Shown here: piece by piece, positions 1 through 40,966 of the stretch
How positions within the stretch are numbered: the stretch's first letter is position 1
Layout: the number at the start of each line of letters is the position of its first letter
Assembly (NCBI GenBank): GCA_030642005.1
Contig: DAOWOP010000002.1
Span: 1 to 40,966, forward strand
From: Planctomycetales bacterium
GTDB taxonomy: Bacteria; Planctomycetota; Phycisphaerae; SM23-33
Length of the DNA stretch: 40,966 bases
Reading direction: 5' to 3'
Position numbers and translations under genes: made by a program
The notes under the pieces: generated by a model
What the model was told of the DNA's origin: nothing
What the model saw: only the letters and a program-made list of their open reading frames with translations
Databases searched by the model: none

Positions 1-78
1 CCTGACTACGGACTACCGGCTACCGGGCTTGGCACGGCGTCGCCCCGGCAAGCCGGCTACTAACTTTGGGAGCACCGG

Positions 79-2634
79 ATGGTCGGTCTCGTTATCGGCG
101 CAAGTTGGCTTATATTCACGCATCCGTTCTGGCTGGCGGCGATGCCGGCGGCGGCGCTGCCGGTATTGCTTGCGTGGCTGGCGCGGCGGCGCGGGCGGCG
201 GATTCCCGCACAGGCTGTGGCGATCCAATGCCTCGCGCTGGCGCTGCTGGCCGTCGCACTGGCGCGCCCGCGGGCGGCGATTGGCGGGCGGACGGACCTG
301 CCTTACCTGCTGCTGACCGATACCTCCGGGTCGGTGCGCGGGCAGGGGCGGACCATTCTGCAATCGGCCTTCCCGGCCGGGGCGGACGTGGAACGGTTCG
401 GCTTCGCCGACGGTATCGCCCGCGGTCAAACGCTACGCGCCGACGCCACACGCATAACGCCTCCCCTTCGGCTGATTGCATCGGCAGGCCCGAACGCTCT
501 GGCCGCTGCGATTATCGTAACCGACGGGCGATTCTCTCACGCCGATTACTGCGGCGCCGCCGAAGCCGTTGCCGGCATCGGCGTCGAGGTGTTCATCATT
601 CCAATGGACGCCCCACCGGCTGATGCGCGAATCACCGCTTTAGTCGCCCGTCGCACCTCCGCAACGCAGGTGGAAATTATCGTCGCCGTCTCGGCCAACG
701 CGCCGTTGAAGCGGACGCTGACCATAACCCGCCACGGCTCAACTGAGCTCGCCGAAGTCGGGCGCACCGAACCGCTTGCCGTCAGACAACTATCGCTGCC
801 GGGCAACTCGCCGATTACCATCCGAATAACCGACTCGGCCGCCGCGGACGCCGCGGTCGAATACTCCGCCCGCCTGATCGGCGAAGCCGTTATCACTGAA
901 AACGATTCAGCCTCGGCGATGGTCCTGCCGGTCCGACAGGTTGTCGCCGCCGTCGGCATCGGCCAGGCGGCCAAACCCATGCTCGGCGAAATCCGACATC
1001 CCATCACTTTCATTTCGCACGATGCGATGCCGGCGGATGCCGCGGCATTGGTCCGTTTTTCCGCTATCATCATATCTGATGCGACGGGTTCGTCTCTTTC
1101 GTTTGCGCAGCGAGACGCACTGGCCCAATACGTCCGCAGCGGCGGTGGATTGGTTTTGATCGGCACAGGCCCGCACGAAACGCCCGCCGACCGGAACGAC
1201 CCGCTCAATCGGACACTGCCTCTTCTGGCCAATCCCTTCCAGCGTCGCCCGCTGCACCTGGTGGTGCTTCTGGACAAGTCCGGCTCGATGGCCCAGCCGG
1301 CTCGTCGCGGCGGAGCGCGCCGTAGCCGGGCAGTTCGCGCTGCCGGCGGGTCGGCCCAGATAAAGTTCGACCTGGCCGCCGAAGCCGTCGCCGCCCTCAA
1401 GGACCACCTCACCGGGCGAGATACGCTGACGGTTATCGCCTTTGCCGACAGGCCGGACGTGGTGTACGACAGCGGCGATTCGCCGGGCGATTTCGCCGCG
1501 CTGCGTGAGGCGATCAGGCGCGTCCGCCCCGCCGGTTCGACCCGCGTTACTCCCGCCATCGAGTTGGCCCTGCTGAAAACGCCGCAGGCAGGACGCAGGA
1601 CGATGCTGCTGATCGTCAGCGACCTGAAGACCGAGCAGTTCAACCCAGCCGAATGGGCCGATGCGTTTCGCCGGGCCAAGGCCGGACTGGCTGTAGTGGC
1701 TGTTCGCGAAAGCCCGCCTACCGCGACGGCGGAGGCTGCGCCGACCCCGCTGAAAGCGCTGGCAGGACTGCTGGATGCGCCGTACGTCGAGCGGGACCGC
1801 CTCGCCGGACTGGCCGATGTGTTCGCCAAACTGGTCCGTCGAGGCAGAGGCAGCGTCATCCGCAAAGGACGCACCGGCCTGTCCGTTCCGGCCGCACTGT
1901 TCGACACCGCCCTGACCGCCCTGCCGGACATTGACGCTTACATCCTCTCTGCCGCACGGAAGCAGGCGGAGGTGCTCGCGTTCACATCCAGCGGCGATCC
2001 GATACTGGGCATTCGCCGGGCAGGCCTGGGACGGGCCGTCTGCCTGGCTGTGCCGGTCTCGGATATTGATAACACTGCCTGGGCCGGCACGCCCGCCGCA
2101 GCGAAACTTATCTCCGCCGCCGTTCGATGGGGCCTGCGAAGCACAAACGATCCGAGGTACGATGCGAAAATCAAACGAGACGGCGCACAGATTGAAATTA
2201 CACTGACGGCCCTGGACAAGGCGTCGCCCGTCAACGGCCTGGACCTTTCGGTCGAACTCGCCGCCGGCAGCGGTGAGCGGACACAAATCGCGAATTTCGA
2301 CCAGGTCGCCCCGGGGCGGTATCGGGCCTGGGCCGACTGGCCCGCGGACTCACCGGCCTCCGTAGCCGTTCGGGATAAAAACGGCGTCGCCGTCTGGCGG
2401 GGTTCGGCGGGAGGGCTGTATCCGAACGAGTATCGTTCGCTCGGAGCGGACTACGAATCTCTTCGCCGCCTGGCGAGTTTGACCGGCGGGCGGATCATCC
2501 GGGCAGGGCAACTCGACGACGTGCTGAAGCTATCATATCGCCGCCGAATGACAGGCCTCTGGCCCTGGCTGATTGCAGCGGCCTTGGCGCTGATGCTGGG
2601 CGAATGGTGCCTCGTCCGTATCACCCGGCGATAA
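79..2634 (+). CDS. BatA-like N-terminal anchor / von Willebrand factor A (VWA) domain membrane protein
   Basis: 851-aa ORF; ATG 79 with GGGAG 6 nt upstream. The N-terminal hydrophobic segment plus RRRGRR resembles the BatA N-terminus. Other motifs: a GATase1-like stretch (AIIISDATG...GGGLVLIGTGP), the VWA MIDAS motif VVLLDKSGSM, and a C-terminal TM helix (LWPWLIAAALALMLG). Confidence 0.75.
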   Translation: MVGLVIGASWLIFTHPFWLAAMPAAALPVLLAWLARRRGRRIPAQAVAIQCLALALLAVALARPRAAIGGRTDLPYLLLTDTSGSVRGQGRTILQSAFPAGADVERFGFADGIARGQTLRADATRITPPLRLIASAGPNALAAAIIVTDGRFSHADYCGAAEAVAGIGVEVFIIPMDAPPADARITALVARRTSATQVEIIVAVSANAPLKRTLTITRHGSTELAEVGRTEPLAVRQLSLPGNSPITIRITDSAAADAAVEYSARLIGEAVITENDSASAMVLPVRQVVAAVGIGQAAKPMLGEIRHPITFISHDAMPADAAALVRFSAIIISDATGSSLSFAQRDALAQYVRSGGGLVLIGTGPHETPADRNDPLNRTLPLLANPFQRRPLHLVVLLDKSGSMAQPARRGGARRSRAVRAAGGSAQIKFDLAAEAVAALKDHLTGRDTLTVIAFADRPDVVYDSGDSPGDFAALREAIRRVRPAGSTRVTPAIELALLKTPQAGRRTMLLIVSDLKTEQFNPAEWADAFRRAKAGLAVVAVRESPPTATAEAAPTPLKALAGLLDAPYVERDRLAGLADVFAKLVRRGRGSVIRKGRTGLSVPAALFDTALTALPDIDAYILSAARKQAEVLAFTSSGDPILGIRRAGLGRAVCLAVPVSDIDNTAWAGTPAAAKLISAAVRWGLRSTNDPRYDAKIKRDGAQIEITLTALDKASPVNGLDLSVELAAGSGERTQIANFDQVAPGRYRAWADWPADSPASVAVRDKNGVAVWRGSAGGLYPNEYRSLGADYESLRRLASLTGGRIIRAGQLDDVLKLSYRRRMTGLWPWLIAAALALMLGEWCLVRITRR

Positions 2635-2650
2635 AACCGCTGAATCTTTC

Positions 2651-2678
2651 TTGTTCTCGTTGCCGACGGGTATATAAT
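2651..2678 (+). promoter_or_regulatory. sigma70-like promoter candidate (TTGTTC - 16 nt - TATAAT)
   Basis: TTGTTC at 2651-2656 and a perfect TATAAT at 2673-2678, in the AT-rich gap upstream of the 2733 CDS. Confidence 0.4.
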
Positions 2679-2732
2679 GGCGAATTGGCAATTGATGGTT
2701 TGTTATCATATCGTTTATTCAGGAGAAAAAAG

Positions 2733-3107
2733 ATGTCCCAGAACGAAGAAGCCTCCATTCCTCTGGAAGACGAAGACCTTGCGCCGCTGTCGCTGGCCGA
2801 TGAGGAAGATACTTCCGGGCCGATCTCCGGAATGTCTTCAACCAAAATTCAAACCTTCGGCACCCACGCCGACTCTATCACGCAGGAGCACCAGTACAAG
2901 CGGACGCCGAACCTTACCGGCGCAGGCGCTGTCCGATGCCGACTGTTCCACTCAAAGATAACAGTCTCCGCCCTCGACCACATGGTCAACATGATAAACG
3001 AATGGCTCGACCAACACGAGATCGAGGCCAAGTACATCGGCCAGGTCGTCGGCACAATGGAAGGCAAAAACCCCGAGCCGAACGTCATCGTTACCGTGTG
3101 GTATTGA
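2733..3107 (+). CDS. hypothetical protein (acidic N-terminus, 124 aa)
   Basis: Internal ATG at 2733 of ORF 2604..3107, preceded by AGGAG at 2721-2725. A TTGTTC-16-TATAAT promoter-like site lies upstream. No family recognised. Confidence 0.55.
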   Translation: MSQNEEASIPLEDEDLAPLSLADEEDTSGPISGMSSTKIQTFGTHADSITQEHQYKRTPNLTGAGAVRCRLFHSKITVSALDHMVNMINEWLDQHEIEAKYIGQVVGTMEGKNPEPNVIVTVWY

Positions 3108-3252
3108 TACAACCGGAATACTCATGCCCTGCGTAGCGCTTCGCAGAGCAGAGCCGGAAGACCGTTGGACCGCCAGCTCACCGAAGGCCTTCCGTTGGCT
3201 GGGTTGCTGAACTTCCGCAACCGATTCACATTCGCGGATCGAGCGTTTTGTT

Positions 3253-4830
3253 TTAGTCGCGTTGACCGAGCGGGCTGACGGGCAGGATGAGCGTGAATGT
3301 CGCCCCGTGTCCCGGTTCGCTGTCGAGCGTAAGCCCGCCGCCCAGCAGGCCGGTGAGCGTTTTGGCTATTGCCAGTCCCAGCCCCGCCCCGCCATGCTCG
3401 CGCGTCATCGTGTTGTCCAGGCGTGAGAACTTTTCGAATATGCGTTTCTGGTCGGCGGCGGGGATTCCAGGCCCGGTGTCCGCCACCGCCATTGCCACCG
3501 AATCGACCTTCAGGGGTGAGACGACTGCGGCGACTCGGCGGGTGGAGATGGTAACGTCGCCGTCGGGCGGCGTGAACTTAATGGCGTTCGACAGAAGGTT
3601 GTAAAGTATCTGCTGGACCTTGCCGGGGTCGGTGGTTACCACGGGGATGCCATCAGCCAGTTTCACCTCCAGCCGGAGGTGCTTTTTATCGGCCAGCGGG
3701 CGGACCAGTTGGCCCAGCGTCTCGGCCAGGTCGGTTATTGAAACCTTCTCCCGCCTGACCTCGCCGGTTCCGGCCTCAATCTTCGCAGCCGCCAGAAGGT
3801 CGTTGACGATCCCCGCCAGCAGACGCGCGGAGGTAAGGATGTTTCCTGCGTGTCGGCGACGCTTCTGGTCCTCGGTTTCGGCCAGGAGTTCGGCAAAGCC
3901 TATGATGCTGTTGAGCGGAGTACGCAATTCGTGCGAGACGTTGGCGAGAAACTCGTTCTTGATTCGCCCGGCCTCGTACAGCGCGACGTTTGCCTCGGCC
4001 AGTTCGCTCAATCGCAGGTCCAGCGCGCGGTTCGCCTGGCGGAGTTGGTCGGCCTGGGCGTTTATGACATCGAGCATTTCGTTGAAGCGCTGCGAGAGTT
4101 TTTGGAACTCGTCCCCGCTGGACAGGTCGCATCGCCCGGTAAGGTCGCCCTCGGCAACCTTGTCAGCCAGGTCGTCGAGCCGGCGGACAGGTTTCAAAAC
4201 AACCTGCCGGGTAATGAAATGAAGCGTAATCAGCGCCGTCATTGCCGCAATGATTGCGCCCAGCATGAACATTCCGCGGGTCCACCAGAGAAACGCCCCT
4301 GCCGGGGGTGGCATGGTGATGTCAATGACGCCGATCAGTTGCCCCGGCTGGAGGTTCGGAGCGCTGGATGAGTCGCTGCGGTGCAGGTAGGAGGCCTTCG
4401 CACGCACGGCGGCCAGGCAGCGATAGACCTTCCGCCCTTCCTCGTCGGCCTCGGTCAGCAGGACCATCTCGCGCTGCCGTTCGGCGCCGAAGAGCGACAC
4501 TGCCCGGCGGACGGACGCATCCATCGCCCCGTCGTCTTCGCCGCCGGAGATGAGCGAGATGAAACCAAGCCCGTGCCGACCGTCGCCCCCGGCGGTGAAA
4601 TATCTCGCCACGTCGCTTTCGGCCAGCGGGGCGATTTGGCGATTCTGCTCCCATTCGTGCAGCGCCAGGCGGGCTATCTCGGCGGCCGATCTCTCAACGG
4701 CTGCTTCGGTCAGACGCTCCGTGAAATACCACGGCAGCGCCAACGCCGAGACGATAATCACCAGCCCGGCGACGGCGAATAATACGCGAAACTTCGTCGC
4801 CAGCGATATGCGTACAAAACTCTTGGCCAT
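3253..4830 (-). CDS. sensor histidine kinase (TM - sensor - TM - HAMP - HisKA - HATPase_c)
   Basis: H-box SHELRTPLNSI, N-box LLSNAIKFT, G1 DTGPGI and G2 GGAGLGLAI; two TM helices flank a roughly 150-aa extracytoplasmic segment. No response regulator is adjacent. Confidence 0.9.
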   Translation of the reverse strand: MAKSFVRISLATKFRVLFAVAGLVIIVSALALPWYFTERLTEAAVERSAAEIARLALHEWEQNRQIAPLAESDVARYFTAGGDGRHGLGFISLISGGEDDGAMDASVRRAVSLFGAERQREMVLLTEADEEGRKVYRCLAAVRAKASYLHRSDSSSAPNLQPGQLIGVIDITMPPPAGAFLWWTRGMFMLGAIIAAMTALITLHFITRQVVLKPVRRLDDLADKVAEGDLTGRCDLSSGDEFQKLSQRFNEMLDVINAQADQLRQANRALDLRLSELAEANVALYEAGRIKNEFLANVSHELRTPLNSIIGFAELLAETEDQKRRRHAGNILTSARLLAGIVNDLLAAAKIEAGTGEVRREKVSITDLAETLGQLVRPLADKKHLRLEVKLADGIPVVTTDPGKVQQILYNLLSNAIKFTPPDGDVTISTRRVAAVVSPLKVDSVAMAVADTGPGIPAADQKRIFEKFSRLDNTMTREHGGAGLGLAIAKTLTGLLGGGLTLDSEPGHGATFTLILPVSPLGQRD

Positions 4831-4886
4831 AACGTTATTCTACCGGATTACCCGTTTAGCCGTCGCCGGGATGGCGACGTGTTGTC

Positions 4887-5309
4887 TCACTCGGCGCCGT
4901 CGTCGTCGGGGGGATTTTCAACGATTATCACGTCGCCGGGCCTGAAGCCGAGTGTTTCGGCGGCATCTGCGGGCAGATACAGTGCCCTTACGTCCCGGCC
5001 GTTGAGATTGACCTGTTCGGTCTTGAGGTCTTCACGCTGCACCTTATAACGGCGCATCGCCTTGGAGGCCATTTGCTGAAGCATTGTCTCAAGGGTCTCC
5101 GGGCTGCCTGAGAATCGCACGCCCGCGCCGGTCGATAACTTCAGTTGGTTTCGCAGCCCGGCGGCCTCGCGTTCGGCCCGCATCGCTCGGGTTCGCATGC
5201 GCAAACATAGCCCGGCCAGGAGGGCAATAATCAGCAACAGTAGCGAACCGGCGATTATCGTGAACCTTGTATCAATCTCCGAAGAACCTTTTGCGGTTTC
5301 GTCGTTCAT
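4887..5309 (-). CDS. hypothetical single-pass membrane protein
   Basis: 140-aa ORF with one TM helix (FTIIAGSLLLLIIALLAGLCL) and an acidic C-terminus. No family recognised. Confidence 0.5.
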   Translation of the reverse strand: MNDETAKGSSEIDTRFTIIAGSLLLLIIALLAGLCLRMRTRAMRAEREAAGLRNQLKLSTGAGVRFSGSPETLETMLQQMASKAMRRYKVQREDLKTEQVNLNGRDVRALYLPADAAETLGFRPGDVIIVENPPDDDGAE

Positions 5310-5330
5310 GCCGTTTTCCTAACAAAAAGT

Positions 5331-5446
5331 AAAGCAGGGATACAGGGGATAAGAAATAATTAATTCTTTCAAAAAAACACCAGCGTTCCTTTTCTGCTGT
5401 TGATTAATCTATGTTTTATCCCCTGTATCCCATGCATCCCTGCTAA
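5331..5446. repeat. family-1 hairpin element (GCAGGGAT/GCAGGGGAT/ACAGGGGAT units), copy A
   Basis: Left arm GCAGGGATACAGGGGATAA at 5334-5352 (one unit missing). Right arm 5416-5446 is the reverse complement of TTAGCAGGGATGCATGGGATACAGGGGATAA. The loop is AT-rich. Confidence 0.85.
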
Positions 5447-6858
5447 TTTTTTTCTCCCAGGCTGCGTGCGATGCGTTGTTCGTCGTCTGGTGCGGCGAAG
5501 TCGGAGAACCTCGGCAGGGGCCGGCCTCGCTTGCCGTAGTAATACGTCAGACCTCTATAAATGGCAAAGTTGGCGAGATAGGAATTCTTCTTCAACGGCA
5601 GCGCCTTGAGCCGCTTGACCGCGCTGCGCGGAGTATAGAACTCGTGAAACGCAGCCATCTGGGCGTGGCGGAGTTGGTCGATTGTCATCTTCGCCGGCTG
5701 GAAGACCACCGTCGCACCGTTGTACTTGTCCCAGTCGGTCGTCAGCAACCGGCCTTCGCGGCGGAACTGGTCGAAGACGGCCGTGCCGGGATAAGGCGTC
5801 AGGATCGGATAGCAACTCATGCACAGGTCGGCCCGCTGGGCAAAGCGGACTGCCTCCATGCAGTCGCGCCAGTCGTCGCTGTCGAAACCGAAAATGAACG
5901 AACCCCAGATGCTGATGCTGTAAGACTGAATCTTCTTTATCCGCTCGATATACGTTTCGGCCCTGGCGTAACTCTTGCCGGACTCGGCGAGTGTTTCATT
6001 TTTCGGGCTTTCCAGGCCCAGGATCAGCCCAATGCACCCGCTGTCGCGCATCGTCGCAAGAAGGCGGTCGTTATTGGCGATGAGGATGTCGCACTGACTG
6101 GCCCAGCGGACCTTGAGTGGCTTTAGTTTCTCGAAAAGTTCCATCGCCCAGGCGTGGTTGCCGGCGACGTTGTCGTCGGAGAAGATAAACACCCTGCTGC
6201 CGAAGCGTTCATACGCCTCGGCTATCTCATCGACGATGTCGGCGATTTCCCGCTGTCGGAATTTTCTGCCGAAAATTGCGGGCGTAGTACAGAAGGTGCA
6301 GGCGTGTGGGCAGCCGCGGGTCGTCTGGATAGGGTTGAAGACGAGGTATTCCGCCGGGTCCAACAGGTCCTTTCGCGGCGTGGCGATGGGCGTTTCGGCC
6401 ACCTCGGTCCAGTCGTAGAGCGGTTTGGCCTGCCCGGCGTCCAGGTCGCGCAGCGCCCTCGGCAGCGTCGCTTCGGCGTCGCCCCGGCAGACGATTTGTG
6501 CGTGCTGGAGCGCCTCGTCGGGCAGAGCGGACGGATGAATCCCGCCAAGGATCACCGGCACGCCAAGGGCGCGGTACTGGTCGGCTATCTCGTACGCCCG
6601 GCGGGCCTGCGTGGTCATCGCACCGATGCCGACAGCGTCGACATCGGCGGTCGCCGTGTGCAGCGCGTCGGTGATGTTCTCATCGACGATTTCGACGTCC
6701 CACCCGTCGGGGACCACCGCCGCGCATATCGCCAGGTTCAGCGGCATGAACAGCGCCCGCCGGGAAAACGTCATCTTCCGGATAATCTCCGGCATCGTAA
6801 TTGTCGAAAGCGCGCTGTGAGGGTTGATCAGCCGAAGTCTTCTCGATTGCGGATTCAC
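5443..6858 (-). CDS. B12-binding domain radical SAM protein
   Basis: CxxxCxxC cluster motif (TRGCPHACTFCTTP) and an N-terminal cobalamin-binding-like region (GIGAMTTQARRAYEIADQYRALGVPVILGGIHPS). The start is uncertain. GTG 6858 gives MNPQSRRLRLINPH, a typical N-terminus for this family. ATG 6795 and ATG 6954 are alternatives; 6954 would translate a tandem repeat and overlap the upstream gene. Confidence 0.85.
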   Translation of the reverse strand: MNPQSRRLRLINPHSALSTITMPEIIRKMTFSRRALFMPLNLAICAAVVPDGWDVEIVDENITDALHTATADVDAVGIGAMTTQARRAYEIADQYRALGVPVILGGIHPSALPDEALQHAQIVCRGDAEATLPRALRDLDAGQAKPLYDWTEVAETPIATPRKDLLDPAEYLVFNPIQTTRGCPHACTFCTTPAIFGRKFRQREIADIVDEIAEAYERFGSRVFIFSDDNVAGNHAWAMELFEKLKPLKVRWASQCDILIANNDRLLATMRDSGCIGLILGLESPKNETLAESGKSYARAETYIERIKKIQSYSISIWGSFIFGFDSDDWRDCMEAVRFAQRADLCMSCYPILTPYPGTAVFDQFRREGRLLTTDWDKYNGATVVFQPAKMTIDQLRHAQMAAFHEFYTPRSAVKRLKALPLKKNSYLANFAIYRGLTYYYGKRGRPLPRFSDFAAPDDEQRIARSLGEKN

Positions 6859-6924
6859 CGGTCTTTCGGTATTCCGGTCTTTCGGTATTCCGGTATTCCG
6901 GTCTTTTTCCAAGTCCCAAGTCCC
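6858..6924. repeat. tandem oligomer repeat (CCGGTCTTTCGGTATT x2, CCGGTATT, CCGGTCTTT, CCAAGTCC x2), no inverted partner
   Basis: Read directly in the gap between the discoidin-lipoprotein stop (6924) and the radical SAM start. Confidence 0.8.
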
Positions 6925-7412
6925 TATTGTAGATAAACCTCTGCTATTACCCATCGGCTCCTGCCGGGCTTGGCGGCCTCAATGCGGACATAGCGTGCGA
7001 GCGTCGGGGCCGGCAGCGAGACAATCGTAAGGCGCCGCGTGCCGGGCGCGATGTATCTATTGTTGAAAATTTTACCATCCACGCTGGTGGATACATCGAC
7101 ACTCCGGCAATGGCCGCTCTTGGCGCCGCCGTGCTCGATAATAACGGTCTGAAAGAGGCAGACCTTCTTCAGGTCGATGATCAGTTCGGCCCCCTGGTAC
7201 TGATAGTTGCTACTAGCGGCTGTGGCCAGGTCTTCATCGGCGGCGGCGGCGGGATTGGTCAGATCGCCCCGAACGCTCCAGGTGTTCTTGGGCGTGATGT
7301 CCGCACCGAGATAGCCGCCGGTACTTGGGCTATAGACAGGCGTGATAACATCACACCCGACCACTACGCCGGCCAGAAAAATCAGAACGATACCTTTTCG
7401 CAGATAATTCAT
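6924..7412 (-). CDS. F5/8 type C (discoidin) domain lipoprotein
   Basis: Internal ATG 7412 gives MNYLRKGIVLIFLAGVVVGC (lipobox-like). The C-terminal part has the discoidin pattern (ELIIDLKKV...VSTSVDGKIF...LARYVRIEA...IAEVYL). Confidence 0.7.
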   Translation of the reverse strand: MNYLRKGIVLIFLAGVVVGCDVITPVYSPSTGGYLGADITPKNTWSVRGDLTNPAAAADEDLATAASSNYQYQGAELIIDLKKVCLFQTVIIEHGGAKSGHCRSVDVSTSVDGKIFNNRYIAPGTRRLTIVSLPAPTLARYVRIEAAKPGRSRWVIAEVYLQ

Positions 7413-7642
7413 AGCCCAGACATTATACACGCAAATCCGCGGGCGTGAAAGGGCCACTCACGACAGAACGAGCATGGTTTTACCGGCGTAGGGCCAGCCA
7501 CAAAGCCTTGCGGGACAAGGGGTAAGAATAAAAGTGTCAAAATCGCCAATTTGTCCGAAACTATTTGCCGTCCGGAACGTTTAAAATATAGAGGGTTGGT
7601 TCGTAGGATTGCAGGCGGTATCGGCCGATAAGGCGGTAAAAA

Positions 7643-7933
7643 ATGAGGCGGGTAAATGCTAAAAACGACGGGGCTCGAAGCCGGCTGACTGTCCGCAAAA
7701 GACGCACCGGGCGACCCCACTACGCCCGCCTGACGGATTCCGCCTGTAGCGATTATTTCCGCGTTCCGCCTTCAGCGGCCAGGCCCAAGCGGATGTTTGT
7801 CAACTGCCACTACTGCGGCTACGCCCCGGCGCACGGGCTGATCCCGAAGACCGGCCTGTGCCCGAAGTGCGGCTCAATGAGTTGGGACCGATTCGCCCTC
7901 GCTGAACCTCTCGTGCCCGAACATATGAAATAA
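7643..7933 (+). CDS. small zinc-ribbon protein (CxxC...CxxC) with a possible Arg-rich N-terminus
   Basis: CHYCGY...CPKCGS motif. Start ambiguous: ATG 7643 gives 96 aa with a very basic N-terminus; ATG 7793 gives 46 aa. Confidence 0.35.
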   Translation: MRRVNAKNDGARSRLTVRKRRTGRPHYARLTDSACSDYFRVPPSAARPKRMFVNCHYCGYAPAHGLIPKTGLCPKCGSMSWDRFALAEPLVPEHMK

Positions 7934-7945
7934 CCAGCCGCGCCC

Positions 7946-8097
7946 AAATCCGAAGCACGAAACTCGAAACAATATCGAATGACCAAAATTCAAATTCTCC
8001 AAACGCCCCCTACAGCAGGTTTCGGTGAGATTGTTTTGAAGATTTGAATTTCGGATTTGAAATTTGTTTCGGATTTCGATATTCGCATTTCGGATTT
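7946..8097. repeat. family-2 AT-rich long hairpin element (ATCCGAA/ATATCGAA-type units), copy 1
   Basis: Left arm about 7946-7998 and right arm about 8038-8097 are imperfect inverted copies. Both closely resemble the arms at 12947-13106. Confidence 0.8.
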
Positions 8098-8117
8098 GCT
8101 TCTAATATAGACGCACT

Positions 8118-9347
8118 ATGCAAGCCGTCATTATCGCTATCGGAGATGAACTCATCGGCGGGGCAAGCGTCGATACCAACAGCGCGTACCTTTCGGCCCA
8201 CCTGGCCGAGCGCGGGATCGTCGCGGTGCGTCACGTAACCGTCGGCGACGATGCCGGGCGGATTACCGAGGCCATCACCCGCGCCGCCGAAGAGGCTGAA
8301 CTGGTCGTCATCACCGGCGGGCTTGGCCCGACGCGAGACGACCTGACCCGCCAGGCACTTGCGGACGCTATGGGCGTCGAACTTCTCGAGGACGCCCGTT
8401 CAGCCGAACGCATCGCCGCATTCTTCGCCCGGATAGGGCGCACGATGAAACCCTCCAACCTCACTCAGGCGATGATTCCCGCCGGAGCCGAAGTGCTGGA
8501 CAACGACTGCGGCACCGCTCCAGGCATCGCCGCTCGCCTTGGCCAAGCCGACGTGTTCGCCCTGCCGGGACCGCCGAACGAAATGACCGAGATGTTCGAG
8601 CGGCAGGTCGCGCCCCGCCTGCCCGACGCCGGGGCGTCCGCACGAAGGATTCTACATGCCTTCGGTACCGGCGAATCGGACATCGGCGAAAAAATTGCCG
8701 ACCTGATGGCACGCGACGCCAATCCGAAAGTCGGCACAACAGCAAAGGGCGGGATCATCTCCATACGAATCGTCGCCGACGGCGAAACTACCGGCCAGGC
8801 CGAAAGACTCGCCGAAAAAACCGCCGACGAAATCCGCCGCCGGCTGGGCGAACTTATCTTCGGCGCCGGCGACCAGACGCTGCCGTCGGTTGTCGGCAAG
8901 GCCCTCAAAGCCGGCGGCCTGACGCTGGCAACGGCTGAATCGTGCACCGGCGGAATGATAGGCCGGATGATGACCGAAACGCCCGGCGCAAGCGAATATT
9001 TCCTCGGCGGCCTCGTCGCCTACGCCAATTCCGCGAAGACGGCGATGCTGAACGTCCCAGCCGAGACGATCGAAACCCACGGTGCCGTCAGCGAGCGGTC
9101 AGCCGATGCGATGGCCCGCGGCGCGAGAGAGAAATTCGGCTCGGATTTCGCCCTGGGCGTTACCGGAATCGCCGGGCCGACCGGCGGCTCGGACGAAAAA
9201 CCTGTCGGGCTGGTCTATATCGCCCTGACCGGCGCCGGCGGGACAAAGGTCCATCGTCACATCTTCGGCGGCGATCGTAACATCGTCCGCCGACGCGCCG
9301 CACTGGCCGCCATAAACCACCTGCGACTGGCGCTGACTCATAAGTAA
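8118..9347 (+). CDS. cinA: CinA family protein (MoCF-binding domain + nicotinamide-nucleotide amidohydrolase PncC domain)
   Basis: N-terminus MQAVIIAIGDELIGG...VITGGLGPTRDDLT (MoCF_BD) and C-terminus LATAESCTGGMIG...GVTGIAGPTGG (CinA/PncC). Confidence 0.9.
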   Translation: MQAVIIAIGDELIGGASVDTNSAYLSAHLAERGIVAVRHVTVGDDAGRITEAITRAAEEAELVVITGGLGPTRDDLTRQALADAMGVELLEDARSAERIAAFFARIGRTMKPSNLTQAMIPAGAEVLDNDCGTAPGIAARLGQADVFALPGPPNEMTEMFERQVAPRLPDAGASARRILHAFGTGESDIGEKIADLMARDANPKVGTTAKGGIISIRIVADGETTGQAERLAEKTADEIRRRLGELIFGAGDQTLPSVVGKALKAGGLTLATAESCTGGMIGRMMTETPGASEYFLGGLVAYANSAKTAMLNVPAETIETHGAVSERSADAMARGAREKFGSDFALGVTGIAGPTGGSDEKPVGLVYIALTGAGGTKVHRHIFGGDRNIVRRRAALAAINHLRLALTHK

Positions 9348-9360
9348 GAAGGGAAAAATG

Positions 9361-9401
9361 CCACAGCCCACGGAGAAGGAGAGGCATTCCGTGGGCTGTG
9401 G
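9361..9401 (-). terminator. intrinsic terminator between convergent genes
   Basis: Perfect 13-bp stem, CCACAGCCCACGG (9361-9373) with CCGTGGGCTGTGG (9389-9401). On the minus strand it is followed by CATTTTTCCC. Confidence 0.65.
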
Positions 9402-9430
9402 GTACATATACCGATTGCCGATTGCCAAAA

Positions 9431-10384
9431 TTAACGTCGCTTCCGGCGGAGCAGAACACCCAGGCCGCCAAGGCCCAGCAATGCCATCGTCGCCGGCTCG
9501 GGAACAGTTACGTCGCCCCATGTTTCCCCTGCTCGCACTTCGTCAACATAGACGTCCAGGTCTCTTCCGCCGTCGGTGGCCTCGTTATGGATATGCGTTT
9601 TAAAATACATCAAGTACCCGCCGTCATCGGAGAGCGCATCGCCGGTGTCCTCAAGGTCAGCCGAAGCAGGTTCGCCCAGACTCAGATCGGGGTTAATGTA
9701 GAGGTACGCCTCGTCCGAGTCGTAGCCTGTCGATCCGAGTACCAGTTTCAGGACAAACAGCATAGTCGAGCCACCGGCGTATGACGCCGTTGTGGTTGCT
9801 TTCGTTCCCTCTTGTGTCTGGAGCCAGACCTTAGCCTCGTCGCTGCCGACGCCATAGCCACCCTCAAGACCAATTTTGGTTTCCTTACCGGACGAGTGGG
9901 TATCGATCGTAAAGTCGATAGTTTCCTTATACGCAGCTCCTTCGATCAAGTCGTTGAAGTTGACCAGGTAACTGGTGTAAAGGGTGGTCTTCAGATCTCT
10001 TGTTTCGGTCTTGCGACTCGCACCATGTATCTTGCCGGCAACGCCGGATGCCTTGTCTGCATGATACCTTATGGCTCCGCCGCTGCTGTCCAGCCCGGTG
10101 TAGCTCAGGCCCGTACCACCGACAATATACTTGCCCACCGAGGGCGTGGCTTGATGATCGGACGTAGCCCATACGTAGTCGGCCTTCCAGCCGGTCGGTG
10201 CGGCATCCTCGCCTTTGAGATAGCCGTAGCCGTCGACGCCGCAATCAACGCTGGTGTCGTACTCTTCCGCGCCCGGGGTGTCACTTGCAAGGAAGTGATC
10301 CTCGTTCGTCATGACCGCGAAAGCGGAACTGCCCAAAGTCAGCGTCACCACCATTGCCGCAACTGTCCAATTCCTGTTTCTCAT
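9431..10384 (-). CDS. PEP-CTERM sorting domain-containing secreted protein
   Basis: C-terminus VPEPATMALLGLGGLGVLLRRKRR. Internal ATG 10384 with GGAGG 7 nt upstream gives the signal peptide MRNRNWTVAAMVVTLTLGSSAFA. Confidence 0.8.
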   Translation of the reverse strand: MRNRNWTVAAMVVTLTLGSSAFAVMTNEDHFLASDTPGAEEYDTSVDCGVDGYGYLKGEDAAPTGWKADYVWATSDHQATPSVGKYIVGGTGLSYTGLDSSGGAIRYHADKASGVAGKIHGASRKTETRDLKTTLYTSYLVNFNDLIEGAAYKETIDFTIDTHSSGKETKIGLEGGYGVGSDEAKVWLQTQEGTKATTTASYAGGSTMLFVLKLVLGSTGYDSDEAYLYINPDLSLGEPASADLEDTGDALSDDGGYLMYFKTHIHNEATDGGRDLDVYVDEVRAGETWGDVTVPEPATMALLGLGGLGVLLRRKRR

Positions 10385-10425
10385 CGTTCTGACCTCCATT
10401 TTAGGTCCCTCTCTGACATGTCGGC

Positions 10426-10438
10426 CATCACAGTGATG
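10426..10438. promoter_or_regulatory. perfect 6-1-6 palindrome CATCAC-A-GTGATG in a divergent promoter region
   Basis: Read directly. It lies 42-54 nt upstream of the PEP-CTERM gene ATG, between that gene and the divergent XylR/AraC-type regulator gene. Confidence 0.3.
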
Positions 10439-10547
10439 TCCGATCTCTCTATAAATTATATCGGCAATCCTGTTTTCGTCAAGGCGCATATTGCGTATAA
10501 ATTTTCCCTTTATTGCGTCATCGCCTTTTTTTTGTGGTATAATAATA

Positions 10548-11738
10548 ATGATGAGCAAGACCGGAAGGGACAAAGGGTTATCAGGTCATTCAGCATCTGA
10601 TCGCAGTCGGCGAGTGGCGGTATTTCTGCATTGGGATTCTGCCGAGGCTCGGGCCATGCGTCTGGGGATCGCCCGGTACGCCGCCGCCCACGGGCTGTGG
10701 ACATTCTTTTCACGGGACGAGGAAGCCTTTGAGCCATTGCGGAAACTGGAAAAGTGGGACGGCGACGGGATCATAGCATCAATCCATAACGAGGACTTTG
10801 CCGGGAAGATTCGTGCTTCGGGCGCAACAGCGGTGAATGTTTCGGCTGCGCCGGGTTTCCCCATTGTTACAAAGGACGATACGGCGGCCGGTCGGCTGGC
10901 GGCTGATCACCTGATAAAACAGGGGCATCAACATTTCGGGTACGTTGGCATAAAGGGTATATACACCCGTCGGCAACGGGATGGATTTATCAGGACGATT
11001 CAACAGGCCGGGCTGGGCGAGGCTGTTTATGAACCTGCGCCGCTCGATCGGATGCCTGTAAGGTGGAAAACCGCTCAGAAGTTGCTGGTCCGCTGGCTGC
11101 GGTCGCTGCCTAAACCGATCGGCTTGACGGCCTGCGATAACTACCGCGGCCGGCAGGTCATTGAGGCCGCCCGAGCCTGCGGAGTCCTTATACCGGACGA
11201 GGTGGCGGTAATCGGCGTCAGCAACGATGAGATGATGTGCGAGTTCTGCAACCCGCCGCTTTCGAGTATTTCGCTCCAGGGCGAGCGGATCGGTTATGAG
11301 GCCGCGAGGCTGCTGGATCATTTAATGAACGGCGGGACGCCGCCGGAAAAGCCCATCCTCATCCCGCCCGGCGAGGTGGTGGTGAGGCGGTCGTCGGACA
11401 TGCTGGCTATCGCCGATGCCGACCTGGCCGCCGCGGTGCGATTTATCCGCGAGCACGGAAACAAGGCGATCGGCGTAGCCGACGTCCTGAACGAAGTGCC
11501 GATCTCCCGGCGCAGCCTGGAGCGGCGATTCGGCGCAATCGTCGGGCACAGCCCCTGGCGGGAAATCCGCCTCGCACAGATCGCCCACGTAAAAAAACTC
11601 CTTATCGAAACCGATATGTCCATGCCAAAGGTCGCCGCGGCATCGGCCTTTTACGATGCCAAGCGCCTCTCCACTATCTTCAAGGAAGAGACCGGCGTAA
11701 CGCCGACGGCCTACCGCCGACAGTTCCGAACCGTCTGA
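10548..11738 (+). CDS. XylR-like transcriptional regulator (periplasmic-binding-protein-like sugar-binding domain + AraC-type HTH)
   Basis: The N-terminal two thirds resemble a LacI/PBP-type ligand domain (RVAVFLHWDSAEARAMRLGIARYAA...). The C-terminus is an AraC HTH (VADVLNEVPISRRSLERRF...TGVTPTAYRRQF). ATG 10548 or 10551. Confidence 0.85.
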   Translation: MMSKTGRDKGLSGHSASDRSRRVAVFLHWDSAEARAMRLGIARYAAAHGLWTFFSRDEEAFEPLRKLEKWDGDGIIASIHNEDFAGKIRASGATAVNVSAAPGFPIVTKDDTAAGRLAADHLIKQGHQHFGYVGIKGIYTRRQRDGFIRTIQQAGLGEAVYEPAPLDRMPVRWKTAQKLLVRWLRSLPKPIGLTACDNYRGRQVIEAARACGVLIPDEVAVIGVSNDEMMCEFCNPPLSSISLQGERIGYEAARLLDHLMNGGTPPEKPILIPPGEVVVRRSSDMLAIADADLAAAVRFIREHGNKAIGVADVLNEVPISRRSLERRFGAIVGHSPWREIRLAQIAHVKKLLIETDMSMPKVAAASAFYDAKRLSTIFKEETGVTPTAYRRQFRTV

Positions 11739-11752
11739 CCGGCAAAAAAGAA

Positions 11753-11867
11753 TTAGCAGGGATGCAGGGGATACAGGGGATAGGAAATGAATTTAAAAGA
11801 GGAAAAAATATCTGTTGGAATTTTGAAAAATAAGTTTTATCCCGTGCATCCCTTGCATCCCTGCTAA
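11753..11867. repeat. family-1 hairpin element, copy B
   Basis: Left arm TTAGCAGGGATGCAGGGGATACAGGGGATA at 11753-11782. Right arm 11838-11867 is the reverse complement of TTAGCAGGGATGCAAGGGATGCACGGGATA. The loop is 55 nt and AT-rich. Confidence 0.9.
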
Positions 11868-11901
11868 TTCTTTCCCCCGCCGCGTTTTCAAAACTTTCTT
11901 C

Positions 11902-11929
11902 TTGACATGTGTTGCACGCGCTGTACACT
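11902..11929 (+). promoter_or_regulatory. promoter P1 (TTGACA - 16 nt - TACACT) upstream of the DtxR-FeoA gene
   Basis: TTGACA at 11902-11907 and TACACT at 11924-11929. AAAACTTTC at 11890-11898 and GAACTTTC at 11942-11949 flank it. Paralogous to P2 at 15562-15589. Confidence 0.55.
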
Positions 11930-11974
11930 GTTTGAGTAGATGAACTTTCGCGGGTTTTACCGGGATTACGCTTG

Positions 11975-12685
11975 ATGGCAAAGCAGGAGCGAAAACTTAC
12001 CCGTCGGCTTGAGGATTACCTCGAAGCCGTGCTCGTTCTCGTCCGCCGAAACGGCGTTGCGCGTGTCAGCGAGATTGCCGCGGCGACCAACGTCAGCAAA
12101 TCGTCGGTAACGGCCGCACTTAAACACCTTGCCGGCAACGGGCTGGTCAATCACGACCCGTATCAGTTCGTAACGCTCACGCCCCACGGGACGGAACTGG
12201 CACAAAAGGTGCTCGATAAGCACAATCTGCTGATGTCGTTCCTGACCGACGTCATGAACATCGACCCAACCGCCGCAGAAGAAAACGCCTGCCGGATGGA
12301 GCACGTCGTCGATGATATTGTGCTGGAGCGGATGGAGATGTTGGCGACGTTCATTCAGGAATGTCCGCTGGGCGGGAAAGATTGGATGGAAAAGTTTTCA
12401 AACTATTGCCGGCAACATCCATCGGAAACATCGGAGCAATCAACCTTGAACACGACAATGGACAAGATGAAACCTGGGCAAAAAGGCAAAATTGTAAGGG
12501 TTGGCGGTAGCATCGGAGCGGCGCGTCGCCGGCTTATGGACATGGGTGTTACTCCCGGCACGCCGTTCGAGGTCGAGCGCGTCGCGCCGCTGGGCGACCC
12601 GATCGAGATACGAATTCGAAAATACCACCTGACGCTGCGTAAGGCCGAGGCCGCCGGTATCACCGTGGAACCGATGGAAGAATGA
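11975..12685 (+). CDS. DtxR/MntR-family metal-dependent transcriptional regulator with a C-terminal FeoA (SH3-like) domain
   Basis: N-terminal winged helix (LEDYLEAVLVLVRRNGVARVSEIAAATNVSKSSVTAALKHL), a dimerisation/metal-binding domain, and a C-terminal FeoA-like segment (MKPGQKGKIVRV...GVTPGTPFEVERVAPLGDPIEIRI). ATG 11975; a TTG lies at 11972. Confidence 0.85.
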   Translation: MAKQERKLTRRLEDYLEAVLVLVRRNGVARVSEIAAATNVSKSSVTAALKHLAGNGLVNHDPYQFVTLTPHGTELAQKVLDKHNLLMSFLTDVMNIDPTAAEENACRMEHVVDDIVLERMEMLATFIQECPLGGKDWMEKFSNYCRQHPSETSEQSTLNTTMDKMKPGQKGKIVRVGGSIGAARRRLMDMGVTPGTPFEVERVAPLGDPIEIRIRKYHLTLRKAEAAGITVEPMEE

Positions 12686-12936
12686 ACGACGCAAACGTCA
12701 ACCCGCTCCCGCCGATGCCGCTCACGATGGCGCTGGTGGGTCAGAGAGTTACCTTCGCGGGCGTGCGCAACGCCGGAAGAGGCCTGACGCACCGCCTGGC
12801 CGAGATGGGCCTGACGCCGGGTGAGAACCTGGAGATTCTAAATCGCGGATCCGGGCCGTTCATCGTCTCGATAAAGGGAAGCAGATTCGTCCTGGGCAGA
12901 GGAATGGTGCATCGAATACTCGTCAGACCAGGATAG
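12682..12936 (+). CDS. feoA: ferrous iron transport protein A
   Basis: 84 aa with the FeoA pattern (LTHRLAEMGLTPGENLEILNRGSGPFIVSIKGSRFVLGRGMVHRILV). The ATGA overlap with the upstream gene suggests translational coupling. Confidence 0.8.
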   Translation: MNDANVNPLPPMPLTMALVGQRVTFAGVRNAGRGLTHRLAEMGLTPGENLEILNRGSGPFIVSIKGSRFVLGRGMVHRILVRPG

Positions 12937-12946
12937 TAGTCAGTAG

Positions 12947-13106
12947 AAAAATCCGAATATCGAATGTCGAAATCCGAAACAATATCGAAATACAAATGAC
13001 TAAAATCCGAAACACAAAAAAACAGACATTCGTTTCTGTAATCTGTGTTTTGAACATTAGAAAATTCGGATTTTGAATTTGTTTCGGATTTCGATATTCG
13101 GATTTT
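12947..13106. repeat. family-2 AT-rich long hairpin element, copy 2 (inside the feoA-feoB gap)
   Basis: Left arm 12947-13025 and right arm 13043-13106 are imperfect inverted copies of about 65-80 nt. The unit structure is AATCCGAA / TATCGAA / TGTCGAA / ATCCGAAA. Confidence 0.85.
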
Positions 13107-13136
13107 ACTATCGACTCCTGTTGCAGGATATAAACC

Positions 13137-15323
13137 ATGACAGACAAGCATTTTACAATAGCCCTGGCCGGTAATCCCAACTCCGGCAAGACGACGGTCT
13201 TCAACGCCATAACCGGCGCACGCCAGCACGTGGGAAACTACCCCGGCGTAACGGTGGAGAAGAAGGCCGGCGCCGCCACCCACGGCGACGTCCGTCTGGA
13301 GGTGGTCGATCTGCCCGGCACGTACAGCCTGACGGCCTACAGCATCGAAGAAGTCGTCGCCCGAAACTTCCTGCTGAATGACAAACCCGACGTCGTCGTC
13401 GATATAGTGGATTCATCCAACCTCGAGCGCAACCTGTACCTGGCGACGCAGTTGATGGAACTGGGCGTGCCTCTGGTGTTGGCGTTCAATATGTCCGACG
13501 TAGCCGAAGGCAGGGGGTATAACATCGACGATGATAAACTGGCCGAACTGCTGGGCGTGCCGATAGTCAAGACGGTCGGACACAAGGGCAAGGGAATCAC
13601 CGAACTTCTCGATGCAGCCCTGGCTGTCGCCCGGGACGGCCAGGCCGTCGCATCACAGCGACACCCCAACTATGGCAGCGAAATCGAACCGCACCTAAAA
13701 CAACTGACAGGCCTGGTCGCCGAAAAATGCGACAAGCATCGCCCGCGATGGTTCGCCATAAAACTGCTGGAAAATGACGCCGAAACAATCAAGCGTCTCC
13801 GGCAAGCGTGCCCGCAGCACATCGAGGAATTGCTGGCCGAGGCCGAACGCCTGCGGCGCCACATCGAGAGCATCTGCGGCGATGCAGCCGAGATAATCCT
13901 CGCCGACCGGCGATACGGGTTCATCTCCGGCGCATGCACCGAAGCCGTTACCCAATCCGTCGAAGTCCGCCACGAACGGTCCGACAAAATCGACTCGGTA
14001 ATGACCAACCGCTATCTGGGCCTGCCGATATTCGCGCTGCTGATGTTCCTGGTCTTTCAGTTGACCTTTTTCATGGGCAATCCGCTGGTGGACCTGCTCG
14101 ATAGCGGAAAGGGTCTCCTGGCTGAAGCCGTTGGCGGACTGTGGGGCGAGTCGGGCGCCGACAGCGTTCTGCGAAGCCTGCTGGTCGATGGGATAATCGA
14201 AGGCGTCGGGGCCGTTATGGTCTTCACGCCACTGATAATGCTGCTTTTCCTGGCGATTGCGTTCCTTGAAGACTCCGGCTACATGGCCCGCGCAGCCTTC
14301 GTTATCGACCGCCTGATGCACAAGATAGGTCTGCACGGAAAGAGTTTCATCCCGATGCTCATCGGCTTCGGCTGCACCGTTCCGGGTATCATGGCCACGC
14401 GAACGCTGGAAACCCGCCGCGACCGCCTGACTACCATCCTCGTGCTGCCGCTGATGAGTTGCGGGGCGAGATTGCCGATTTATGTGCTCATTCTCGGTGC
14501 GTTCTTTCCCGTAAACACGGTCTTGCGGCTCTTTGGAATACTCCCCGTAACCAATCATGCGCTATGGCTGTTTCTTATCTACATTATAGGCATTGCCCTG
14601 GCGATTATCTGTGCGAAGATTTTCCGGGCAACTCTCCTCAAGGGCGAAGCCACGCCGTTCGTAATGGAACTACCCCCCTACCGCATGCCGACGCTCAAGG
14701 GCCTGGCGATCCATATGTGGGAGCGGACCTGGCTTTACATCAAAAAGGCCGGGACGATCATCCTTGCTATCGTCGTGGTTCTCTGGGCGCTTGCGTATTG
14801 GCCGAAACTGGGTGAAGAAAAACTGGTCGTCTTCGAACAGCGGCGCGCCGCCGTACAGGCCGACGCCCATCCCGACAAAGAGCAAACCGCCGAACTGCTC
14901 GCCGAAATCGACGCAGCCGAGCATGAAGCCAAACTGGAACATTCAGCAATAGGTCGGGCAGGAAAGACCATCGCACCGGTGTTCAAGCCCTGCGGATTCG
15001 ACTGGAAAATTTCCACCGCCACGATTGGAGCGTTCGCAGCCAAGGAAGTATTCGTCGGACAGATGGGCGTGCTCTATTCGGTCGGCGACGACGTTGACGA
15101 AGAATCCGTGGATCTCCGCGAAAAACTCGCCGCCAAGTACACGCCGCTGATGGGATTCTGCATCATGCTGTTCAGCCTGATAAGTATGCCGTGCATGGTA
15201 ACCGTCGCTGTTACGGTGCGCGAAGCCGGGTGGCGGTGGGCGCTGCTACAGGTAACCTACCTGACCGCCCTGGCGTGGGTGCTGACGACGATTGTCTATC
15301 AGGTCGGATCACGACTGATATAA
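13137..15323 (+). CDS. feoB: ferrous iron transporter B
   Basis: N-terminal G-domain (IALAGNPNSGKTTVFNAITG, DLPGTYSL, NMSD) followed by a polytopic membrane domain; 728 aa. AGGA lies 8 nt upstream of the ATG. Confidence 0.95.
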   Translation: MTDKHFTIALAGNPNSGKTTVFNAITGARQHVGNYPGVTVEKKAGAATHGDVRLEVVDLPGTYSLTAYSIEEVVARNFLLNDKPDVVVDIVDSSNLERNLYLATQLMELGVPLVLAFNMSDVAEGRGYNIDDDKLAELLGVPIVKTVGHKGKGITELLDAALAVARDGQAVASQRHPNYGSEIEPHLKQLTGLVAEKCDKHRPRWFAIKLLENDAETIKRLRQACPQHIEELLAEAERLRRHIESICGDAAEIILADRRYGFISGACTEAVTQSVEVRHERSDKIDSVMTNRYLGLPIFALLMFLVFQLTFFMGNPLVDLLDSGKGLLAEAVGGLWGESGADSVLRSLLVDGIIEGVGAVMVFTPLIMLLFLAIAFLEDSGYMARAAFVIDRLMHKIGLHGKSFIPMLIGFGCTVPGIMATRTLETRRDRLTTILVLPLMSCGARLPIYVLILGAFFPVNTVLRLFGILPVTNHALWLFLIYIIGIALAIICAKIFRATLLKGEATPFVMELPPYRMPTLKGLAIHMWERTWLYIKKAGTIILAIVVVLWALAYWPKLGEEKLVVFEQRRAAVQADAHPDKEQTAELLAEIDAAEHEAKLEHSAIGRAGKTIAPVFKPCGFDWKISTATIGAFAAKEVFVGQMGVLYSVGDDVDEESVDLREKLAAKYTPLMGFCIMLFSLISMPCMVTVAVTVREAGWRWALLQVTYLTALAWVLTTIVYQVGSRLI

Positions 15324-15335
15324 GGTCAAACGAAC

Positions 15336-15497
15336 ATGTGGGAATGGGAATACGTGATAGTGGGCGTTGTTGTATTCGCAGCAGTTGCCGGTGCGGCATA
15401 TTCGCTCTACCGCAGCCTCACCGGCAAGACAAAAGGCCCCTGCGGACACTGCCCCATGAAAAATAATTGCAATTCAAACAAAGCGGACGCAACATAA
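15336..15497 (+). CDS. FeoB-associated Cys-rich membrane peptide (53 aa, below the ORF-track length cutoff)
   Basis: My own translation: MWEWEYVIVGVVVFAAVAGAAYSLYRSLTGKTKGPCGHCPMKNNCNSNKADAT. One TM helix plus a CxxC...C tail, starting 12 nt after the feoB stop. This is the typical architecture and position for the family. Confidence 0.6.
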   Translation: MWEWEYVIVGVVVFAAVAGAAYSLYRSLTGKTKGPCGHCPMKNNCNSNKADAT

Positions 15498-15561
15498 CAG
15501 CCTGATATAAAACAAGTTAGACTCGCTCGCAAAAATCCTGATAAAAAAACCAATTTTCTGC

Positions 15562-15589
15562 TTGACGAAAGTTTCTGTTTATGTACAAT
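15562..15589 (+). promoter_or_regulatory. promoter P2 (TTGACG - 16 nt - TACAAT) upstream of the 82-aa ORF and hemP
   Basis: TTGACG at 15562-15567 and TACAAT at 15584-15589. GAAAGTTTC at 15567-15575 lies in the spacer and GAAACTTTC at 15601-15609 lies downstream. Confidence 0.6.
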
Positions 15590-15632
15590 GTTAGATAGGT
15601 GAAACTTTCCAGCGTATAAGAGATTTTCAATC

Positions 15633-15881
15633 ATGGCCAAAGCGGCGTTCTTTGCTGAAGAATTGACGGTTACGGACAAGGGCGAGTTCCTTGTCATCGA
15701 AGGCGTTCGGCGTTGTCCGCATGGCCATGCCGTCGAGCAGGTGTTTATCACAGTGCCGAAAAAACTGGGGCACCTGTTCACAGAAATTCGCCGCGACGAG
15801 GAGTCCTCCGAAGCCGGGAGTCCCCAACCTCCCTCGCCCGTTGTGGCTGAACGATTGCGGAAATATTTTGGGAACAATTAA
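15633..15881 (+). CDS. hypothetical protein (82 aa)
   Basis: ORF directly upstream of hemP with a 3-nt gap. No family recognised. Confidence 0.5.
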   Translation: MAKAAFFAEELTVTDKGEFLVIEGVRRCPHGHAVEQVFITVPKKLGHLFTEIRRDEESSEAGSPQPPSPVVAERLRKYFGNN

Positions 15882-15884
15882 CCG

Positions 15885-16076
15885 ATGACAGACCGGATAC
15901 AACATGAGTCCGAACGGAATGATGCCGGCCCGGATAACGGCAAGCCCGCCGGATTGCCATCCGTCATTGACTCACAATACCTCTTCGGCCAATGCCAAGA
16001 GGTGGCCATAAGCCACAAGGGACAGATGTATCGCCTGAGGATTACACGAAACGATAAGTTGATCCTGACCAAGTAA
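15885..16076 (+). CDS. hemP: hemin uptake protein HemP
   Basis: 63 aa with the HemP family C-terminal signature: VIDSQYLFGQCQEVAISHKGQMYRLRITRNDKLILTK. Confidence 0.75.
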   Translation: MTDRIQHESERNDAGPDNGKPAGLPSVIDSQYLFGQCQEVAISHKGQMYRLRITRNDKLILTK

Positions 16077-16122
16077 CACACAACCAGACTTACTCGCAAC
16101 CCAGCCAGCAATCAGCCAGCAA

Positions 16123-16170
16123 GGGAGCGTGTGGAACGCTTTTTCGCGTCCATCCGTTCTCTTTCGCGTT
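16123..16170 (+). terminator. degenerate copy of a repeated terminator module
   Basis: GGGAGCG...GGAACGC-TTTTTC-GCGTCC...CGTTCTC, followed by TTTCGCGTTT. The outer stem needs two G-U pairs. It is about 90% identical to 18711-18757. Confidence 0.45.
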
Positions 16171-16321
16171 TGCCGGCAAAGGTGAGGCAAAGCGAAAAGG
16201 AGGTGATGAGTGATGGTTTAGATGTTTTTTTGTAAATAAAACGAAATGAAGTGAACGTATTACAAGCCATTTTGGAAACGAGCGGAGCGATTTCCGCAAA
16301 ACCGAGGAAAAGGAGAAAAAA

Positions 16322-17116
16322 ATGAACACTGCTGCAAAATTGTTACTTCTCGTCGTATTGACCGCCGTCCCGGCCGCTCAGGCTGACGCTGCGGTGAAAC
16401 TAAGTCCGGAAGCGGACAACTGGCTCAGTTCATGCCCGAACAGTTACACCGCAAACATGCACAGCGATTCCATTAAAGGCAAGCAGAACCGGGTCCGTAC
16501 GAGCAATTTCTCCTGCAGCACCGCCTATGTCCGCAACTTCCACACGTTGTTGAATTTCAATCTGAGCAGTTATTCGGACAGCAGCGAAATCATCAGCGCG
16601 AAATTGAAAATGTACTTCTACAGCGGCGATACCAGCGGCCGGACATACAACCTCCATCGCGTGACCAATTCATGGTCGGAGTCGGCTTCCTCCTGGGTGA
16701 ACCGGGACGGCAGCAGCCAATGGGATTCCATGACCGGCTGGGATAATGATCCAAATCACGTGTACCAGTACGGCGGCGGCGATTACGACGCAACCGTCGA
16801 GGCCTTCACTGTCATGCCGAGTTCCACGGACCAATGGGTGGAGTGGGACATCACCGACCTGGTCAAGGATTGGATTGACGGAACGGACAACTACGGCCTG
16901 ATTATCATGGACAGCGACGAGTTCGATGCGCCCTGGGAGACCGGGCAGGACAAGGAAGACTACATGTGCTTCTTCCGCGGCAACGAGTACGGAAGCACAG
17001 CCGAGCAGATCGCCCAGCGGCCGTATCTTGAAATCGTCCCTGAGCCGACGAGCATGACCTTACTGGGCGTCGCCGCCGCGACGATGTTGCTGCGCCGACG
17101 CAGGGCGAAGGCGTAG
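16322..17116 (+). CDS. PEP-CTERM protein with a DNRLRE-like carbohydrate-binding beta-sandwich domain
   Basis: Signal peptide MNTAAKLLLLVVLTAVPAAQADA. Domain pattern: LLNFNLSSY...ISAKLKMYFY...YNLHRVTNSWSESASSW...WVEWDITDLVKDWIDGTDNYGLIIM. C-terminus: VPEPTSMTLLGVAAATMLLRRRRAKA. AAGGAG RBS. Confidence 0.8.
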   Translation: MNTAAKLLLLVVLTAVPAAQADAAVKLSPEADNWLSSCPNSYTANMHSDSIKGKQNRVRTSNFSCSTAYVRNFHTLLNFNLSSYSDSSEIISAKLKMYFYSGDTSGRTYNLHRVTNSWSESASSWVNRDGSSQWDSMTGWDNDPNHVYQYGGGDYDATVEAFTVMPSSTDQWVEWDITDLVKDWIDGTDNYGLIIMDSDEFDAPWETGQDKEDYMCFFRGNEYGSTAEQIAQRPYLEIVPEPTSMTLLGVAAATMLLRRRRAKA

Positions 17117-17203
17117 CGCAGTTTTTCGTCGGTAATCTTGTTTTGAGGTTCTGGGCCGTCGCAAGAAGCGCCCCAAAACCTCTGTTCCGATAGGATTATT
17201 TTA

Positions 17204-17929
17204 ATGGGCATGTGTTACAAACGTGGTTTTACGCTGGTCGAACTGCCTGCAGTGAGCAAACGCAAAAGCCTCGCTTTTACGTTAGTCGAACTGCTGGTGG
17301 TTGTCGCTATTATCGCGCTGCTGGTGTCCCTCCTTCTGCCTTCGCTGTCCAGGGCGAAGGGATCGACACGGCGCGTCCTGTGCGCAGGTAATCTGAGCCA
17401 CATCGGTCTCGGGCTGATTATGTACACAGAAGAACATGACGGGTGGTATCCGGCAGCGGAAGCCTCAGGCGAGACGCCCCCGGCACATGTCAATTGGTGG
17501 CAGAACACCTCGCTTCTGCACAACTTCGGTGTTCGCCCCACACAACAGCAGGAATCCATCCTGGTCTGTCCGAGCGATGAAAATCCCGGCCAGTTTGCCA
17601 ACGGGTCGCCCAAGCCGCTGTGGACCAGTTACGCCGCCAATACTTCCTGCTTCGGTGTGGCGCGAGGCGGATCGAGGCGGCCTCGGCGAACGTCGGCCGT
17701 AAAAGTCCCCTCACAGACATTTGCCTTCGGGGATGCCTGCTGGGATCACGATGCCCCGTTGGTCCTTGGCCACCAGATATGCGTGGAAGGCCAATTCGCT
17801 TTCCGACACGATGGGATTGCGCAAATTCTCACGCCGACCCGAGAGGTCTTACAGTTTAGACCCGAAGACATCCCATACGACGGGGACGCCCCGTTCTGGG
17901 GCAATAATCCGCGATACATGACGCCTTGA
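17204..17929 (+). CDS. prepilin-type N-terminal cleavage/methylation domain protein (type II secretion pseudopilin-like)
   Basis: [31 protein letters not shown]. The start is uncertain: ATG 17204 includes a truncated second leader ([11 protein letters not shown]), while in-frame GTG 17252 gives a canonical short basic leader (MSKRKSLA|FTLVE). Confidence 0.75.
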
Positions 17930-17960
17930 ATAGTTACAGATTGTCCGAAAAAGGAATAAA

Positions 17961-18659
17961 ATGAGAAAAACAAGACTTGCAACATTGACGATTATCGCAG
18001 CCGTGGTCGCAGCCGGTTTCGTTCTGGTCCAGCCTGGCTGTACCAACCCTTCCAACGTTCAGCAAATAAGCGCAAAGACAGAGCCTTTGCGCGTCCGCAG
18101 GCCCGGCGGGAAGGTGCAGACCATCACCTTCGCACAGGCAATGGAATTCCATCACGAGCACGAAGACCACGCCGGCACGGTTACTTCGGCGACGCCGAAA
18201 AAATCATCCAAGGCCAAACCGGAAGACGATCACGATCACGACGACGGGCTTTGCATCGGCATAGCCACGGGGTACCAGGCGATACGTTATGCAGCCGGGA
18301 GGCTCTTTCCCGGCGAAACTCCAAACGCGAAGGATTTCGAACTGTCGGTGGCGGGTTCCATGCGAGGAGTTTGGGACGTCCTCGACCTCTATGCCGGCAG
18401 GAAACTCACCCGCCCCAAAACGAAACAGAAAAAGATGTCTATCGAGAGTTTTACCTTCACAGCCAGTCGCATCTCCACGGGCAAAACGCTGACGTTTCGC
18501 CTGCGAAGCGAACTGATATCAGCCGATTTCTTCACGCTGAAGAACCGGGGCGTCTCCTGCGGCGATGCCAAACTGGAGGTTCTCAAGAAACAGGCCGCCC
18601 GGAAGATTTTATCGGCCCACCCGGAAGAATGTTTCGAGTGTCTAACCCATAGGAAATAA
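17961..18659 (+). CDS. exported His/Asp-rich protein, possibly a lipoprotein, with an FmdE-like core
   Basis: Signal sequence with a Cys (AAGFVLVQPGC). His-rich stretches HHEHEDH and EDDHDHDD. DGLCIGIATGYQAIRYAA resembles the FmdE motif HGHLCPGLAxGYRA. C-terminal CFEC. Confidence 0.55.
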   Translation: MRKTRLATLTIIAAVVAAGFVLVQPGCTNPSNVQQISAKTEPLRVRRPGGKVQTITFAQAMEFHHEHEDHAGTVTSATPKKSSKAKPEDDHDHDDGLCIGIATGYQAIRYAAGRLFPGETPNAKDFELSVAGSMRGVWDVLDLYAGRKLTRPKTKQKKMSIESFTFTASRISTGKTLTFRLRSELISADFFTLKNRGVSCGDAKLEVLKKQAARKILSAHPEECFECLTHRK

Positions 18660-18717
18660 CTGAGAAAACAGGAAATCCGAAGGTCGCCCAGCCACCCAGC
18701 GAGCTAAAGGCCAGCAA

Positions 18718-18766
18718 GGGAGCGAGTGGAACGCTTTTTTCGCGTCCATCCGCTCCCTTTTTTATT
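18718..18766 (+). terminator. rho-independent terminator (repeated module, intact copy)
   Basis: Outer stem GGGAGCG (18718-18724) with CGCTCCC (18751-18757), inner stem GGAACGC with GCGTCC, followed by TTTTTTATT. Confidence 0.75.
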
Positions 18767-18787
18767 GGCCTGCCTGGAGTGCAGGCG

Positions 18788-19717
18788 ATGCAGGAAATTG
18801 AAATGACAGTCAGCACACAAAAAAACGTCGGCAGGCGCCGTGGCTGCGGTGCTTGCGGCCACATTCGGTCAGGTATGGAGGGTTTATCGTGGCCGCAAAC
18901 ACCGCGGCCACGGCACCCGGGTTTCACGCTGGTCGAATTGCTCGTGGTGGTTTCGATTATCGCTATGCTGGTGAGCATCCTTTTGCCGTCGTTGGGCAGG
19001 GCCAAGGATGCGGCAAAAGCCGTGGTGTGCCTGAATAACCAGCGGGTACTCGGCATAGCCCTGCGATACTACGCCCATGACCGCAACGGCCGACTGCCTT
19101 CGGCTGAAACGTTCTACGAGGACGCCGCACCGTATCTCGACAAGTCGCTGCCCGACAGTGTATGGGATTACAAGCGAGAAAACATGCCGCAGGCGCTGTT
19201 TTGCCCGTGCGATTCGGACCCGTTTCCCTGCCCGTACATGGGCGGAGCGTTCGAGGTAACTTCCTACCTAGTCAATGGCGCCGAGACCGACTACGCGATG
19301 GGTGGAGGGACGCGAATCGCACTGGGATTGTTCGGCGGCAAGGGAAATATCGACGAGCCGATCTGTGCAGCCGAGTGCATGTTAATCGGCGAGGCAACCA
19401 ATTACTGCAAGATTGCCGACCTGGACCACCCCGCCGCCCAGGCCGCCTTTAGCGCCGCCGGAGCGGACCTGGGCGGATCGCGAAGGCGTTTCCATCACCG
19501 CGCCACCAGCGGATTTTTCCACAACGGCAGGATGAACGTCTATTTCGCCGATGGGCACGGCTCGGCGGTAAGAGGCAAAACGGTGGACCCCCTGCCCGTC
19601 AGCGACTGGCCCAGCGGGGCGCTGATGGATAAGACCACAGCCTTCTACCCGACGCTCTCGCTGCCGATGGCGACGGAAAACCCGGACTTCTGGGGCCCGC
19701 CGTATGACAGTTGGTAA
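18788..19717 (+). CDS. prepilin-type N-terminal cleavage/methylation domain protein with an H-X9-DG motif
   Basis: [33 protein letters not shown], and C-terminal HNGRMNVYFADGHG (H-X9-DG). Start uncertain: ATG 18788 has GGAG 8 nt upstream; GTG 18779, ATG 18803 and ATG 18875 are alternatives. Confidence 0.8.
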   Translation: MQEIEMTVSTQKNVGRRRGCGACGHIRSGMEGLSWPQTPRPRHPGFTLVELLVVVSIIAMLVSILLPSLGRAKDAAKAVVCLNNQRVLGIALRYYAHDRNGRLPSAETFYEDAAPYLDKSLPDSVWDYKRENMPQALFCPCDSDPFPCPYMGGAFEVTSYLVNGAETDYAMGGGTRIALGLFGGKGNIDEPICAAECMLIGEATNYCKIADLDHPAAQAAFSAAGADLGGSRRRFHHRATSGFFHNGRMNVYFADGHGSAVRGKTVDPLPVSDWPSGALMDKTTAFYPTLSLPMATENPDFWGPPYDSW

Positions 19718-19730
19718 CCGGGTGTAAAAA

Positions 19731-20327
19731 ATGGACGATTCGGACAGGAAAAAATTACTGACAGCAGCAGGCGTTTCGCTTCTCGCGGCGGTAACGATCG
19801 GGGCGATGCTGGGCCTTGCCGCCGGAGCGTGGCGGGTCGGCTTCGGGTGGCTGGCGCTTCCGGTGGGCCTGGCGGCGGGCGTTCCGTTGCGGCTATTCGG
19901 TATGCATCGCCATCGCGCGACATTCCTGGCTGCGCTGCTGTGTACGGGAGCGGGGTTGGCCGCACACATCGGCGTCCGCCGGCTGGCCAAACCGGAGTGG
20001 ACGGCAAAGCAGCAGGTTGGCGACGAAAAACTGGATGAACTATCCCGCGAGGTGCTCGCGCTGCAAATGTGCTGCGAGCAGAAGATTATGGGAGTGTGGG
20101 ACTACGACGGCGTCCCGCAGGAGATAAAGGACGAAGCCGACGGGCGCGTCAAAGCAATGTCGGAAAAGGAAAAACTCGCACTGTGCGACGAGACCTTCGC
20201 CCGGCGGATTAACACCCCCGCAGGCGGGGGTGGTCGGGGCAGAGGCTTCATTGCCCAGGCCGGCTGGGCGGTACTGTCCGGTGTGCTGGCAATTGCGCCG
20301 CTGGCGCTGAAAAACCGGTATGAATGA
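19731..20327 (+). CDS. hypothetical membrane protein (3-4 TM helices)
   Basis: 198-aa ORF with N-terminal TM helices, a charged central segment and a C-terminal TM helix. No family recognised. Confidence 0.5.
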   Translation: MDDSDRKKLLTAAGVSLLAAVTIGAMLGLAAGAWRVGFGWLALPVGLAAGVPLRLFGMHRHRATFLAALLCTGAGLAAHIGVRRLAKPEWTAKQQVGDEKLDELSREVLALQMCCEQKIMGVWDYDGVPQEIKDEADGRVKAMSEKEKLALCDETFARRINTPAGGGGRGRGFIAQAGWAVLSGVLAIAPLALKNRYE

Positions 20328-20473
20328 GAACCGAAAGGAGGTGATTGAAAATGTAACATCAAACGGAGAAAACGGAGCAGATGTAGATGTATGACCAGCC
20401 AGACGGTCTTCAAAGCCGATCCAGCCAAAAACCTTTGGTGGCTTTTCAGAAGCCACAATGAGGAGAGAATGAT

Positions 20474-21250
20474 ATGAAGTATGCAACGAAGATTTTGTTG
20501 ACAGTATTGGTTCTTGCGCTGGCCGGTTCGACCGCTGTGGCGGATTTCGGCTATCGCGACAAATTCGCTCCCGGCTGGGAGTCGGCGACCGGCTACACGG
20601 TCCAGGACTGGGGACTGCATGATCTCGGTTGGGACCCTGTGGAGGAAGAATGGATTGGGCCCGGCCAGCCGCTACCGGCGGACAACGGGTACACCAATTC
20701 TTACGGAACGCCTACGTGTGTCTGGGATACTCAGACTCCGCAAGGCTATTACGGCTGGAATGGCGGCCCCCCTATGCCTCCGGGAACACATCCTGCCTGG
20801 GCGGATGATACCTGGGGCGGCATGATTCAAATGAGCGGTGACGGTTCCGCTGCGTTAACTGCTACGGTAAATCCCGGTGCCGAGAACGGTGTGCTGAGAA
20901 TCTGGGTCGAATACGACTGGTTCGCAAGCGGGAACGTGTCAGCCGGCATCGCCGGCGCGACGGATATCACGCCGGCCACCTATTACAATCACCAGCTCGG
21001 TACCGGCGGATCGAGCGGGAGTCCATGGTACCGGACCATCAAGGTCTTTGAGTTCACCGAGAATCCGGACACGCCGTTCAACGTGGTGTTCACCGCGACG
21101 GGTTTTGCGCCGATGATGGACTCGTTCGAGATCAGCACGGCTATCGGCGCAGCCGTTCCGCCGGATATGCCGGTTCCAGAGCCGGCGACGATGGTCCTGT
21201 TGGGTCTCGGCGGCGTCGGTGTACTGATGAGGCGAAGACGCAGAGGCTAA
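20474..21250 (+). CDS. PEP-CTERM sorting domain-containing secreted protein
   Basis: Signal peptide MKYATKILLTVLVLALAGSTAVA. C-terminus VPEPATMVLLGLGGVGVLMRRRRRG. GGAG lies 8 nt upstream of the ATG. Confidence 0.8.
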   Translation: MKYATKILLTVLVLALAGSTAVADFGYRDKFAPGWESATGYTVQDWGLHDLGWDPVEEEWIGPGQPLPADNGYTNSYGTPTCVWDTQTPQGYYGWNGGPPMPPGTHPAWADDTWGGMIQMSGDGSAALTATVNPGAENGVLRIWVEYDWFASGNVSAGIAGATDITPATYYNHQLGTGGSSGSPWYRTIKVFEFTENPDTPFNVVFTATGFAPMMDSFEISTAIGAAVPPDMPVPEPATMVLLGLGGVGVLMRRRRRG

Positions 21251-21257
21251 AAAAAAG

Positions 21258-21342
21258 TCGGGTGCCATGCTTTCACGCGAAGCGGGTAAGCATGTCCGCT
21301 ACATTTACATGCCCATCCCTTCGGGAAGGGCATGGCACCCGA
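21258..21342 (-). terminator. large hairpin plus U8 tract, oriented for minus-strand transcription
   Basis: Perfect 13-bp stem, TCGGGTGCCATGC (21258-21270) with GCATGGCACCCGA (21330-21342). The A8 run at 21249-21256 reads as U8 after the hairpin on the minus strand. No T-run follows on the plus strand. Confidence 0.45.
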
Positions 21343-21468
21343 TAGTAACGCTGTTAATGTACAAATGTGAATGTGTGTGCAAGTTGTGCGTAAGTCAGGC
21401 AGAGAAGCCCGAAGGCCGATCCACCCAGCCCATTCGCTCCTTGCTCGGCTAATTGAATGGAGAAAACA

Positions 21469-22161
21469 ATGGGTATCAAAAGTAGTATCGTTGTAGCAAT
21501 GCTGTTGGTTGTTTTGTCGGCTGGTTCGGTTGCCAGGGCCGATTTTACACTGAATGTTGACGAGGTGTTTTACTCGGCAATGGGCGGCGGACCGTTCGTT
21601 AAAAACTATGTCCTGACCTGTAATACAGGGGCCGGTGAAGCATGGGAAAGCATGGCGTTTCTGAAGTTCGACCTGACGGACCTGCCGAGCGCGCCGGTTC
21701 CGTCAGCCTGGTTGAGCCTCGAGAACATCCCGCCGGCAGGCGGAATGACGCTGACGCAGCCGTCGGAGGATGAGCCTGTGAAGATTTCCGTCCAGACCGT
21801 TACCGAAGACGTCTCGAAGATCACATCAGGCCAGATCGGCGTCTCGGATTTCCAGGACAATTATATCGGCGATGAGATAGACACTGCCGAGATAACAGTC
21901 AACGGGTTCTACTACTGGGACGTTACCGAACTGGTGAACGCCTGGATCGGCGGGGCGGATAATTACGGCTTCGCGCTGACGGGTCGGTACGACGACGATT
22001 TTGACCCGTGGCTCTGGCCTCATTTCGCCGGTAAGCCCAACGCCGCCTGGCCCGACAGCCTCGGGGCAGAACCTGTCATTGCCAACGTGCCGCTTCCCGA
22101 ACCGGCTTCCGCAGTATTATTGTTGTCGGGCGGCGTGCTGGCGATGTTCCGGCGACGGTAA
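21469..22161 (+). CDS. PEP-CTERM-like protein with a DNRLRE-like domain
   Basis: Signal peptide MGIKSSIVVAMLLVVLSAGSVARA (ATG 21469 has GGAG 7 nt upstream; ATG 21457 is an alternative). Domain pattern: AFLKFDLTDLP...AWLSLENI...YWDVTELVNAWIGGADNYGFALTG. C-terminus: LPEPASAVLLLSGGVLAMFRRR. Confidence 0.75.
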   Translation: MGIKSSIVVAMLLVVLSAGSVARADFTLNVDEVFYSAMGGGPFVKNYVLTCNTGAGEAWESMAFLKFDLTDLPSAPVPSAWLSLENIPPAGGMTLTQPSEDEPVKISVQTVTEDVSKITSGQIGVSDFQDNYIGDEIDTAEITVNGFYYWDVTELVNAWIGGADNYGFALTGRYDDDFDPWLWPHFAGKPNAAWPDSLGAEPVIANVPLPEPASAVLLLSGGVLAMFRRR

Positions 22162-22189
22162 AGATATGTCTTTGTCAGAGAAAAACATG

Positions 22190-22240
22190 GCGAAACGGCA
22201 AGCCGTGGGGTTTGCCGTTTCGCGGTATTTTCGGTTTTTT
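22190..22240 (+). terminator. rho-independent terminator
   Basis: Perfect 12-bp stem, GCGAAACGGCAA (22190-22201) with TTGCCGTTTCGC (22212-22223), followed by GGTATTTTCGGTTTTTT. Confidence 0.8.
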
Positions 22241-22274
22241 CGTAGTAATACAGAAACATTGAAAGGAAGAGATC

Positions 22275-23231
22275 ATGAAAAGGTTTTACAGGCAGTTGTT
22301 GATCGGGTTGGTTCTTTCGGTTGTCCTGGCCGGTGCGGTCGGGTACGGAACAAACAATGCTCCAGCCATTACTGAAAATACCACGCCGACCGCTATGTCC
22401 GACGGTTCCGCCGGGCTGCTGGTTATCGCGCACGGCGCACCGATGCCGGCGTGGAACAAACCCGTCCTGGCATTGGAGAAACAGGTCGTCAAGGCGCTTG
22501 GGCCGAACAGCCCGTTCAAAAAGGTCAAGGTCGTCCTGATGGAGTTTGTGAAACCCTCGGTAGCCGACGGCGTCGCCGAGATGGAACGGGCCGGTTGCAG
22601 CCGGATCGTGGCCGTACCACTGCTGATCGCGCCGTCGAGCCATTCGCACTGGGACATTCCCGCCTTGCTGGGGCTTTACAGCGACGAGAAGATGAAGGCC
22701 GAACTTGCCGAAGAAGGCGCGACTATCGTCAAAAGCAAACTGCCCATAACCGTTACGGCTACGCTCGACAGCGGCGAGTTGCTCGTTGAGACGATGCTGG
22801 CGCGGGTGAAGGAACTGTCGAAGAACCCCGCCGAGGAGGCCGTGATCGTGCTGGCCCACGGCGACGACGGGCTGAAACCCTACTGGGACGCCTTGATGAA
22901 GCGTATCACGTACAACATCTGCGGGAAGACGGGCATCACCCATGCCGACTGGGCGTACGTCCACGTCGGGCAAGGGTATCGGTCCGGCGGCGTCCCGGCT
23001 ATTATGGCAGCGGCAGAGAATAGGAAGCGAGTGCTGCTGGTGGGATGCTACGTCTCAATGGGAGCGGCGGGGATGCACAAGCGGTTCATGAACCGCCCGA
23101 CGCGAATCCACGGAATGGCGCTGCCGAACCCCCTCAAAGGCAAGGACATCGTCGCGGCCAAACATGGCCTGCTGCCAAGCCCCGGCGCAGCCGAATGGAT
23201 CGCAAAAACCGCTAAAGCGGCGTTACGCTAA
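22275..23231 (+). CDS. CbiX/SirB-family (class II) chelatase-like protein with an N-terminal signal/anchor sequence
   Basis: Two CbiX-like halves (LLVIAHGAP...AVPLLIAPSSHSHWDIPALLG and VIVLAHGDDG...), preceded by a hydrophobic N-terminus (MKRFYRQLLIGLVLSVVLAGAVG). AAGGAAG RBS. Confidence 0.6.
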   Translation: MKRFYRQLLIGLVLSVVLAGAVGYGTNNAPAITENTTPTAMSDGSAGLLVIAHGAPMPAWNKPVLALEKQVVKALGPNSPFKKVKVVLMEFVKPSVADGVAEMERAGCSRIVAVPLLIAPSSHSHWDIPALLGLYSDEKMKAELAEEGATIVKSKLPITVTATLDSGELLVETMLARVKELSKNPAEEAVIVLAHGDDGLKPYWDALMKRITYNICGKTGITHADWAYVHVGQGYRSGGVPAIMAAAENRKRVLLVGCYVSMGAAGMHKRFMNRPTRIHGMALPNPLKGKDIVAAKHGLLPSPGAAEWIAKTAKAALR

Positions 23232-23267
23232 AGAACTGATTACAAAATAATTGCAAGGAGATTTTTA

Positions 23268-23828
23268 ATGAGCAAAGTTGGATTGTTTTATGGAAGCACA
23301 ACGGGAAATACAAAGAATGTGGCCGAGATGGTCCGGAACGAACTCGGCGCCGACAACGTTGACCTGCACGATGTCGCCGGGGCCGGTCCGGCTGACGTCG
23401 GCGGATACGGTATTCTCATTCTCGGCGTTTCCACGTGGGGACTTGGTGATCTTCAGGATGATTGGGAGGCGTTTGCTTCGAGCCTGAAGAGTTTGGACGG
23501 AAGGAAGGTAGCCCTGTTCGGTCTGGGCGATCAGCAGGCATATCCCGACACCTTCGTCAATGCCATGGGCACACTGTATGAAAAGGCCACCGAAGCCGGA
23601 GCCGACGTAGTAGGGGCCTGGCCGACAGACGGGTATGACTTCGGCGACTCGACGGCAGTCGTTAACTACGAGTTTGTGGGGCTGGCCTTGGACGAAGACA
23701 GACAACCTGACATGACGGCGGGGCGCGTGAAGGCGTGGGTCAATCAACTCAAGGTCGAACTGGGTTTGCAGACCGAGACTGAAATGTCGGATGAAACGTT
23801 ACAGCCACCGATGGGAGGCCGGATATGA
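23268..23828 (+). CDS. fldA: long-chain flavodoxin
   Basis: MSKVGLFYGSTTGNTKNVAEMV (FMN phosphate-binding loop), ILGVSTWGLGDLQDDW and FVGLALDEDRQPDMT. AAGGAG RBS. Confidence 0.9.
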   Translation: MSKVGLFYGSTTGNTKNVAEMVRNELGADNVDLHDVAGAGPADVGGYGILILGVSTWGLGDLQDDWEAFASSLKSLDGRKVALFGLGDQQAYPDTFVNAMGTLYEKATEAGADVVGAWPTDGYDFGDSTAVVNYEFVGLALDEDRQPDMTAGRVKAWVNQLKVELGLQTETEMSDETLQPPMGGRI

Positions 23829-24241
23829 TAGGAAAAGCCGAGGAACTTCAGACACCTGATACGGCGGCCATGGCGGTCTTCTGCCATCACGTCTATGAAT
23901 ACCGCAAGGGTCTGCGGAACCTTATCCTTCATACCTGCCGGAGGGAATGCAAGAAGCAAATCATCAGGAAACTCCGTCGGGGACGGATTGCCTATTTCAT
24001 CTTTCCGGTCGGTACAGAGAAGATGAACGTATTTTTCGGTGATCCGTCCTGTATCGAGGTCATTCGCAGTATAGGCAAGAGAGACTTATCGGCCTACAGC
24101 GACGAAGAGGATTTCATCCTTGGGACCATGCTCGGATATTGCCCCCGCAAGCAGTGCATACGGTACCTGCAGCGAAAGAGTTCCGCCCGTGAACATGGTG
24201 ACAAAGAGACTCAATGTCCCCGCAGGTTTCAGGTAGCCTGA
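23825..24241 (+). CDS. DUF2023-like protein (flavodoxin-associated)
   Basis: ATGA overlap with fldA. VFCHHVYEYRKGLRNLILHT matches, from memory, the DUF2023 core found next to flavodoxin genes in Bacteroidota/Chlorobiota. Confidence 0.5.
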   Translation: MIGKAEELQTPDTAAMAVFCHHVYEYRKGLRNLILHTCRRECKKQIIRKLRRGRIAYFIFPVGTEKMNVFFGDPSCIEVIRSIGKRDLSAYSDEEDFILGTMLGYCPRKQCIRYLQRKSSAREHGDKETQCPRRFQVA

Positions 24242-24359
24242 TGAACCTTTTGGCAACAGCCAGGACATCTCGGCCCGCCAAGGCCGCGAGGATCGTCCCG
24301 GATGCCGCTGACGCCGCCGGGGCGCCGGCGGCCGGTTCGCCTGGCCTGTGCCGAGGGCG

Positions 24360-24533
24360 CTACGCACCGGCCGAGATGGCGTTGACGGGGCACTCGGACT
24401 CGCACACGCCACAGTCTGTGCATTTCTCGGGGTCGATGATGAATTTGTCGTCGCCCTCGGTGATTGCATCGACGGGGCAGACCGGCACACAAGCGCCGCA
24501 CTTCGTACATTCGTCGGAGATTGTGTATGCCAT
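24360..24533 (-). CDS. 2x[4Fe-4S] ferredoxin (57 aa)
   Basis: MAYTISDECTKCGACVPVCPVDAI...CTDCGVCESECPVNAI: two CxxCxxCxxxCP motifs. Internal ATG 24533 with AAGGAG upstream. Confidence 0.85.
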   Translation of the reverse strand: MAYTISDECTKCGACVPVCPVDAITEGDDKFIIDPEKCTDCGVCESECPVNAISAGA

Positions 24534-24650
24534 TTCATTGCTCCTTATCTTGTACAAACATGGCTTGCATTACGCTGGCGACCACTCTATTTATTATTGG
24601 CAGACAAACCTATTGATGTCCACGCAATAACGCGGCCAGGGCAAAAAGGT

Positions 24651-25223
24651 ATGAAGACCAAATATAAACAACGGCGTCGCGACGTCGCTCAATCGCGGGC
24701 CGACGACGCTCCGGTGGGCAAGGATCACAAGGACGCAGCACAAAAGGACGCTATCACCCATGAGGCATGGAAGGTCTTTGAGGCCTACCTCAAGAACAAC
24801 GGCGACCGTCTCACCGAGGCCAGGCGGATTATCCTTCGGCAGGTATTCGAGCGGCACGATCATTTTCGAGCGGACGAGTTGGCGGCGGACCTTGTCGGGG
24901 GCGTCAACCGCGTCAGCCGGGGTACGGTGTACCGAACACTGGCGTTGATGGTTCAAGCCGGACTGGTCCGGGAATTGCGAGATTCGGACGTTCACGTTCA
25001 CTACGAGCACGTCTTCGGCCACGAACATCACGAACACCTCATCTGCAACGAATGTGGGCGGTTCGTCGAGTTTCAGGATCAGGATGTCGAGGTTCGTTTG
25101 ATGGACGTCTGCCGCAAAAAGGGATTCCGCCCAACCAGTCACAGGGTCGTCGTATTCGGAACGTGTATGGAATGTCAGGCAAAGGCAAAGCCTACTACTG
25201 TTATTATGAAAAAAACCTCGTAA
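24651..25223 (+). CDS. fur: Fur family transcriptional regulator
   Basis: Internal ATG 24651 of ORF 24348..25223. LTEARRIILRQVF...FRADELAADL...VSRGTVYRTLALMVQAGLVREL, an HEHHEH metal site, and CNECG...CMEC structural zinc cysteines. Confidence 0.85.
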   Translation: MKTKYKQRRRDVAQSRADDAPVGKDHKDAAQKDAITHEAWKVFEAYLKNNGDRLTEARRIILRQVFERHDHFRADELAADLVGGVNRVSRGTVYRTLALMVQAGLVRELRDSDVHVHYEHVFGHEHHEHLICNECGRFVEFQDQDVEVRLMDVCRKKGFRPTSHRVVVFGTCMECQAKAKPTTVIMKKTS

Positions 25224-25332
25224 GATTATATTAGGGATATGGCGGAACGACGGTGTAGGCTAATCAGGTGAATGGATCGCGGTGTAATTTCCGAGGCGGA
25301 TGTTCGAACCGGCGTGATGCGCCCGATTTCCG

Positions 25333-26205
25333 GTGTACAGATTGGAAACCTGCACAAGCACAAGCGTCCTGGCGGCGGGTTTGGGTATATCGTGGTTCTA
25401 TGACATAAACCCGGTAGTCCAGGCATTGATTGCGACGTTCGGTACGTGGCTTGTTACCGCGCTGGGTGCCGCGGTGGTGCTTTTGACGAAGAAGGTTTCA
25501 CAGAAGTATCTGGACGCTTCACTGGGCATGGCCGCCGGTGTGATGATCGCCGCGAGTTTCTGGAGCCTCCTTGCCCCCTCGATCGACCTGGCTGAAAAAT
25601 CGTACGGCGAGGCGCTGAAATGGATGCCGCCGCTGGTGGGGTTTCTACTTGGTGCGGTGGTGCTGCGAATAATCGACAGGATACTGCCCCACCTGCATCC
25701 CGACCTGGCAATAGCCGAGGGACCCAAAACCTCCCTGCATCGCAGCACGCTGCTGGTGCTGGCGATCACGATACACAACTTTCCCGAAGGCCTGGCTATC
25801 GGCGTGGCGTTCGGGGCAGCCGCTCATTTGTCCGGCGCTGAACAGGCAGCCCAGATAGGCTCGGCCATCGCCTTGGCCATCGGCATCGGTCTTCAGAATT
25901 TTCCCGAAGGCACGGCCGTGGCGCTGCCTTTGCGCCGTGAAGGAATGAGCCGGGCCAAGGCGCTGTGGTATGGGCAACTCTCGGCAGTGGTCGAGCCGAT
26001 TGGCGCTATCCTTGGGGCCGGTGCCGTGCTGATGATCAGTTCGATCCTGCCTTACGCACTGGCCTTCGCCGCTGGAGCGATGATCTTCGTCGTAGTCGAA
26101 GAACTCATCCCCGAGGCACAGCGAAAAGGTAACGTGGACCTGGCTACGATGGGCGCGATTGTCGGTTTTGCGATTATGATGACGTTGGATGTAGCCTTGG
26201 GATAA
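25333..26205 (+). CDS. ZIP family metal cation transporter
   Basis: [14 protein letters not shown] and [15 protein letters not shown] signatures with about 8 TM helices. Start uncertain: GTG 25333, or in-frame TTG 25381 giving [17 protein letters not shown]. Confidence 0.85.
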
Positions 26206-26215
26206 TCGCAGACTA

Positions 26216-27088
26216 CTACTCTTCCTGTTTCAGCCTGCGTGCGAGAAGTTCGTCGCGGCGTTTCTTAGCGGCGGTGAGGTAGCGCTCGATACCGGCTGCG
26301 TCGCCGAGGTCGATCAGGTCGCGGATGCGCATAAGTTGCTCGTCGGCTGCGTCAATGGCCGCCAGCAGCGGCTTGCGGTTGGTCAGGATAATGTCCCGCC
26401 ACATGGCCGGATCGCCCGAGGCGATCCGCGTGGTGTCGAGGAAGCCGCGACCGGCCAGGGGCAGGTCTGCGTTTTTCTGGCCTGTGACGATCATGGCCGC
26501 CAGGACGTGCGGCAGGTGCGAGATGCGCGCGACGGCGCGGTCATGGGCAGTCGGAGTCATGCGAACGGTTCGGCTGCCGAGCATCTCCCAGAACCGCAAC
26601 ACCTTGCGCAGCGCCGCAGGGCGGGTGTGCTTTGTCGGCGTAACGATACAAGTCGCGCCGGCGAACAGGTCGGCCCTGGCGAACTGCACGCCGCGGCGCT
26701 CGGACCCGGCCATCGGGTGGCTGCCGATGAAAGGCCCGCCTTGACCAAGGACAGCCTCGGCCAGGCGGACGACGACAGCCTTGGTCGAGCCGACGTCTGT
26801 AACGACCGCACGGGCCGAAATCGAATCCCGCATCGCCAGCAGGTGATCTTCGCAAGCGCCCAGCGGCGTAGCCAACACAACCAGGTCCGCACCGGTAACA
26901 CCCTCTTCCGTCGAAAGCGTAGCGGTGTCAATCGCACCGGCAGCCAGAGCGCGGGCGAGGGACGATCTCCGTCGCCCGACACCCGCCACAGCGATACTTT
27001 CATCAGCGGCCTTGAGGGCAAGACCAATCGACCCGCCCAGAAGACCAACCCCGACGACCGTTACCTTTTCAAGAACCGGCTTCTTCAT
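26216..27088 (-). CDS. tyrA: prephenate dehydrogenase
   Basis: Internal ATG 27088 (MKKPVLEKVTVVGVGLLGGSIGLALK Rossmann motif), GSHPMAGSE, and HDRAVARISHLPHVLA. Confidence 0.85.
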   Translation of the reverse strand: MKKPVLEKVTVVGVGLLGGSIGLALKAADESIAVAGVGRRRSSLARALAAGAIDTATLSTEEGVTGADLVVLATPLGACEDHLLAMRDSISARAVVTDVGSTKAVVVRLAEAVLGQGGPFIGSHPMAGSERRGVQFARADLFAGATCIVTPTKHTRPAALRKVLRFWEMLGSRTVRMTPTAHDRAVARISHLPHVLAAMIVTGQKNADLPLAGRGFLDTTRIASGDPAMWRDIILTNRKPLLAAIDAADEQLMRIRDLIDLGDAAGIERYLTAAKKRRDELLARRLKQEE

Positions 27089-27108
27089 AAGTCCACCAAA
27101 GAAGATTA

Positions 27109-27191
27109 ACCACAAAGGACACAAAGAGCACAAAGTAAAAAACGAAATTTTTAATTCTTTTGTTCTTTGTGCTCTTTGTGTCCTTTGTGGT
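27109..27191. repeat. family-3 perfect hairpin element (CACAAAGGA CACAAAGAG CACAAAG units)
   Basis: The 27-nt arm ACCACAAAGGACACAAAGAGCACAAAG (27109-27135) has its exact reverse complement at 27165-27191. The loop is 29 nt and AT-rich. The element lies 20 nt upstream of the tyrA start. Confidence 0.9.
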
Positions 27192-27343
27192 CAATTTTGA
27201 CGGGTCAATTTTTTCTTGCCCGTTTTGCCAAATGAGCCTATCCTGTTGTCATTGTAAGAAAACGTTGAAAGGGCGCCGGTAAGCGTCCTTGTTTGGTGTT
27301 AATCTTTGTCTGAAAACTATTTCAAACCGGCAATTAGTAAAAA

Positions 27344-27420
27344 GCGGTCAGCGGTCAGCAATCAGCATTGCAGGTCCTTTGTTTATTGGGTTTTTGGCTG
27401 AATGCTGAATGCTGAATGCT
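27344..27420. repeat. family-4 heptamer-repeat imperfect hairpin (GCGGTCA GCGGTCA GCAATCA GCATT ... TGAATGC x3)
   Basis: Heptamer tandems at 27344-27369 and 27399-27419 in inverted orientation. Pairing is imperfect: about 5 Watson-Crick pairs plus 1 G-U per unit. Confidence 0.75.
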
Positions 27421-27513
27421 TTGAGGCGATGTCTGAACTTTTCAGACAGAGCTTAGGTAAGATATGTTCATCCAGGCCTGATGTTTATACGAGGCCGCTA
27501 TTGAGATTGAGCC

Positions 27514-28539
27514 ATGCCGCCCGGTCCGAACGGTTCGCAAAACGGCGATAGCGAGTATCTGCTCGACTTCGAGAAGCCCCTGGCTGCCAACCGGCGTCAT
27601 ATCGCCGAGTTGGAGGCAGACCAGGCCGCCGCCGGTCGAGACCACAGCAGCGAGATTCGCCGCCTCCGCGCCCGGTACCTGACGCAACTGAAGACGACCT
27701 ACAGCAACCTGTCGGCCTGGCAGACCGTCCAGGTCGCCCGCCATCCCCACAGGCCCCTGGCAGGCGATTACCTCGACCGCATCGTAAAGGAATTCGTCGA
27801 ACTGCACGGCGACCGCACATTCGGCGACGATCACGCCATCCGCTGCGGACTGGGGCGGATTGCCGCTGAAAAAGTCGTCATCATCGCCCAACACAAGGGC
27901 CGGGACACCAACGAAAAAATCAAATGCAACTTCGGCTGCGCGCACCCGGAAGGCTACCGCAAAGCCCTTCGCGTGATGAAACTGGCCGAGAAATTCGCCC
28001 TGCCGATTGTTACCCTGATTGATACGCCGGGCGCATATCCGGGCGTCGATAGCGAGGAGCGCGGCGTAGCCGAAGCGATCGCGGTCAACCTTCGCGAAAT
28101 GAGCCGCCTGCGAACACCGATAGCCTGCCTGGTAATCGGCGAGGGCGGATCGGGCGGGGCGCTGGGCATCGGCGTCGGCGACCGAATGGCAATGCTCCAA
28201 CACGCCTATTACAGCGTCATCAGCCCGGAAGGCTGCGCCGCTATCCTGTGGAAGACCGGCGAAAAGGCCGCCGACGCCGCCGAAGCAATGAAACTCACAT
28301 CCAGGCACCTCATGGACATGGACATCATCGACGAGGTTGTCGGCGAGCCGCTCGGCGGGGCGCACCGCGACCCAGCCGAAGCCGCCGCTAACGTTGAACG
28401 ATACTTCGTCCGAAGCCTCCGCGACCTCCGCAGATTCAACATCGACGACCTGCTCCAACGCCGATACGACCGCTGGCGAAAAATGGGAAAAGTCATCAAA
28501 CTCCAACCAGCAACGCCCCAACCAGCGGTAAAAGATTAG
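27514..28539 (+). CDS. accA: acetyl-CoA carboxylase carboxyltransferase subunit alpha
   Basis: LDFEKPL...ELE..., IAQHKGRDTNEKIKCNFG, PIVTLIDTPGAYPG and GEGGSGGALGIGVGD are classic AccA motifs. Confidence 0.92.
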   Translation: MPPGPNGSQNGDSEYLLDFEKPLAANRRHIAELEADQAAAGRDHSSEIRRLRARYLTQLKTTYSNLSAWQTVQVARHPHRPLAGDYLDRIVKEFVELHGDRTFGDDHAIRCGLGRIAAEKVVIIAQHKGRDTNEKIKCNFGCAHPEGYRKALRVMKLAEKFALPIVTLIDTPGAYPGVDSEERGVAEAIAVNLREMSRLRTPIACLVIGEGGSGGALGIGVGDRMAMLQHAYYSVISPEGCAAILWKTGEKAADAAEAMKLTSRHLMDMDIIDEVVGEPLGGAHRDPAEAAANVERYFVRSLRDLRRFNIDDLLQRRYDRWRKMGKVIKLQPATPQPAVKD

Positions 28540-28565
28540 CAAGGATGCAGGGGATACAGGGGATT
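28536..28565. repeat. family-1 element, copy C left arm (overlaps the accA stop codon)
   Basis: TTAGCAAGGATGCAGGGGATACAGGGGATT. Its TAG at 28537-28539 is the accA stop codon. Confidence 0.85.
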
Positions 28566-28794
28566 CTCATAAAAAAAGCGAAGATCAGCGCAGACAGACA
28601 CAGATTACAAGCCGCCGTCTTGCTTTTTCATGTCTTGCGCCTCATCGGTAAATTGCCATGAAGAGGCCGGAGGTATATCCGGAAAACTTTCAAAGGTGAA
28701 TAGCGTCCGCCTTGTGTCCGTCTCCCCGTGGGGACCAACGTCCCAGTGGACTGACAGATTCCTAACTCCGACTTTTTCAAACACGACACGGTAA

Positions 28795-29253
28795 TTATTT
28801 ATATTTCCCTGGAGGAACCTGACCCTGTATCGACACAGGGAAATGCGTCCTTGGCCGTAGTGTTGGCGAAAAACTTTGGCCCAGCGCCCAAGTCCTTACG
28901 TTTGCGCATTCAATTTCGGGGCTATTGTACGCTTGTTCGAAGCGTCCCTCCGCTATGTCGTCCAAGAATCTCTGAAGTTGGCGATCCTCTTCAAACAGGA
29001 GTGGCGACAGCACAGTTGCAGGACATCCGGTCGTAGTAGCCGACAGACAAACCAGCCAGAGAAGCAAACCACCCCACGCGGCCCCGCGTCCGACCATCCG
29101 ACCTCCCCGCGTTTGCCACAGACCAAGAACGACGAAAACAATACCAAGCATCCCCAGCGGGAGAAAAAACAGCAGCCCAAGCGGTACCGACATGATAACC
29201 GCCCAACTGTATCGCTTCCTGTCCTGACCGGTTATTTCCTTAGTATCAGACAT
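28795..29253 (-). CDS. hypothetical membrane protein, possibly the 5' part of a frameshifted gene
   Basis: 152-aa ORF with two TM helices at the N-terminus. A second minus-strand frame stays open for about 97 codons, from just inside its 3' end down to a TAA at 28605. The local sequence is visibly less GC-rich than the flanks. Confidence 0.45.
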   Translation of the reverse strand: MSDTKEITGQDRKRYSWAVIMSVPLGLLFFLPLGMLGIVFVVLGLWQTRGGRMVGRGAAWGGLLLWLVCLSATTTGCPATVLSPLLFEEDRQLQRFLDDIAEGRFEQAYNSPEIECANVRTWALGQSFSPTLRPRTHFPVSIQGQVPPGKYK

Positions 29254-29285
29254 CCACTTCTGCCGCGTTCACTTCAATTTAAAAA

Positions 29286-29315
29286 AATCCCCTGCATCCC
29301 ATGTATCCCTGCTAA
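29286..29315. repeat. family-1 element, copy C right arm (overlaps the trpA stop codon)
   Basis: AATCCCCTGCATCCCATGTATCCCTGCTAA is the reverse complement of TTAGCAGGGATACATGGGATGCAGGGGATT. The CTA at 29312-29314 is the trpA TAG stop on the minus strand. Confidence 0.85.
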
Positions 29316-30130
29316 AGAATCGGTATCAGCAGTTCGCTGATGAAATCTCCGACTTTTTTTACCAGTTCGTTACGCGGGGCGTCTTTTGCGTCGGTGATGC
29401 GGTGGATGATGGCGGAGCCGACGATAGCGCCGTCGGCGACCTCGCAGACGTGTCCGACGGTTTCGGCGTTGGAGACGCCGAAGCCGATGCAGACGGGCGT
29501 ATCGGTGTGCGTGCGGAGTTCGGCGACGGCCCGGATGGACTCCTCCGGCAGGCGGGCACGCTCGCCCGTGATGCCGGCGATGGAGACGAAATAGATGAAC
29601 CCGCGCGAGTGGCGGGCGATTTCGAGCCGACGGGCCGGCGGCGTCGTCGGGGCGATCAGCATCACGTTGGCCAGGCCCGCCGCCGCAGCCAGCGGTTCCA
29701 ATTCAGCGGCTTCCTCCAGCGGCAGGTCGGGAATGATAATCCCATCGAAGCCGGCGCCGGCAGCGGCGGCCAGATATGACTCCACGCCGTGCTTGAAAAC
29801 GATGGAATAACTGACCATCGCCACAAGGGCCAGTTTTCCGTCGCCCTGACGGTATGACCGGACCATTTCGAAGATTTTTTCGCTGCTGACACCGGCGGAA
29901 AGGGCCTCGGTATATGAGGCCTGGATCGTCGGACCATCGGCAATCGGGTCGGAAAACGGAATCCCCAATTCACAGACCCGCACCCCGCGCGCCTCGAAAT
30001 TTCCCAGCAGCGCCGCGGTCGTCTCCAGGTCCGGATAACCAGCCGTCAGAAAAGGCATAAGCGCCTTCCTGCTCGCGGCACGAAGTTCCGAAAACGTCTT
30101 AACCAAACGATTGTAACGTAAATTACTCAT
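29312..30130 (-). CDS. trpA: tryptophan synthase alpha chain
   Basis: LMPFLTAGYPD, ELGIPFSDPIADGPTIQ, and YFVSIAGITGER...GFGVS. Confidence 0.92.
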   Translation of the reverse strand: MSNLRYNRLVKTFSELRAASRKALMPFLTAGYPDLETTAALLGNFEARGVRVCELGIPFSDPIADGPTIQASYTEALSAGVSSEKIFEMVRSYRQGDGKLALVAMVSYSIVFKHGVESYLAAAAGAGFDGIIIPDLPLEEAAELEPLAAAAGLANVMLIAPTTPPARRLEIARHSRGFIYFVSIAGITGERARLPEESIRAVAELRTHTDTPVCIGFGVSNAETVGHVCEVADGAIVGSAIIHRITDAKDAPRNELVKKVGDFISELLIPIL

Positions 30131-30141
30131 CTGTTTCTTTA

Positions 30142-30168
30142 TAATCTGTGAAATCCGTGTAATCCGTG
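30142..30168. repeat. 3 x 9-nt tandem repeat in the trpB-trpA gap (TAATCTGTG AAATCCGTG TAATCCGTG)
   Basis: Read directly; no inverted partner nearby. Confidence 0.75.
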
Positions 30169-30170
30169 GA

Positions 30171-31361
30171 CTATTTCTTCCGTCGTTTGAGTATCTCCGC
30201 TATCTCGTTACAGTCTTTATCACCTCGGCCGGAGAGATTGACGAGGATGATTTGTTCCGGCTTCATTTTCGGGGCGATTTTCATGGCTTCGGCGACGGCG
30301 TGGGCGGACTCCAGAGCAGGGATGATCCCTTCGGCCCGCGAGAGCGCCACGACGGCGTCGAGGGCCTCATCATCGCTGCACGTGGTGTACCTCACCCTGC
30401 CGGTGTCTTTCCAGTATGCGTGTTCAGGCCCGACGCCGGGGTAATCCAGCCCGGCAGAGACGCTGTGAACCGGCGCGGTCTGCCCGTCGGAATCCTGGAG
30501 AACGTAACTCCTTGCCCCGTGCAGCACACCGGGCTGCCCTGCCACCAGCGATGCGGCGTGGTCGCCCAGGCCCATGCTGCGCCCGCCGGCCTCAACGCCG
30601 ACCATCTCGACAGCCTCGTCGATCATCGGCGCGAAGATGCCCGCGGCATTGGACCCGCCGCCGATGCAGGCGACGATTACGTCCGGCAGCCGGCCTTCGG
30701 CGTCCATCATCTGCTCGCGCGACTCCCGCCCGATGCAGCATTGAAACTCGCGAACCATTTCCGGAAACGGCGCAGGCCCGACGACCGAGCCGAGGATGTA
30801 ATGCGTATGCTCGACCGAGCCCATCCAGTCTCGCATGGCCTCGTTGCAGGCGTCCTTGAGCGTCCGCTGGCCGGTGGTTACGGGGATGACGCGTGCGCCC
30901 AGAAGTTCCATACGGAATACGTTCAGTGCCTGTCGGCGGATGTCCTCAGTGCCCATATAGACTTCGCAGTCCAGCCCGAAGACCGCCGCTGCCGTCGCCG
31001 TCGCCACGCCGTGCTGGCCTGCGCCGGTCTCGGCGATGACCCGCTTCTTGCCCATCCGAAGCGTCAGCAGCGCCTGACCGAGGGTGTTGTTGATCTTGTG
31101 TGCGCCGGTATGGTTCATATCCTCGCGCTTGAGGTAGATTTTCGCCCCGCAGGCCTGCTCGGTCAGGCGGCGCGCGAAGTACATCTCGCTTGGCCTGCCT
31201 GCGATTTCACGCAGGCAGCGGTCGAACTCGGCCAGGAACGATTCATCAGCCATTGCAGCGTGGTATTCGTGATCCAACTGCGCCAGTGCAGCCATCAGCG
31301 TCTCCGGCACGAACTGCCCGCCGTAGGGGCCGAAGTAACCGACTTTTTCGTTTTCAGACAT
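30171..31361 (-). CDS. trpB: tryptophan synthase beta chain
   Basis: [14 protein letters not shown], the [12 protein letters not shown]-lysine motif, and [11 protein letters not shown] 31361 (MSENEK...); GTG 31370 is an alternative. Confidence 0.95.
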
Positions 31362-31375
31362 AATTCTCACTGTGC

Positions 31376-32146
31376 CTATTTCAGCCCCATCCCGCGCAGG
31401 TTGTCCAGCGAGATTTTCAGCGACTCGAACGGGTCGCGCCCGTAGCAGTCATCCTGCTCGACGCAGTACCATTTGACTCCGGCGTCCTTTGCCGCTGCGA
31501 GGATGGCCAGCCAGTTGAGGTTGCCTTCGCCGATCTCGGCGAATCGCTGCTGGTTGTCGGAGCCTATGATCATATCCTTGACGTGCAGCAGCGGCAGCCT
31601 GCCGGCGTATTTGCGTATCCACTCGGCAGGGTCGCCCCCGCCGGCCTGAACCCAATATGTATCAATCTCGACCTTGACGTACTGAGGGTTGGTGTTCTCG
31701 TAGAGGATTTCCAGCCAGGTCTTTCCGTCGGCTTTGGCGAACTCGAAATTATGGTTGTGATAGGCAAGGACGATACCGGCATCGGCAAGCGCTTTGCCGA
31801 TCTCATCCATTTGGGCGGAAAAGGCCAGGATGCCGTCGGGATTATGGAACTCTTCGGGCATATAGGCAACGGCGGTATGCCCGCAGCCCCAAAGATGGTG
31901 TTCTTCAATGAACCCATCGAGTTCTTCTTCCAGTCGCTGGAGCGAAGTATGCGAGGAGGCGCAGATAAGGCCTTCGCCTTCGAGCATTTTTGCAATTTCG
32001 GACGGGGCACACGGGCCGAAGCCCGAAATCTGGACCGCCTCGTAACCGATGGCCTTGACCTTCGCCAGCGTCTTGGCGATGTCGGCAGGGGTCTTGAGGA
32101 ACTCCCGAAGCGTGTACATCTGTGCGGCGATACAGGAACTGCTCAT
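31376..32146 (-). CDS. sugar phosphate isomerase/epimerase family protein (xylose isomerase-like TIM barrel)
   Basis: 256 aa with the family pattern (QMYTLREFL...[10 protein letters not shown]...AYHNHNFEF...VEIDTYWV...LHVKD). Confidence 0.8.
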
Positions 32147-32204
32147 AGTGATTGTTTCCTTCTTTGTTGTAGGTGTTTTAATGGTTTTATTTTCAGGCCG
32201 GCGA

Positions 32205-33104
32205 TTAATCGTCGGCAGGTTTGGCCTCTTTCATCCTGCTGCTGAGCCAGAAACCCGCCACTGCCCCGCCCGATCCCAAGGCCAGCCAGTCAACAGGAAG
32301 AGCAGCCCGGAGCGGCAGATTCCTGGCCGACATCAGGGCCGATTGCCAGACCGGCCCGCTGCCGCCGCCGCTTGCGCCCACCCAGCCAAGGGCGAAGACA
32401 AGCACCGCCATTATTATCGGCCCGAACCACAACGGCACGACCGTGCGGATTGGGAAGGTCTGGTGGGCCGCCAGGGCAGCGATGAAGAAACTCGCCGCCA
32501 GAGCGAAGGCTATTTGTCCGCGGTCGGTTGACCGGAAGGTTATCACCAGCAACAGCATCGCCACAGCCAGTTCCATAATCACGGCCCCGGCAGCGTGCAT
32601 CACCTGCGTCTTTCCGGCCTGTTTATCGGTTGACTTCGCAGTCAGCGCCGGATTTTTCCAGGTAACTTTCGGTAACAGTCGGTGCAGACCTGCGCGGACC
32701 AGTACGATTACAATCATCGCCCCCAGTACAACGACCGCCATGGCCAGAACCTCCGCCGACAACAGGGCGAACAGCCGGCCGAAATTGCCTTCCCAGCGCC
32801 ACAGCAGCATTCGCATGGGGCCGCTGGCGAAACTGAACCCCGCCACACCGACAAGCGTCGCCAGCAGCGCCCCTTCGGGTCTGGCCGAGAGTGTCAGTGC
32901 GGCGCAGCCGGCGGAAATTGCCCAGACCGCCACGGCGAAGACAACAAACCGCCCGTAGTCGCCCATCGGCACAAAGGCCGTCGCCCCGACCGGTTCCCAC
33001 GGCCTGAGGGCGGGGGCGATGAGAAAATAAACAATGGCCAGTGCGGCAGCAGCCGCAACCTGAACCTGCACTTTTTCCAGTAAATGCCGTCTGTGGTGGC
33101 TCAC
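32205..33104 (-). CDS. hypothetical polytopic membrane protein (about 8 TM helices)
   Basis: 299-aa hydrophobic ORF. The GTG start overlaps the creatininase-family stop by 4 nt (GTGA). Confidence 0.55.
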   Translation of the reverse strand: MSHHRRHLLEKVQVQVAAAAALAIVYFLIAPALRPWEPVGATAFVPMGDYGRFVVFAVAVWAISAGCAALTLSARPEGALLATLVGVAGFSFASGPMRMLLWRWEGNFGRLFALLSAEVLAMAVVVLGAMIVIVLVRAGLHRLLPKVTWKNPALTAKSTDKQAGKTQVMHAAGAVIMELAVAMLLLVITFRSTDRGQIAFALAASFFIAALAAHQTFPIRTVVPLWFGPIIMAVLVFALGWVGASGGGSGPVWQSALMSARNLPLRAALPVDWLALGSGGAVAGFWLSSRMKEAKPADD

Positions 33105-33928
33105 GCTTTGTGTTCCTTTCGGTCGCCTCGCAATTCCCGCTCGCGACGGAAAAACTCGTCGGATAGTTCGGCTGCGACGGTGTCGTCCTTTACAGCGCCG
33201 ATGAAGCGGGCCAGTCCGTCGATCATGGCCTCGGCAAAGACTTCGCCCTTTTCGGCCGAGGCCTCTCGGGCGTCGCCGGCGTAGTGTTCCGGATAGTCGG
33301 CGTACCAGCCCAACGCCGTACCGCCAGGCTTGATGTGGTCGAGTCGGCCCAGGGCGCTGCCGATCTGCCCGGCCAGGGCGTCCATCTTCACCAGGTCAGG
33401 CCGGTGAGCCGGCATCAACGATGTTTCGTTCTCGCCGGCGTGTTTGTCGTCGGTGGTGGTCCAGACCTCCTTGGCCAGACGAGCACGGTCGGCGTCGCTG
33501 ATACCAGCGTCATAGAAAATCGTATAGACCTGGTAGGGCTTCTTTTCGGCCAACTGGCATTGGCAAAGGAAATTCACCAATGCGATATTTCCCCCGTGGC
33601 CGTTATAGACGACTATTTTGGTGAATCCGTTTCGCCCGATTTCGTCGAAAATGTTCAGCATCAATTCCACCAGCAACTTCGGCGGCAGTGTAATTGTACC
33701 GGGGAAGCATTTCGCTTCGAATATCTGGCCCAGAAACCAGGGCGGAAAGACCACAGCCGGTTCGCGTTCGGCCGCCCGGGCAGCGACGTAATTGGCGTTG
33801 ATCATGTCCGTGCCCAGCGGCAGGTGTGGCCCGTGGCGCTCCAGAACGCCCATCGGGACCACGCACGTCCGACCGCAATCGACAACGGCCTTTGCGAATT
33901 CGTCGGCGGTTAGCTCTTCCCAAAGCAT
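33101..33928 (-). CDS. creatininase family protein
   Basis: VVPMGVLERHGPHLPLGTD, VVYNGHGGN and HAGENETS are metal-site motifs of the creatinine amidohydrolase/MftE-like family. Confidence 0.8.
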   Translation of the reverse strand: MLWEELTADEFAKAVVDCGRTCVVPMGVLERHGPHLPLGTDMINANYVAARAAEREPAVVFPPWFLGQIFEAKCFPGTITLPPKLLVELMLNIFDEIGRNGFTKIVVYNGHGGNIALVNFLCQCQLAEKKPYQVYTIFYDAGISDADRARLAKEVWTTTDDKHAGENETSLMPAHRPDLVKMDALAGQIGSALGRLDHIKPGGTALGWYADYPEHYAGDAREASAEKGEVFAEAMIDGLARFIGAVKDDTVAAELSDEFFRRERELRGDRKEHKA

Positions 33929-34072
33929 CTTTCACTCCTGTCAAAAGATTCCAGAAGGTGCATTTTGACCGATGGGAGTGATTTGTCAAAAGCAAATCAT
34001 TCGCGAGAGATGTTCATTGCGGCCGACTTTGCCGGCGGGCGCCGTGTTTCTGAAGCAACCGGTGCAACAAAA

Positions 34073-35998
34073 TCAATTTGTCTGCCTGTTTCGTCGCCTG
34101 CGCAAAAGCACGCAGCCGCCGAAAACAAGCAGCGTAACAGTAGCAGGTTCCGGAACCGCTACGAGTTCCGTCAGCGAGGTGTAAGGCCGCTGGCCTCCGG
34201 AAGTGCCGACCACACGGATCGCTTCGCCTGTAATCGGGGCAAATGACAGTTCGATGGACTGGAAGTAGGCGTAGGGATCAAGGGCTTCGCTGAGTGAAAG
34301 ACCATCCACCTCGACCCACTCGCCATCATGGAGGACTTCCACGATCAAGTCTGTGAAGTATCCGCCGTAAGGCTCGTAATTCGGGTCGGTCGGATCCCTG
34401 CTAAGTCCGCCTCCCCCACCCGAAGGCCGAATGTCACCCTCGTGCAATACCAGTTGATCGAACAGAACCTCGCGGTCGAAATGAAGTTCGTAGCCATCTG
34501 TCCGGGCGCCAGTGCCGCCATTGTATGTGTCGAACGGCAGGACGCCGTTGTTCGTCAAGTCCACCACGCCGTCGATCAGGCGGTTCTGGTCCGTGCGATC
34601 ATTCGTGTCGTTGTCGGCGATGACCACACCATTGCGCGTCACGACAACATACACCTGGCCGCCAAGGGCCAGCACCTGTCCGACGAGTCCACCCGGGCCG
34701 GTATCAGGGTCGCTCACGTCGGCCGTGTTGACCAAATCGAGACCTGTTCCCGCATCCACAATGGTGTATTGCCTCGTGGCGCCGGAACCGCTTATGGTTC
34801 CGCCCCCATTCAATATCTGCATCTCCGCAGCCGTTTGCATGATGCCCAGCACCTCGTCGGTGGTCCAGTCTGATTTGGGCAGGCCCACCACGGTCGAACT
34901 GTCGTAATAAGTTTGCGGGATGGCCGACACGTCCAGCCCCGCCGTCGTCAGCTCTGCGAGAATGACATTAGCGCCCTTCATCATGCCGATCAAGCCGCCG
35001 GCCGTCGCCGGGTTGCAGTCGGAGTCTTCCCCGCCACGAACGCCGTACTCCACGGTGTCCTCGAAGTCGCCTTGTCCGTAAAGAATTGCCAAAGTCGTCA
35101 GCCCCGTGTTCGAGGGAGACTCGACCCAGACTCGATCCCGACCTCGCTGGTGGGCAAAGCTGATGATCTCATTGCGACTGTTCAGCCAACTGTTTAACGC
35201 GCCGTCGTCGTCCAGATCAGCCTGGTATAATTGCTGCGCCTTTGTAACAATTTCGCGAGTCCAACTGCCCGTGGGCACGACCTCCAGCCCCTTGTTCACC
35301 AGCGTTTCAACATTCGGAACCGGCATAGCCGGCGCTTCGGCATACATGGCCGCGTAGAACTGGGCCGCGTGCAGGCTGTATCCGCTGTTGGTGATCCCTC
35401 CGAAGTCCCCGGACAGGTTCGCCGCCTGCTGACGCATGCCCGGAGCAATGGCGCCGAGGGACTCGGTGGTGATCTGCGAGTCGATCGCCCAGCCGGCATT
35501 GATGTTGTGGCGAACGCTACCCGACTGGACCGCTGACAGACTGTGGTCATTGATCTGGTACCACGCCTGTCTGTTGGCGATGTACAAGCCGCTGGACGAA
35601 ACGTTATCCGTCCATAGCGAGGTCCGCTCGGCAACGCTCAGCGAAACCTTGGTCTGCAGAGAATGTGCGTATAGAAACTCCAGGCACGTATCATCATCCC
35701 CAAGCCACTTGGTTGTGTCGCCGGCGAGAGCGCCTGTTTTGGTATAGTACTGGCCCGTCAGGATAGTATTCCACTGAACTTGATAATCGGTGATGGGCTT
35801 GTTGACCGGGTTGGGGCCCTCGTACAAAACGGTCGTAAGGCCCTCCACTTGGCGACCGGCGTAGTTTCCGAGCAACTGCCCCAGCCACATGCCCTCAAGT
35901 CTGTCCAGATACGCATCGGCCAGGATGGTCCGATCAGCCAATGCCGAATTACAGAAAACCAGAACGATAACAATTGCAATAAACAAACTCGCACGCAT
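34073..35998 (-). CDS. ADP-ribosylglycohydrolase-family protein with a signal peptide, a C-terminal beta-sandwich-like extension and a PEP-CTERM anchor
   Basis: Signal peptide MRASLFIAIVIVLVFCNSALA (AGGAGG RBS). GMWLGQLLGNYAGRQVEG and GGEDSDCNPATAGGLIGMMKG match the N- and C-terminal ARH motifs. C-terminus VPEPATVTLLVFGGCVLLRRRRNRQTN. Confidence 0.7.
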   Translation of the reverse strand: MRASLFIAIVIVLVFCNSALADRTILADAYLDRLEGMWLGQLLGNYAGRQVEGLTTVLYEGPNPVNKPITDYQVQWNTILTGQYYTKTGALAGDTTKWLGDDDTCLEFLYAHSLQTKVSLSVAERTSLWTDNVSSSGLYIANRQAWYQINDHSLSAVQSGSVRHNINAGWAIDSQITTESLGAIAPGMRQQAANLSGDFGGITNSGYSLHAAQFYAAMYAEAPAMPVPNVETLVNKGLEVVPTGSWTREIVTKAQQLYQADLDDDGALNSWLNSRNEIISFAHQRGRDRVWVESPSNTGLTTLAILYGQGDFEDTVEYGVRGGEDSDCNPATAGGLIGMMKGANVILAELTTAGLDVSAIPQTYYDSSTVVGLPKSDWTTDEVLGIMQTAAEMQILNGGGTISGSGATRQYTIVDAGTGLDLVNTADVSDPDTGPGGLVGQVLALGGQVYVVVTRNGVVIADNDTNDRTDQNRLIDGVVDLTNNGVLPFDTYNGGTGARTDGYELHFDREVLFDQLVLHEGDIRPSGGGGGLSRDPTDPNYEPYGGYFTDLIVEVLHDGEWVEVDGLSLSEALDPYAYFQSIELSFAPITGEAIRVVGTSGGQRPYTSLTELVAVPEPATVTLLVFGGCVLLRRRRNRQTN

Positions 35999-36165
35999 GA
36001 GAAATCCTCCTGATTATCCGAAAATGCCCCAAACGCCCCCATACGTATCTTCATCCATAGACAAACCAACCTCTTCGATATTATTTTACCATAAACAGGC
36101 GGATTTGTCCAATAAAAACCGGGGCGATATAAGGGCTTGGTTGGAGATCCGGCGCCTCTCTATAC

Positions 36166-38298
36166 TTATTCTCTCTTCGATGAAGGCATATCGAGCATCT
36201 CGACAACCTTTCCGTTTTGTCGGATTTCTATCGTCGGCAGGGTGTCCTTTGTCTTTGGTAGCAGCAGTCGGTAGCGGAATCGGTTGCGGGAGAATGTAAA
36301 TCCCGGGAGGAATCCCAACGGATTTGCCGGGTCGATTGCCGTCGGCTCGGCGTCTTTTTTCATCGTCGTCAATAGGATAACGGCACGGTTCCTGAACGGT
36401 ATCTCAATCCGCCAGTCGCCGTGCTCGGCGTCGGGTTTCTTCTTCATCGGCGGATAGTTTTTACCGTTAACGAATGATTCTTTCCCCTGCCCGCCGACAA
36501 GTATCAATTTGACCTTTACAGGCAGAATCACTTGTCCAACCAGTTGTCCGCCGCCATGAGAGATGATAAACCGGTCACCGTCAATTTTGGGCCTGTCGAT
36601 GCTGTGAATAATCCACTTCACTTCGGCGCCGGGTTTTTTCGTCTCAACGCTGTCAAAGACGACGAATGTGTCGATAGCGTCCGAGCCGGGATTTTCGGGG
36701 CGGAGGTGATAGAACGCTCGAACGGCCCGGCTGACCTTGGCGGGCGAGTAGGATTTCGTCGCATCGCCGGCGGCTGCGGCGCAGTATCGACCGGTCTTGA
36801 ATGCTATAATTTTCCCAATGTCAGACTCACAGCCGGGCTTGAACTTGCCGACGCGGTCCTGTCCCTTGCCTCGCATCTGCCCGCCGTCGTTACTCCCACC
36901 GGCGCCCCTTGCGCTCCAGGCCCGCCCGCTGAATTTTTCGGCAGGGTCGAATACCAGTATCCCATTGTGGGCAACCGTCCGACAGTAATAGTTACCACGA
37001 TGCGCCCCGTAGTCGTTCGTGCCGCTGTCGATAGCCAGTGAGCCGGAGCGGTGAATCACGAACGTGTTATTATCCAGGTGCTGATGCCCGGCATAGTAAG
37101 GCCCGCACTGGAACAGGGCAAAGGCGGCGTTTTTATCGCCCCAGCCGGTGCGGAAATAAACGTGCCCGAGTTTGGGAAAACACGCCGCAAGCGGCAGAGA
37201 CATCTGCCTGGGCGACTTGGCTTTGAGTTTCGGATTCCGCCAGAGTATTTCCTGCCAGCCCTGCTGGACGTATTTCCATTTGTACTTTTCCGCCAGCCAT
37301 TCCGCCAACGGGTCGTCAAGGCGCGTCGCCAGAAGGTGCATAAATGTCTTAAGATTCGCACCGGGCTTGAGGCCGCTTGAGCAATCTTCGCTGCGCGCGA
37401 AGGTTCCCGTATCGGGCCTGAGGCCATAGGCGTGCCAAACGCTCTGGCCCCGGAAAAACGAGGAATCCTTGAATAAATCCTGCCCCGTCGCCACCCGCCA
37501 CATCTCGCACGTCAGCGCCAACGGGCGGGCGTAACCCCAATCATTGTACGAAAACCCCTCAGGCTGACCACCGACGAAGAACGCATCGCGCCGTTTAGGG
37601 GTTGGTGGTTGAGCAAGATAACGAACGTAGGCCAGCGTCCCAGCCCACTCTTGCCGATTCAGTTCACCGGCGATTTCATTCGCTGCCGGAACGGCATGAT
37701 TCAACAAATAGTCCATTCCGGTCTTCATAAGGCTTGCCGTTCGGCGCTGTTCGATATTTTCCCCATCCAGCAAAACCGCCACGTACAGCACCGCAAGGTG
37801 CTCGCCAACGAAGTGATTATTGAAATCGCTGTGCCGCCAGACCTTTTTTGATACCCAGTCGGACATGTCTAGCAGCGTCCTGCCGTATTTTGCTCGCTCG
37901 GCGGGCGTAAGGTCGTTCCATATCCAGTCGGTTGCCATTGACGCGCCGCGAAGCCACTCCGGCGTAAGGTATTGATTCTTAGGCCAGTTGCGACTCATCG
38001 CGTCGAGGAATTCTTTCGTCTTGTTCAGATATTTCTTCTCGCCGCTGACGAGGTACATGAAAGCGGGGTACGCTACGTTTGTCCGGTCGGTCCAGCCGGT
38101 ACCGGCCTTGCGGGACATTATCCAATCAGCCTTTTTCATCGCGGCGAAGACATCTTTCATAGGCCCGGCGCATTTTGCGCGGATCGCTGGGACGTCTTCG
38201 GCGGTTACATAAATCCTGGGATGTGCGATGCGAACCTTCGGCGCAGCGGCAAAAGCGTCTGTCGCCAATGCCAATATCAGAATCATCGTATATCTCAT
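36166..38298 (-). CDS. heparinase II/III-like (polysaccharide lyase-like) secreted protein
   Basis: Signal peptide MRYTMILILALATDAFA. ATG 38298 has GGAG 6 nt upstream; ATG 38304 overlaps the upstream stop. GHQHLDNNTFVIHRSGSLAIDSGTNDY and TVAHNGILVFDP match the heparinase II/III C-terminal domain, and the N-terminal half is alpha-helical and alginate-lyase-like. Confidence 0.75.
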   Translation of the reverse strand: MRYTMILILALATDAFAAAPKVRIAHPRIYVTAEDVPAIRAKCAGPMKDVFAAMKKADWIMSRKAGTGWTDRTNVAYPAFMYLVSGEKKYLNKTKEFLDAMSRNWPKNQYLTPEWLRGASMATDWIWNDLTPAERAKYGRTLLDMSDWVSKKVWRHSDFNNHFVGEHLAVLYVAVLLDGENIEQRRTASLMKTGMDYLLNHAVPAANEIAGELNRQEWAGTLAYVRYLAQPPTPKRRDAFFVGGQPEGFSYNDWGYARPLALTCEMWRVATGQDLFKDSSFFRGQSVWHAYGLRPDTGTFARSEDCSSGLKPGANLKTFMHLLATRLDDPLAEWLAEKYKWKYVQQGWQEILWRNPKLKAKSPRQMSLPLAACFPKLGHVYFRTGWGDKNAAFALFQCGPYYAGHQHLDNNTFVIHRSGSLAIDSGTNDYGAHRGNYYCRTVAHNGILVFDPAEKFSGRAWSARGAGGSNDGGQMRGKGQDRVGKFKPGCESDIGKIIAFKTGRYCAAAAGDATKSYSPAKVSRAVRAFYHLRPENPGSDAIDTFVVFDSVETKKPGAEVKWIIHSIDRPKIDGDRFIISHGGGQLVGQVILPVKVKLILVGGQGKESFVNGKNYPPMKKKPDAEHGDWRIEIPFRNRAVILLTTMKKDAEPTAIDPANPLGFLPGFTFSRNRFRYRLLLPKTKDTLPTIEIRQNGKVVEMLDMPSSKRE

Positions 38299-38300
38299 GC

Positions 38301-39374
38301 TCATCTCCTTACCGCCTCGCGGGCCGTCTGGGCGCGAAGGGAAACTTTGAACGTATATTGCTTCAGCAGGAAAAACGTTACCCAGAACAGAACCGTCTGC
38401 GAGATGACCTTGGACAGTATCGTATCAAGTTCCAGCCATTCGATCATAATGTGCAGAAACGCAAATGACGCCGCCAGGTTAATCCCCGCGACTACGGCGT
38501 AGCGGAACATCTCGTCGCGGTGAATTTTCTTGCGCACGCGAAACGCGAAGAACCGCGAGACGAGATAGTGATTGGCCAGGGCGACTGCACGGGAAATCAG
38601 CAGCGCCGGGATATAGTGAACGCCGAACAGCCACACGATTGCAGAGAAGATCGCAAACTCCAGTATCGCCGATGAAATCCCCGCCGCGGCGTAACGCAGG
38701 ACGACGAGAAATATCCGCATCGCGTCGGGCAGGTTGCGGAAGGAGGTGAGTTGATTCTCGCCGATATAGACGGTGGAGATAGTCGCGGTGGTCATCTTCA
38801 GGCCCATATGGTCGGCGTTGAAGAGCATTGCCATTTCGGTCTCGTACCTGCCCCACGACAGTCCCGGCATGATTTTTCGCAGCGCCTCCGGCGTGAACAG
38901 TCGATAGCCCGTCTGCGTATCGCGGAGTTTTTTACCGGTCTGGAGGCGGAAGGTCCATCGCGTCAGCAGGTTTCCCACCTGTCTCTGCGGAGGCATCTCC
39001 GATACACTGCGCGAGCCGACGACCACGTCGCTTCCGGTCTCGACCGCCGCCGAGACCAGGCTGGGTATCTCTTCGGGCAGGTGCTGGCCGTCGCTGTCGA
39101 GCGTAACGACATAGTCGCAGTCATCGGCGATTGCCGCGGCGAACCCGTAACGCAGCGCCACGCCCTTGCCCTGATTTTCCGGCAGGGCGATGACCTCGCA
39201 GCCGGTGGTCTTTATCCAATCGAGCGTGTCGTCGGTTGACCCGTCGTCGATTGCGATGACGCGGCCGGCATAAGCCCGGCAGCGGACAATCACATCCACG
39301 CAGGCCTCCGAGACGTTGTAGCAGGGAATGACGGCGGTAACTTTCGGTTTGTCCATGCCGGAAGAGATTCTCAA
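38301..39374 (-). CDS. family 2 glycosyltransferase fused to a GtrA-like membrane domain
   Basis: VTAVIPCYNV, AIDDGSTDDT and LDSDGQH (GT2 DXD); the C-terminus has about 4 TM helices with a GtrA pattern (YAAAGISSAILEFAIFSAIVWLFG...ANHYLVSRFFAFR). Confidence 0.85.
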   Translation of the reverse strand: MRISSGMDKPKVTAVIPCYNVSEACVDVIVRCRAYAGRVIAIDDGSTDDTLDWIKTTGCEVIALPENQGKGVALRYGFAAAIADDCDYVVTLDSDGQHLPEEIPSLVSAAVETGSDVVVGSRSVSEMPPQRQVGNLLTRWTFRLQTGKKLRDTQTGYRLFTPEALRKIMPGLSWGRYETEMAMLFNADHMGLKMTTATISTVYIGENQLTSFRNLPDAMRIFLVVLRYAAAGISSAILEFAIFSAIVWLFGVHYIPALLISRAVALANHYLVSRFFAFRVRKKIHRDEMFRYAVVAGINLAASFAFLHIMIEWLELDTILSKVISQTVLFWVTFFLLKQYTFKVSLRAQTAREAVRR

Positions 39375-39520
39375 GGCCCGCGCCGTTCAAGTCAAGGCGC
39401 GACAGCCCGTACATATCTATGTGCGGGCTGTTACACCGCTGATGTATTTAGAATTTCCTTCCGACACTCCGTCGCGTTAGAATCTCCGGCGTAAAAGCGA
39501 TTCATTGAGGGTGAGAAAAA

Positions 39521-40966
39521 CTGGCTGGTCTTCAGCGTAAATTCGGGTTCTGGGGCGTATTCTGTATCGCCGCCGGTGCGATGATCTCTTCGGGACTATT
39601 CGTCCTGCCGGGACTGGCGTTCGCCAAGGCCGGTCCGGCGATGGTGCTGGCGTACGCGCTGGCCGGCGTGATGGTCATCCCGGCGATGCTATCCAAGGCC
39701 GAACTTGCCACCGCCATGCCCAAGAGCGGAGGCAGCTATTTCTTCATCGAGCGCAGCATGGGCCCGCTGCTGGGAACGCTGGCGGGGCTTGCCAACTGGT
39801 TCAGCATCGCCCTGAAAACCGCCTTCGCACTTATCGGTATCGGTGCATTCGCCAGGCTTGTTTTGCCCAGCGGACAGATTGGCGAATGGCCGATTAAAGG
39901 TGTCGCCATTACCTGCTGCGTGTTCTTCGCGGTTCTGAACATCCTGACCGTCAAGGGCGTAGGCCGGCTTCAAATCGTTATGGTAGCCATTCTACTGGGG
40001 ATACTGAGCGTGTTCGTCGTTGCGGGCATGCCGGCTGCGAAACACTCCCACTTCGCTGATTTTATGGACAAAGGCTGGGGCGAGGTTTTCGCGACGGCCG
40101 GGCTGGTCTTCATCTCCTACGGCGGTTTGACCAAGGTCGCCAGCGTAGCCGAAGAGGTCCACCATCCCGGACGAAACATACCGGCGGGGATGTTCCTGGC
40201 TGCACTGGTCGTTACAGCGTTCTACATCGCAGCGGCATTTATAGTGGTGGGCGTGATGAACGCCGGCGAGCTCGCCGACAACGACAACCTTACCCCGCTG
40301 AGTCTGGCGGCGGAAAAATTCATGGGGCCTGGCGGGCTGATTCTCCTGTCGGCGGCGGCGATGCTGGCGTTCATCACCACGGCCAACAGCGGCATACTGT
40401 CTGCCTCCCGCAGCCCGATGGCGATGAGCCGCGACGGACTGCTGCCGGGATTCCTCCAGAAGGTCTCGGGCCGCTTCGGCACGCCGCATGTGAGCATCCT
40501 CATCACCAGCGGCTTTATGATCGCGGTGATTGCAATACTCAGCATTCAAAACCTCGTCAAGGTCGCCAGCACGATGATGATCATGCTGTTTCTGCTGGTC
40601 AACGTAGCCGTGCTGATAATGCGAGGCAGCAAACTCCAGAACTATCGCCCGCTGTTCCGCGCGCCGCTGTACCCGTGGATACAGATTATCGGGATCGTGC
40701 TGTGCGGGTTTCTGATCGTGGAGATGGGGGCGATCCCGCTGATTACGACCGGCGCGTTCGCCCTGGCAGGGGTAATATGGTATTTCGTCTATGTCCGCCG
40801 CAGCATCAGCCGGGAAAGCGCACTTGTCTATATGGTCCGCAGCGCCGTCTCCAAGGAAATCTATCGCAGCGAACTGGAAGAGGAACTCAAGCAGATCGCC
40901 CTTGAGCGCGACGAGGTCGTCCGCGACAGGTTCGACGAACTTATCCGCCACTGCGACATCCTGGAC
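39521..40966 (+). CDS. APC-superfamily amino acid permease (3' end runs off the window); not in the ORF track
   Basis: My own translation of the open frame 39515..40966: LAGLQRKFGFWGVFCIAAGAMISSGLFVLPGLAFAKAGPAMVLAYALAGV...SGGSYFFIERSMGP... The APC N-terminal signature is followed by about 12 TM helices and then a charged cytoplasmic tail. No ATG/GTG/TTG precedes the conserved N-terminus; the first ATG is at 39581. The antisense ORF 39992..40951 is spurious. Confidence 0.8.
   Translation, partial: MAGLQRKFGFWGVFCIAAGAMISSGLFVLPGLAFAKAGPAMVLAYALAGVMVIPAMLSKAELATAMPKSGGSYFFIERSMGPLLGTLAGLANWFSIALKTAFALIGIGAFARLVLPSGQIGEWPIKGVAITCCVFFAVLNILTVKGVGRLQIVMVAILLGILSVFVVAGMPAAKHSHFADFMDKGWGEVFATAGLVFISYGGLTKVASVAEEVHHPGRNIPAGMFLAALVVTAFYIAAAFIVVGVMNAGELADNDNLTPLSLAAEKFMGPGGLILLSAAAMLAFITTANSGILSASRSPMAMSRDGLLPGFLQKVSGRFGTPHVSILITSGFMIAVIAILSIQNLVKVASTMMIMLFLLVNVAVLIMRGSKLQNYRPLFRAPLYPWIQIIGIVLCGFLIVEMGAIPLITTGAFALAGVIWYFVYVRRSISRESALVYMVRSAVSKEIYRSELEEELKQIALERDEVVRDRFDELIRHCDILD

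Follow-up and report, generated by a model that had tools for sequence, protein, structure and literature searches.

Elements of the window

The window, by which we mean the whole 40,966-nt stretch of DNA analysed here, holds four families of inverted-repeat elements (F1–F4) and several unpaired tandem arrays, located among genes that include cinA, feoA, feoB, accA, trpA and trpB (Table 1). Every hairpin and tandem-repeat site listed in the initial annotation was found to be real and in its place.

Table 1. Repeat elements of the window and the ORF enclosed by one of them
Element	Coordinates	Strand	Description
F1 copy 1a	5324–5453		inverted-repeat arms 5324–5351/5426–5453
Unpaired tandem arrays	6858–6924		CCGGTCTTTCGGTATT ×2.8, then CCAAGTC ×2.3
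F2 copy a	7945–8098		upstream of cinA (8118–9347, +)
Short heptamer array	9411–9426		CCGATTG ×2.3, beside canonical cinA terminator hairpin (~9358–9405)
F1 copy 1b	11747–11873		arms 11747–11782/11838–11873, 36 nt, 92% complementary
F2 copy b	12935–13119		between feoA (12682–12936, +) and feoB (13137–15323, +)
F3	27102–27198		arms 27102–27142/27158–27198, 41 nt, 90% complementary
Composite palindromic insertion containing F4	27302–27457
F1 long form, left arm	28536–28573	+	encloses ORF 28795–29253 with right arm
152-aa ORF, cargo of F1 long form	28795–29253	−
F1 long form, right arm	29278–29315	−
Solo arm, CACGGAT family	30142–30168	−	between trpB and trpA

The window was scanned for F1 arms with the motif TTAGCAGGGATRCANGGGAT, allowing at most three mismatches. 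The scan gave six matches (5331+, 5427−, 11753+, 11848−, 28536+ and 29296−) against 0.02 expected, a number reached in none of 100 shuffles, and F1 density in the window is about one per 14 kb. The arms of copy 1a consist of RCANGGGAT units (approximately 5331–5358 and 5417–5446); the element lies between a B12-radical-SAM gene (5443–6954, −) and an ORF (4887–5309, −), its RNA is predicted to fold with −41.6 kcal/mol (z −6.5), and the relative L011 has an F1 arm at the matching site, at the end of its contig. Copy 1b (predicted fold −62.8 kcal/mol, z −10.2) is flanked by genes for an AraC-type regulator (10491–11738, +) and a DtxR/FeoA protein (11972–12685, +), and elements of L073, L092, L095 and L102 align to it at 81–86% over approximately 100–135 nt. 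The arms of the long form (38 nt, 82%) are separated by 704 nt, and a family search with the 152-aa ORF between them gave no match. The elements had been described as strictly intergenic, which is nearly correct, except that F1 ends overlap three stop codons: the radical-SAM TAG (5443–5445) lies within the CTAA of a copy 1a arm, the accA TAG (28537–28539) inside the TTAG of the left long-form arm, and the trpA stop codon (29312–29314) inside the CTAA of the right one.

F2–F4 are strong hairpins by predicted fold (z −2.8 to −12.9). In F2 copy a (z −2.8), arms of 7–8-nt units of the TTCGGAT/TTCGATA type flank a conserved core, the central 101 nt of which are 97% identical to L011, compared with 80–87% in the flanking alignments; this copy is conserved more strongly than the adjacent coding DNA. 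The L011 copy has an extra GC-rich mini-hairpin segment, symmetric in both arms. Copy b is located within an operon (fold −51.5 kcal/mol, z −8.3). F3 consists of TTAAC followed by CACAAAGGA CACAAAGAG CACAAAG and a mirrored copy of the same; its neighbours, a prephenate dehydrogenase gene (−) and accA (+), are divergent, and it is predicted to form an unbroken stem spanning the 27-bp arms noted earlier (−52.6 kcal/mol, z −12.9). F4 is the inner part of a larger palindrome, with GCGGTCA units at 27343–27366 and GCTGAAT units at 27397–27420 (tandem calls AGCGGTC ×2.4 at 27343–27359 and GCTGAAT ×3.4 at 27397–27420) whose pairing is imperfect (z −4.4).

The unpaired arrays at 6858–6924 and 30142–30168 are genuine tandem repeats without a predicted fold (z −1.1 and −0.2, respectively); the former separate an F5/8-type-C gene from the radical-SAM gene, counted from its true start. 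The intergenic DNA at 6838–6930 is a mosaic of short arrays. The solo arm reads TAGTC CACGGATTA CACGGATTT CACAGATTA on the minus strand, and its outer end is the trpB stop codon TAG. Overlooked previously were the arrays at 9411–9426 and 6909–6924 and an outer inverted repeat around F4, ATCTTTGTCTGAAAAC/TTTCAGACAGAGC (27302–27317/27440–27452). That the families are unrelated in sequence is correct in part only, as the 9–10-nt class has a common terminus, TT[A/C][A/G]C, and the 7-nt class a common RATT core.

Spread and turnover among relatives

More than 106 stretches matching the F1 arm motif, and 79 arm pairs, were obtained from a search of genome contigs; every record among the matches listed is a Planctomycetota/Phycisphaerae MAG, and many assemblies are represented. 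To compare with unrelated DNA, we used 906 kb of FeoB-locus contigs as a control and counted a hairpin arm when it was significantly periodic. The results showed that 54 of 197 hairpins in approximately 770 kb of Phycisphaerae DNA had periodic arms, 34 of them non-F1, and that the non-F1 proportion was 34/133 in Phycisphaerae and 1/61 in the control. Period-7 arrays were present at 130/Mb and 25/Mb, respectively; 54 of 100 heptamer arrays had no inverted partner, and dozens of different unit families occur together in one genome. Thus, the architecture is beyond chance and lineage-specific.

Copies are gained and lost between relatives that are approximately 80–87% identical. F1 is present in L095, and between divergent glycosyltransferase and permease genes in L050 and L091, and absent from the matching window sites. 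L050 lacks the F1–ORF–F1 unit of the window (28536–29315), its accA and trpA stops being 1 nt apart, and also the whole stretch 27302–27457, with TTA at both junctions. No target-site duplication was consistent across copies; one possible case is TTA. The same slot can be occupied by different families: an AATTGCC-heptamer palindrome takes the place of F3 in L050, and the alignment with L011 is interrupted at window positions 6838–6909, where a GGCATTY-heptamer hairpin between the common flanks GATTGCGGATTCAC and CCAAGTCCC replaces the CCGGTCTT array of the window. Between trpB and trpA, the solo arm has three units in the window and two in L050; solo arms persist. F3 was also found in L051, L098 and L103. 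Four CAYUYD contigs have F1 copies with an identical spacer at different loci, and at one site the arms are near-identical even though the flanks are just 67–81% identical.

F1 arms are near-invariant and the spacers mostly unrelated, 59 of them having no relative by blastn; the outer flanks are A/T-rich, with A on the left and T on the right. No compensatory change between F1 arms was found when looked for. At the variable unit positions, agreement between arms was that expected of independent draws (0.42 vs 0.42 and 0.32 vs 0.37), wobble mismatches were not clearly biased with respect to the sense strand (41 vs 31), and each 29-nt arm pair contained approximately 4.6 mismatches. F1 arms are constrained as sequence, not as pairing. 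The census proposed in the initial annotation, arm covariation included, showed F1 to be widespread in Phycisphaerae MAGs but without covariation, and the comparison with related genomes, also proposed there, revealed presence/absence differences. In a crude count, 18 sites were divergent, 32 co-directional and 14 convergent. Many copies adjoin gene 3′ ends, and at approximately 14 gene ends the stop codon falls within an arm; since the elements also occur between divergent genes, they are not simply terminators.

Small genes between the arms

Period-9/10 tandem arrays were observed in the flanks of 14 of 18 GxxExxY loci from several phyla, the sampling of which began from an F1-linked protein. 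With a strict scan for bracketing arms (at least 20 nt, at least 80%, 300–650 nt apart), such arms were present in 10 of 16 newly fetched loci. They also occur in L020, L077 and, 994 nt apart, in L191; the Fusobacteria and Persicobacter loci had no clear bracketing arms. The control contained just three bracketing inverted repeats in 906 kb, none with a tandem unit by eye. The taxa with this cassette include Planctomycetota, Desulfuromonadaceae, Bacteroidota and Sphingomonas, and the gene contexts are unrelated (nusB and ftsY; Metallophos and trpF; aaRS and aminotransferase; brxC and pglX; fabD and fabG; radA and an FAD protein; ade and a guanylyltransferase). The GxxExxY protein has 125 aa and is of the PD-(D/E)XK type; its model (pLDDT 92) suggests a minimal PD-(D/E)XK nuclease fold, with Cas4 SSO0001 as the best PDB match. 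CACGGAT-family arms bracket the gene in L193 and L195, which have CACGGATAAA arms in common at different loci. Their proteins are 80% identical to each other and at most 60% identical to all others; protein clade follows arm family. The F3 unit is similar to the arms around a Bacteroides GxxExxY gene (L207).

Period-7 inverted arrays bracketed a four-helix-bundle gene in nine of nine sampled loci, from Phycisphaerae, Cyanobacteriota, Chloroflexota, Spirochaetota and Bacteroidota. The gene belongs to the Avd-like TIGR02436/PF05635 family of 23S rRNA intervening sequence (IVS) proteins, for which we know of no catalytic activity, and its cassettes lie between protein-coding genes, defence operons included, not in rRNA. 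In the window, no GxxExxY gene, four-helix-bundle gene or transposase was found. F1 is retained between nusB and ftsY in at least eight loci of the GTDB species-representative set, and is gene-less there in L073 (from CAYUYD, the same assembly as L011), L097 and L102; thus, F1-bearing genomes may lack the GxxExxY gene, although MAGs are incomplete. F1 arms also enclose other cargo, namely a RAYT, an HNH-like ORF and unknown ORFs. The small genes could have settled in hairpin loops as passengers. A search for a RAYT, as had been suggested, was negative for these families, as the sole RAYT found (L022) has its own flanking GC-rich REPs.

Interpretation and alternative explanations

We consider it fairly probable that the window elements are gene-less (non-autonomous), REPIN/MITE-like relatives of gene-carrying hairpin cassettes, the enclosed proteins of which propagate or maintain the copies. 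What we observed is the families themselves with their spread and turnover, the absence of covariation between arms, the gene–arm association and the recurrence of one gene-plus-arms unit in unrelated contexts; we infer that the enclosed proteins recognise or mobilise the arms. Class A (9–10-nt units, outer terminus TT[A/C][A/G]C) takes in F1 and F3 together with the solo arm at 30142–30168, and arms of this kind bracket GxxExxY genes in other genomes; class B (7-nt units, often with a RATT core) takes in F2 and F4 as well as the unpaired heptamer arrays, and its kind of arm brackets the four-helix-bundle gene elsewhere. F2, F3 and F4 would be connected with the two genes by resemblance of arm type, not by an exact-family cassette. 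Each arm would be an array of, as a rule, some three copies of a protein-sized recognition unit, mirrored across a variable spacer. The small protein would bind its family's unit arrays, either in folded single-stranded DNA or in RNA, and thereby propagate or maintain a master copy and gene-less copies, as RAYT does for REPINs. The window copies would be passengers that reshape gene ends by supplying TAG stops and by placing very stable hairpins in transcripts, where these may secondarily terminate or stabilise mRNA. The signature of transposition is weak, and the persistence of F1 between nusB and ftsY as well as the conservation of F2 copy a would also fit a host function.

The hairpins might instead be host-selected RNA structures, i.e. 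bidirectional terminators, 3′-end stabilisers or RNase III sites, with a secondary link to the small genes. The very stable folds (z −4 to −13), the A-rich and T-rich outer flanks reminiscent of a bidirectional terminator, the stop codons within arms at gene 3′ ends, the retention of F1 between nusB and ftsY, the location of F2 copy b between feoA and feoB, and the conserved core of F2 copy a all agree with this, and RNase III cuts rRNA intervening sequences with a protein of the same PF05635 family out at the stem. Nevertheless, we regard it as unlikely, given that F3, F4 and the F1 of L050 and L091 lie between divergent genes, as do 18 sites in the crude count, that arm pairs tolerate mismatches without compensatory change or clear sense-strand G-U preference, that solo arms persist, and that the window has separate canonical terminators (e.g. 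22190–22223). Structure alone does not account for one sequence at hundreds of loci, across phyla. The range of mechanisms and functions put forward in the initial annotation is therefore supported in part: multi-copy families with the F1 motif in many MAG assemblies, presence/absence between close relatives and whole-element copies at different loci of one genome support a REP/MITE-like nature, and conservation without arm-to-arm covariation, together with an arm type that follows the enclosed protein family, favours protein-binding arrays, whereas termination is not supported as a general explanation, given the divergent sites, among them a promoter region with F1 in L050 and L091, and the lack of G-U bias.

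It is still less probable that the arrays arose in place, by replication slippage of short units and template switching that renders quasi-palindromes symmetric, in a lineage tolerant of long palindromes and with no dedicated protein. The differing unit number between trpB and trpA, the symmetric mini-hairpin in the L011 copy of F2a, the many unpaired arrays and the patchwork at 6838–6930 speak for this reading, and slippage probably adjusts unit number. It cannot be the origin, considering that identical arms recur in other phyla and in many assemblies, at loci unrelated to each other, that arms are better conserved than their flanks, that families have termini and cores in common, and that unit length follows the protein family (period 9–10 in 14/18, period 7 in 9/9). 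It seems very improbable that the arms are bound by a host chromosomal protein (nucleoid, uptake-signal-like or regulator) and unrelated to the small genes. Uptake sequences do occur as inverted pairs in terminators, proteins of the ribbon-helix-helix type, omega and MetJ among them, bind contiguous 7–8-bp repeats, and both the density of F1 and its conservation without covariation would suit such arrays; however, dozens of unit families coexist in one genome, replace one another at one slot and are rapidly gained and lost, and across phyla the arrays are specifically linked to two families of small genes. The new result is the association of two small uncharacterised genes with hairpin repeats in many bacterial phyla; it suggests a repeat-plus-protein system, of which we found no description in the literature consulted.

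Comparison with known systems

REPINs have conserved arms, variable spacers and flanking A/T runs (PMC3337134), a likeness that further supports the REP/MITE-like reading. As in F1, two conserved inverted arms enclose a spacer that almost always differs from copy to copy, in length as well as sequence, with A and T runs outside the arms; as in the present repeats, there are hundreds of intergenic copies, several families per genome and persistence at orthologous sites; and as in the cassettes, a small gene, probably present as a single copy, has repeats of its own family on either side. On the other hand, each REP is a short imperfect palindrome, whereas the arm here consists of direct tandem repeats and has no palindrome within it, and RAYT is a Y1/HUH transposase instead of a 125-aa PD-(D/E)XK or a four-helix-bundle protein. 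Bacterial MITEs such as Correia/NEMIS of Neisseria are 70–200 nt in length, have terminal inverted repeats and are scattered next to genes. The window elements share these features, as well as presence/absence between relatives, hairpins in co-transcripts, the capacity to alter gene ends and short copies without a transposase. MITE copies, however, have a common interior and a defined target duplication, whereas here the spacers are unrelated, no duplication is consistent and the arms consist of tandem sub-repeats.

In the IVS, inverted repeats on both sides of the ORF pair into a long stem-loop that contains it. The PF05635 family was named for ORFs in rRNA intervening sequences and resembles Avd (PMC10053308). 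The four-helix-bundle genes between heptamer arms are of this Avd-like IVS family, but their cassettes differ in location, as described above, and in the literature consulted we found no mention of tandem-heptamer arms or gene-less copies. The STRR heptamers of heterocystous cyanobacteria are tandem arrays without a known function; to our knowledge, they have been described as such and not as inverted pairs around a gene, and none have been reported from Planctomycetota. STRRs have been used for fingerprinting (PMC5088731). Like the present arrays, they are tandem repeats of a heptanucleotide that abound in non-coding DNA; those around the four-helix-bundle genes, in contrast to plain tandem arrays, are inverted pairs that bracket a gene, and heptamers of this kind are present on both sides of four-helix-bundle genes in Nostoc, Planktothrix and Gloeocapsa.

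Tandem-unit hairpins in the window

When the window, a metagenome scaffold, was searched with the F1 arm motif TTAGCAGGGATRCANGGGAT, allowing up to three mismatches, we obtained six matches forming three convergent pairs, against 0.02 in shuffled sequence. The arms of F1, F2, and F3 were among the seven longest inverted-repeat pairs that a repeat finder returned for the window, and Tandem Repeats Finder (TRF) detected the 7–9-nt periodicities, F4, and the two unpaired arrays. Every site listed by the initial annotation was present. As single strands, the paired families folded far better than shuffled sequences (z −2.8 to −12.9), and the unpaired arrays folded no better than theirs. Genes with Pfam support lie on both sides of all element sites. 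The elements had been described as strictly intergenic, which holds in general, but the ends of F1 overlap the stop codons of a radical-SAM gene, accA, and trpA. A scan with Rfam 15 gave no match at the gathering level for the window elements, and a known RNA family was therefore rejected; the sub-threshold matches, to generic models of long hairpins (plant miRNA precursors), scored below half of the respective cut-offs.

Coordinates of the elements and of other features in the window and in loci fetched for comparison (L-numbers)
Feature	Sequence	Position	Strand	Remark
F1 copy 1a	window	5324–5453		arms 5331/5427
F1 copy 1b	window	11747–11873		arms 11753/11848
F1 long form	window	28536–29315		arms 28536/29296; encloses ORF152
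F2a	window	7945–8098		
F2b	window	12935–13119		
F3	window	27102–27198		
F4 composite	window	27302–27457		F4 arrays 27343–27359, 27397–27420
TTA at F4 composite junctions	window	27299–27301, ~27453		
Unpaired array	window	6858–6924		period 8/16 at 6858–6902; neighbouring 7-nt array at 6909–6924
Class B arrays	window	9411–9426		
Unpaired array (solo arm)	window	30142–30168		
Canonical terminator-type hairpin	window	22190–22223		short loop; called by consensus scan
Canonical terminator-type hairpin	window	~9358–9405		short loop
Sigma-70-like promoter	window	11902–11929	+	good match (TTGACA, 16 nt, TACACT)
Two-copy element	window	16116–16165		upstream of PEP-CTERM/CBM96 gene (16322)
Two-copy element	window	18711–18760		upstream of N_methyl (prepilin-type) gene (18779)
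F2a orthologue	L011	~260–450		
F1 arm pair 2.2 kb apart	L008	2697–4907		
RAYT gene	L022	4514–5428		
Cassette in defence locus	L198	1993–2422		

Distribution of the architecture

The tandem-unit hairpin architecture is a real feature and specific to the lineage. In a species-representative genome collection, the F1 motif matched more than 106 stretches, and among the matches listed all were from Planctomycetota/Phycisphaerae MAGs, belonging to many assemblies. The F1-matching loci together with the window (~770 kb) were compared with 906 kb of control DNA, which consisted of unrelated contigs from a FeoB metagenome search, none closer than 60% identity. With hairpins defined by arms of ≥18 nt at ≥80% and a loop of ≤200 nt, the Phycisphaerae set contained 197 and the control 61; arms were significantly periodic in 54 of the former (34 of them not F1) and in one of the latter. 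The period of these 34 hairpins was 7 in 24 cases, 9 in five, and 8 in three. Period-7 arrays occurred at 130 per Mb compared with 25 per Mb in the control, and an inverted partner was found no more than 300 nt away for 46/100 heptamer arrays, compared with 3/23. F2 and F3 were also found at further loci of the collection (L103, L074, L098, and L051). The initial annotation had regarded the families as unrelated in sequence; however, 47% of the heptamer units contained RATT (11% expected from shuffled units, and 4% in the control), and the supposedly unrelated families thus have one core in common. No F1 match was found in 2.9 million viral contigs, and phage-borne spread of F1 was rejected on this ground.

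In many MAGs, the contig ends in or right beside an F1 arm (L003, L009, L011, L019, L034, L073, and L086), and many homologues of the GxxExxY gene described below are on contigs shorter than 2 kb. F1-type repeats appear to break short-read assemblies.

Population structure and turnover of F1

REPINs consist of inverted conserved repeats around a variable spacer and form hairpins, and F1 has the same features, as seen from 79 arm pairs (element length mostly ~70–125 nt) and from the folding of the elements (z −6.5 to −10.2). The F1 arms were almost invariant, while 59 spacers had no relative by blastn, and only five small clusters were found. Hairpins of other families are nested in some spacers, e.g. 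F3 within F1 in L098, and outside the arms the flanks are rich in A on the left side and in T on the right side. This population structure agrees with that reported for REPINs, in which the arms are conserved, no two spacers are alike, and A/T runs lie outside (PMC3337134).

Agreement between the two arms at free positions 1 and 4 of the F1 unit, RCANGGGAT, was that predicted for independent draws. The 29-nt arm pairs had ~4.6 mismatches, half of them transversions, and there was no clear excess of wobble mismatches on the sense strand. Since neither arm covariation nor a clear wobble excess was seen, the constraint is on the sequence of each F1 arm and not on pairing, and RNA structure under selection was rejected.

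In L008, a sulfatase-like gene lies together with a second complete F1 element between the arms of one F1 pair; at the orthologous site of L101 there is a 122-nt F1. Either a large insert entered an F1 spacer in L008 or cargo was captured.

The initial annotation had proposed a comparison with orthologous intergenic regions, and presence/absence differences were indeed seen at the four loci orthologous to parts of the window (L011, L050, L091, and L095; ~80–87% nucleotide identity). F1 copy 1a and F2a are common to the window and L011, the F2a core being 97% identical, above the flanking coding DNA. F1 is present at sites that are empty in the window in L095 and in L050/L091, in the latter between a divergent glycosyltransferase gene and permease gene. 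The F1–ORF152–F1 unit is missing from L050, where 1 nt separates the accA and trpA stops; the window copies of both genes terminate in the TAG of the element, with altered last residues. L050 also lacks the 156-nt composite around F4, and this one filled-versus-empty comparison showed TTA at both junctions, the other junctions not being alignable. No consistent target duplication was evident, and no direct repeats were found flanking the GxxExxY cassettes. At two slots, different genomes have different families: F3 of the window is replaced by an AATTGCC palindrome in a relative, and a CCGGTCTT array by a GGCATTY hairpin. In the assembly of L011 (CAYUYD), four contigs have same-spacer F1 copies at different loci. 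At the nusB/ftsY junction, F1 was kept in at least eight species-representative loci with flanks only 67–81% identical.

The F2a orthologue of L011 has an extra ~22-nt GC-rich mini-hairpin, CGCCGAAGGCG–CCCCAAAGGGC, placed symmetrically in both arms, and L103 has this segment in the left arm alone, which suggests that one F2a arm was copied onto the other.

Small genes between the arms

The long forms of F1 contain small genes, and at the nusB site this gene encodes a GxxExxY protein (TIGR04256/PF13366). When GxxExxY homologues from metagenomes and MAGs were located on their contigs, the gene was found between or directly beside inverted tandem-unit arms of 24–39 nt with 84–96% complementarity. 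The arms were those of F1 at the nusB site of L188, L191, and L200, and consisted of GATGAACGCA units at the nusB site of L197, of CACGGATAAA units at a Metallophos/trpF junction (L193) and an aaRS/aminotransferase junction (L195), of CACAGATGAA units between brxC and pglX of a BREX operon (L198), and of the F1-like ACAGGGAT GAAGGGGAT GCAGGGGAT in a Desulfuromonadaceae MAG (L194). The same gene-plus-arms unit is present at unrelated loci. A tblastn search of plasmid/chromid records gave eight further GxxExxY genes; clear bracketing arms (25–30 nt, period 8–9) were seen in Bacteroides finegoldii, Bernardetia, and Sphingomonas (fabD/fabG interval), arrays of like kind near the gene in Gemmatirosa, Prevotella, and Treponema, and no clear bracketing arms at the genes of Fusobacteria and Persicobacter. 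The 906 kb of control DNA contained three bracketing inverted repeats, with no tandem unit by eye. The GxxExxY proteins of L193 and L195 were 80% identical (either ≤60% to all others) and those of L206 and L207 55% identical (either ≤43% to all others); protein similarity tracks arm family.

These arms, which we propose to group as class A, are ~24–39 nt long, have 9–10-nt units, and share an outer start TT[A/C][A/G]C. F1 (TTAGC+AGGGAT...), F3 (TTAAC+CACAAAGGA...), and the solo arm of the window (TAGTC+CACGGATTA...) match arm types found around GxxExxY genes in L188–L200, L207, and L209. There was no GxxExxY gene between the window arms, the copies being gene-less or placed around an unrelated 152-aa ORF, and the window elements were therefore filed as ORF-less relatives rather than cassettes. 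A gene-less nusB site was present in at least three F1-bearing genomes. The structural model of GxxExxY was confident (pLDDT 92) and corresponded to a minimal PD-(D/E)XK nuclease; its nearest solved folds were the generic PD-(D/E)XK nucleases Cas4 SSO0001, lambda exonuclease, and the AddAB nuclease domain, and a sequence search against the PDB found no relative. In PMC3424549, PF13366 appears as a family of unknown function with much horizontal transfer.

A second gene was found within inverted arrays of 7-nt units that often have an RATT core, for which we propose class B. In L056, from the same assembly as L011, GATTTTT/CGATTTT heptamer arms surround a four-helix-bundle gene of TIGR02436. 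Eight more such genes were sampled from Cyanobacteriota, Chloroflexota, Spirochaetota, and Bacteroidota, and all eight loci had inverted period-7 arrays on both sides. The best period per locus, determined with TRF on 300-nt flanks, was 7 at each of the nine four-helix-bundle loci; among 18 GxxExxY loci it was 9 at ten, 10 at four, 11 at one, and 7 at one, with none found at two. Unit length tracks protein family. The class B elements of the window are F2 (TTCGGAT/TTCGATA units), F4 (GCTGAAT), and the short class B arrays listed in the table; tblastn found no TIGR02436/PF05635 gene in the window, where these copies are gene-less. PF05635, the family named ‘23S rRNA intervening sequence protein’, is similar to the Avd protein of diversity-generating retroelements (PMC10053308). 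No catalytic activity is known for the four-helix-bundle protein.

Several four-helix-bundle cassettes lie inside DISARM, restriction, or CRISPR loci. Taking both gene families together, defence-locus cassettes were seen in L198, L210, L211, L212, L217, and L215, at sites between brxC and pglX (BREX), drmD and MmeI (DISARM), DUF1156 and a HEPN protein, and a helicase and an N6-methylase, and beside cas1. Either these insertions are tolerated, or the cassettes have a functional link to defence.

Interpretation of the elements

The initial annotation had considered a terminator, and this does not serve as a general explanation: F3, F4, and the F1 of L050/L091 lie between divergent genes, and a terminator consensus scan called none of the window elements. 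An intrinsic terminator has a GC-rich stem and a short loop with a U run directly behind it; F1 has T-rich outer flanks but spacers of 20–60 nt or longer. A crude count of F1 gene contexts gave 18 divergent, 32 co-directional, and 14 convergent (~28% divergent by crude gene calls), so that the elements are not obligate terminators. The same window has canonical hairpins, one of them followed by a T run, showing that the genome has ordinary terminators besides the tandem-unit hairpins. Some copies may still have a host role in termination, processing, or mRNA stability, which is compatible with the elements being gene-less relatives of cassettes but is not possible as their general explanation. 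Replication slippage clearly tunes the number of units in the arrays but does not account for sequences common to several phyla. CsrA-type GGA motif arrays (F1 resembles CARGGAUG), the DnaA-box similarity of TTATCCCCTG, G-quadruplexes, Rho rut-like YC periodicity, HutP-like UAG-N4 repeats, and ribbon-helix-helix heptad operators were each rejected, as they fit at most one family or need unpaired arms.

The REP/MITE-like option of the initial annotation pointed in the right direction, given the multi-copy families, their turnover, and the REPIN-like population structure. To our knowledge, REPINs are the only family of short palindromic repeats with a well-supported protein partner. A REP is itself a short imperfect palindrome, whereas the arms here are direct tandem arrays, e.g. 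GCAGGGAT GCAGGGGAT ACAGGGGAT, without self-complementarity; and, unlike the window families, REPINs go with a cognate RAYT (Y1/HUH) gene that has these repeats in its flanks. The suggested search for a RAYT-like mobiliser gave no candidate for these families: none was present in the window, and the 770 kb contained only the gene in L022 and one other weak match. The L022 gene is flanked by REPs of its own (GTGGCACAGCCGCCCTCGGCTGTGG, three tandem copies and one inverted), with the F1 arms outside them, so RAYT-mobilised REPs were rejected and conventional REP/RAYT systems coexist with the tandem-unit families. The GC-rich GTGGCACAGCCGCCCTCGGCTGTGG REP also occurs in L068, L098, L104, and L107. 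MITEs derived from DDE insertion sequences have terminal inverted repeats together with a target-site duplication of fixed length; the elements here have inverted ends, with the TTA seen at the F4 composite in the one comparison given above. MITE copies have internal sequence in common and a transposase-encoding parent, whereas here the spacers are mostly unrelated and no transposase was found between element arms. The cargo found there comprised GxxExxY, a RAYT, an HNH-like ORF, and unknown ORFs. Since F1 arms also enclose such other cargo, the small genes could instead be passengers that favour hairpin loops.

In the best-supported reading, two classes of hairpin-bracketed mini-cassette have gene-less relatives in the window, and these relatives spread and turn over in the manner of REPINs or MITEs. 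The rule of construction marks repeat families that are tied to GxxExxY genes and to genes for Avd-like four-helix-bundle proteins. The enclosed protein would recognise its unit arrays and might propagate or maintain them. A further proposal, which we hold to be possible but somewhat doubtful, is that GxxExxY and Avd-like proteins are each the dedicated partner of their own hairpin class, as two new RAYT–REPIN-like systems in many phyla; the protein would then read 9–10-nt or 7-nt units on the folded strand, and would either drive the spread of gene-less copies or keep it in check. We found no functional study of GxxExxY, PDDEXK_3, or the family accessions, and nothing linking either protein family to flanking tandem-unit repeats, in a literature search that was incomplete and is weak as evidence of absence; as far as checked, the gene–arm association is undescribed.

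Few components of bacterial genomes are as poorly understood as short palindromic repeats, and here a rule spotted by eye in one window marks two broad repeat classes, each tied to a widespread small protein family. If true, the proposal would assign functions to two large ‘unknown’ protein families and explain both the STRR heptamers of cyanobacteria and the ORFs of rRNA intervening sequences; it would also establish a new kind of small mobile element, with insertions between genes and in defence operons. The roles of the proteins, the cyanobacterial heptamers, the movement of intervening-sequence-like insertions, and the cassettes in BREX, DISARM, and restriction operons become testable questions. 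In practice, the elements end contigs in metagenome assemblies, give rise to spurious tripeptide-repeat ORFs, and rewrite the last codons of real genes.

Other features of the window

The sigma-70-like promoter is just outside F1 copy 1b and upstream of the DtxR/FeoA gene, so that this copy is placed between the end of the upstream gene and the promoter. The two-copy, hairpin-containing element CCAGCAAGGGAGCG[T/A]GTGGAACGCTTTTT(T)CGCGTCCATCCG may be a shared leader or regulatory RNA.

Follow-up and report, generated by a model that had tools for sequence, protein, structure and literature searches.

We consider it likely that two promoters, P1 and P2, in a contig of a Planctomycetales bacterium are of the sigma-70 type and that each overlaps an operator of the DtxR/MntR-family repressor with its gene at positions 11975-12685. 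This protein would repress its own operon and a hemP module. In the window (the whole 40,966-nucleotide stretch that was analyzed), P1 (11902-11949) and P2 (15562-15609) have in common CTTGAC, a 16-nt spacer, TACA(C/A)T, TGTT, and the heptamer AACTTTC 13 nt past the -10 hexamer. A sequence-only reading had described this shared architecture, and all the coordinates and strings it quoted are in the sequence.

Anatomy of the two promoters

All promoter elements are on the plus strand. In P1, the -35 hexamer TTGACA (11902-11907), preceded by the C of CTTGAC, is separated by 16 nt from the -10 hexamer TACACT (11924-11929), and AACTTTC is at 11943-11949; the TTGAC is invariant across seven orthologous promoters. 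P2 has TTGACG (15562-15567), the same 16-nt spacer, TACAAT (15584-15589), and AACTTTC at 15603-15609. A consensus scan called both promoters sigma-70-like, each with 10 of 12 positions, and transcription is predicted to start near 11936 and 15596. The genes that follow, at 11975 and 15633, both begin with MAK and have no obvious Shine-Dalgarno sequence. A search of public reads for the window sequence found matches in DNA runs only, from marine-sediment and related metagenomes, with one marine-sediment metagenome matching 97% of words.

The promoters are exactly 3660 bp apart and agree at 42 of 81 ungapped positions, against 20.8 ± 4.1 for random pairs of 81-mers (maximum of 38 in 5000). Since the identical positions coincide with functional elements and the intervening spacers are unrelated, there is no need to call the promoters paralogous, as had been done. 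The string TGTACA read earlier as part of the -10 element is present, but its TG is not kept in orthologous promoters (GCGTACACT, ATATACAAT, ATAAACAAT) and is therefore probably incidental.

A 22-bp dyad overlaps both predicted -10 hexamers

The family consensus of the predicted operator is a symmetric 22-bp dyad, AATGTTTGATA-TATCAAACATT, whose information lies mainly at positions 1-9 and 14-22. In this predicted operator, AACTTTC makes up the right arm and the TGTT after the -10 hexamer the left arm. The dyad begins with the final three bases of the -10 hexamer and reaches ∼+13, so that it likely overlaps both the -10 hexamer and the transcription start, 24-26 nt ahead of the start codons. 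The predicted primary operators are ACTGTTTGAGT-AGATGAACTTT in P1 (11927-11948) and AATGTTAGATA-GGTGAAACTTT in P2 (15587-15608).

Sites were scored with a weight matrix built from 11 distant loci of Desulfobacterales, Victivallales, Brocadiaceae, Pirellulales, and Phycisphaerae, excluding the window and six related loci (L001-L006); its seed sites were hand-picked out of a pattern search. Among the ∼41,000 positions of the window, the P2 site ranks first (25.1 bits) and the P1 site second (13.7 bits), with all others at 10 bits or less. The 99th percentile for background 250-bp windows is 8.7 bits; none of 300 whole-window shuffles reached 20 bits and ∼6% reached 14 bits. Taken alone, the P1 site is weak, and orthologues have CAAACTTT where its degraded right arm reads GAACTTT. 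Sites at the same place in orthologues score 13.8-22 bits for P1 and 23-30 bits for P2. Across seven P1 orthologues, TTGAC, G..GTT, TACA.TGTTT, and AC.TT are invariant and the DNA upstream of the -35 hexamer is unalignable; the alignment of P2 orthologues has a similar pattern of conservation.

Near-perfect palindromes also occur in distant lineages; a loose pattern search recovered examples such as AATGTTTGATATATCAAACA in Desulfobacterales, and loci L030, L032, and L035 contain near-perfect palindromes. A scan of metagenomes used an 18-base pattern with N10 between TGTT and AAAC, where the dyad has N9, and serves only as a rough control for chance rate; its 24 stretches are chance matches, all scoring below 3 bits by the matrix. 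With the true spacing of the dyad, the promoter-dyad pattern is CTTGAC-N16-TACANTGTT-N9-AAAC.

Auxiliary half-sites are phased by 19 bp

Upstream of the primary operators are additional half-sites at a recurrent offset of -19. In P2, an auxiliary site, AAAGTTTCTGT-TTATGTACAAT (15568-15589), has a left half, AAAGTTTCT (15568-15576), that scores 6.4 bits (the top-1% cut-off is 1.8) and is conserved in loci L001, L002, L004, and L005 (contigs JAUVIQ010000095, DAOVLV010000038, CAYUYD010000013, and JAUWNJ010000001, respectively), and a right half that coincides with the -10 hexamer. In P1, a weak left-type half-site, TGTGTTGCA (11908-11916, plus strand), precedes the primary operator by 19 bp; at -0.1 bits it is inside the top 5% and outside the top 1%, and all the aligned orthologues keep its G..GTT. 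Scored as full sites, both are weak (3.3 bits in P2 and -6.8 bits in P1). A half-site like that of P2 is found at the -19 offset in 23% of primary sites, and the mean matrix score is -9 at this offset versus about -24 at other offsets. Full tandem sites are present in L004, L012, L016, L105, and L107, and tandem sites with 19-bp spacing are found in Phycisphaerae, Victivallales, and three planctomycete lineages.

The sequence-only reading had noted second copies of its motif in both promoters. The one in P2, GAAAGTTTC (15567-15575), corresponds to the left half of the conserved auxiliary site, but the one in P1, AAAACTTTC (11890-11898), was rejected as part of an operator, as orthologues have AATTTTC or AATTTCC and it scores about -20 bits at an offset of -38. 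A conserved block upstream of P2, CAAGTTAGA (15513-15521), contains a left-type half-site only, with no dyad, and is off the 19-bp phase.

The dyad is associated with one class of regulator

[quoted passage not shown] It matches MntR, DR2539, and DtxR in the PDB, with its DNA-binding and dimerization domains best matched to 2h09 (1e-14), 6kta, 8pvt, and 1on1, and it scores under every NCBIfam MntR equivalog cut-off (NF008273, 81.3 vs. 153; NF003025, 73.7 vs. 138; NF047407, 68.5 vs. 350). The ligand signature is D14, E17, H83, E102, C106, E109, and H110. Relative to the DtxR reference sequence, with the alignment to BsMntR coming from a PDB search, D14, C106, E109, and H110 are equivalent to Met10, Cys102, Glu105, and His106, and H83, M87, and E102 to His79, Glu83, and His98. 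All 78 aligned homologues have the Cys, Glu, and His of the primary metal site (C106, E109, and H110). At position 14, the class whose recognition helix is V(T/S)xAL has Asp in every member except L033 (Asn), and the other class has Asn or Met. The regulator gene is followed by feoA (12682-12936, 84 aa), which overlaps its stop codon by 4 bp, feoB (13137-15323, 728 aa), and a gene for a FeoB-associated Cys-rich membrane protein (15336-15497, 53 aa), all on the plus strand and identified by Pfam. The order dtxR-feoA-feoB is conserved among related loci.

Across 79 related loci examined, the dyad lies a short way upstream of the orthologous regulator gene, and ahead of dtxR orthologues from several phyla it comes after the -10 hexamer or overlaps it. 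In 1.2 Mb of related loci there are 62 matches of at least 12 bits, ∼45 of which are 27-200 bp upstream of the regulator gene. Among loci that did not seed the matrix, a site of at least 12 bits is within 250 bp upstream in 28 of 37 with a V(T/S)xAL helix, leaving nine without a good site, versus none of 28 with a PSVxxAM helix. A 7-mer enrichment that is unbiased and independent of the seeds recovered AATGTTT, CAAACAT, TGTTGGA, and GTTAGGT in the V(T/S)xAL class and unrelated words in the PSVxxAM class. The likeliest protein to bind the predicted operator is the DtxR-like regulator encoded beside it, although the comparison loci were all chosen for encoding this regulator, such that another factor always accompanying these feo operons could conceivably be the binder. 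The earlier proposal that P1 and P2 share an operator through which the dtxR-feoAB operon and the hemP unit may be co-regulated is thus backed by comparative sequence data.

The hemP unit downstream of P2

The first gene of the P2 unit is an 82-aa ORF (15633-15881) without a family match that is present in L002 only, and it is followed by hemP (15885-16076; Pfam hemP, 2e-18), both on the plus strand. Co-directional genes at 16322-22161 probably belong to the same unit, judging from Pfam matches, the occurrence of the same module elsewhere, and the lack of a strong plus-strand terminator ahead of 22190. They encode a PEP-CTERM/CBM96 protein, an N_methyl (pseudopilin-like) protein, an FmdE-like lipoprotein (17961-18659), a second N_methyl protein, a 198-aa ORF, a PEP-CTERM protein, and a CBM96-like protein. 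A strong terminator-like hairpin with a 15-bp stem and a T run (22190-22223, plus strand) is the likely end of the unit. A flavodoxin gene is located near the feo/hemP region.

The operator precedes the hemP, PEP-CTERM, N_methyl, and FmdE-like module in L001, L002, L004, L005, and L105. In L107/L108, tandem sites of 16.4 and 18.7 bits precede the module, which there does not adjoin dtxR-feoB, and in L104, the module is fused with dtxR-feoB into one operon. The FmdE-like lipoprotein is His-rich and has just 27 detectable homologues. Its AlphaFold model (pLDDT of 80.6) matches only 2gvi and 2glz, two FmdE-like structures from structural genomics (probability of 0.96-0.97), and these matches suggest no function past the level of family.

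Alternative explanations

In the sequence-only reading, the operator was the 9-bp palindrome GAAA(G/C)TTTC. On that view it would be present once or twice per promoter and be bound by the DtxR-like protein or by some other factor. The two exact copies of GAAASTTTC in the window (0.38 expected) are both within P2, and AACTTTC, found eight times on both strands where 4.2 are expected, has four of its copies inside the two ∼60-nt promoter stretches. P1, however, has no full copy and its upstream copy is unconserved. Among orthologues and in distant lineages, the right arm reads AAAC(A/T)TT and any base may come next; the preceding G varies (CAAAC, TAAAAC, GAAAC), and symmetric conservation reaches as far as AATGTT, 15 bp upstream. 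The comparative data thus replace the 9-bp palindrome with the 22-bp dyad, and we regard the shorter element as an improbable operator. It is just as improbable that a Fur-family protein is the binder and that the dyad is a lineage-specific Fur box. The genes feoAB and hemP are classical targets of Fur and have such boxes in Proteobacteria, a Fur-family gene (24651-25223) is 9 kb away in the same neighborhood of metal genes, and the comparison loci were selected by their DtxR gene. But the presence of the motif tracks the class of DtxR recognition helix (28 of 37 vs. 0 of 28), and a ZIP transporter gene comes after the Fur-family gene, which suggests Zur. As had been stated before, there is no classical Fur box; the best matches to GATAATGATAATCATTATC are 9 of 19 in P1 and 12 of 19 in P2, the latter upstream of the -35 hexamer and unconserved. 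The delta-proteobacterial Fur box WTGAAAATNATTTTCAW is matched at 11 of 16 positions and the 7-1-7 motif at 8-9 of 14 (PMC545781).

The position of the element, fixed relative to the -10 hexamer in lineages of the PVC group, would also be expected of an intrinsic promoter feature, be it a discriminator, an initially transcribed sequence, or the signature of an alternative sigma factor. Yet in Desulfobacterales the dyad is placed otherwise relative to TTGAC, and in L032 it is in the spacer or over the -35 hexamer. The element is a palindrome, and another strong promoter-like site nearby (10482-10455, 11 of 12 positions) lacks it, as does every other position in the window at a threshold of 10 bits. 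We therefore give this explanation still less credence. Least probable is that the conserved sequence acts at the RNA level, by forming a structure or a translational element of the mRNA leader. AACTTTC would be transcribed, at about +7 to +13, and the absence of an obvious Shine-Dalgarno sequence ahead of both MAK starts is compatible with such a role. Against it, no Rfam family matches the window, the predicted leaders are no more stably folded than shuffled sequences (z = -0.79 and +0.72), and the left arm is partly upstream of the likely transcription start; moreover, the symmetry is in the DNA, with arms too short and too far apart for a stable hairpin.

Relation to characterized systems

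The closest precedent for a DtxR/MntR-family repressor acting at P1 and P2 is PgMntR of the feoB2 (FB2) operon of Porphyromonas gingivalis. Like the regulator here, this repressor belongs to the DtxR family, has FeoA sequence at its C terminus, and has a hybrid primary metal site (Asp19, Cys108, Glu111, and His112 there; D14, C106, E109, and H110 here). It is encoded in an operon with a FeoB-type transporter (PMC4805248), as is probable here from the conserved gene order. PgMntR binds its own promoter, as is predicted here, and this binding is enhanced by Mn and destabilized by Fe; its operator was never defined, a 385-bp fragment having been used (PMC4805248). The two differ in that PgMntR has two fused FeoA domains (PMC4805248), whereas the regulator here has one and a separate feoA gene with a 4-bp overlap.

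DR2539 of Deinococcus radiodurans is a DtxR-family protein that binds as a dimer to a 21-bp pseudo-palindrome of dr1709 (PDB 8pvt, 8pvz, and 8pw0; bioRxiv 10.1101/2024.02.12.579695). Operators of the MntR type, as of DR2539 and the MntR proteins of Bacillus subtilis and Escherichia coli, are similar in having one dimer per ∼21-22-bp dyad, in which outer 5-bp blocks carry specificity, and in overlapping the promoter of a metal importer, both as predicted here. [quoted passage not shown]

With the actinobacterial DtxR/IdeR system the regulator shares its protein superfamily, a three-domain architecture, the Cys102-equivalent ligand, and the repression of iron-uptake genes via promoter occlusion, here as a prediction. 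L018, L020, L025, and L029 of the present clade have cores of the GTTAGGTA-TACCTAAC type, reminiscent of TTAGG. However, the dyad here is of even length (22 bp) with a different half-site spacing, Met10 is replaced by Asp and His98 by Glu, and no iron box TTAGGTTAGGCTAACCTAA is present, in agreement with the sequence-only reading: the best match in P1 and P2 is 10 of 19, which 340 positions in the window equal. The Fur boxes before feoAB and hemP in Proteobacteria, including the delta-proteobacterial type (PMC545781), resemble the arrangement here in regulatory logic and in targets (feoAB, hemP, and a nearby flavodoxin), but their regulator family is unrelated and there is no sequence match. 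Searches of the literature for this operator, or for DtxR-feoAB in Planctomycetes or anammox bacteria, gave no specific match, and PgMntR was the sole close precedent.

Proposed mechanism and regulated metal

From the anatomy and conservation of the dyad and its association with one class of regulator, we infer a model of binding and repression. A metal-loaded dimer would bind the primary dyad, with each such dyad probably occupied by a single dimer, as for MntR-type proteins, and a second dimer would be recruited 19 bp upstream to the auxiliary site directly after the -35 hexamer (AAAGTTTCT in P2 and TGTGTT in P1). Because the partner half of the auxiliary site coincides with the -10 hexamer, the whole core promoter would be covered once the sites are filled, and RNA polymerase would be blocked. 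The regulator would thereby repress its own operon (dtxR, feoA, feoB, and the gene for the FeoB-associated protein) and, in parallel, the hemP, PEP-CTERM, pseudopilin-like, and FmdE-like module. Both units would probably be shut off together when metal is plentiful and released when it is scarce.

As PgMntR is the closest characterized relative, Mn(II) and Fe(II) are both candidates for the metal. Fe(II) is modestly favored, on account of feoAB, hemP, the nearby flavodoxin, and the Cys ligand. Mn(II) is a lesser prospect, suggested by analogy, because the hybrid Asp/Cys/Glu/His site equals that of PgMntR, a regulator that responds to Mn and controls a FeoB-type transporter of Mn.

Implications for metal regulation in Planctomycetota and beyond

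An autoregulated, metal-dependent repressor that occludes a promoter is a textbook mechanism. The switch is of this ordinary kind, and no description of the present version was found in the literature searched. Two propositions may hold jointly, which we advance tentatively as falling somewhat short of probable: that there is an uncharacterized, phylum-spanning DtxR/MntR subfamily, defined by a PgMntR-like Asp/Cys site, a V(T/S)xAL helix, the operator AATGTTTGATA-TATCAAACATT, and a 19-bp-phased auxiliary half-site wired into the -35 and -10 hexamers, and that in planctomycetes it controls, in addition to feoAB, a previously unrecognized exported hemP module. For the PgMntR-type subfamily, in which no binding site had been mapped, the dyad offers a candidate operator. 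The anonymous "iron-dependent repressor next to feoAB," often found in bacteria of anaerobic sediments (Planctomycetota, Lentisphaerota, Desulfobacterota, and Verrucomicrobiota), gains a predicted operator, and its regulons should therefore be readable from metagenome-assembled genomes. The hemP, PEP-CTERM, pseudopilin-like, and FmdE-like module is marked as metal-regulated by prediction, a first functional handle on proteins without a known role. If this is true, the exported module, consisting of hemP, a PEP-CTERM surface protein, a pseudopilin-like protein, and an FmdE-like lipoprotein, could be a new metal-acquisition system.

A shared promoter layout

P1 (upstream of the dtxR-feoAB operon) and P2 (upstream of the hemP unit) lie exactly 3660 bp apart on the + strand, and each is promoter-like at 10 of 12 positions in a consensus scan. 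In P1, the -35 element TTGACA (11902-11907) and the -10 element TACACT (11924-11929) are separated by a 16-nt spacer and followed by AACTTTC (11943-11949); P2 has TTGACG (15562-15567), the same spacer length, TACAAT (15584-15589), and AACTTTC (15603-15609). All strings and coordinates quoted for the promoters in the sequence-only reading were found in the window. The likeness of P1 and P2 exceeds chance, with 42 of 81 ungapped positions identical (random pairs, 20.8 ± 4.1). The window contains eight copies of AACTTTC versus 4.2 expected, four of them inside the P1 and P2 stretches, and a window search placed both copies of GAAASTTTC in P2.

A 22-bp dyad at the -10 element

Among 79 related loci, all chosen for encoding relatives of the regulator, a conserved element lies directly 3' of the -10 and reads ...TACACTGTTTGAGTAGGCAAACTTT... 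in close relatives, ...AATAATGTTGGACAGATAAAACATT... in Victivallales, and ...TAAAATGTTGGATGAATCAAACTTT... in Brocadiaceae. In Desulfobacterales, the loose pattern TGTT-N9-12-ARACWTT retrieved near-perfect palindromes 5' of the regulator gene (e.g. AATGTTTGATATATCAAACA); alignment of the sites yields a symmetric consensus of 22 bp, with halves AATGTTTGATA and TATCAAACATT. Predicted primary operators are ACTGTTTGAGT plus AGATGAACTTT in P1 (11927-11948) and AATGTTAGATA plus GGTGAAACTTT in P2 (15587-15608). Because both promoters align to the dyad, AACTTTC forms its right arm and the TGTT that follows the -10 its left arm; the constant 13-nt spacing of AACTTTC from the -10 reflects fixed operator geometry. 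In seven P1 orthologues, no DNA is alignable upstream of the -35, and TTGAC, G..GTT, TACA.TGTTT, and AC.TT are invariant; P2 orthologues show a similar pattern.

A weight matrix seeded with 11 distant loci only, leaving out the window and L001-L006, ranked P2 first (25.1 bits) and P1 second (13.7 bits) in the window. Among 300 shuffles of the window, none had a site at 20 bits and ∼6% had one at 14 bits; taken alone, the P1 site is weak. Related loci totalling 1.2 Mb have 62 positions at 12 bits or more, of which ∼45 fall 27-200 bp before the regulator gene. Among non-seed loci, the 250 bp preceding the regulator gene contain a site scoring 12 bits or more in 28 of 37 whose homologues have a V(T/S)xAL recognition helix (nine lack a good site) versus 0 of 28, mostly Firmicutes, with a PSVxxAM helix; the 99th percentile of 250-bp background windows is 8.7 bits. 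An unbiased 7-mer enrichment of upstream regions, independent of the matrix seeds, recovered AATGTTT, CAAACAT, TGTTGGA, and GTTAGGT in the V(T/S)xAL class; the words enriched in the PSVxxAM class are unrelated.

Loci L047-L079 (Firmicutes, Treponema, and Prevotella) encode short homologues of 116-132 amino acids with the PSVxxAM helix. The dyad is absent from these loci, and other words (TCGTATA, TGCACGA, and CGTGCAT) are over-represented upstream of the genes, suggesting a different, equally undescribed operator. Locus L104 has a nearly perfect palindrome with a variant core, AATGTTCGGCATGCCGAATATT (16.5 bits), at its dtxR/feoB junction (3678-3699) and a related site after the -35 upstream of dtxR (2762-2783), suggesting drift in the dyad centre.

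Auxiliary sites

At 35 strong sites, the position 19 bp upstream of the primary operator has a mean matrix score of -9, against ∼-24 at other offsets, and in 26% of cases it carries a site scoring 4 bits or more. Tandem pairs 19 bp apart occur in L004 (14.4 and 22.9 bits), L012 of Phycisphaerae (13.9 and 20.3 bits), L016 of Victivallales (13.6 and 29.2 bits), L105 (11.5 and 30.8 bits), and L107 (16.4 and 18.7 bits). Neither the operator consensus nor the 19-bp tandem layout appears in the papers from our literature search. The sequence-only reading had noted a second box copy in each promoter. That of P2, GAAAGTTTC, is the left half of an auxiliary site at exactly -19 (AAAGTTTCT, 6.4 bits; top-1% cut-off 1.8), the right half of which falls on the -10. 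That of P1, AAAACTTTC upstream of the -35, is out of phase and reads AATTTTC or AATTTCC in orthologues; it seems to belong to a common A/T-rich ATTT(T/C)CnnCTTGAC extension of the -35 and not to the operator. The P1 equivalent at -19 is TGTGTTGCA, which is weak (-0.1 bits; G..GTT is invariant in P1 orthologues). A separate block, CCTGATATAAAACAAGTTAGA (15498-15530), just 3' of the feoB-associated gene and ∼40 bp upstream of the P2 -35, is still conserved in L004, which is more distant, and holds a left-type half-site, CAAGTTAGA, that is partnerless and out of the 19-bp phase.

Proposed binding protein and metal

The regulator (236 amino acids; ATG 11975 to 12685, +) has Fe_dep_repress, Fe_dep_repr_C, and C-terminal FeoA/SH3-like domains and reaches no NCBIfam equivalog cut-off. 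Its closest relatives are in Planctomycetales MAGs (70-82% identity), and the window sequence is present in a marine-sediment metagenome. The N-terminal 140 residues match MntR of E. coli (1e-14) and B. subtilis and DR2539 of D. radiodurans, and more weakly DtxR/IdeR. Ligands relative to BsMntR are D14 (Asp8), E17 (Glu11), H83 (His77), E109, and H110, with Glu99 replaced by C106. E17, H83, E102, C106, E109, and H110 are retained in nearly all of the 78 homologues aligned. At position 14, V(T/S)xAL homologues have Asp (with a single Asn), and those of the PSVxxAM class have Asn or Met. This Asp/Cys/Glu/His hybrid is also the defining site of PgMntR from P. gingivalis, which shares an operon with FB2, a FeoB-type manganese transporter, and binds its own promoter. 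Mn(II) strengthens that binding and Fe(II) destabilises it; the extent of the PgMntR operator was never mapped (PMC4805248). Two FeoA domains are fused within PgMntR, whereas here a separate gene, overlapping the regulator stop codon by 4 bp, encodes the second FeoA. The metal may be Fe(II), to which gene context (feoAB, hemP, and a flavodoxin at 23268-23828) points, or Mn(II), to which the PgMntR precedent points.

The P1/P2 element is best described as a putative promoter-occluding operator of the DtxR/MntR family, a known kind. In the DR2539-DNA complex, one DtxR-family dimer occupies a 21-bp pseudo-palindrome (bioRxiv 10.1101/2024.02.12.579695), a geometry that fits a 22-bp dyad with informative outer blocks. 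A Fur-family protein could be the binder instead, and the window encodes one (24651-25223) adjoining a ZIP transporter, but the P1 and P2 boxes mismatch the classical, 7-1-7, and delta-proteobacterial Fur consensus (PMC545781) and the motif tracks DtxR helix class. That the dyad is an intrinsic promoter element is unlikely, as it is palindromic and is placed differently relative to TTGAC in Desulfobacterales; an RNA element as the source of the conserved block found no support. The sequence-only reading took the 9-bp palindrome GAAA(G/C)TTTC itself as the operator. Its proposal of a shared, co-regulating operator is supported, but the definition was wrong: the conservation pattern contradicts the palindrome and identifies the dyad.

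Genes downstream of P1 and P2

Four + strand genes follow P1: the regulator, feoA (12682-12936), feoB (13137-15323), and a FeoB-associated Cys-rich peptide (15336-15497). The 200-bp non-coding gap between feoA and feoB (12937-13136; 64-150 bp in close relatives L001 and L002) has no operator match or obvious feature. In the close relatives L001, L002, and L005, cinA immediately precedes dtxR; the window has two genes inserted between this pair, one for a PEP-CTERM protein (-, 9431-10573) and one for an XylR-like Peripla_BP_3/AraC regulator (10491-11738). At the junction of the inserted genes with P1, 29 bp upstream of its -35, is a 127-bp MITE-like element (11747-11873) whose terminal inverted repeats span 36 bp and are 92% complementary. 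Further copies of the repeat GGATGCAGGGGATACAGGGGAT lie at 5418-5439(-), 28543-28564(+), and 29287-29308(-), with none expected by chance, the latter two flanking a 152-amino acid ORF without family match.

After P2 come an 82-amino acid ORF without family match, hemP (15885-16076, +), and co-directional genes for PEP-CTERM/CBM96, N_methyl (pseudopilin-like), and FmdE-like proteins; the array continues with a second N_methyl protein, a 198-amino acid ORF, a PEP-CTERM protein, and a CBM96-like protein. The earliest strong + strand terminator is at 22190-22223, and the P2 unit is predicted to reach past hemP. Further metal-related genes lie downstream (22275-26205): a CbiX-type chelatase (22275-23231), the flavodoxin, a 57-amino acid 2x[4Fe-4S] ferredoxin (-, 24360-24533), the Fur-family gene, and the ZIP transporter (25333-26205). 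A marginal operator-like match (24645-24666; 9.7 bits) overlaps the Fur-family start codon.

The hemP module is tied to the operator outside the window too, supporting the co-regulation idea. Strong sites precede it in L001, L002, and L005. L004, which lacks hemP, has tandem sites directly 5' of the PEP-CTERM-like, N_methyl, and FmdE-like genes, an arrangement shared by L105. L104 lacks a second promoter and has one operator-bearing promoter followed by dtxR-feoB-(feoB-associated)-hemP-PEP-N_methyl-FmdE-like as a single array. In L107/L108, where the module is away from dtxR-feoB and the FmdE-like protein is just 38% identical, TTGACAA-[TAAGTTTGATTAGTCGTACATT]-[ATTGTTAGGCATGTAGAACATT] precedes hemP.

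The FmdE-like protein (17961-18659) has only 27 homologues at E ≤ 1e-10 among 5.8 billion proteins and is always within the hemP/PEP-CTERM/N_methyl/FmdE-like module (with its neighbours at 16322-17929 in the window; also in L004, L104, L105, and L107). Its N-terminus is of the lipoprotein type, with invariant Cys27, and a stretch rich in His and Asp (HHEHEDH...DHDHDD) is disordered; C98, C200, and C224 are also invariant. The only matches to its AlphaFold model (pLDDT 80.6) are two FmdE-like entries from structural genomics, 2gvi and 2glz. The module may serve in metal acquisition, and we suggest it as a candidate metal-regulated export module.

Follow-up and report, generated by a model that had tools for sequence, protein, structure and literature searches.

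A hemP-associated envelope gene module with an RNA leader in an uncultured planctomycete: a candidate route for iron acquisition from haem

The window analysed here, 40,966 nucleotides of contig DAOWOP010000002.1, belongs to an uncultured anaerobic planctomycete. Between feoAB and fur it carries a block in which hemP, the gene for a small regulator of haem uptake, is followed by genes for PEP-CTERM proteins, pseudopilins, a His-rich FmdE-like lipoprotein, a membrane protein and an exported CbiX-like chelatase. No TonB-dependent receptor was found among the ORFs scanned in this 41-kb window, a set that left out several larger ORFs. What, then, would envelope genes of this kind do behind hemP? 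An earlier note, made from the letters alone, had proposed a surface system for iron or haem. We favour, with a probability of about 0.45, a metal-repressed, HemP-gated envelope module for iron starvation that occupies the haem-receptor slot and takes iron from haem.

Gene content of the locus

The following genes and the terminator among them were annotated.

11972-12685, + strand: dtxR-feoA fusion, a DtxR-family repressor fused to FeoA (Pfam)
12682-12936, + strand: feoA (Pfam)
13137-15323, + strand: feoB (Pfam)
15336-15497, + strand: FeoB-associated Cys-rich membrane protein gene (Pfam scan of flanks)
15633-15881, + strand: family-less small ORF (82 aa), between promoter and hemP
15885-16076, + strand: hemP, HemP/HmuP family (PF10636, 66.3 bits, cut-off 25)
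16322-17116, + strand: DNRLRE/CBM96-like beta-sandwich protein with signal peptide and PEP-CTERM anchor (NF033679, 88.6 bits; PF07589, 22.9 bits)
17204-17929, + strand: pseudopilin-like protein 1, prepilin-type N-terminus (N_methyl, 36.5 bits)
17961-18659, + strand: FmdE-like lipoprotein with a His/Asp/Glu-rich loop, lipobox LVQPG|C (Pfam FmdE, 22.8 bits, cut-off 22.9)
18779-19717, + strand: pseudopilin-like protein 2 (N_methyl, 30 bits), start uncertain (18779 or 18788)
19731-20327, + strand: 198-aa membrane protein, lineage-restricted
20474-21250, + strand: PEP-CTERM protein, in the second variable segment (20474-22161; Pfam, NCBIfam)
21457-22161, + strand: DNRLRE/PEP-CTERM protein, same segment (Pfam, NCBIfam)
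22190-22223, + strand: intrinsic terminator, 15-bp stem and then a U-run (-33.4 kcal/mol, z = -6.9)
22275-23231, + strand: two-domain class II chelatase-fold protein (CbiX/SirB-like) with an N-terminal hydrophobic signal or anchor helix (PF01903, 51.8 bits)
23268-23828, + strand: flavodoxin gene (Pfam)
within 23268-26205, mixed strands: DUF2023, ferredoxin (- strand), fur (24651-25223) and ZIP transporter (to 26205) (Pfam)

All genes listed in the earlier note were recovered at their positions on the + strand (ORF list, Pfam, NCBIfam), and its description of hemP followed by envelope genes in place of a TonB-dependent receptor was borne out among the scanned ORFs. The HMM searches that it had proposed matched the hemP, DNRLRE, PEP-CTERM, N_methyl and CbiX families, with FmdE just below the Pfam cut-off. 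HemP of the window also matched PDB entries 2jra, 2loj and 4ynx, all of HemP/YdiE-family proteins. HmuP/HemP proteins are known as activators or co-activators; here HemP is taken as the putative regulator of the module. The small ORF had no match in Pfam or NCBIfam; homologues precede hemP in two loci (L007, L099) and are absent from the closest relatives.

The conserved core and its variable neighbours

In 18 distinct loci the FmdE-like gene was immediately preceded by a pseudopilin gene, in some of them with a second paralogue of the PEP-CTERM-type NWAD family alone in between, while the identity of the FmdE-like protein fell from 82% to 29%. Wherever a contig extended far enough upstream, a PEP-CTERM beta-sandwich gene and hemP were present there, and dtxR-feoAB adjoined the module in 13 of the loci. 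Chance juxtaposition of hemP and the module was ruled out by this conserved arrangement, and these comparisons support a module that is conserved as a unit and linked to both hemP and feoAB. The synteny in relatives that the earlier note had suggested checking was therefore confirmed for hemP and feo; the link to fur was seen in this window only, the block 23222-26216 being missing from close relatives. The iron-related flavodoxin-DUF2023-ferredoxin-Fur-ZIP block (23268-26205) was confined to the window's lineage, and in L140 and L142 no flavodoxin-to-ZIP block stood between CbiX and the prephenate dehydrogenase gene.

Conservation in the module centres on the FmdE-like lipoprotein. Its family (27 clusters) had invariant C27 (lipobox), H64, E68, C98 and M134 and a nearly invariant H67. 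Structure prediction, another check proposed in the earlier note, gave an AlphaFold2 model (pLDDT 82) whose best PDB match was the FmdE structure 2gvi. A profile search tied the protein both to genuine FmdE proteins and to fusions with CbiX. Zn/Ni is bound at the FHGHxC site of PF02663, a family whose members mostly adjoin metal transporters (PMC2954224); the statement that none of the middle genes has a known role in metal uptake overlooked this published, proposed link.

Remote FmdE-like homologues were repeatedly fused to CbiX, in proteins with SLH, dockerin or Cu_amine_oxidN1 wall-anchoring domains, and others to tetrapyrrole methylases. Protein P0209 shared 44% identity with the CbiX-like protein of the window, and its C-terminal FmdE domain matched the window's family (hhalign, 95%). 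Both catalytic His of the CbiX-like protein aligned to those of CfbA, and H53, E90, H123 and H195 were invariant in 27 homologues. The AlphaFold2 model (pLDDT 88) matched SirB best (TM 0.72), and periplasmic CbiK (2xvx) was also matched. In L140 and L142 the CbiX-like gene lay directly 3' of the module. This gene for an exported protein is to be grouped with the module, where the earlier note had it merely follow the block.

Of the seven genes that the earlier note grouped together, only pseudopilin 1, the FmdE-like lipoprotein and a PEP-CTERM slot are widely kept; pseudopilin 2 and the 198-aa protein are lineage-restricted (6 clusters), and the PEP-CTERM genes are swapped. Pseudopilin 1 was divergent (29-35% identical to positional orthologues, in a family whose genes invariably stand 5' of the FmdE-like gene), and in the window the D and H of the orthologues' H-X9-D-x-H motif were replaced. 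Pseudopilin 2 was 76-81% identical in L004, L140 and L142 and carried the motif H-X9-DG-H, read directly as HNGRMNVYFADGH; TIGR04294 was not among its matches listed at E<=0.1. The 198-aa membrane protein matched no Pfam or NCBIfam family and, among 5.8 billion proteins, had only 6 clusters, none of them below 74% identity.

DNA identity to close relatives broke at about 16208-17948, and the slot of 16322-17116 was filled in all other loci by an unrelated conserved PEP-CTERM family, NWAD. Identity was again lost from 20545 to 22130, the PEP-CTERM tail excepted; a 90-nt hairpin (21255-21345) separates the two surface protein genes there. Judged by these alignments, the PEP-CTERM genes are non-homologous replacements, or swapped cassettes, between close relatives. 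Their products look like glycan-binding modules (DNRLRE/CBM96).

Promoters and RNA leader

The control elements were located as follows.

11902-11948, + strand: dtxR-feoA-feoB promoter (TTGACA-16-TACACT; promoter scan) with operator-like site
11925-11948, + strand: operator-like site ACACTGTT-N10-AACTTT within the feo operon promoter region
15562-15608, + strand: module promoter region (TTGACG-16-TACAAT), the sigma-70-like promoter itself at 15562-15589
15568-15591 (- strand) and 15585-15608 (+ strand): two inverted operator-like sites overlapping the module promoter, outer arms GAAAGTTTC and GAAACTTTC
16091-16171, + strand: leader copy 1, boxes ACCCAGCCAGC and GCCAGCAAGG (covariance model R1, 73.0 bits)
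16199-16221, + strand: Shine-Dalgarno GGAGGTG and mini-ORF ATG GTT TAG (16213-16221), read from sequence
18686-18767, + strand: leader copy 2, boxes as in copy 1 and a canonical terminator ending UUUUUU (R1, 77.3 bits)

The promoter claimed ahead of hemP was thus found at 15562-15589, with the small ORF intervening. Its operator architecture is common to the hemP and feo promoters and was conserved in L003, L005 and L016: in alignment A2, which covers the two classes of promoter from four genomes, GTT, ACAnTGTT and AACnT were invariant and their spacing was fixed. Within the window the pattern matched these two promoters only (expected 0.07). Clear palindromes of DtxR type, AAAGTTAGGCnTGCCTAACT in form, stood at the equivalent position in distant relatives, before both dtxR and hemP (L010, 28.6 and 22.8 bits; L016, 19.7 bits). 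When the clear boxes of distant loci, L016 not included, were turned into a weight matrix, the window's hemP promoter site ranked first in the window at 9.8 bits; the best hits in shuffled sequence had a median of 10.3, so the case for an operator in the window comes from conservation and not from agreement with a known consensus. Because the architecture is shared, the feo and module promoters are probably repressed by one metal-dependent regulator, likely the DtxR-FeoA fusion whose gene lies upstream.

A leader of about 80 nt, with two CCAGCnAG boxes and a covarying terminator, lies 3' of hemP and occurs twice in the window. In copy 1 (-27.7 kcal/mol, z = -3.8) box 2 overlaps the 5' arm of the terminator hairpin, and the U-run behind that hairpin is weak; copy 2 folded at -34.6 kcal/mol (z = -5.7) and was kept at the equivalent place in L004, L140 and L142. 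The leader had no matching family in Rfam 15 and is in that sense previously uncatalogued. The covariance model gave 29 matches at 51-84 bits (28 distinct sequences), well apart from chance pattern hits; these formed the covariation alignment, and the later addition of the L140-L142 copies made 32 in 29 distinct loci. The 13-pair hairpin had 87.5% of cells paired (75.9% in shuffles) and a covariation score of 0.422 (0.230 in shuffles); none of 500 shuffles attained 0.422, and slid controls did not exceed 0.156. hemP stood at most 1.5 kb upstream of the first copy in 27 of 27 loci with upstream sequence available, a shorter leader variant was likewise found 3' of hemP, and a Shine-Dalgarno sequence with a start-stop, MV*, MA* or 4-codon mini-ORF followed the first leader in 11 loci.

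A single uninterrupted operon was ruled out by strong hairpins with U-runs, which lie 3' of hemP, of the FmdE-like gene and of position 22161; a further strong hairpin lies 3' of 21250.

Elsewhere the same hemP and leader precede other genes. The CbiX-like gene came first in L034, L101 and L055, with flavodoxin and DUF2023 also behind; flavodoxin followed in L084, and the order flavodoxin-DUF2023 was seen in L084, L101 and L034. Outer-membrane barrels or porins followed in L039 and L088, and an HmuS operon accompanied by an ExbB-like gene in L029, where the CobN-family protein matched the HmuS haem dechelatase 9d26 with E = 1e-166 and 559 bits (173 bits against ChlH or CobN).

Proposed function and comparison with known systems

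Under low iron, transcription would start from 15562-15589 and yield HemP coding sequence and then the leader. HemP, as a putative RNA-binding antiterminator, would bind the CCAGCnAG boxes and prevent termination, box 2 overlapping the terminator foot. Copy 1 would thereby switch on a first cassette (PEP-CTERM surface protein, pseudopilin-like protein and FmdE-like lipoprotein) and copy 2 a second (pseudopilin 2, membrane protein and PEP-CTERM proteins). HemP control is not assumed to reach the window's CbiX-like gene, which lies beyond a further strong terminator. The surface proteins, pseudopilins and putative metal-binding lipoprotein may capture an iron source, which would most likely be haem or some other metalloporphyrin, and the exported chelatase-fold protein would remove the iron from it; Fe2+ would then enter through FeoAB. 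From this context we infer an uptake function: outside the cytoplasm, the module probably takes the iron out of haem and supplies it to FeoAB.

Nickel, zinc or free Fe2+ would fit as well as haem as the substrate, since His-rich loops, like the Zn/Ni site known from proteins of the FmdE family, suit them equally; the module proteins, none of which has a known haem-binding motif, are candidate haem binders. The module reading itself is weakened by the altered pseudopilin 1 motif, by the swapping of PEP-CTERM genes among close relatives, unexpected of a conserved receptor, and by the CbiX-like gene, which does not adjoin the module in L013 and L015 and in the window stands past the terminator at 22190-22223. 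The putative antiterminator role of HemP also differs from the activator or co-activator role known for HmuP/HemP. As a conserved envelope gene set stands at the receptor position together with an uncatalogued leader, the haem-iron module nevertheless appears a credible candidate for a new route of iron acquisition.

Known systems offer parallels for the proposed steps. HmuS takes iron from haem anaerobically and FeoB imports Fe2+ (PMC12583661), and IhtB, a surface lipoprotein homologous to CbiK, is a proposed reverse ferrochelatase (PMC12094164). In Methylocystis and Chelatococcus the leaders of TonB-dependent haem receptors beside hemP carry GCCAGCCAG...GCCAGCCAG, and in Phyllobacterium one box is found in the leader of the hemP-adjacent haem receptor. 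Such proteobacterial hemP loci have a TonB-dependent haem receptor where the window has its envelope module.

Gene content and conservation of the locus

The source is a metagenome contig, and the relatives used for comparison are MAGs labelled Planctomycetales, Planctomycetota or Anaerohalosphaeraceae. The open reading frames of the window were listed and scanned with Pfam and NCBIfam, and all the genes named in the earlier note were found to be present.

Genes of the iron locus (window coordinates, strand, assignment)
11972-12685, +, DtxR-family repressor fused to FeoA (Pfam)
13137-15323, +, FeoB, preceded by FeoA and followed by a FeoB-associated Cys-rich protein (both +; Pfam)
15633-15881, +, small ORF of 82 aa without family, with a CPHGH motif, between promoter and hemP
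15885-16076, +, hemP (PF10636, 66.3 bits; cut-off 25)
16322-17116, +, DNRLRE/CBM96-like PEP-CTERM protein (Pfam, NCBIfam)
17204-17929, +, prepilin-type protein, pseudopilin 1 (PF07963, 36.5 bits)
17961-18659, +, FmdE-like lipoprotein with His/Asp-rich stretches (Pfam FmdE, 22.8 bits; cut-off 22.9)
18779-19717, +, second prepilin-type protein, pseudopilin 2, with a readable H-X9-DG (PF07963, 30.0 bits)
19731-20327, +, 198-aa membrane protein
20474-21250 and 21457-22161, both +, two further PEP-CTERM proteins
22275-23231, +, CbiX-like protein with an N-terminal hydrophobic helix (PF01903, 51.8 bits)
Also on +, flavodoxin, DUF2023, Fur and ZIP transporter; on the opposite strand, a ferredoxin gene

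HemP aligned to PDB entries 2jra, 2loj and 4ynx and was assigned to PF10636 and to HemP/HmuP, the definition of which includes a conserved C-terminal YRLRxTxxxKLILTK segment. The absence of a TonB-dependent receptor, also claimed in the earlier note, was borne out by Pfam for the ORFs scanned in the 41-kb window. Among the same ORFs there was neither a haem ABC transporter nor a TonB-dependent haem receptor, both of which are carried by the proteobacterial loci used for comparison. Homologues of the small ORF at 15633-15881 were found at the equivalent place in two of the related loci (L007 and L099; loci or contigs are designated L and homologous proteins P, followed by a number).

The FmdE-like family comprises 27 clusters among 5.8 billion proteins, and a HMMER search of all 1.84 billion representatives returned 68 matches to it. 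Related loci were drawn from genomes and metagenomes, and the window proteins were mapped onto each. In 18 distinct loci, which span FmdE-like identities of 82% to 29%, the gene immediately ahead of the FmdE-like gene belongs to one orthologous prepilin-type family; in some of them a second paralogue of NWAD (the PEP-CTERM family that fills the slot behind hemP in other loci) alone separates the two. The pair is preceded by hemP and a PEP-CTERM gene wherever the contig reaches far enough, and gene order is kept even in L018, at 29% protein identity and 42% GC. Most loci have dtxR-feoA-feoB on the upstream side; in L010 and L011 these genes lie downstream, with feoA-feoB directly after the FmdE-like gene; L016/L017 hold the hemP, PEP-CTERM, pseudopilin and FmdE-like genes without feo. 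The linkage from which the earlier note had argued for an iron-starvation response was thereby upheld for hemP and feo and not for fur, which lies beside the module only in the window.

DNA identity to the closest relatives is 81-86% from feoA to the hemP promoter (to 15608) and again over 15942-16207 (3' part of hemP and first leader). The entire segment 15609-15941 is unmatched in these relatives. Identity is broken at approximately 16208-17948, a PEP-CTERM segment, resumes over 17949-20544 (FmdE-like gene, second leader, pseudopilin 2 and membrane protein), is broken a second time at 20545-22130, also a PEP-CTERM segment, and is back at approximately 22131-23221 (CbiX-like gene); 23222-26216 has no DNA match in the closest relatives. 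In L003 the FmdE-like gene is the last of the locus. In L140 and L142 the module is followed by the CbiX-like gene; in L013 and L015 no such gene lies within 10 kb of the FmdE-like gene. A prephenate dehydrogenase gene comes directly after the CbiX-like gene in L140, and in L142 with one aminotransferase gene between (within ~1.3 kb). The block from flavodoxin to ZIP, fur included, is inserted in the window only, and the locus appears to expand as iron-related cassettes are added.

Promoter, leader RNA and the genes behind hemP

A promoter-like site, TTGACG-16-TACAAT, lies at 15562-15589 ahead of hemP. The hemP and dtxR-feoA promoters of the window were aligned with both promoter classes of L003, L005 and L016 (alignment A2), and GTT, ACAnTGTT and AACnT were invariant at fixed spacing. 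The pattern ACANTGTT-N10-AACNTT occurs in the 41-kb window only at these two promoters, against 0.07 expected, a figure that is partly circular since the window sequences are in the alignment. Clear DtxR-type palindromes (AAAGTTAGGCnTGCCTAACT) precede both dtxR and hemP in distant loci, including L016. The operator weight matrix was built on these palindromes, with L016 left out; the hemP promoter site ranked first in the window at 9.8 bits, the median best score in shuffled sequence being 10.3, and a match of the window operator to the known consensus was dropped. The hemP and dtxR-feoA promoters probably share the same metal-dependent repressor, although the operator of the window has diverged from the consensus. 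A GAAASTTTC motif, found in the window only at the hemP promoter, was discarded as conserved no further than the closest relatives.

A 36-nt inverted repeat (11747-11873; 92% complementary, arms 55 nt apart) lies just upstream of the dtxR promoter; because similar sequence is found by blastn at unrelated positions in L140 and L003, it is taken as a dispersed palindromic element. The feoA-feoB intergenic region (12935-13119) holds a long AT-rich nested inverted repeat of ATCCGAAA/TTTCGGAT units, with arms of 37-38 nt that are 82-84% complementary, which is unusual within a feo operon.

The sequence behind hemP is conserved in all loci as (GCA)ACCCAGCnAGC-N5-6-GCCAGCnAGGGAGC, followed by a hairpin whose upper stem varies among loci yet stays paired, then by GCUCCCU and a U-run. 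The window holds two copies.

Leader copies in the window
16091-16171, first copy, after hemP, with its CCAGCnAG boxes at 16099-16124
18686-18767, second copy, after the FmdE-like gene, with its boxes at 18694-18719

The copies have 72 invariant columns in common over aligned stretches of ~100 nt, and the second is found at the same place in L004, L140 and L142. A pattern scan of metagenomes gave 120 stretches, mostly coding sequence or CCAGCC simple repeats; a covariance model of the leader was built from 18 sequences, and its true matches (51-84 bits) were cleanly apart from chance hits. Over 29 matches (28 distinct sequences), 87.5% of the cells of the 13-pair hairpin are paired, versus 75.9% in shuffles. 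The covariation score was 0.422 versus 0.230 in shuffles and was attained by 0 of 500 shuffles; in a control with the 3' partners slid by 1-3 columns it was at most 0.156. The small pairs predicted between the two boxes never vary and are hence uninformative. Rfam 15 contained no match to the leader, and cmscan of 15400-22400 at E<=1 gave three weak unrelated hits only. In all 27 loci where this is visible, hemP lies upstream of the first leader at no more than 1.5 kb, directly adjacent in 24; in high-GC contigs hemP is likewise followed by a shortened form of the leader.

Because the terminator stem begins to pair within the second box, antitermination is suggested, in which a protein on the boxes could keep the stem from forming. 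An RNA-only switch was considered and rejected, no alternative antiterminator pairing being found. After the first leader, a strong Shine-Dalgarno sequence (AAGGAGGTG) is followed ~9 nt later by a minimal ORF (ATG-stop, M-V-stop, M-A-stop or 4 codons), at 16199-16221 in the window and also in L005, L007, L008, L009, L010, L015, L016, L115, L140 and L142; it is conserved in 11 loci with an NWAD- or DNRLRE-type cassette. A similar Shine-Dalgarno sequence with ATG-TAA is present at ~20336-20353, before the gene at 20474. The minimal ORF may load ribosomes or couple translation.

Genes behind hemP and leader in related loci
NWAD/pseudopilin/FmdE-like set: L060, L074, L087, L032, L099, L115
Pseudopilin gene: L047, L103/L133
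CbiX-like protein, flavodoxin, DUF2023: L034, L101 (on the short L055 contig, CbiX-like only)
Flavodoxin, DUF2023: L084
Porin-like barrel and FMN-binding protein: L039
Outer-membrane barrels: L088
Membrane protein, ExbB/MotA-like protein, CobN-family protein: L029

Envelope proteins, proteins of chelatase fold and the iron-sparing flavodoxin thus make up this regulon, as would suit a response to iron starvation that includes haem. In L029 the CobN-family protein is an orthologue of HmuS (9d26, E = 1e-166, 559 bits, versus ~173 bits for ChlH or CobN). HmuS takes iron from haem anaerobically and FeoB imports Fe2+ (PMC12583661).

In alphaproteobacterial replicons of PLSDB, hemP adjoins a divergently transcribed gene for a TonB-dependent haem receptor, and the 5' leaders of these receptors carry boxes as in the planctomycete leader: GCCAGCCAGG-N-GAGCCAGCCAG in Methylocystis, GCCAGCCAGCC-N-GCAGCCAGCCAG in Chelatococcus and one box in Phyllobacterium. 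Such boxes are those of the receptor leaders in L145 and L146. The leader covariance model had no hits on the proteobacterial hemP loci, so that the similarity is confined to the boxes. HmuP-responsive elements have reportedly been described upstream of shmR-type receptors. We take these to be conserved CCAGCC-type boxes in the 5' leader of the HmuP-dependent gene, co-occurring with hemP, which the boxes of the window fit, with hemP upstream in 27 of 27 loci. The boxes are provisionally regarded as the counterpart of the HmuP-responsive element. If this identification holds, the planctomycete leader would be a variant of a known cis-element joined to a terminator, and the genes behind it would fill the regulatory slot of the haem receptor; the logic of hemP and boxes would be a variant of known regulation, with a leader-terminator that is absent from Rfam.

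Predicted extracytoplasmic proteins of the module

In solved FmdE proteins, Zn/Ni is bound by His15, His17 and Cys19 of FHGHxC and by Cys55, 36 residues after Cys19, and most members of the family adjoin metal transporters (PMC2954224). In the alignment of the FmdE-like family, an invariant lipobox Cys and the motif AM-x-(W/F)-H-H-x-H-E are followed by a variable His/Asp/Glu-rich stretch (residues 71-93, disordered in the AlphaFold2 model), by L-C98-x-G-x-x-x-G-Y-Q-A-I-R and, 36 residues past the Cys, by an invariant Met134. In place of the FHGHxC and Cys55 site there are W/F-H-H-x-H-E, an insertion of ~30 aa and L-C98, with Met134 at the Cys55 position. The window protein stays 0.1 bits short of the Pfam cut-off for FmdE, a family member (P0020) has a precomputed match, and the family profile reaches proteins scoring 50-94 bits. 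In the fold search, 2gvi (FmdE) was the sole meaningful PDB match and a weak one (Foldseek probability 0.94, TM 0.35-0.40); a PDB sequence search with the profile gave nothing meaningful. Judged from its sequence, the window protein would be a derivative of FmdE that is exported and has a putative altered site (His, His, Cys, Met) and an added loop rich in His and acidic residues.

Remote FmdE-like members are often large extracytoplasmic proteins in which CbiX and FmdE are combined with SLH, dockerin, Cu_amine_oxidN1, NosD or ZinT, and two carry a tetrapyrrole methylase domain. The exported remote homologues P0041, P0044, P0046, P0049 and P0052 have His at the mature N-terminus (AxA followed by H-x-P) and a ~100-aa beta-rich domain before one or two FmdE-like domains. 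Some metal-binding sites characteristically include such an N-terminal His.

P0209, which is 44% identical to the CbiX-like protein of the window, has a C-terminal FmdE domain that matches the FmdE-like family of the window (hhalign 95%). By Pfam, His pair and two-domain fold the CbiX-like protein is a class II chelatase (CbiX/SirB); its catalytic His pair aligns to CfbA, and H53 and H123 are invariant among homologues. For the predicted structure the best match was SirB (E = 7e-9, TM 0.72 on target), and ferrochelatase and periplasmic CbiK were also matched. In the model the chelatase fold is preceded by a hydrophobic helix at the N-terminus (residues 2-22) and by a disordered linker, and no tetrapyrrole biosynthesis genes were found near the CbiX-like gene among the scanned window ORFs. 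Given helix, linker and absence of pathway genes, the protein fits poorly as a cytoplasmic enzyme of sirohaem, B12 or F430 and is predicted to be exported.

PEP-CTERM proteins are exosortase cargo and are associated with exopolysaccharide. Those of the module have the C-terminal PEP motif, transmembrane helix and basic tail; PF07589 and TIGR02595 were above cut-offs for 16322-17116 and 20474-21250, and 21457-22161 reached 17.1 bits with TIGR02595 (cut-off 16). PepA, a flocculation protein, was among their weak NCBIfam matches, a further PEP-CTERM gene lies at 9431-10573, and no exosortase was matched among the scanned ORFs of the window. NWAD, a conserved PEP-CTERM family without Pfam domain named for its N-terminal motif, is encoded by the gene behind hemP in every other locus; in the window a DNRLRE-type protein fills this slot instead. 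The product of 20474-21250 was rejected as an NWAD orthologue, the alignment being confined to the C-terminal anchor region. In the more distant loci, L016 (4602-5555), L009, L010, L011, L018 and L115, the second NWAD paralogue lies between the pseudopilin and FmdE-like genes and has a dockerin-like C-terminal tail in place of PEP-CTERM; the L018 cassette also holds an RCC1-repeat PEP-CTERM protein. A 90-nt near-perfect hairpin (21255-21345; -51.9 kcal/mol, z = -7.9) separates the two downstream PEP-CTERM genes of the window.

Both pseudopilins have the prepilin cleavage/methylation motif and hydrophobic helix, with TIGR02532 above cut-off, and both stayed below the GspG equivalog cut-off (27.6 and 33.8 bits versus 88.85). 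The H-X9-DG motif of pseudopilin 2 reads HNGRMNVYFADGH, and TIGR04294 had no match listed at E<=0.1. Orthologues of pseudopilin 1 carry H-X9-D-S/G-H, of which the pseudopilin 1 of the window, only 29-35% identical to its positional orthologues, has lost the D and the H. DUF1559 (SBP_bac_10) gave weak matches in the window's pseudopilin and in positional orthologues. Since DNRLRE stands in the NWAD slot and pseudopilin 1 is divergent and has lost motif residues, the window appears to have swapped its PEP-CTERM gene and pseudopilin 1 together. Pseudopilin 2 and the 198-aa membrane protein are restricted to this lineage, and no relatives of the latter were found outside it. A GC-rich perfect-stem hairpin of ~80 nt (18834-18917; -59.8 kcal/mol, z = -5.8) in the 5' coding part of pseudopilin 2 extends the prepilin leader peptide in frame; because it is present in L142 and not in L004 or L140, it looks like an inserted palindromic element. 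A weak match of this hairpin to Rfam isrG was dismissed as spurious.

Interpretation and relation to known systems

The best-supported interpretation is a metal-repressed, HemP-gated iron-starvation envelope module that would act upstream of FeoAB. Its conserved core is the pseudopilin-like protein and the FmdE-like lipoprotein, with a replaceable PEP-CTERM surface partner, and a chelatase-fold protein, predicted to be exported, joins it in this lineage. Haem or another metalloporphyrin, with iron removed outside the cytoplasm, is favoured as the iron source on three grounds: the ancestry of hemP and its boxes, an HmuS operon that stands behind the leader in another locus, and the fusion of FmdE-like domains to tetrapyrrole enzymes. 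In its complete form, to which a probability of about 0.3 is given, the proposal is a haem/iron route of anaerobic Planctomycetota without a TonB-dependent receptor. Exosortase-anchored surface proteins, a pseudopilin-like periplasmic component and an FmdE-like metal- or porphyrin-binding lipoprotein would form the uptake hardware; the exported class II chelatase, working in reverse, would free Fe2+ for FeoAB; and HemP, as antiterminator on an uncatalogued leader that would be the counterpart of the HmuP-responsive element, would switch the whole system on.

A serious if tentative alternative is that the substrate is free divalent metal. The FmdE-like protein would then be a periplasmic chaperone handing Fe2+ (or Ni/Zn/Mn) to FeoB, the pseudopilin would anchor or position the lipoprotein, the CbiX-like protein would be a plain metal binder and HemP a general iron-starvation regulator without a haem link. 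It agrees with the position of the module tightly beside feoAB, with feoA-feoB directly after the FmdE-like gene in L010 and L011, and with the Zn/Ni binding and metal-ion transporter neighbours of FmdE-family proteins. Fusions to ZinT, or to a domain starting with His after the signal peptide, occur in some remote FmdE-like homologues, a Mn exporter gene lies beside dtxR in L140 and a ZIP transporter within the window, and the carriers are anaerobic, with soluble Fe2+ as their usual iron source. However, it leaves unexplained the recurrent fusions of FmdE-like domains to tetrapyrrole enzymes (CbiX, TP_methylase), the placing of hemP and leader before the HmuS haem dechelatase and the boxes in common with proteobacterial haem receptor leaders, and both catalytic His residues of the chelatase fold are kept without exception.

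It is unlikely, though worth weighing, that the module remodels the surface under iron starvation and takes up nothing, the PEP-CTERM proteins and pseudopilins altering adhesion, aggregation or attachment to iron-bearing particles or to a polysaccharide matrix, with the FmdE-like and CbiX-like proteins as iron-regulated passengers. DNRLRE/CBM96 and disaggregatase-like domains are carbohydrate-binding modules, PEP-CTERM proteins are tied through exosortase to exopolysaccharide (with PepA among the weak matches), and their genes are frequent in the genome, for example the one at 9431-10573, hypervariable and swapped as cassettes. The pseudopilin/FmdE-like pair is nevertheless invariant in 18 loci while the surface proteins vary, which argues that the conserved partner is the metal-binding-fold lipoprotein; moreover, the whole set lies behind hemP and leader as one predicted co-transcribed group beside feoAB, and the other genes found in that position serve transport or iron sparing. 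That abundant planctomycete surface-protein genes fell by accident inside an iron island is hardly credible. PEP-CTERM and prepilin-type genes are indeed very numerous in these phyla, and fur, flavodoxin and ZIP adjoin the module in the window only, but the synteny data already contradict an accidental arrangement: gene order persists in a locus as divergent as L018, the leader is conserved and is duplicated within the locus, and the promoter architecture is common to the feo operon.

If the metalloporphyrin reading is confirmed, it would represent a new type of haem-iron harvesting for anoxic habitats, and a TonB-independent route would give first mechanistic roles to the FmdE family, the H-X9-DG pseudopilin families and HemP. 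To our knowledge, the iron acquisition of Planctomycetota and of other anaerobes with few TonB-dependent receptors is poorly understood, and HemP, FmdE and the very large planctomycete pseudopilin-like families are widespread, none having an established mechanism that we know of. The locus joins these families in one regulated unit, and its cis-element of two boxes and terminator makes the mode of action of HemP testable in vitro. The recurrent pairing of FmdE-like and CbiX folds outside the cytoplasm points to metal-porphyrin chemistry there and parallels the HmuS pathway of gut Bacteroidota.

We know of no described counterpart of the gene set among iron or haem uptake systems, nor of a description of the pseudopilin and FmdE-like lipoprotein pairing. 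With the FmdE family (PF02663; 2glz, 2gvi, 3d00) the window protein has in common a conserved Cys followed by G-x-x-x-G-(Y/F), an adjacent metal transporter gene and, tentatively, the alpha+beta core fold (Foldseek 0.94 to 2gvi, with TM of 0.35-0.40). It differs in being an exported lipoprotein just under the Pfam cut-off, in the disordered His/Asp-rich insertion of ~30 residues that splits FHGHxC, in the invariant Met at the position of the fourth ligand (Cys55) and in lacking the C-terminal zinc finger. The pseudopilins resemble those of type II secretion and the planctomycete DUF1559/H-X9-DG families in prepilin motif, N-terminal hydrophobic helix (PF07963) and, for pseudopilin 2 and the orthologues of pseudopilin 1, a readable H-X9-D(G/S)-H, whereas the module has no secretion-system assembly genes nearby and its pseudopilins are far under the GspG cut-off.

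The IhtB protein of Porphyromonas gingivalis is a haem-binding surface lipoprotein homologous to CbiK and a proposed reverse ferrochelatase (PMC12094164). IhtB and the periplasmic CbiK of Desulfovibrio vulgaris are class II chelatase-fold, extracytoplasmic proteins like that of the window, for which export is predicted from sequence, and the D. vulgaris CbiK (2xvx) is among the structural matches to the model. In contrast, the window protein is nearest to SirB and CfbA in predicted fold (TM 0.72 and 0.87 on target) and its gene context has neither a TonB-dependent IhtA nor an ABC transporter.

Proteobacterial hemP-hemR-hemSTUV and hmuPSTUV plus shmR loci are alike in having a HemP-family gene at the head, iron-responsive control and two GCCAGCnAG-type boxes in the leader of the regulated genes. 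They differ in that the regulated genes of the window are neither a TonB-dependent receptor nor a haem ABC transporter, and in that the planctomycete boxes run up against an intrinsic terminator with covariation; the leader model finds no match in the proteobacterial leaders. The Hmu system of Bacteroidota (HmuY-HmuR-HmuS-TUV) is a parallel anaerobic strategy, in which a chelatase-fold enzyme frees haem iron and FeoB imports Fe2+ (PMC12583661). Hmu/Iht systems are recognized by HmuS or IhtB together with a TonB-dependent receptor, and neither HmuS nor such a receptor, HmuR included, nor the HmuY hemophore was found among the scanned ORFs of the window; HmuS is a class I protein of >1400 aa, whereas the chelatase-fold protein of the window has 318 aa and is of the class II CbiX/SirB type. 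The two systems are linked by a relative of the window organism that has an HmuS orthologue directly behind hemP and the leader.
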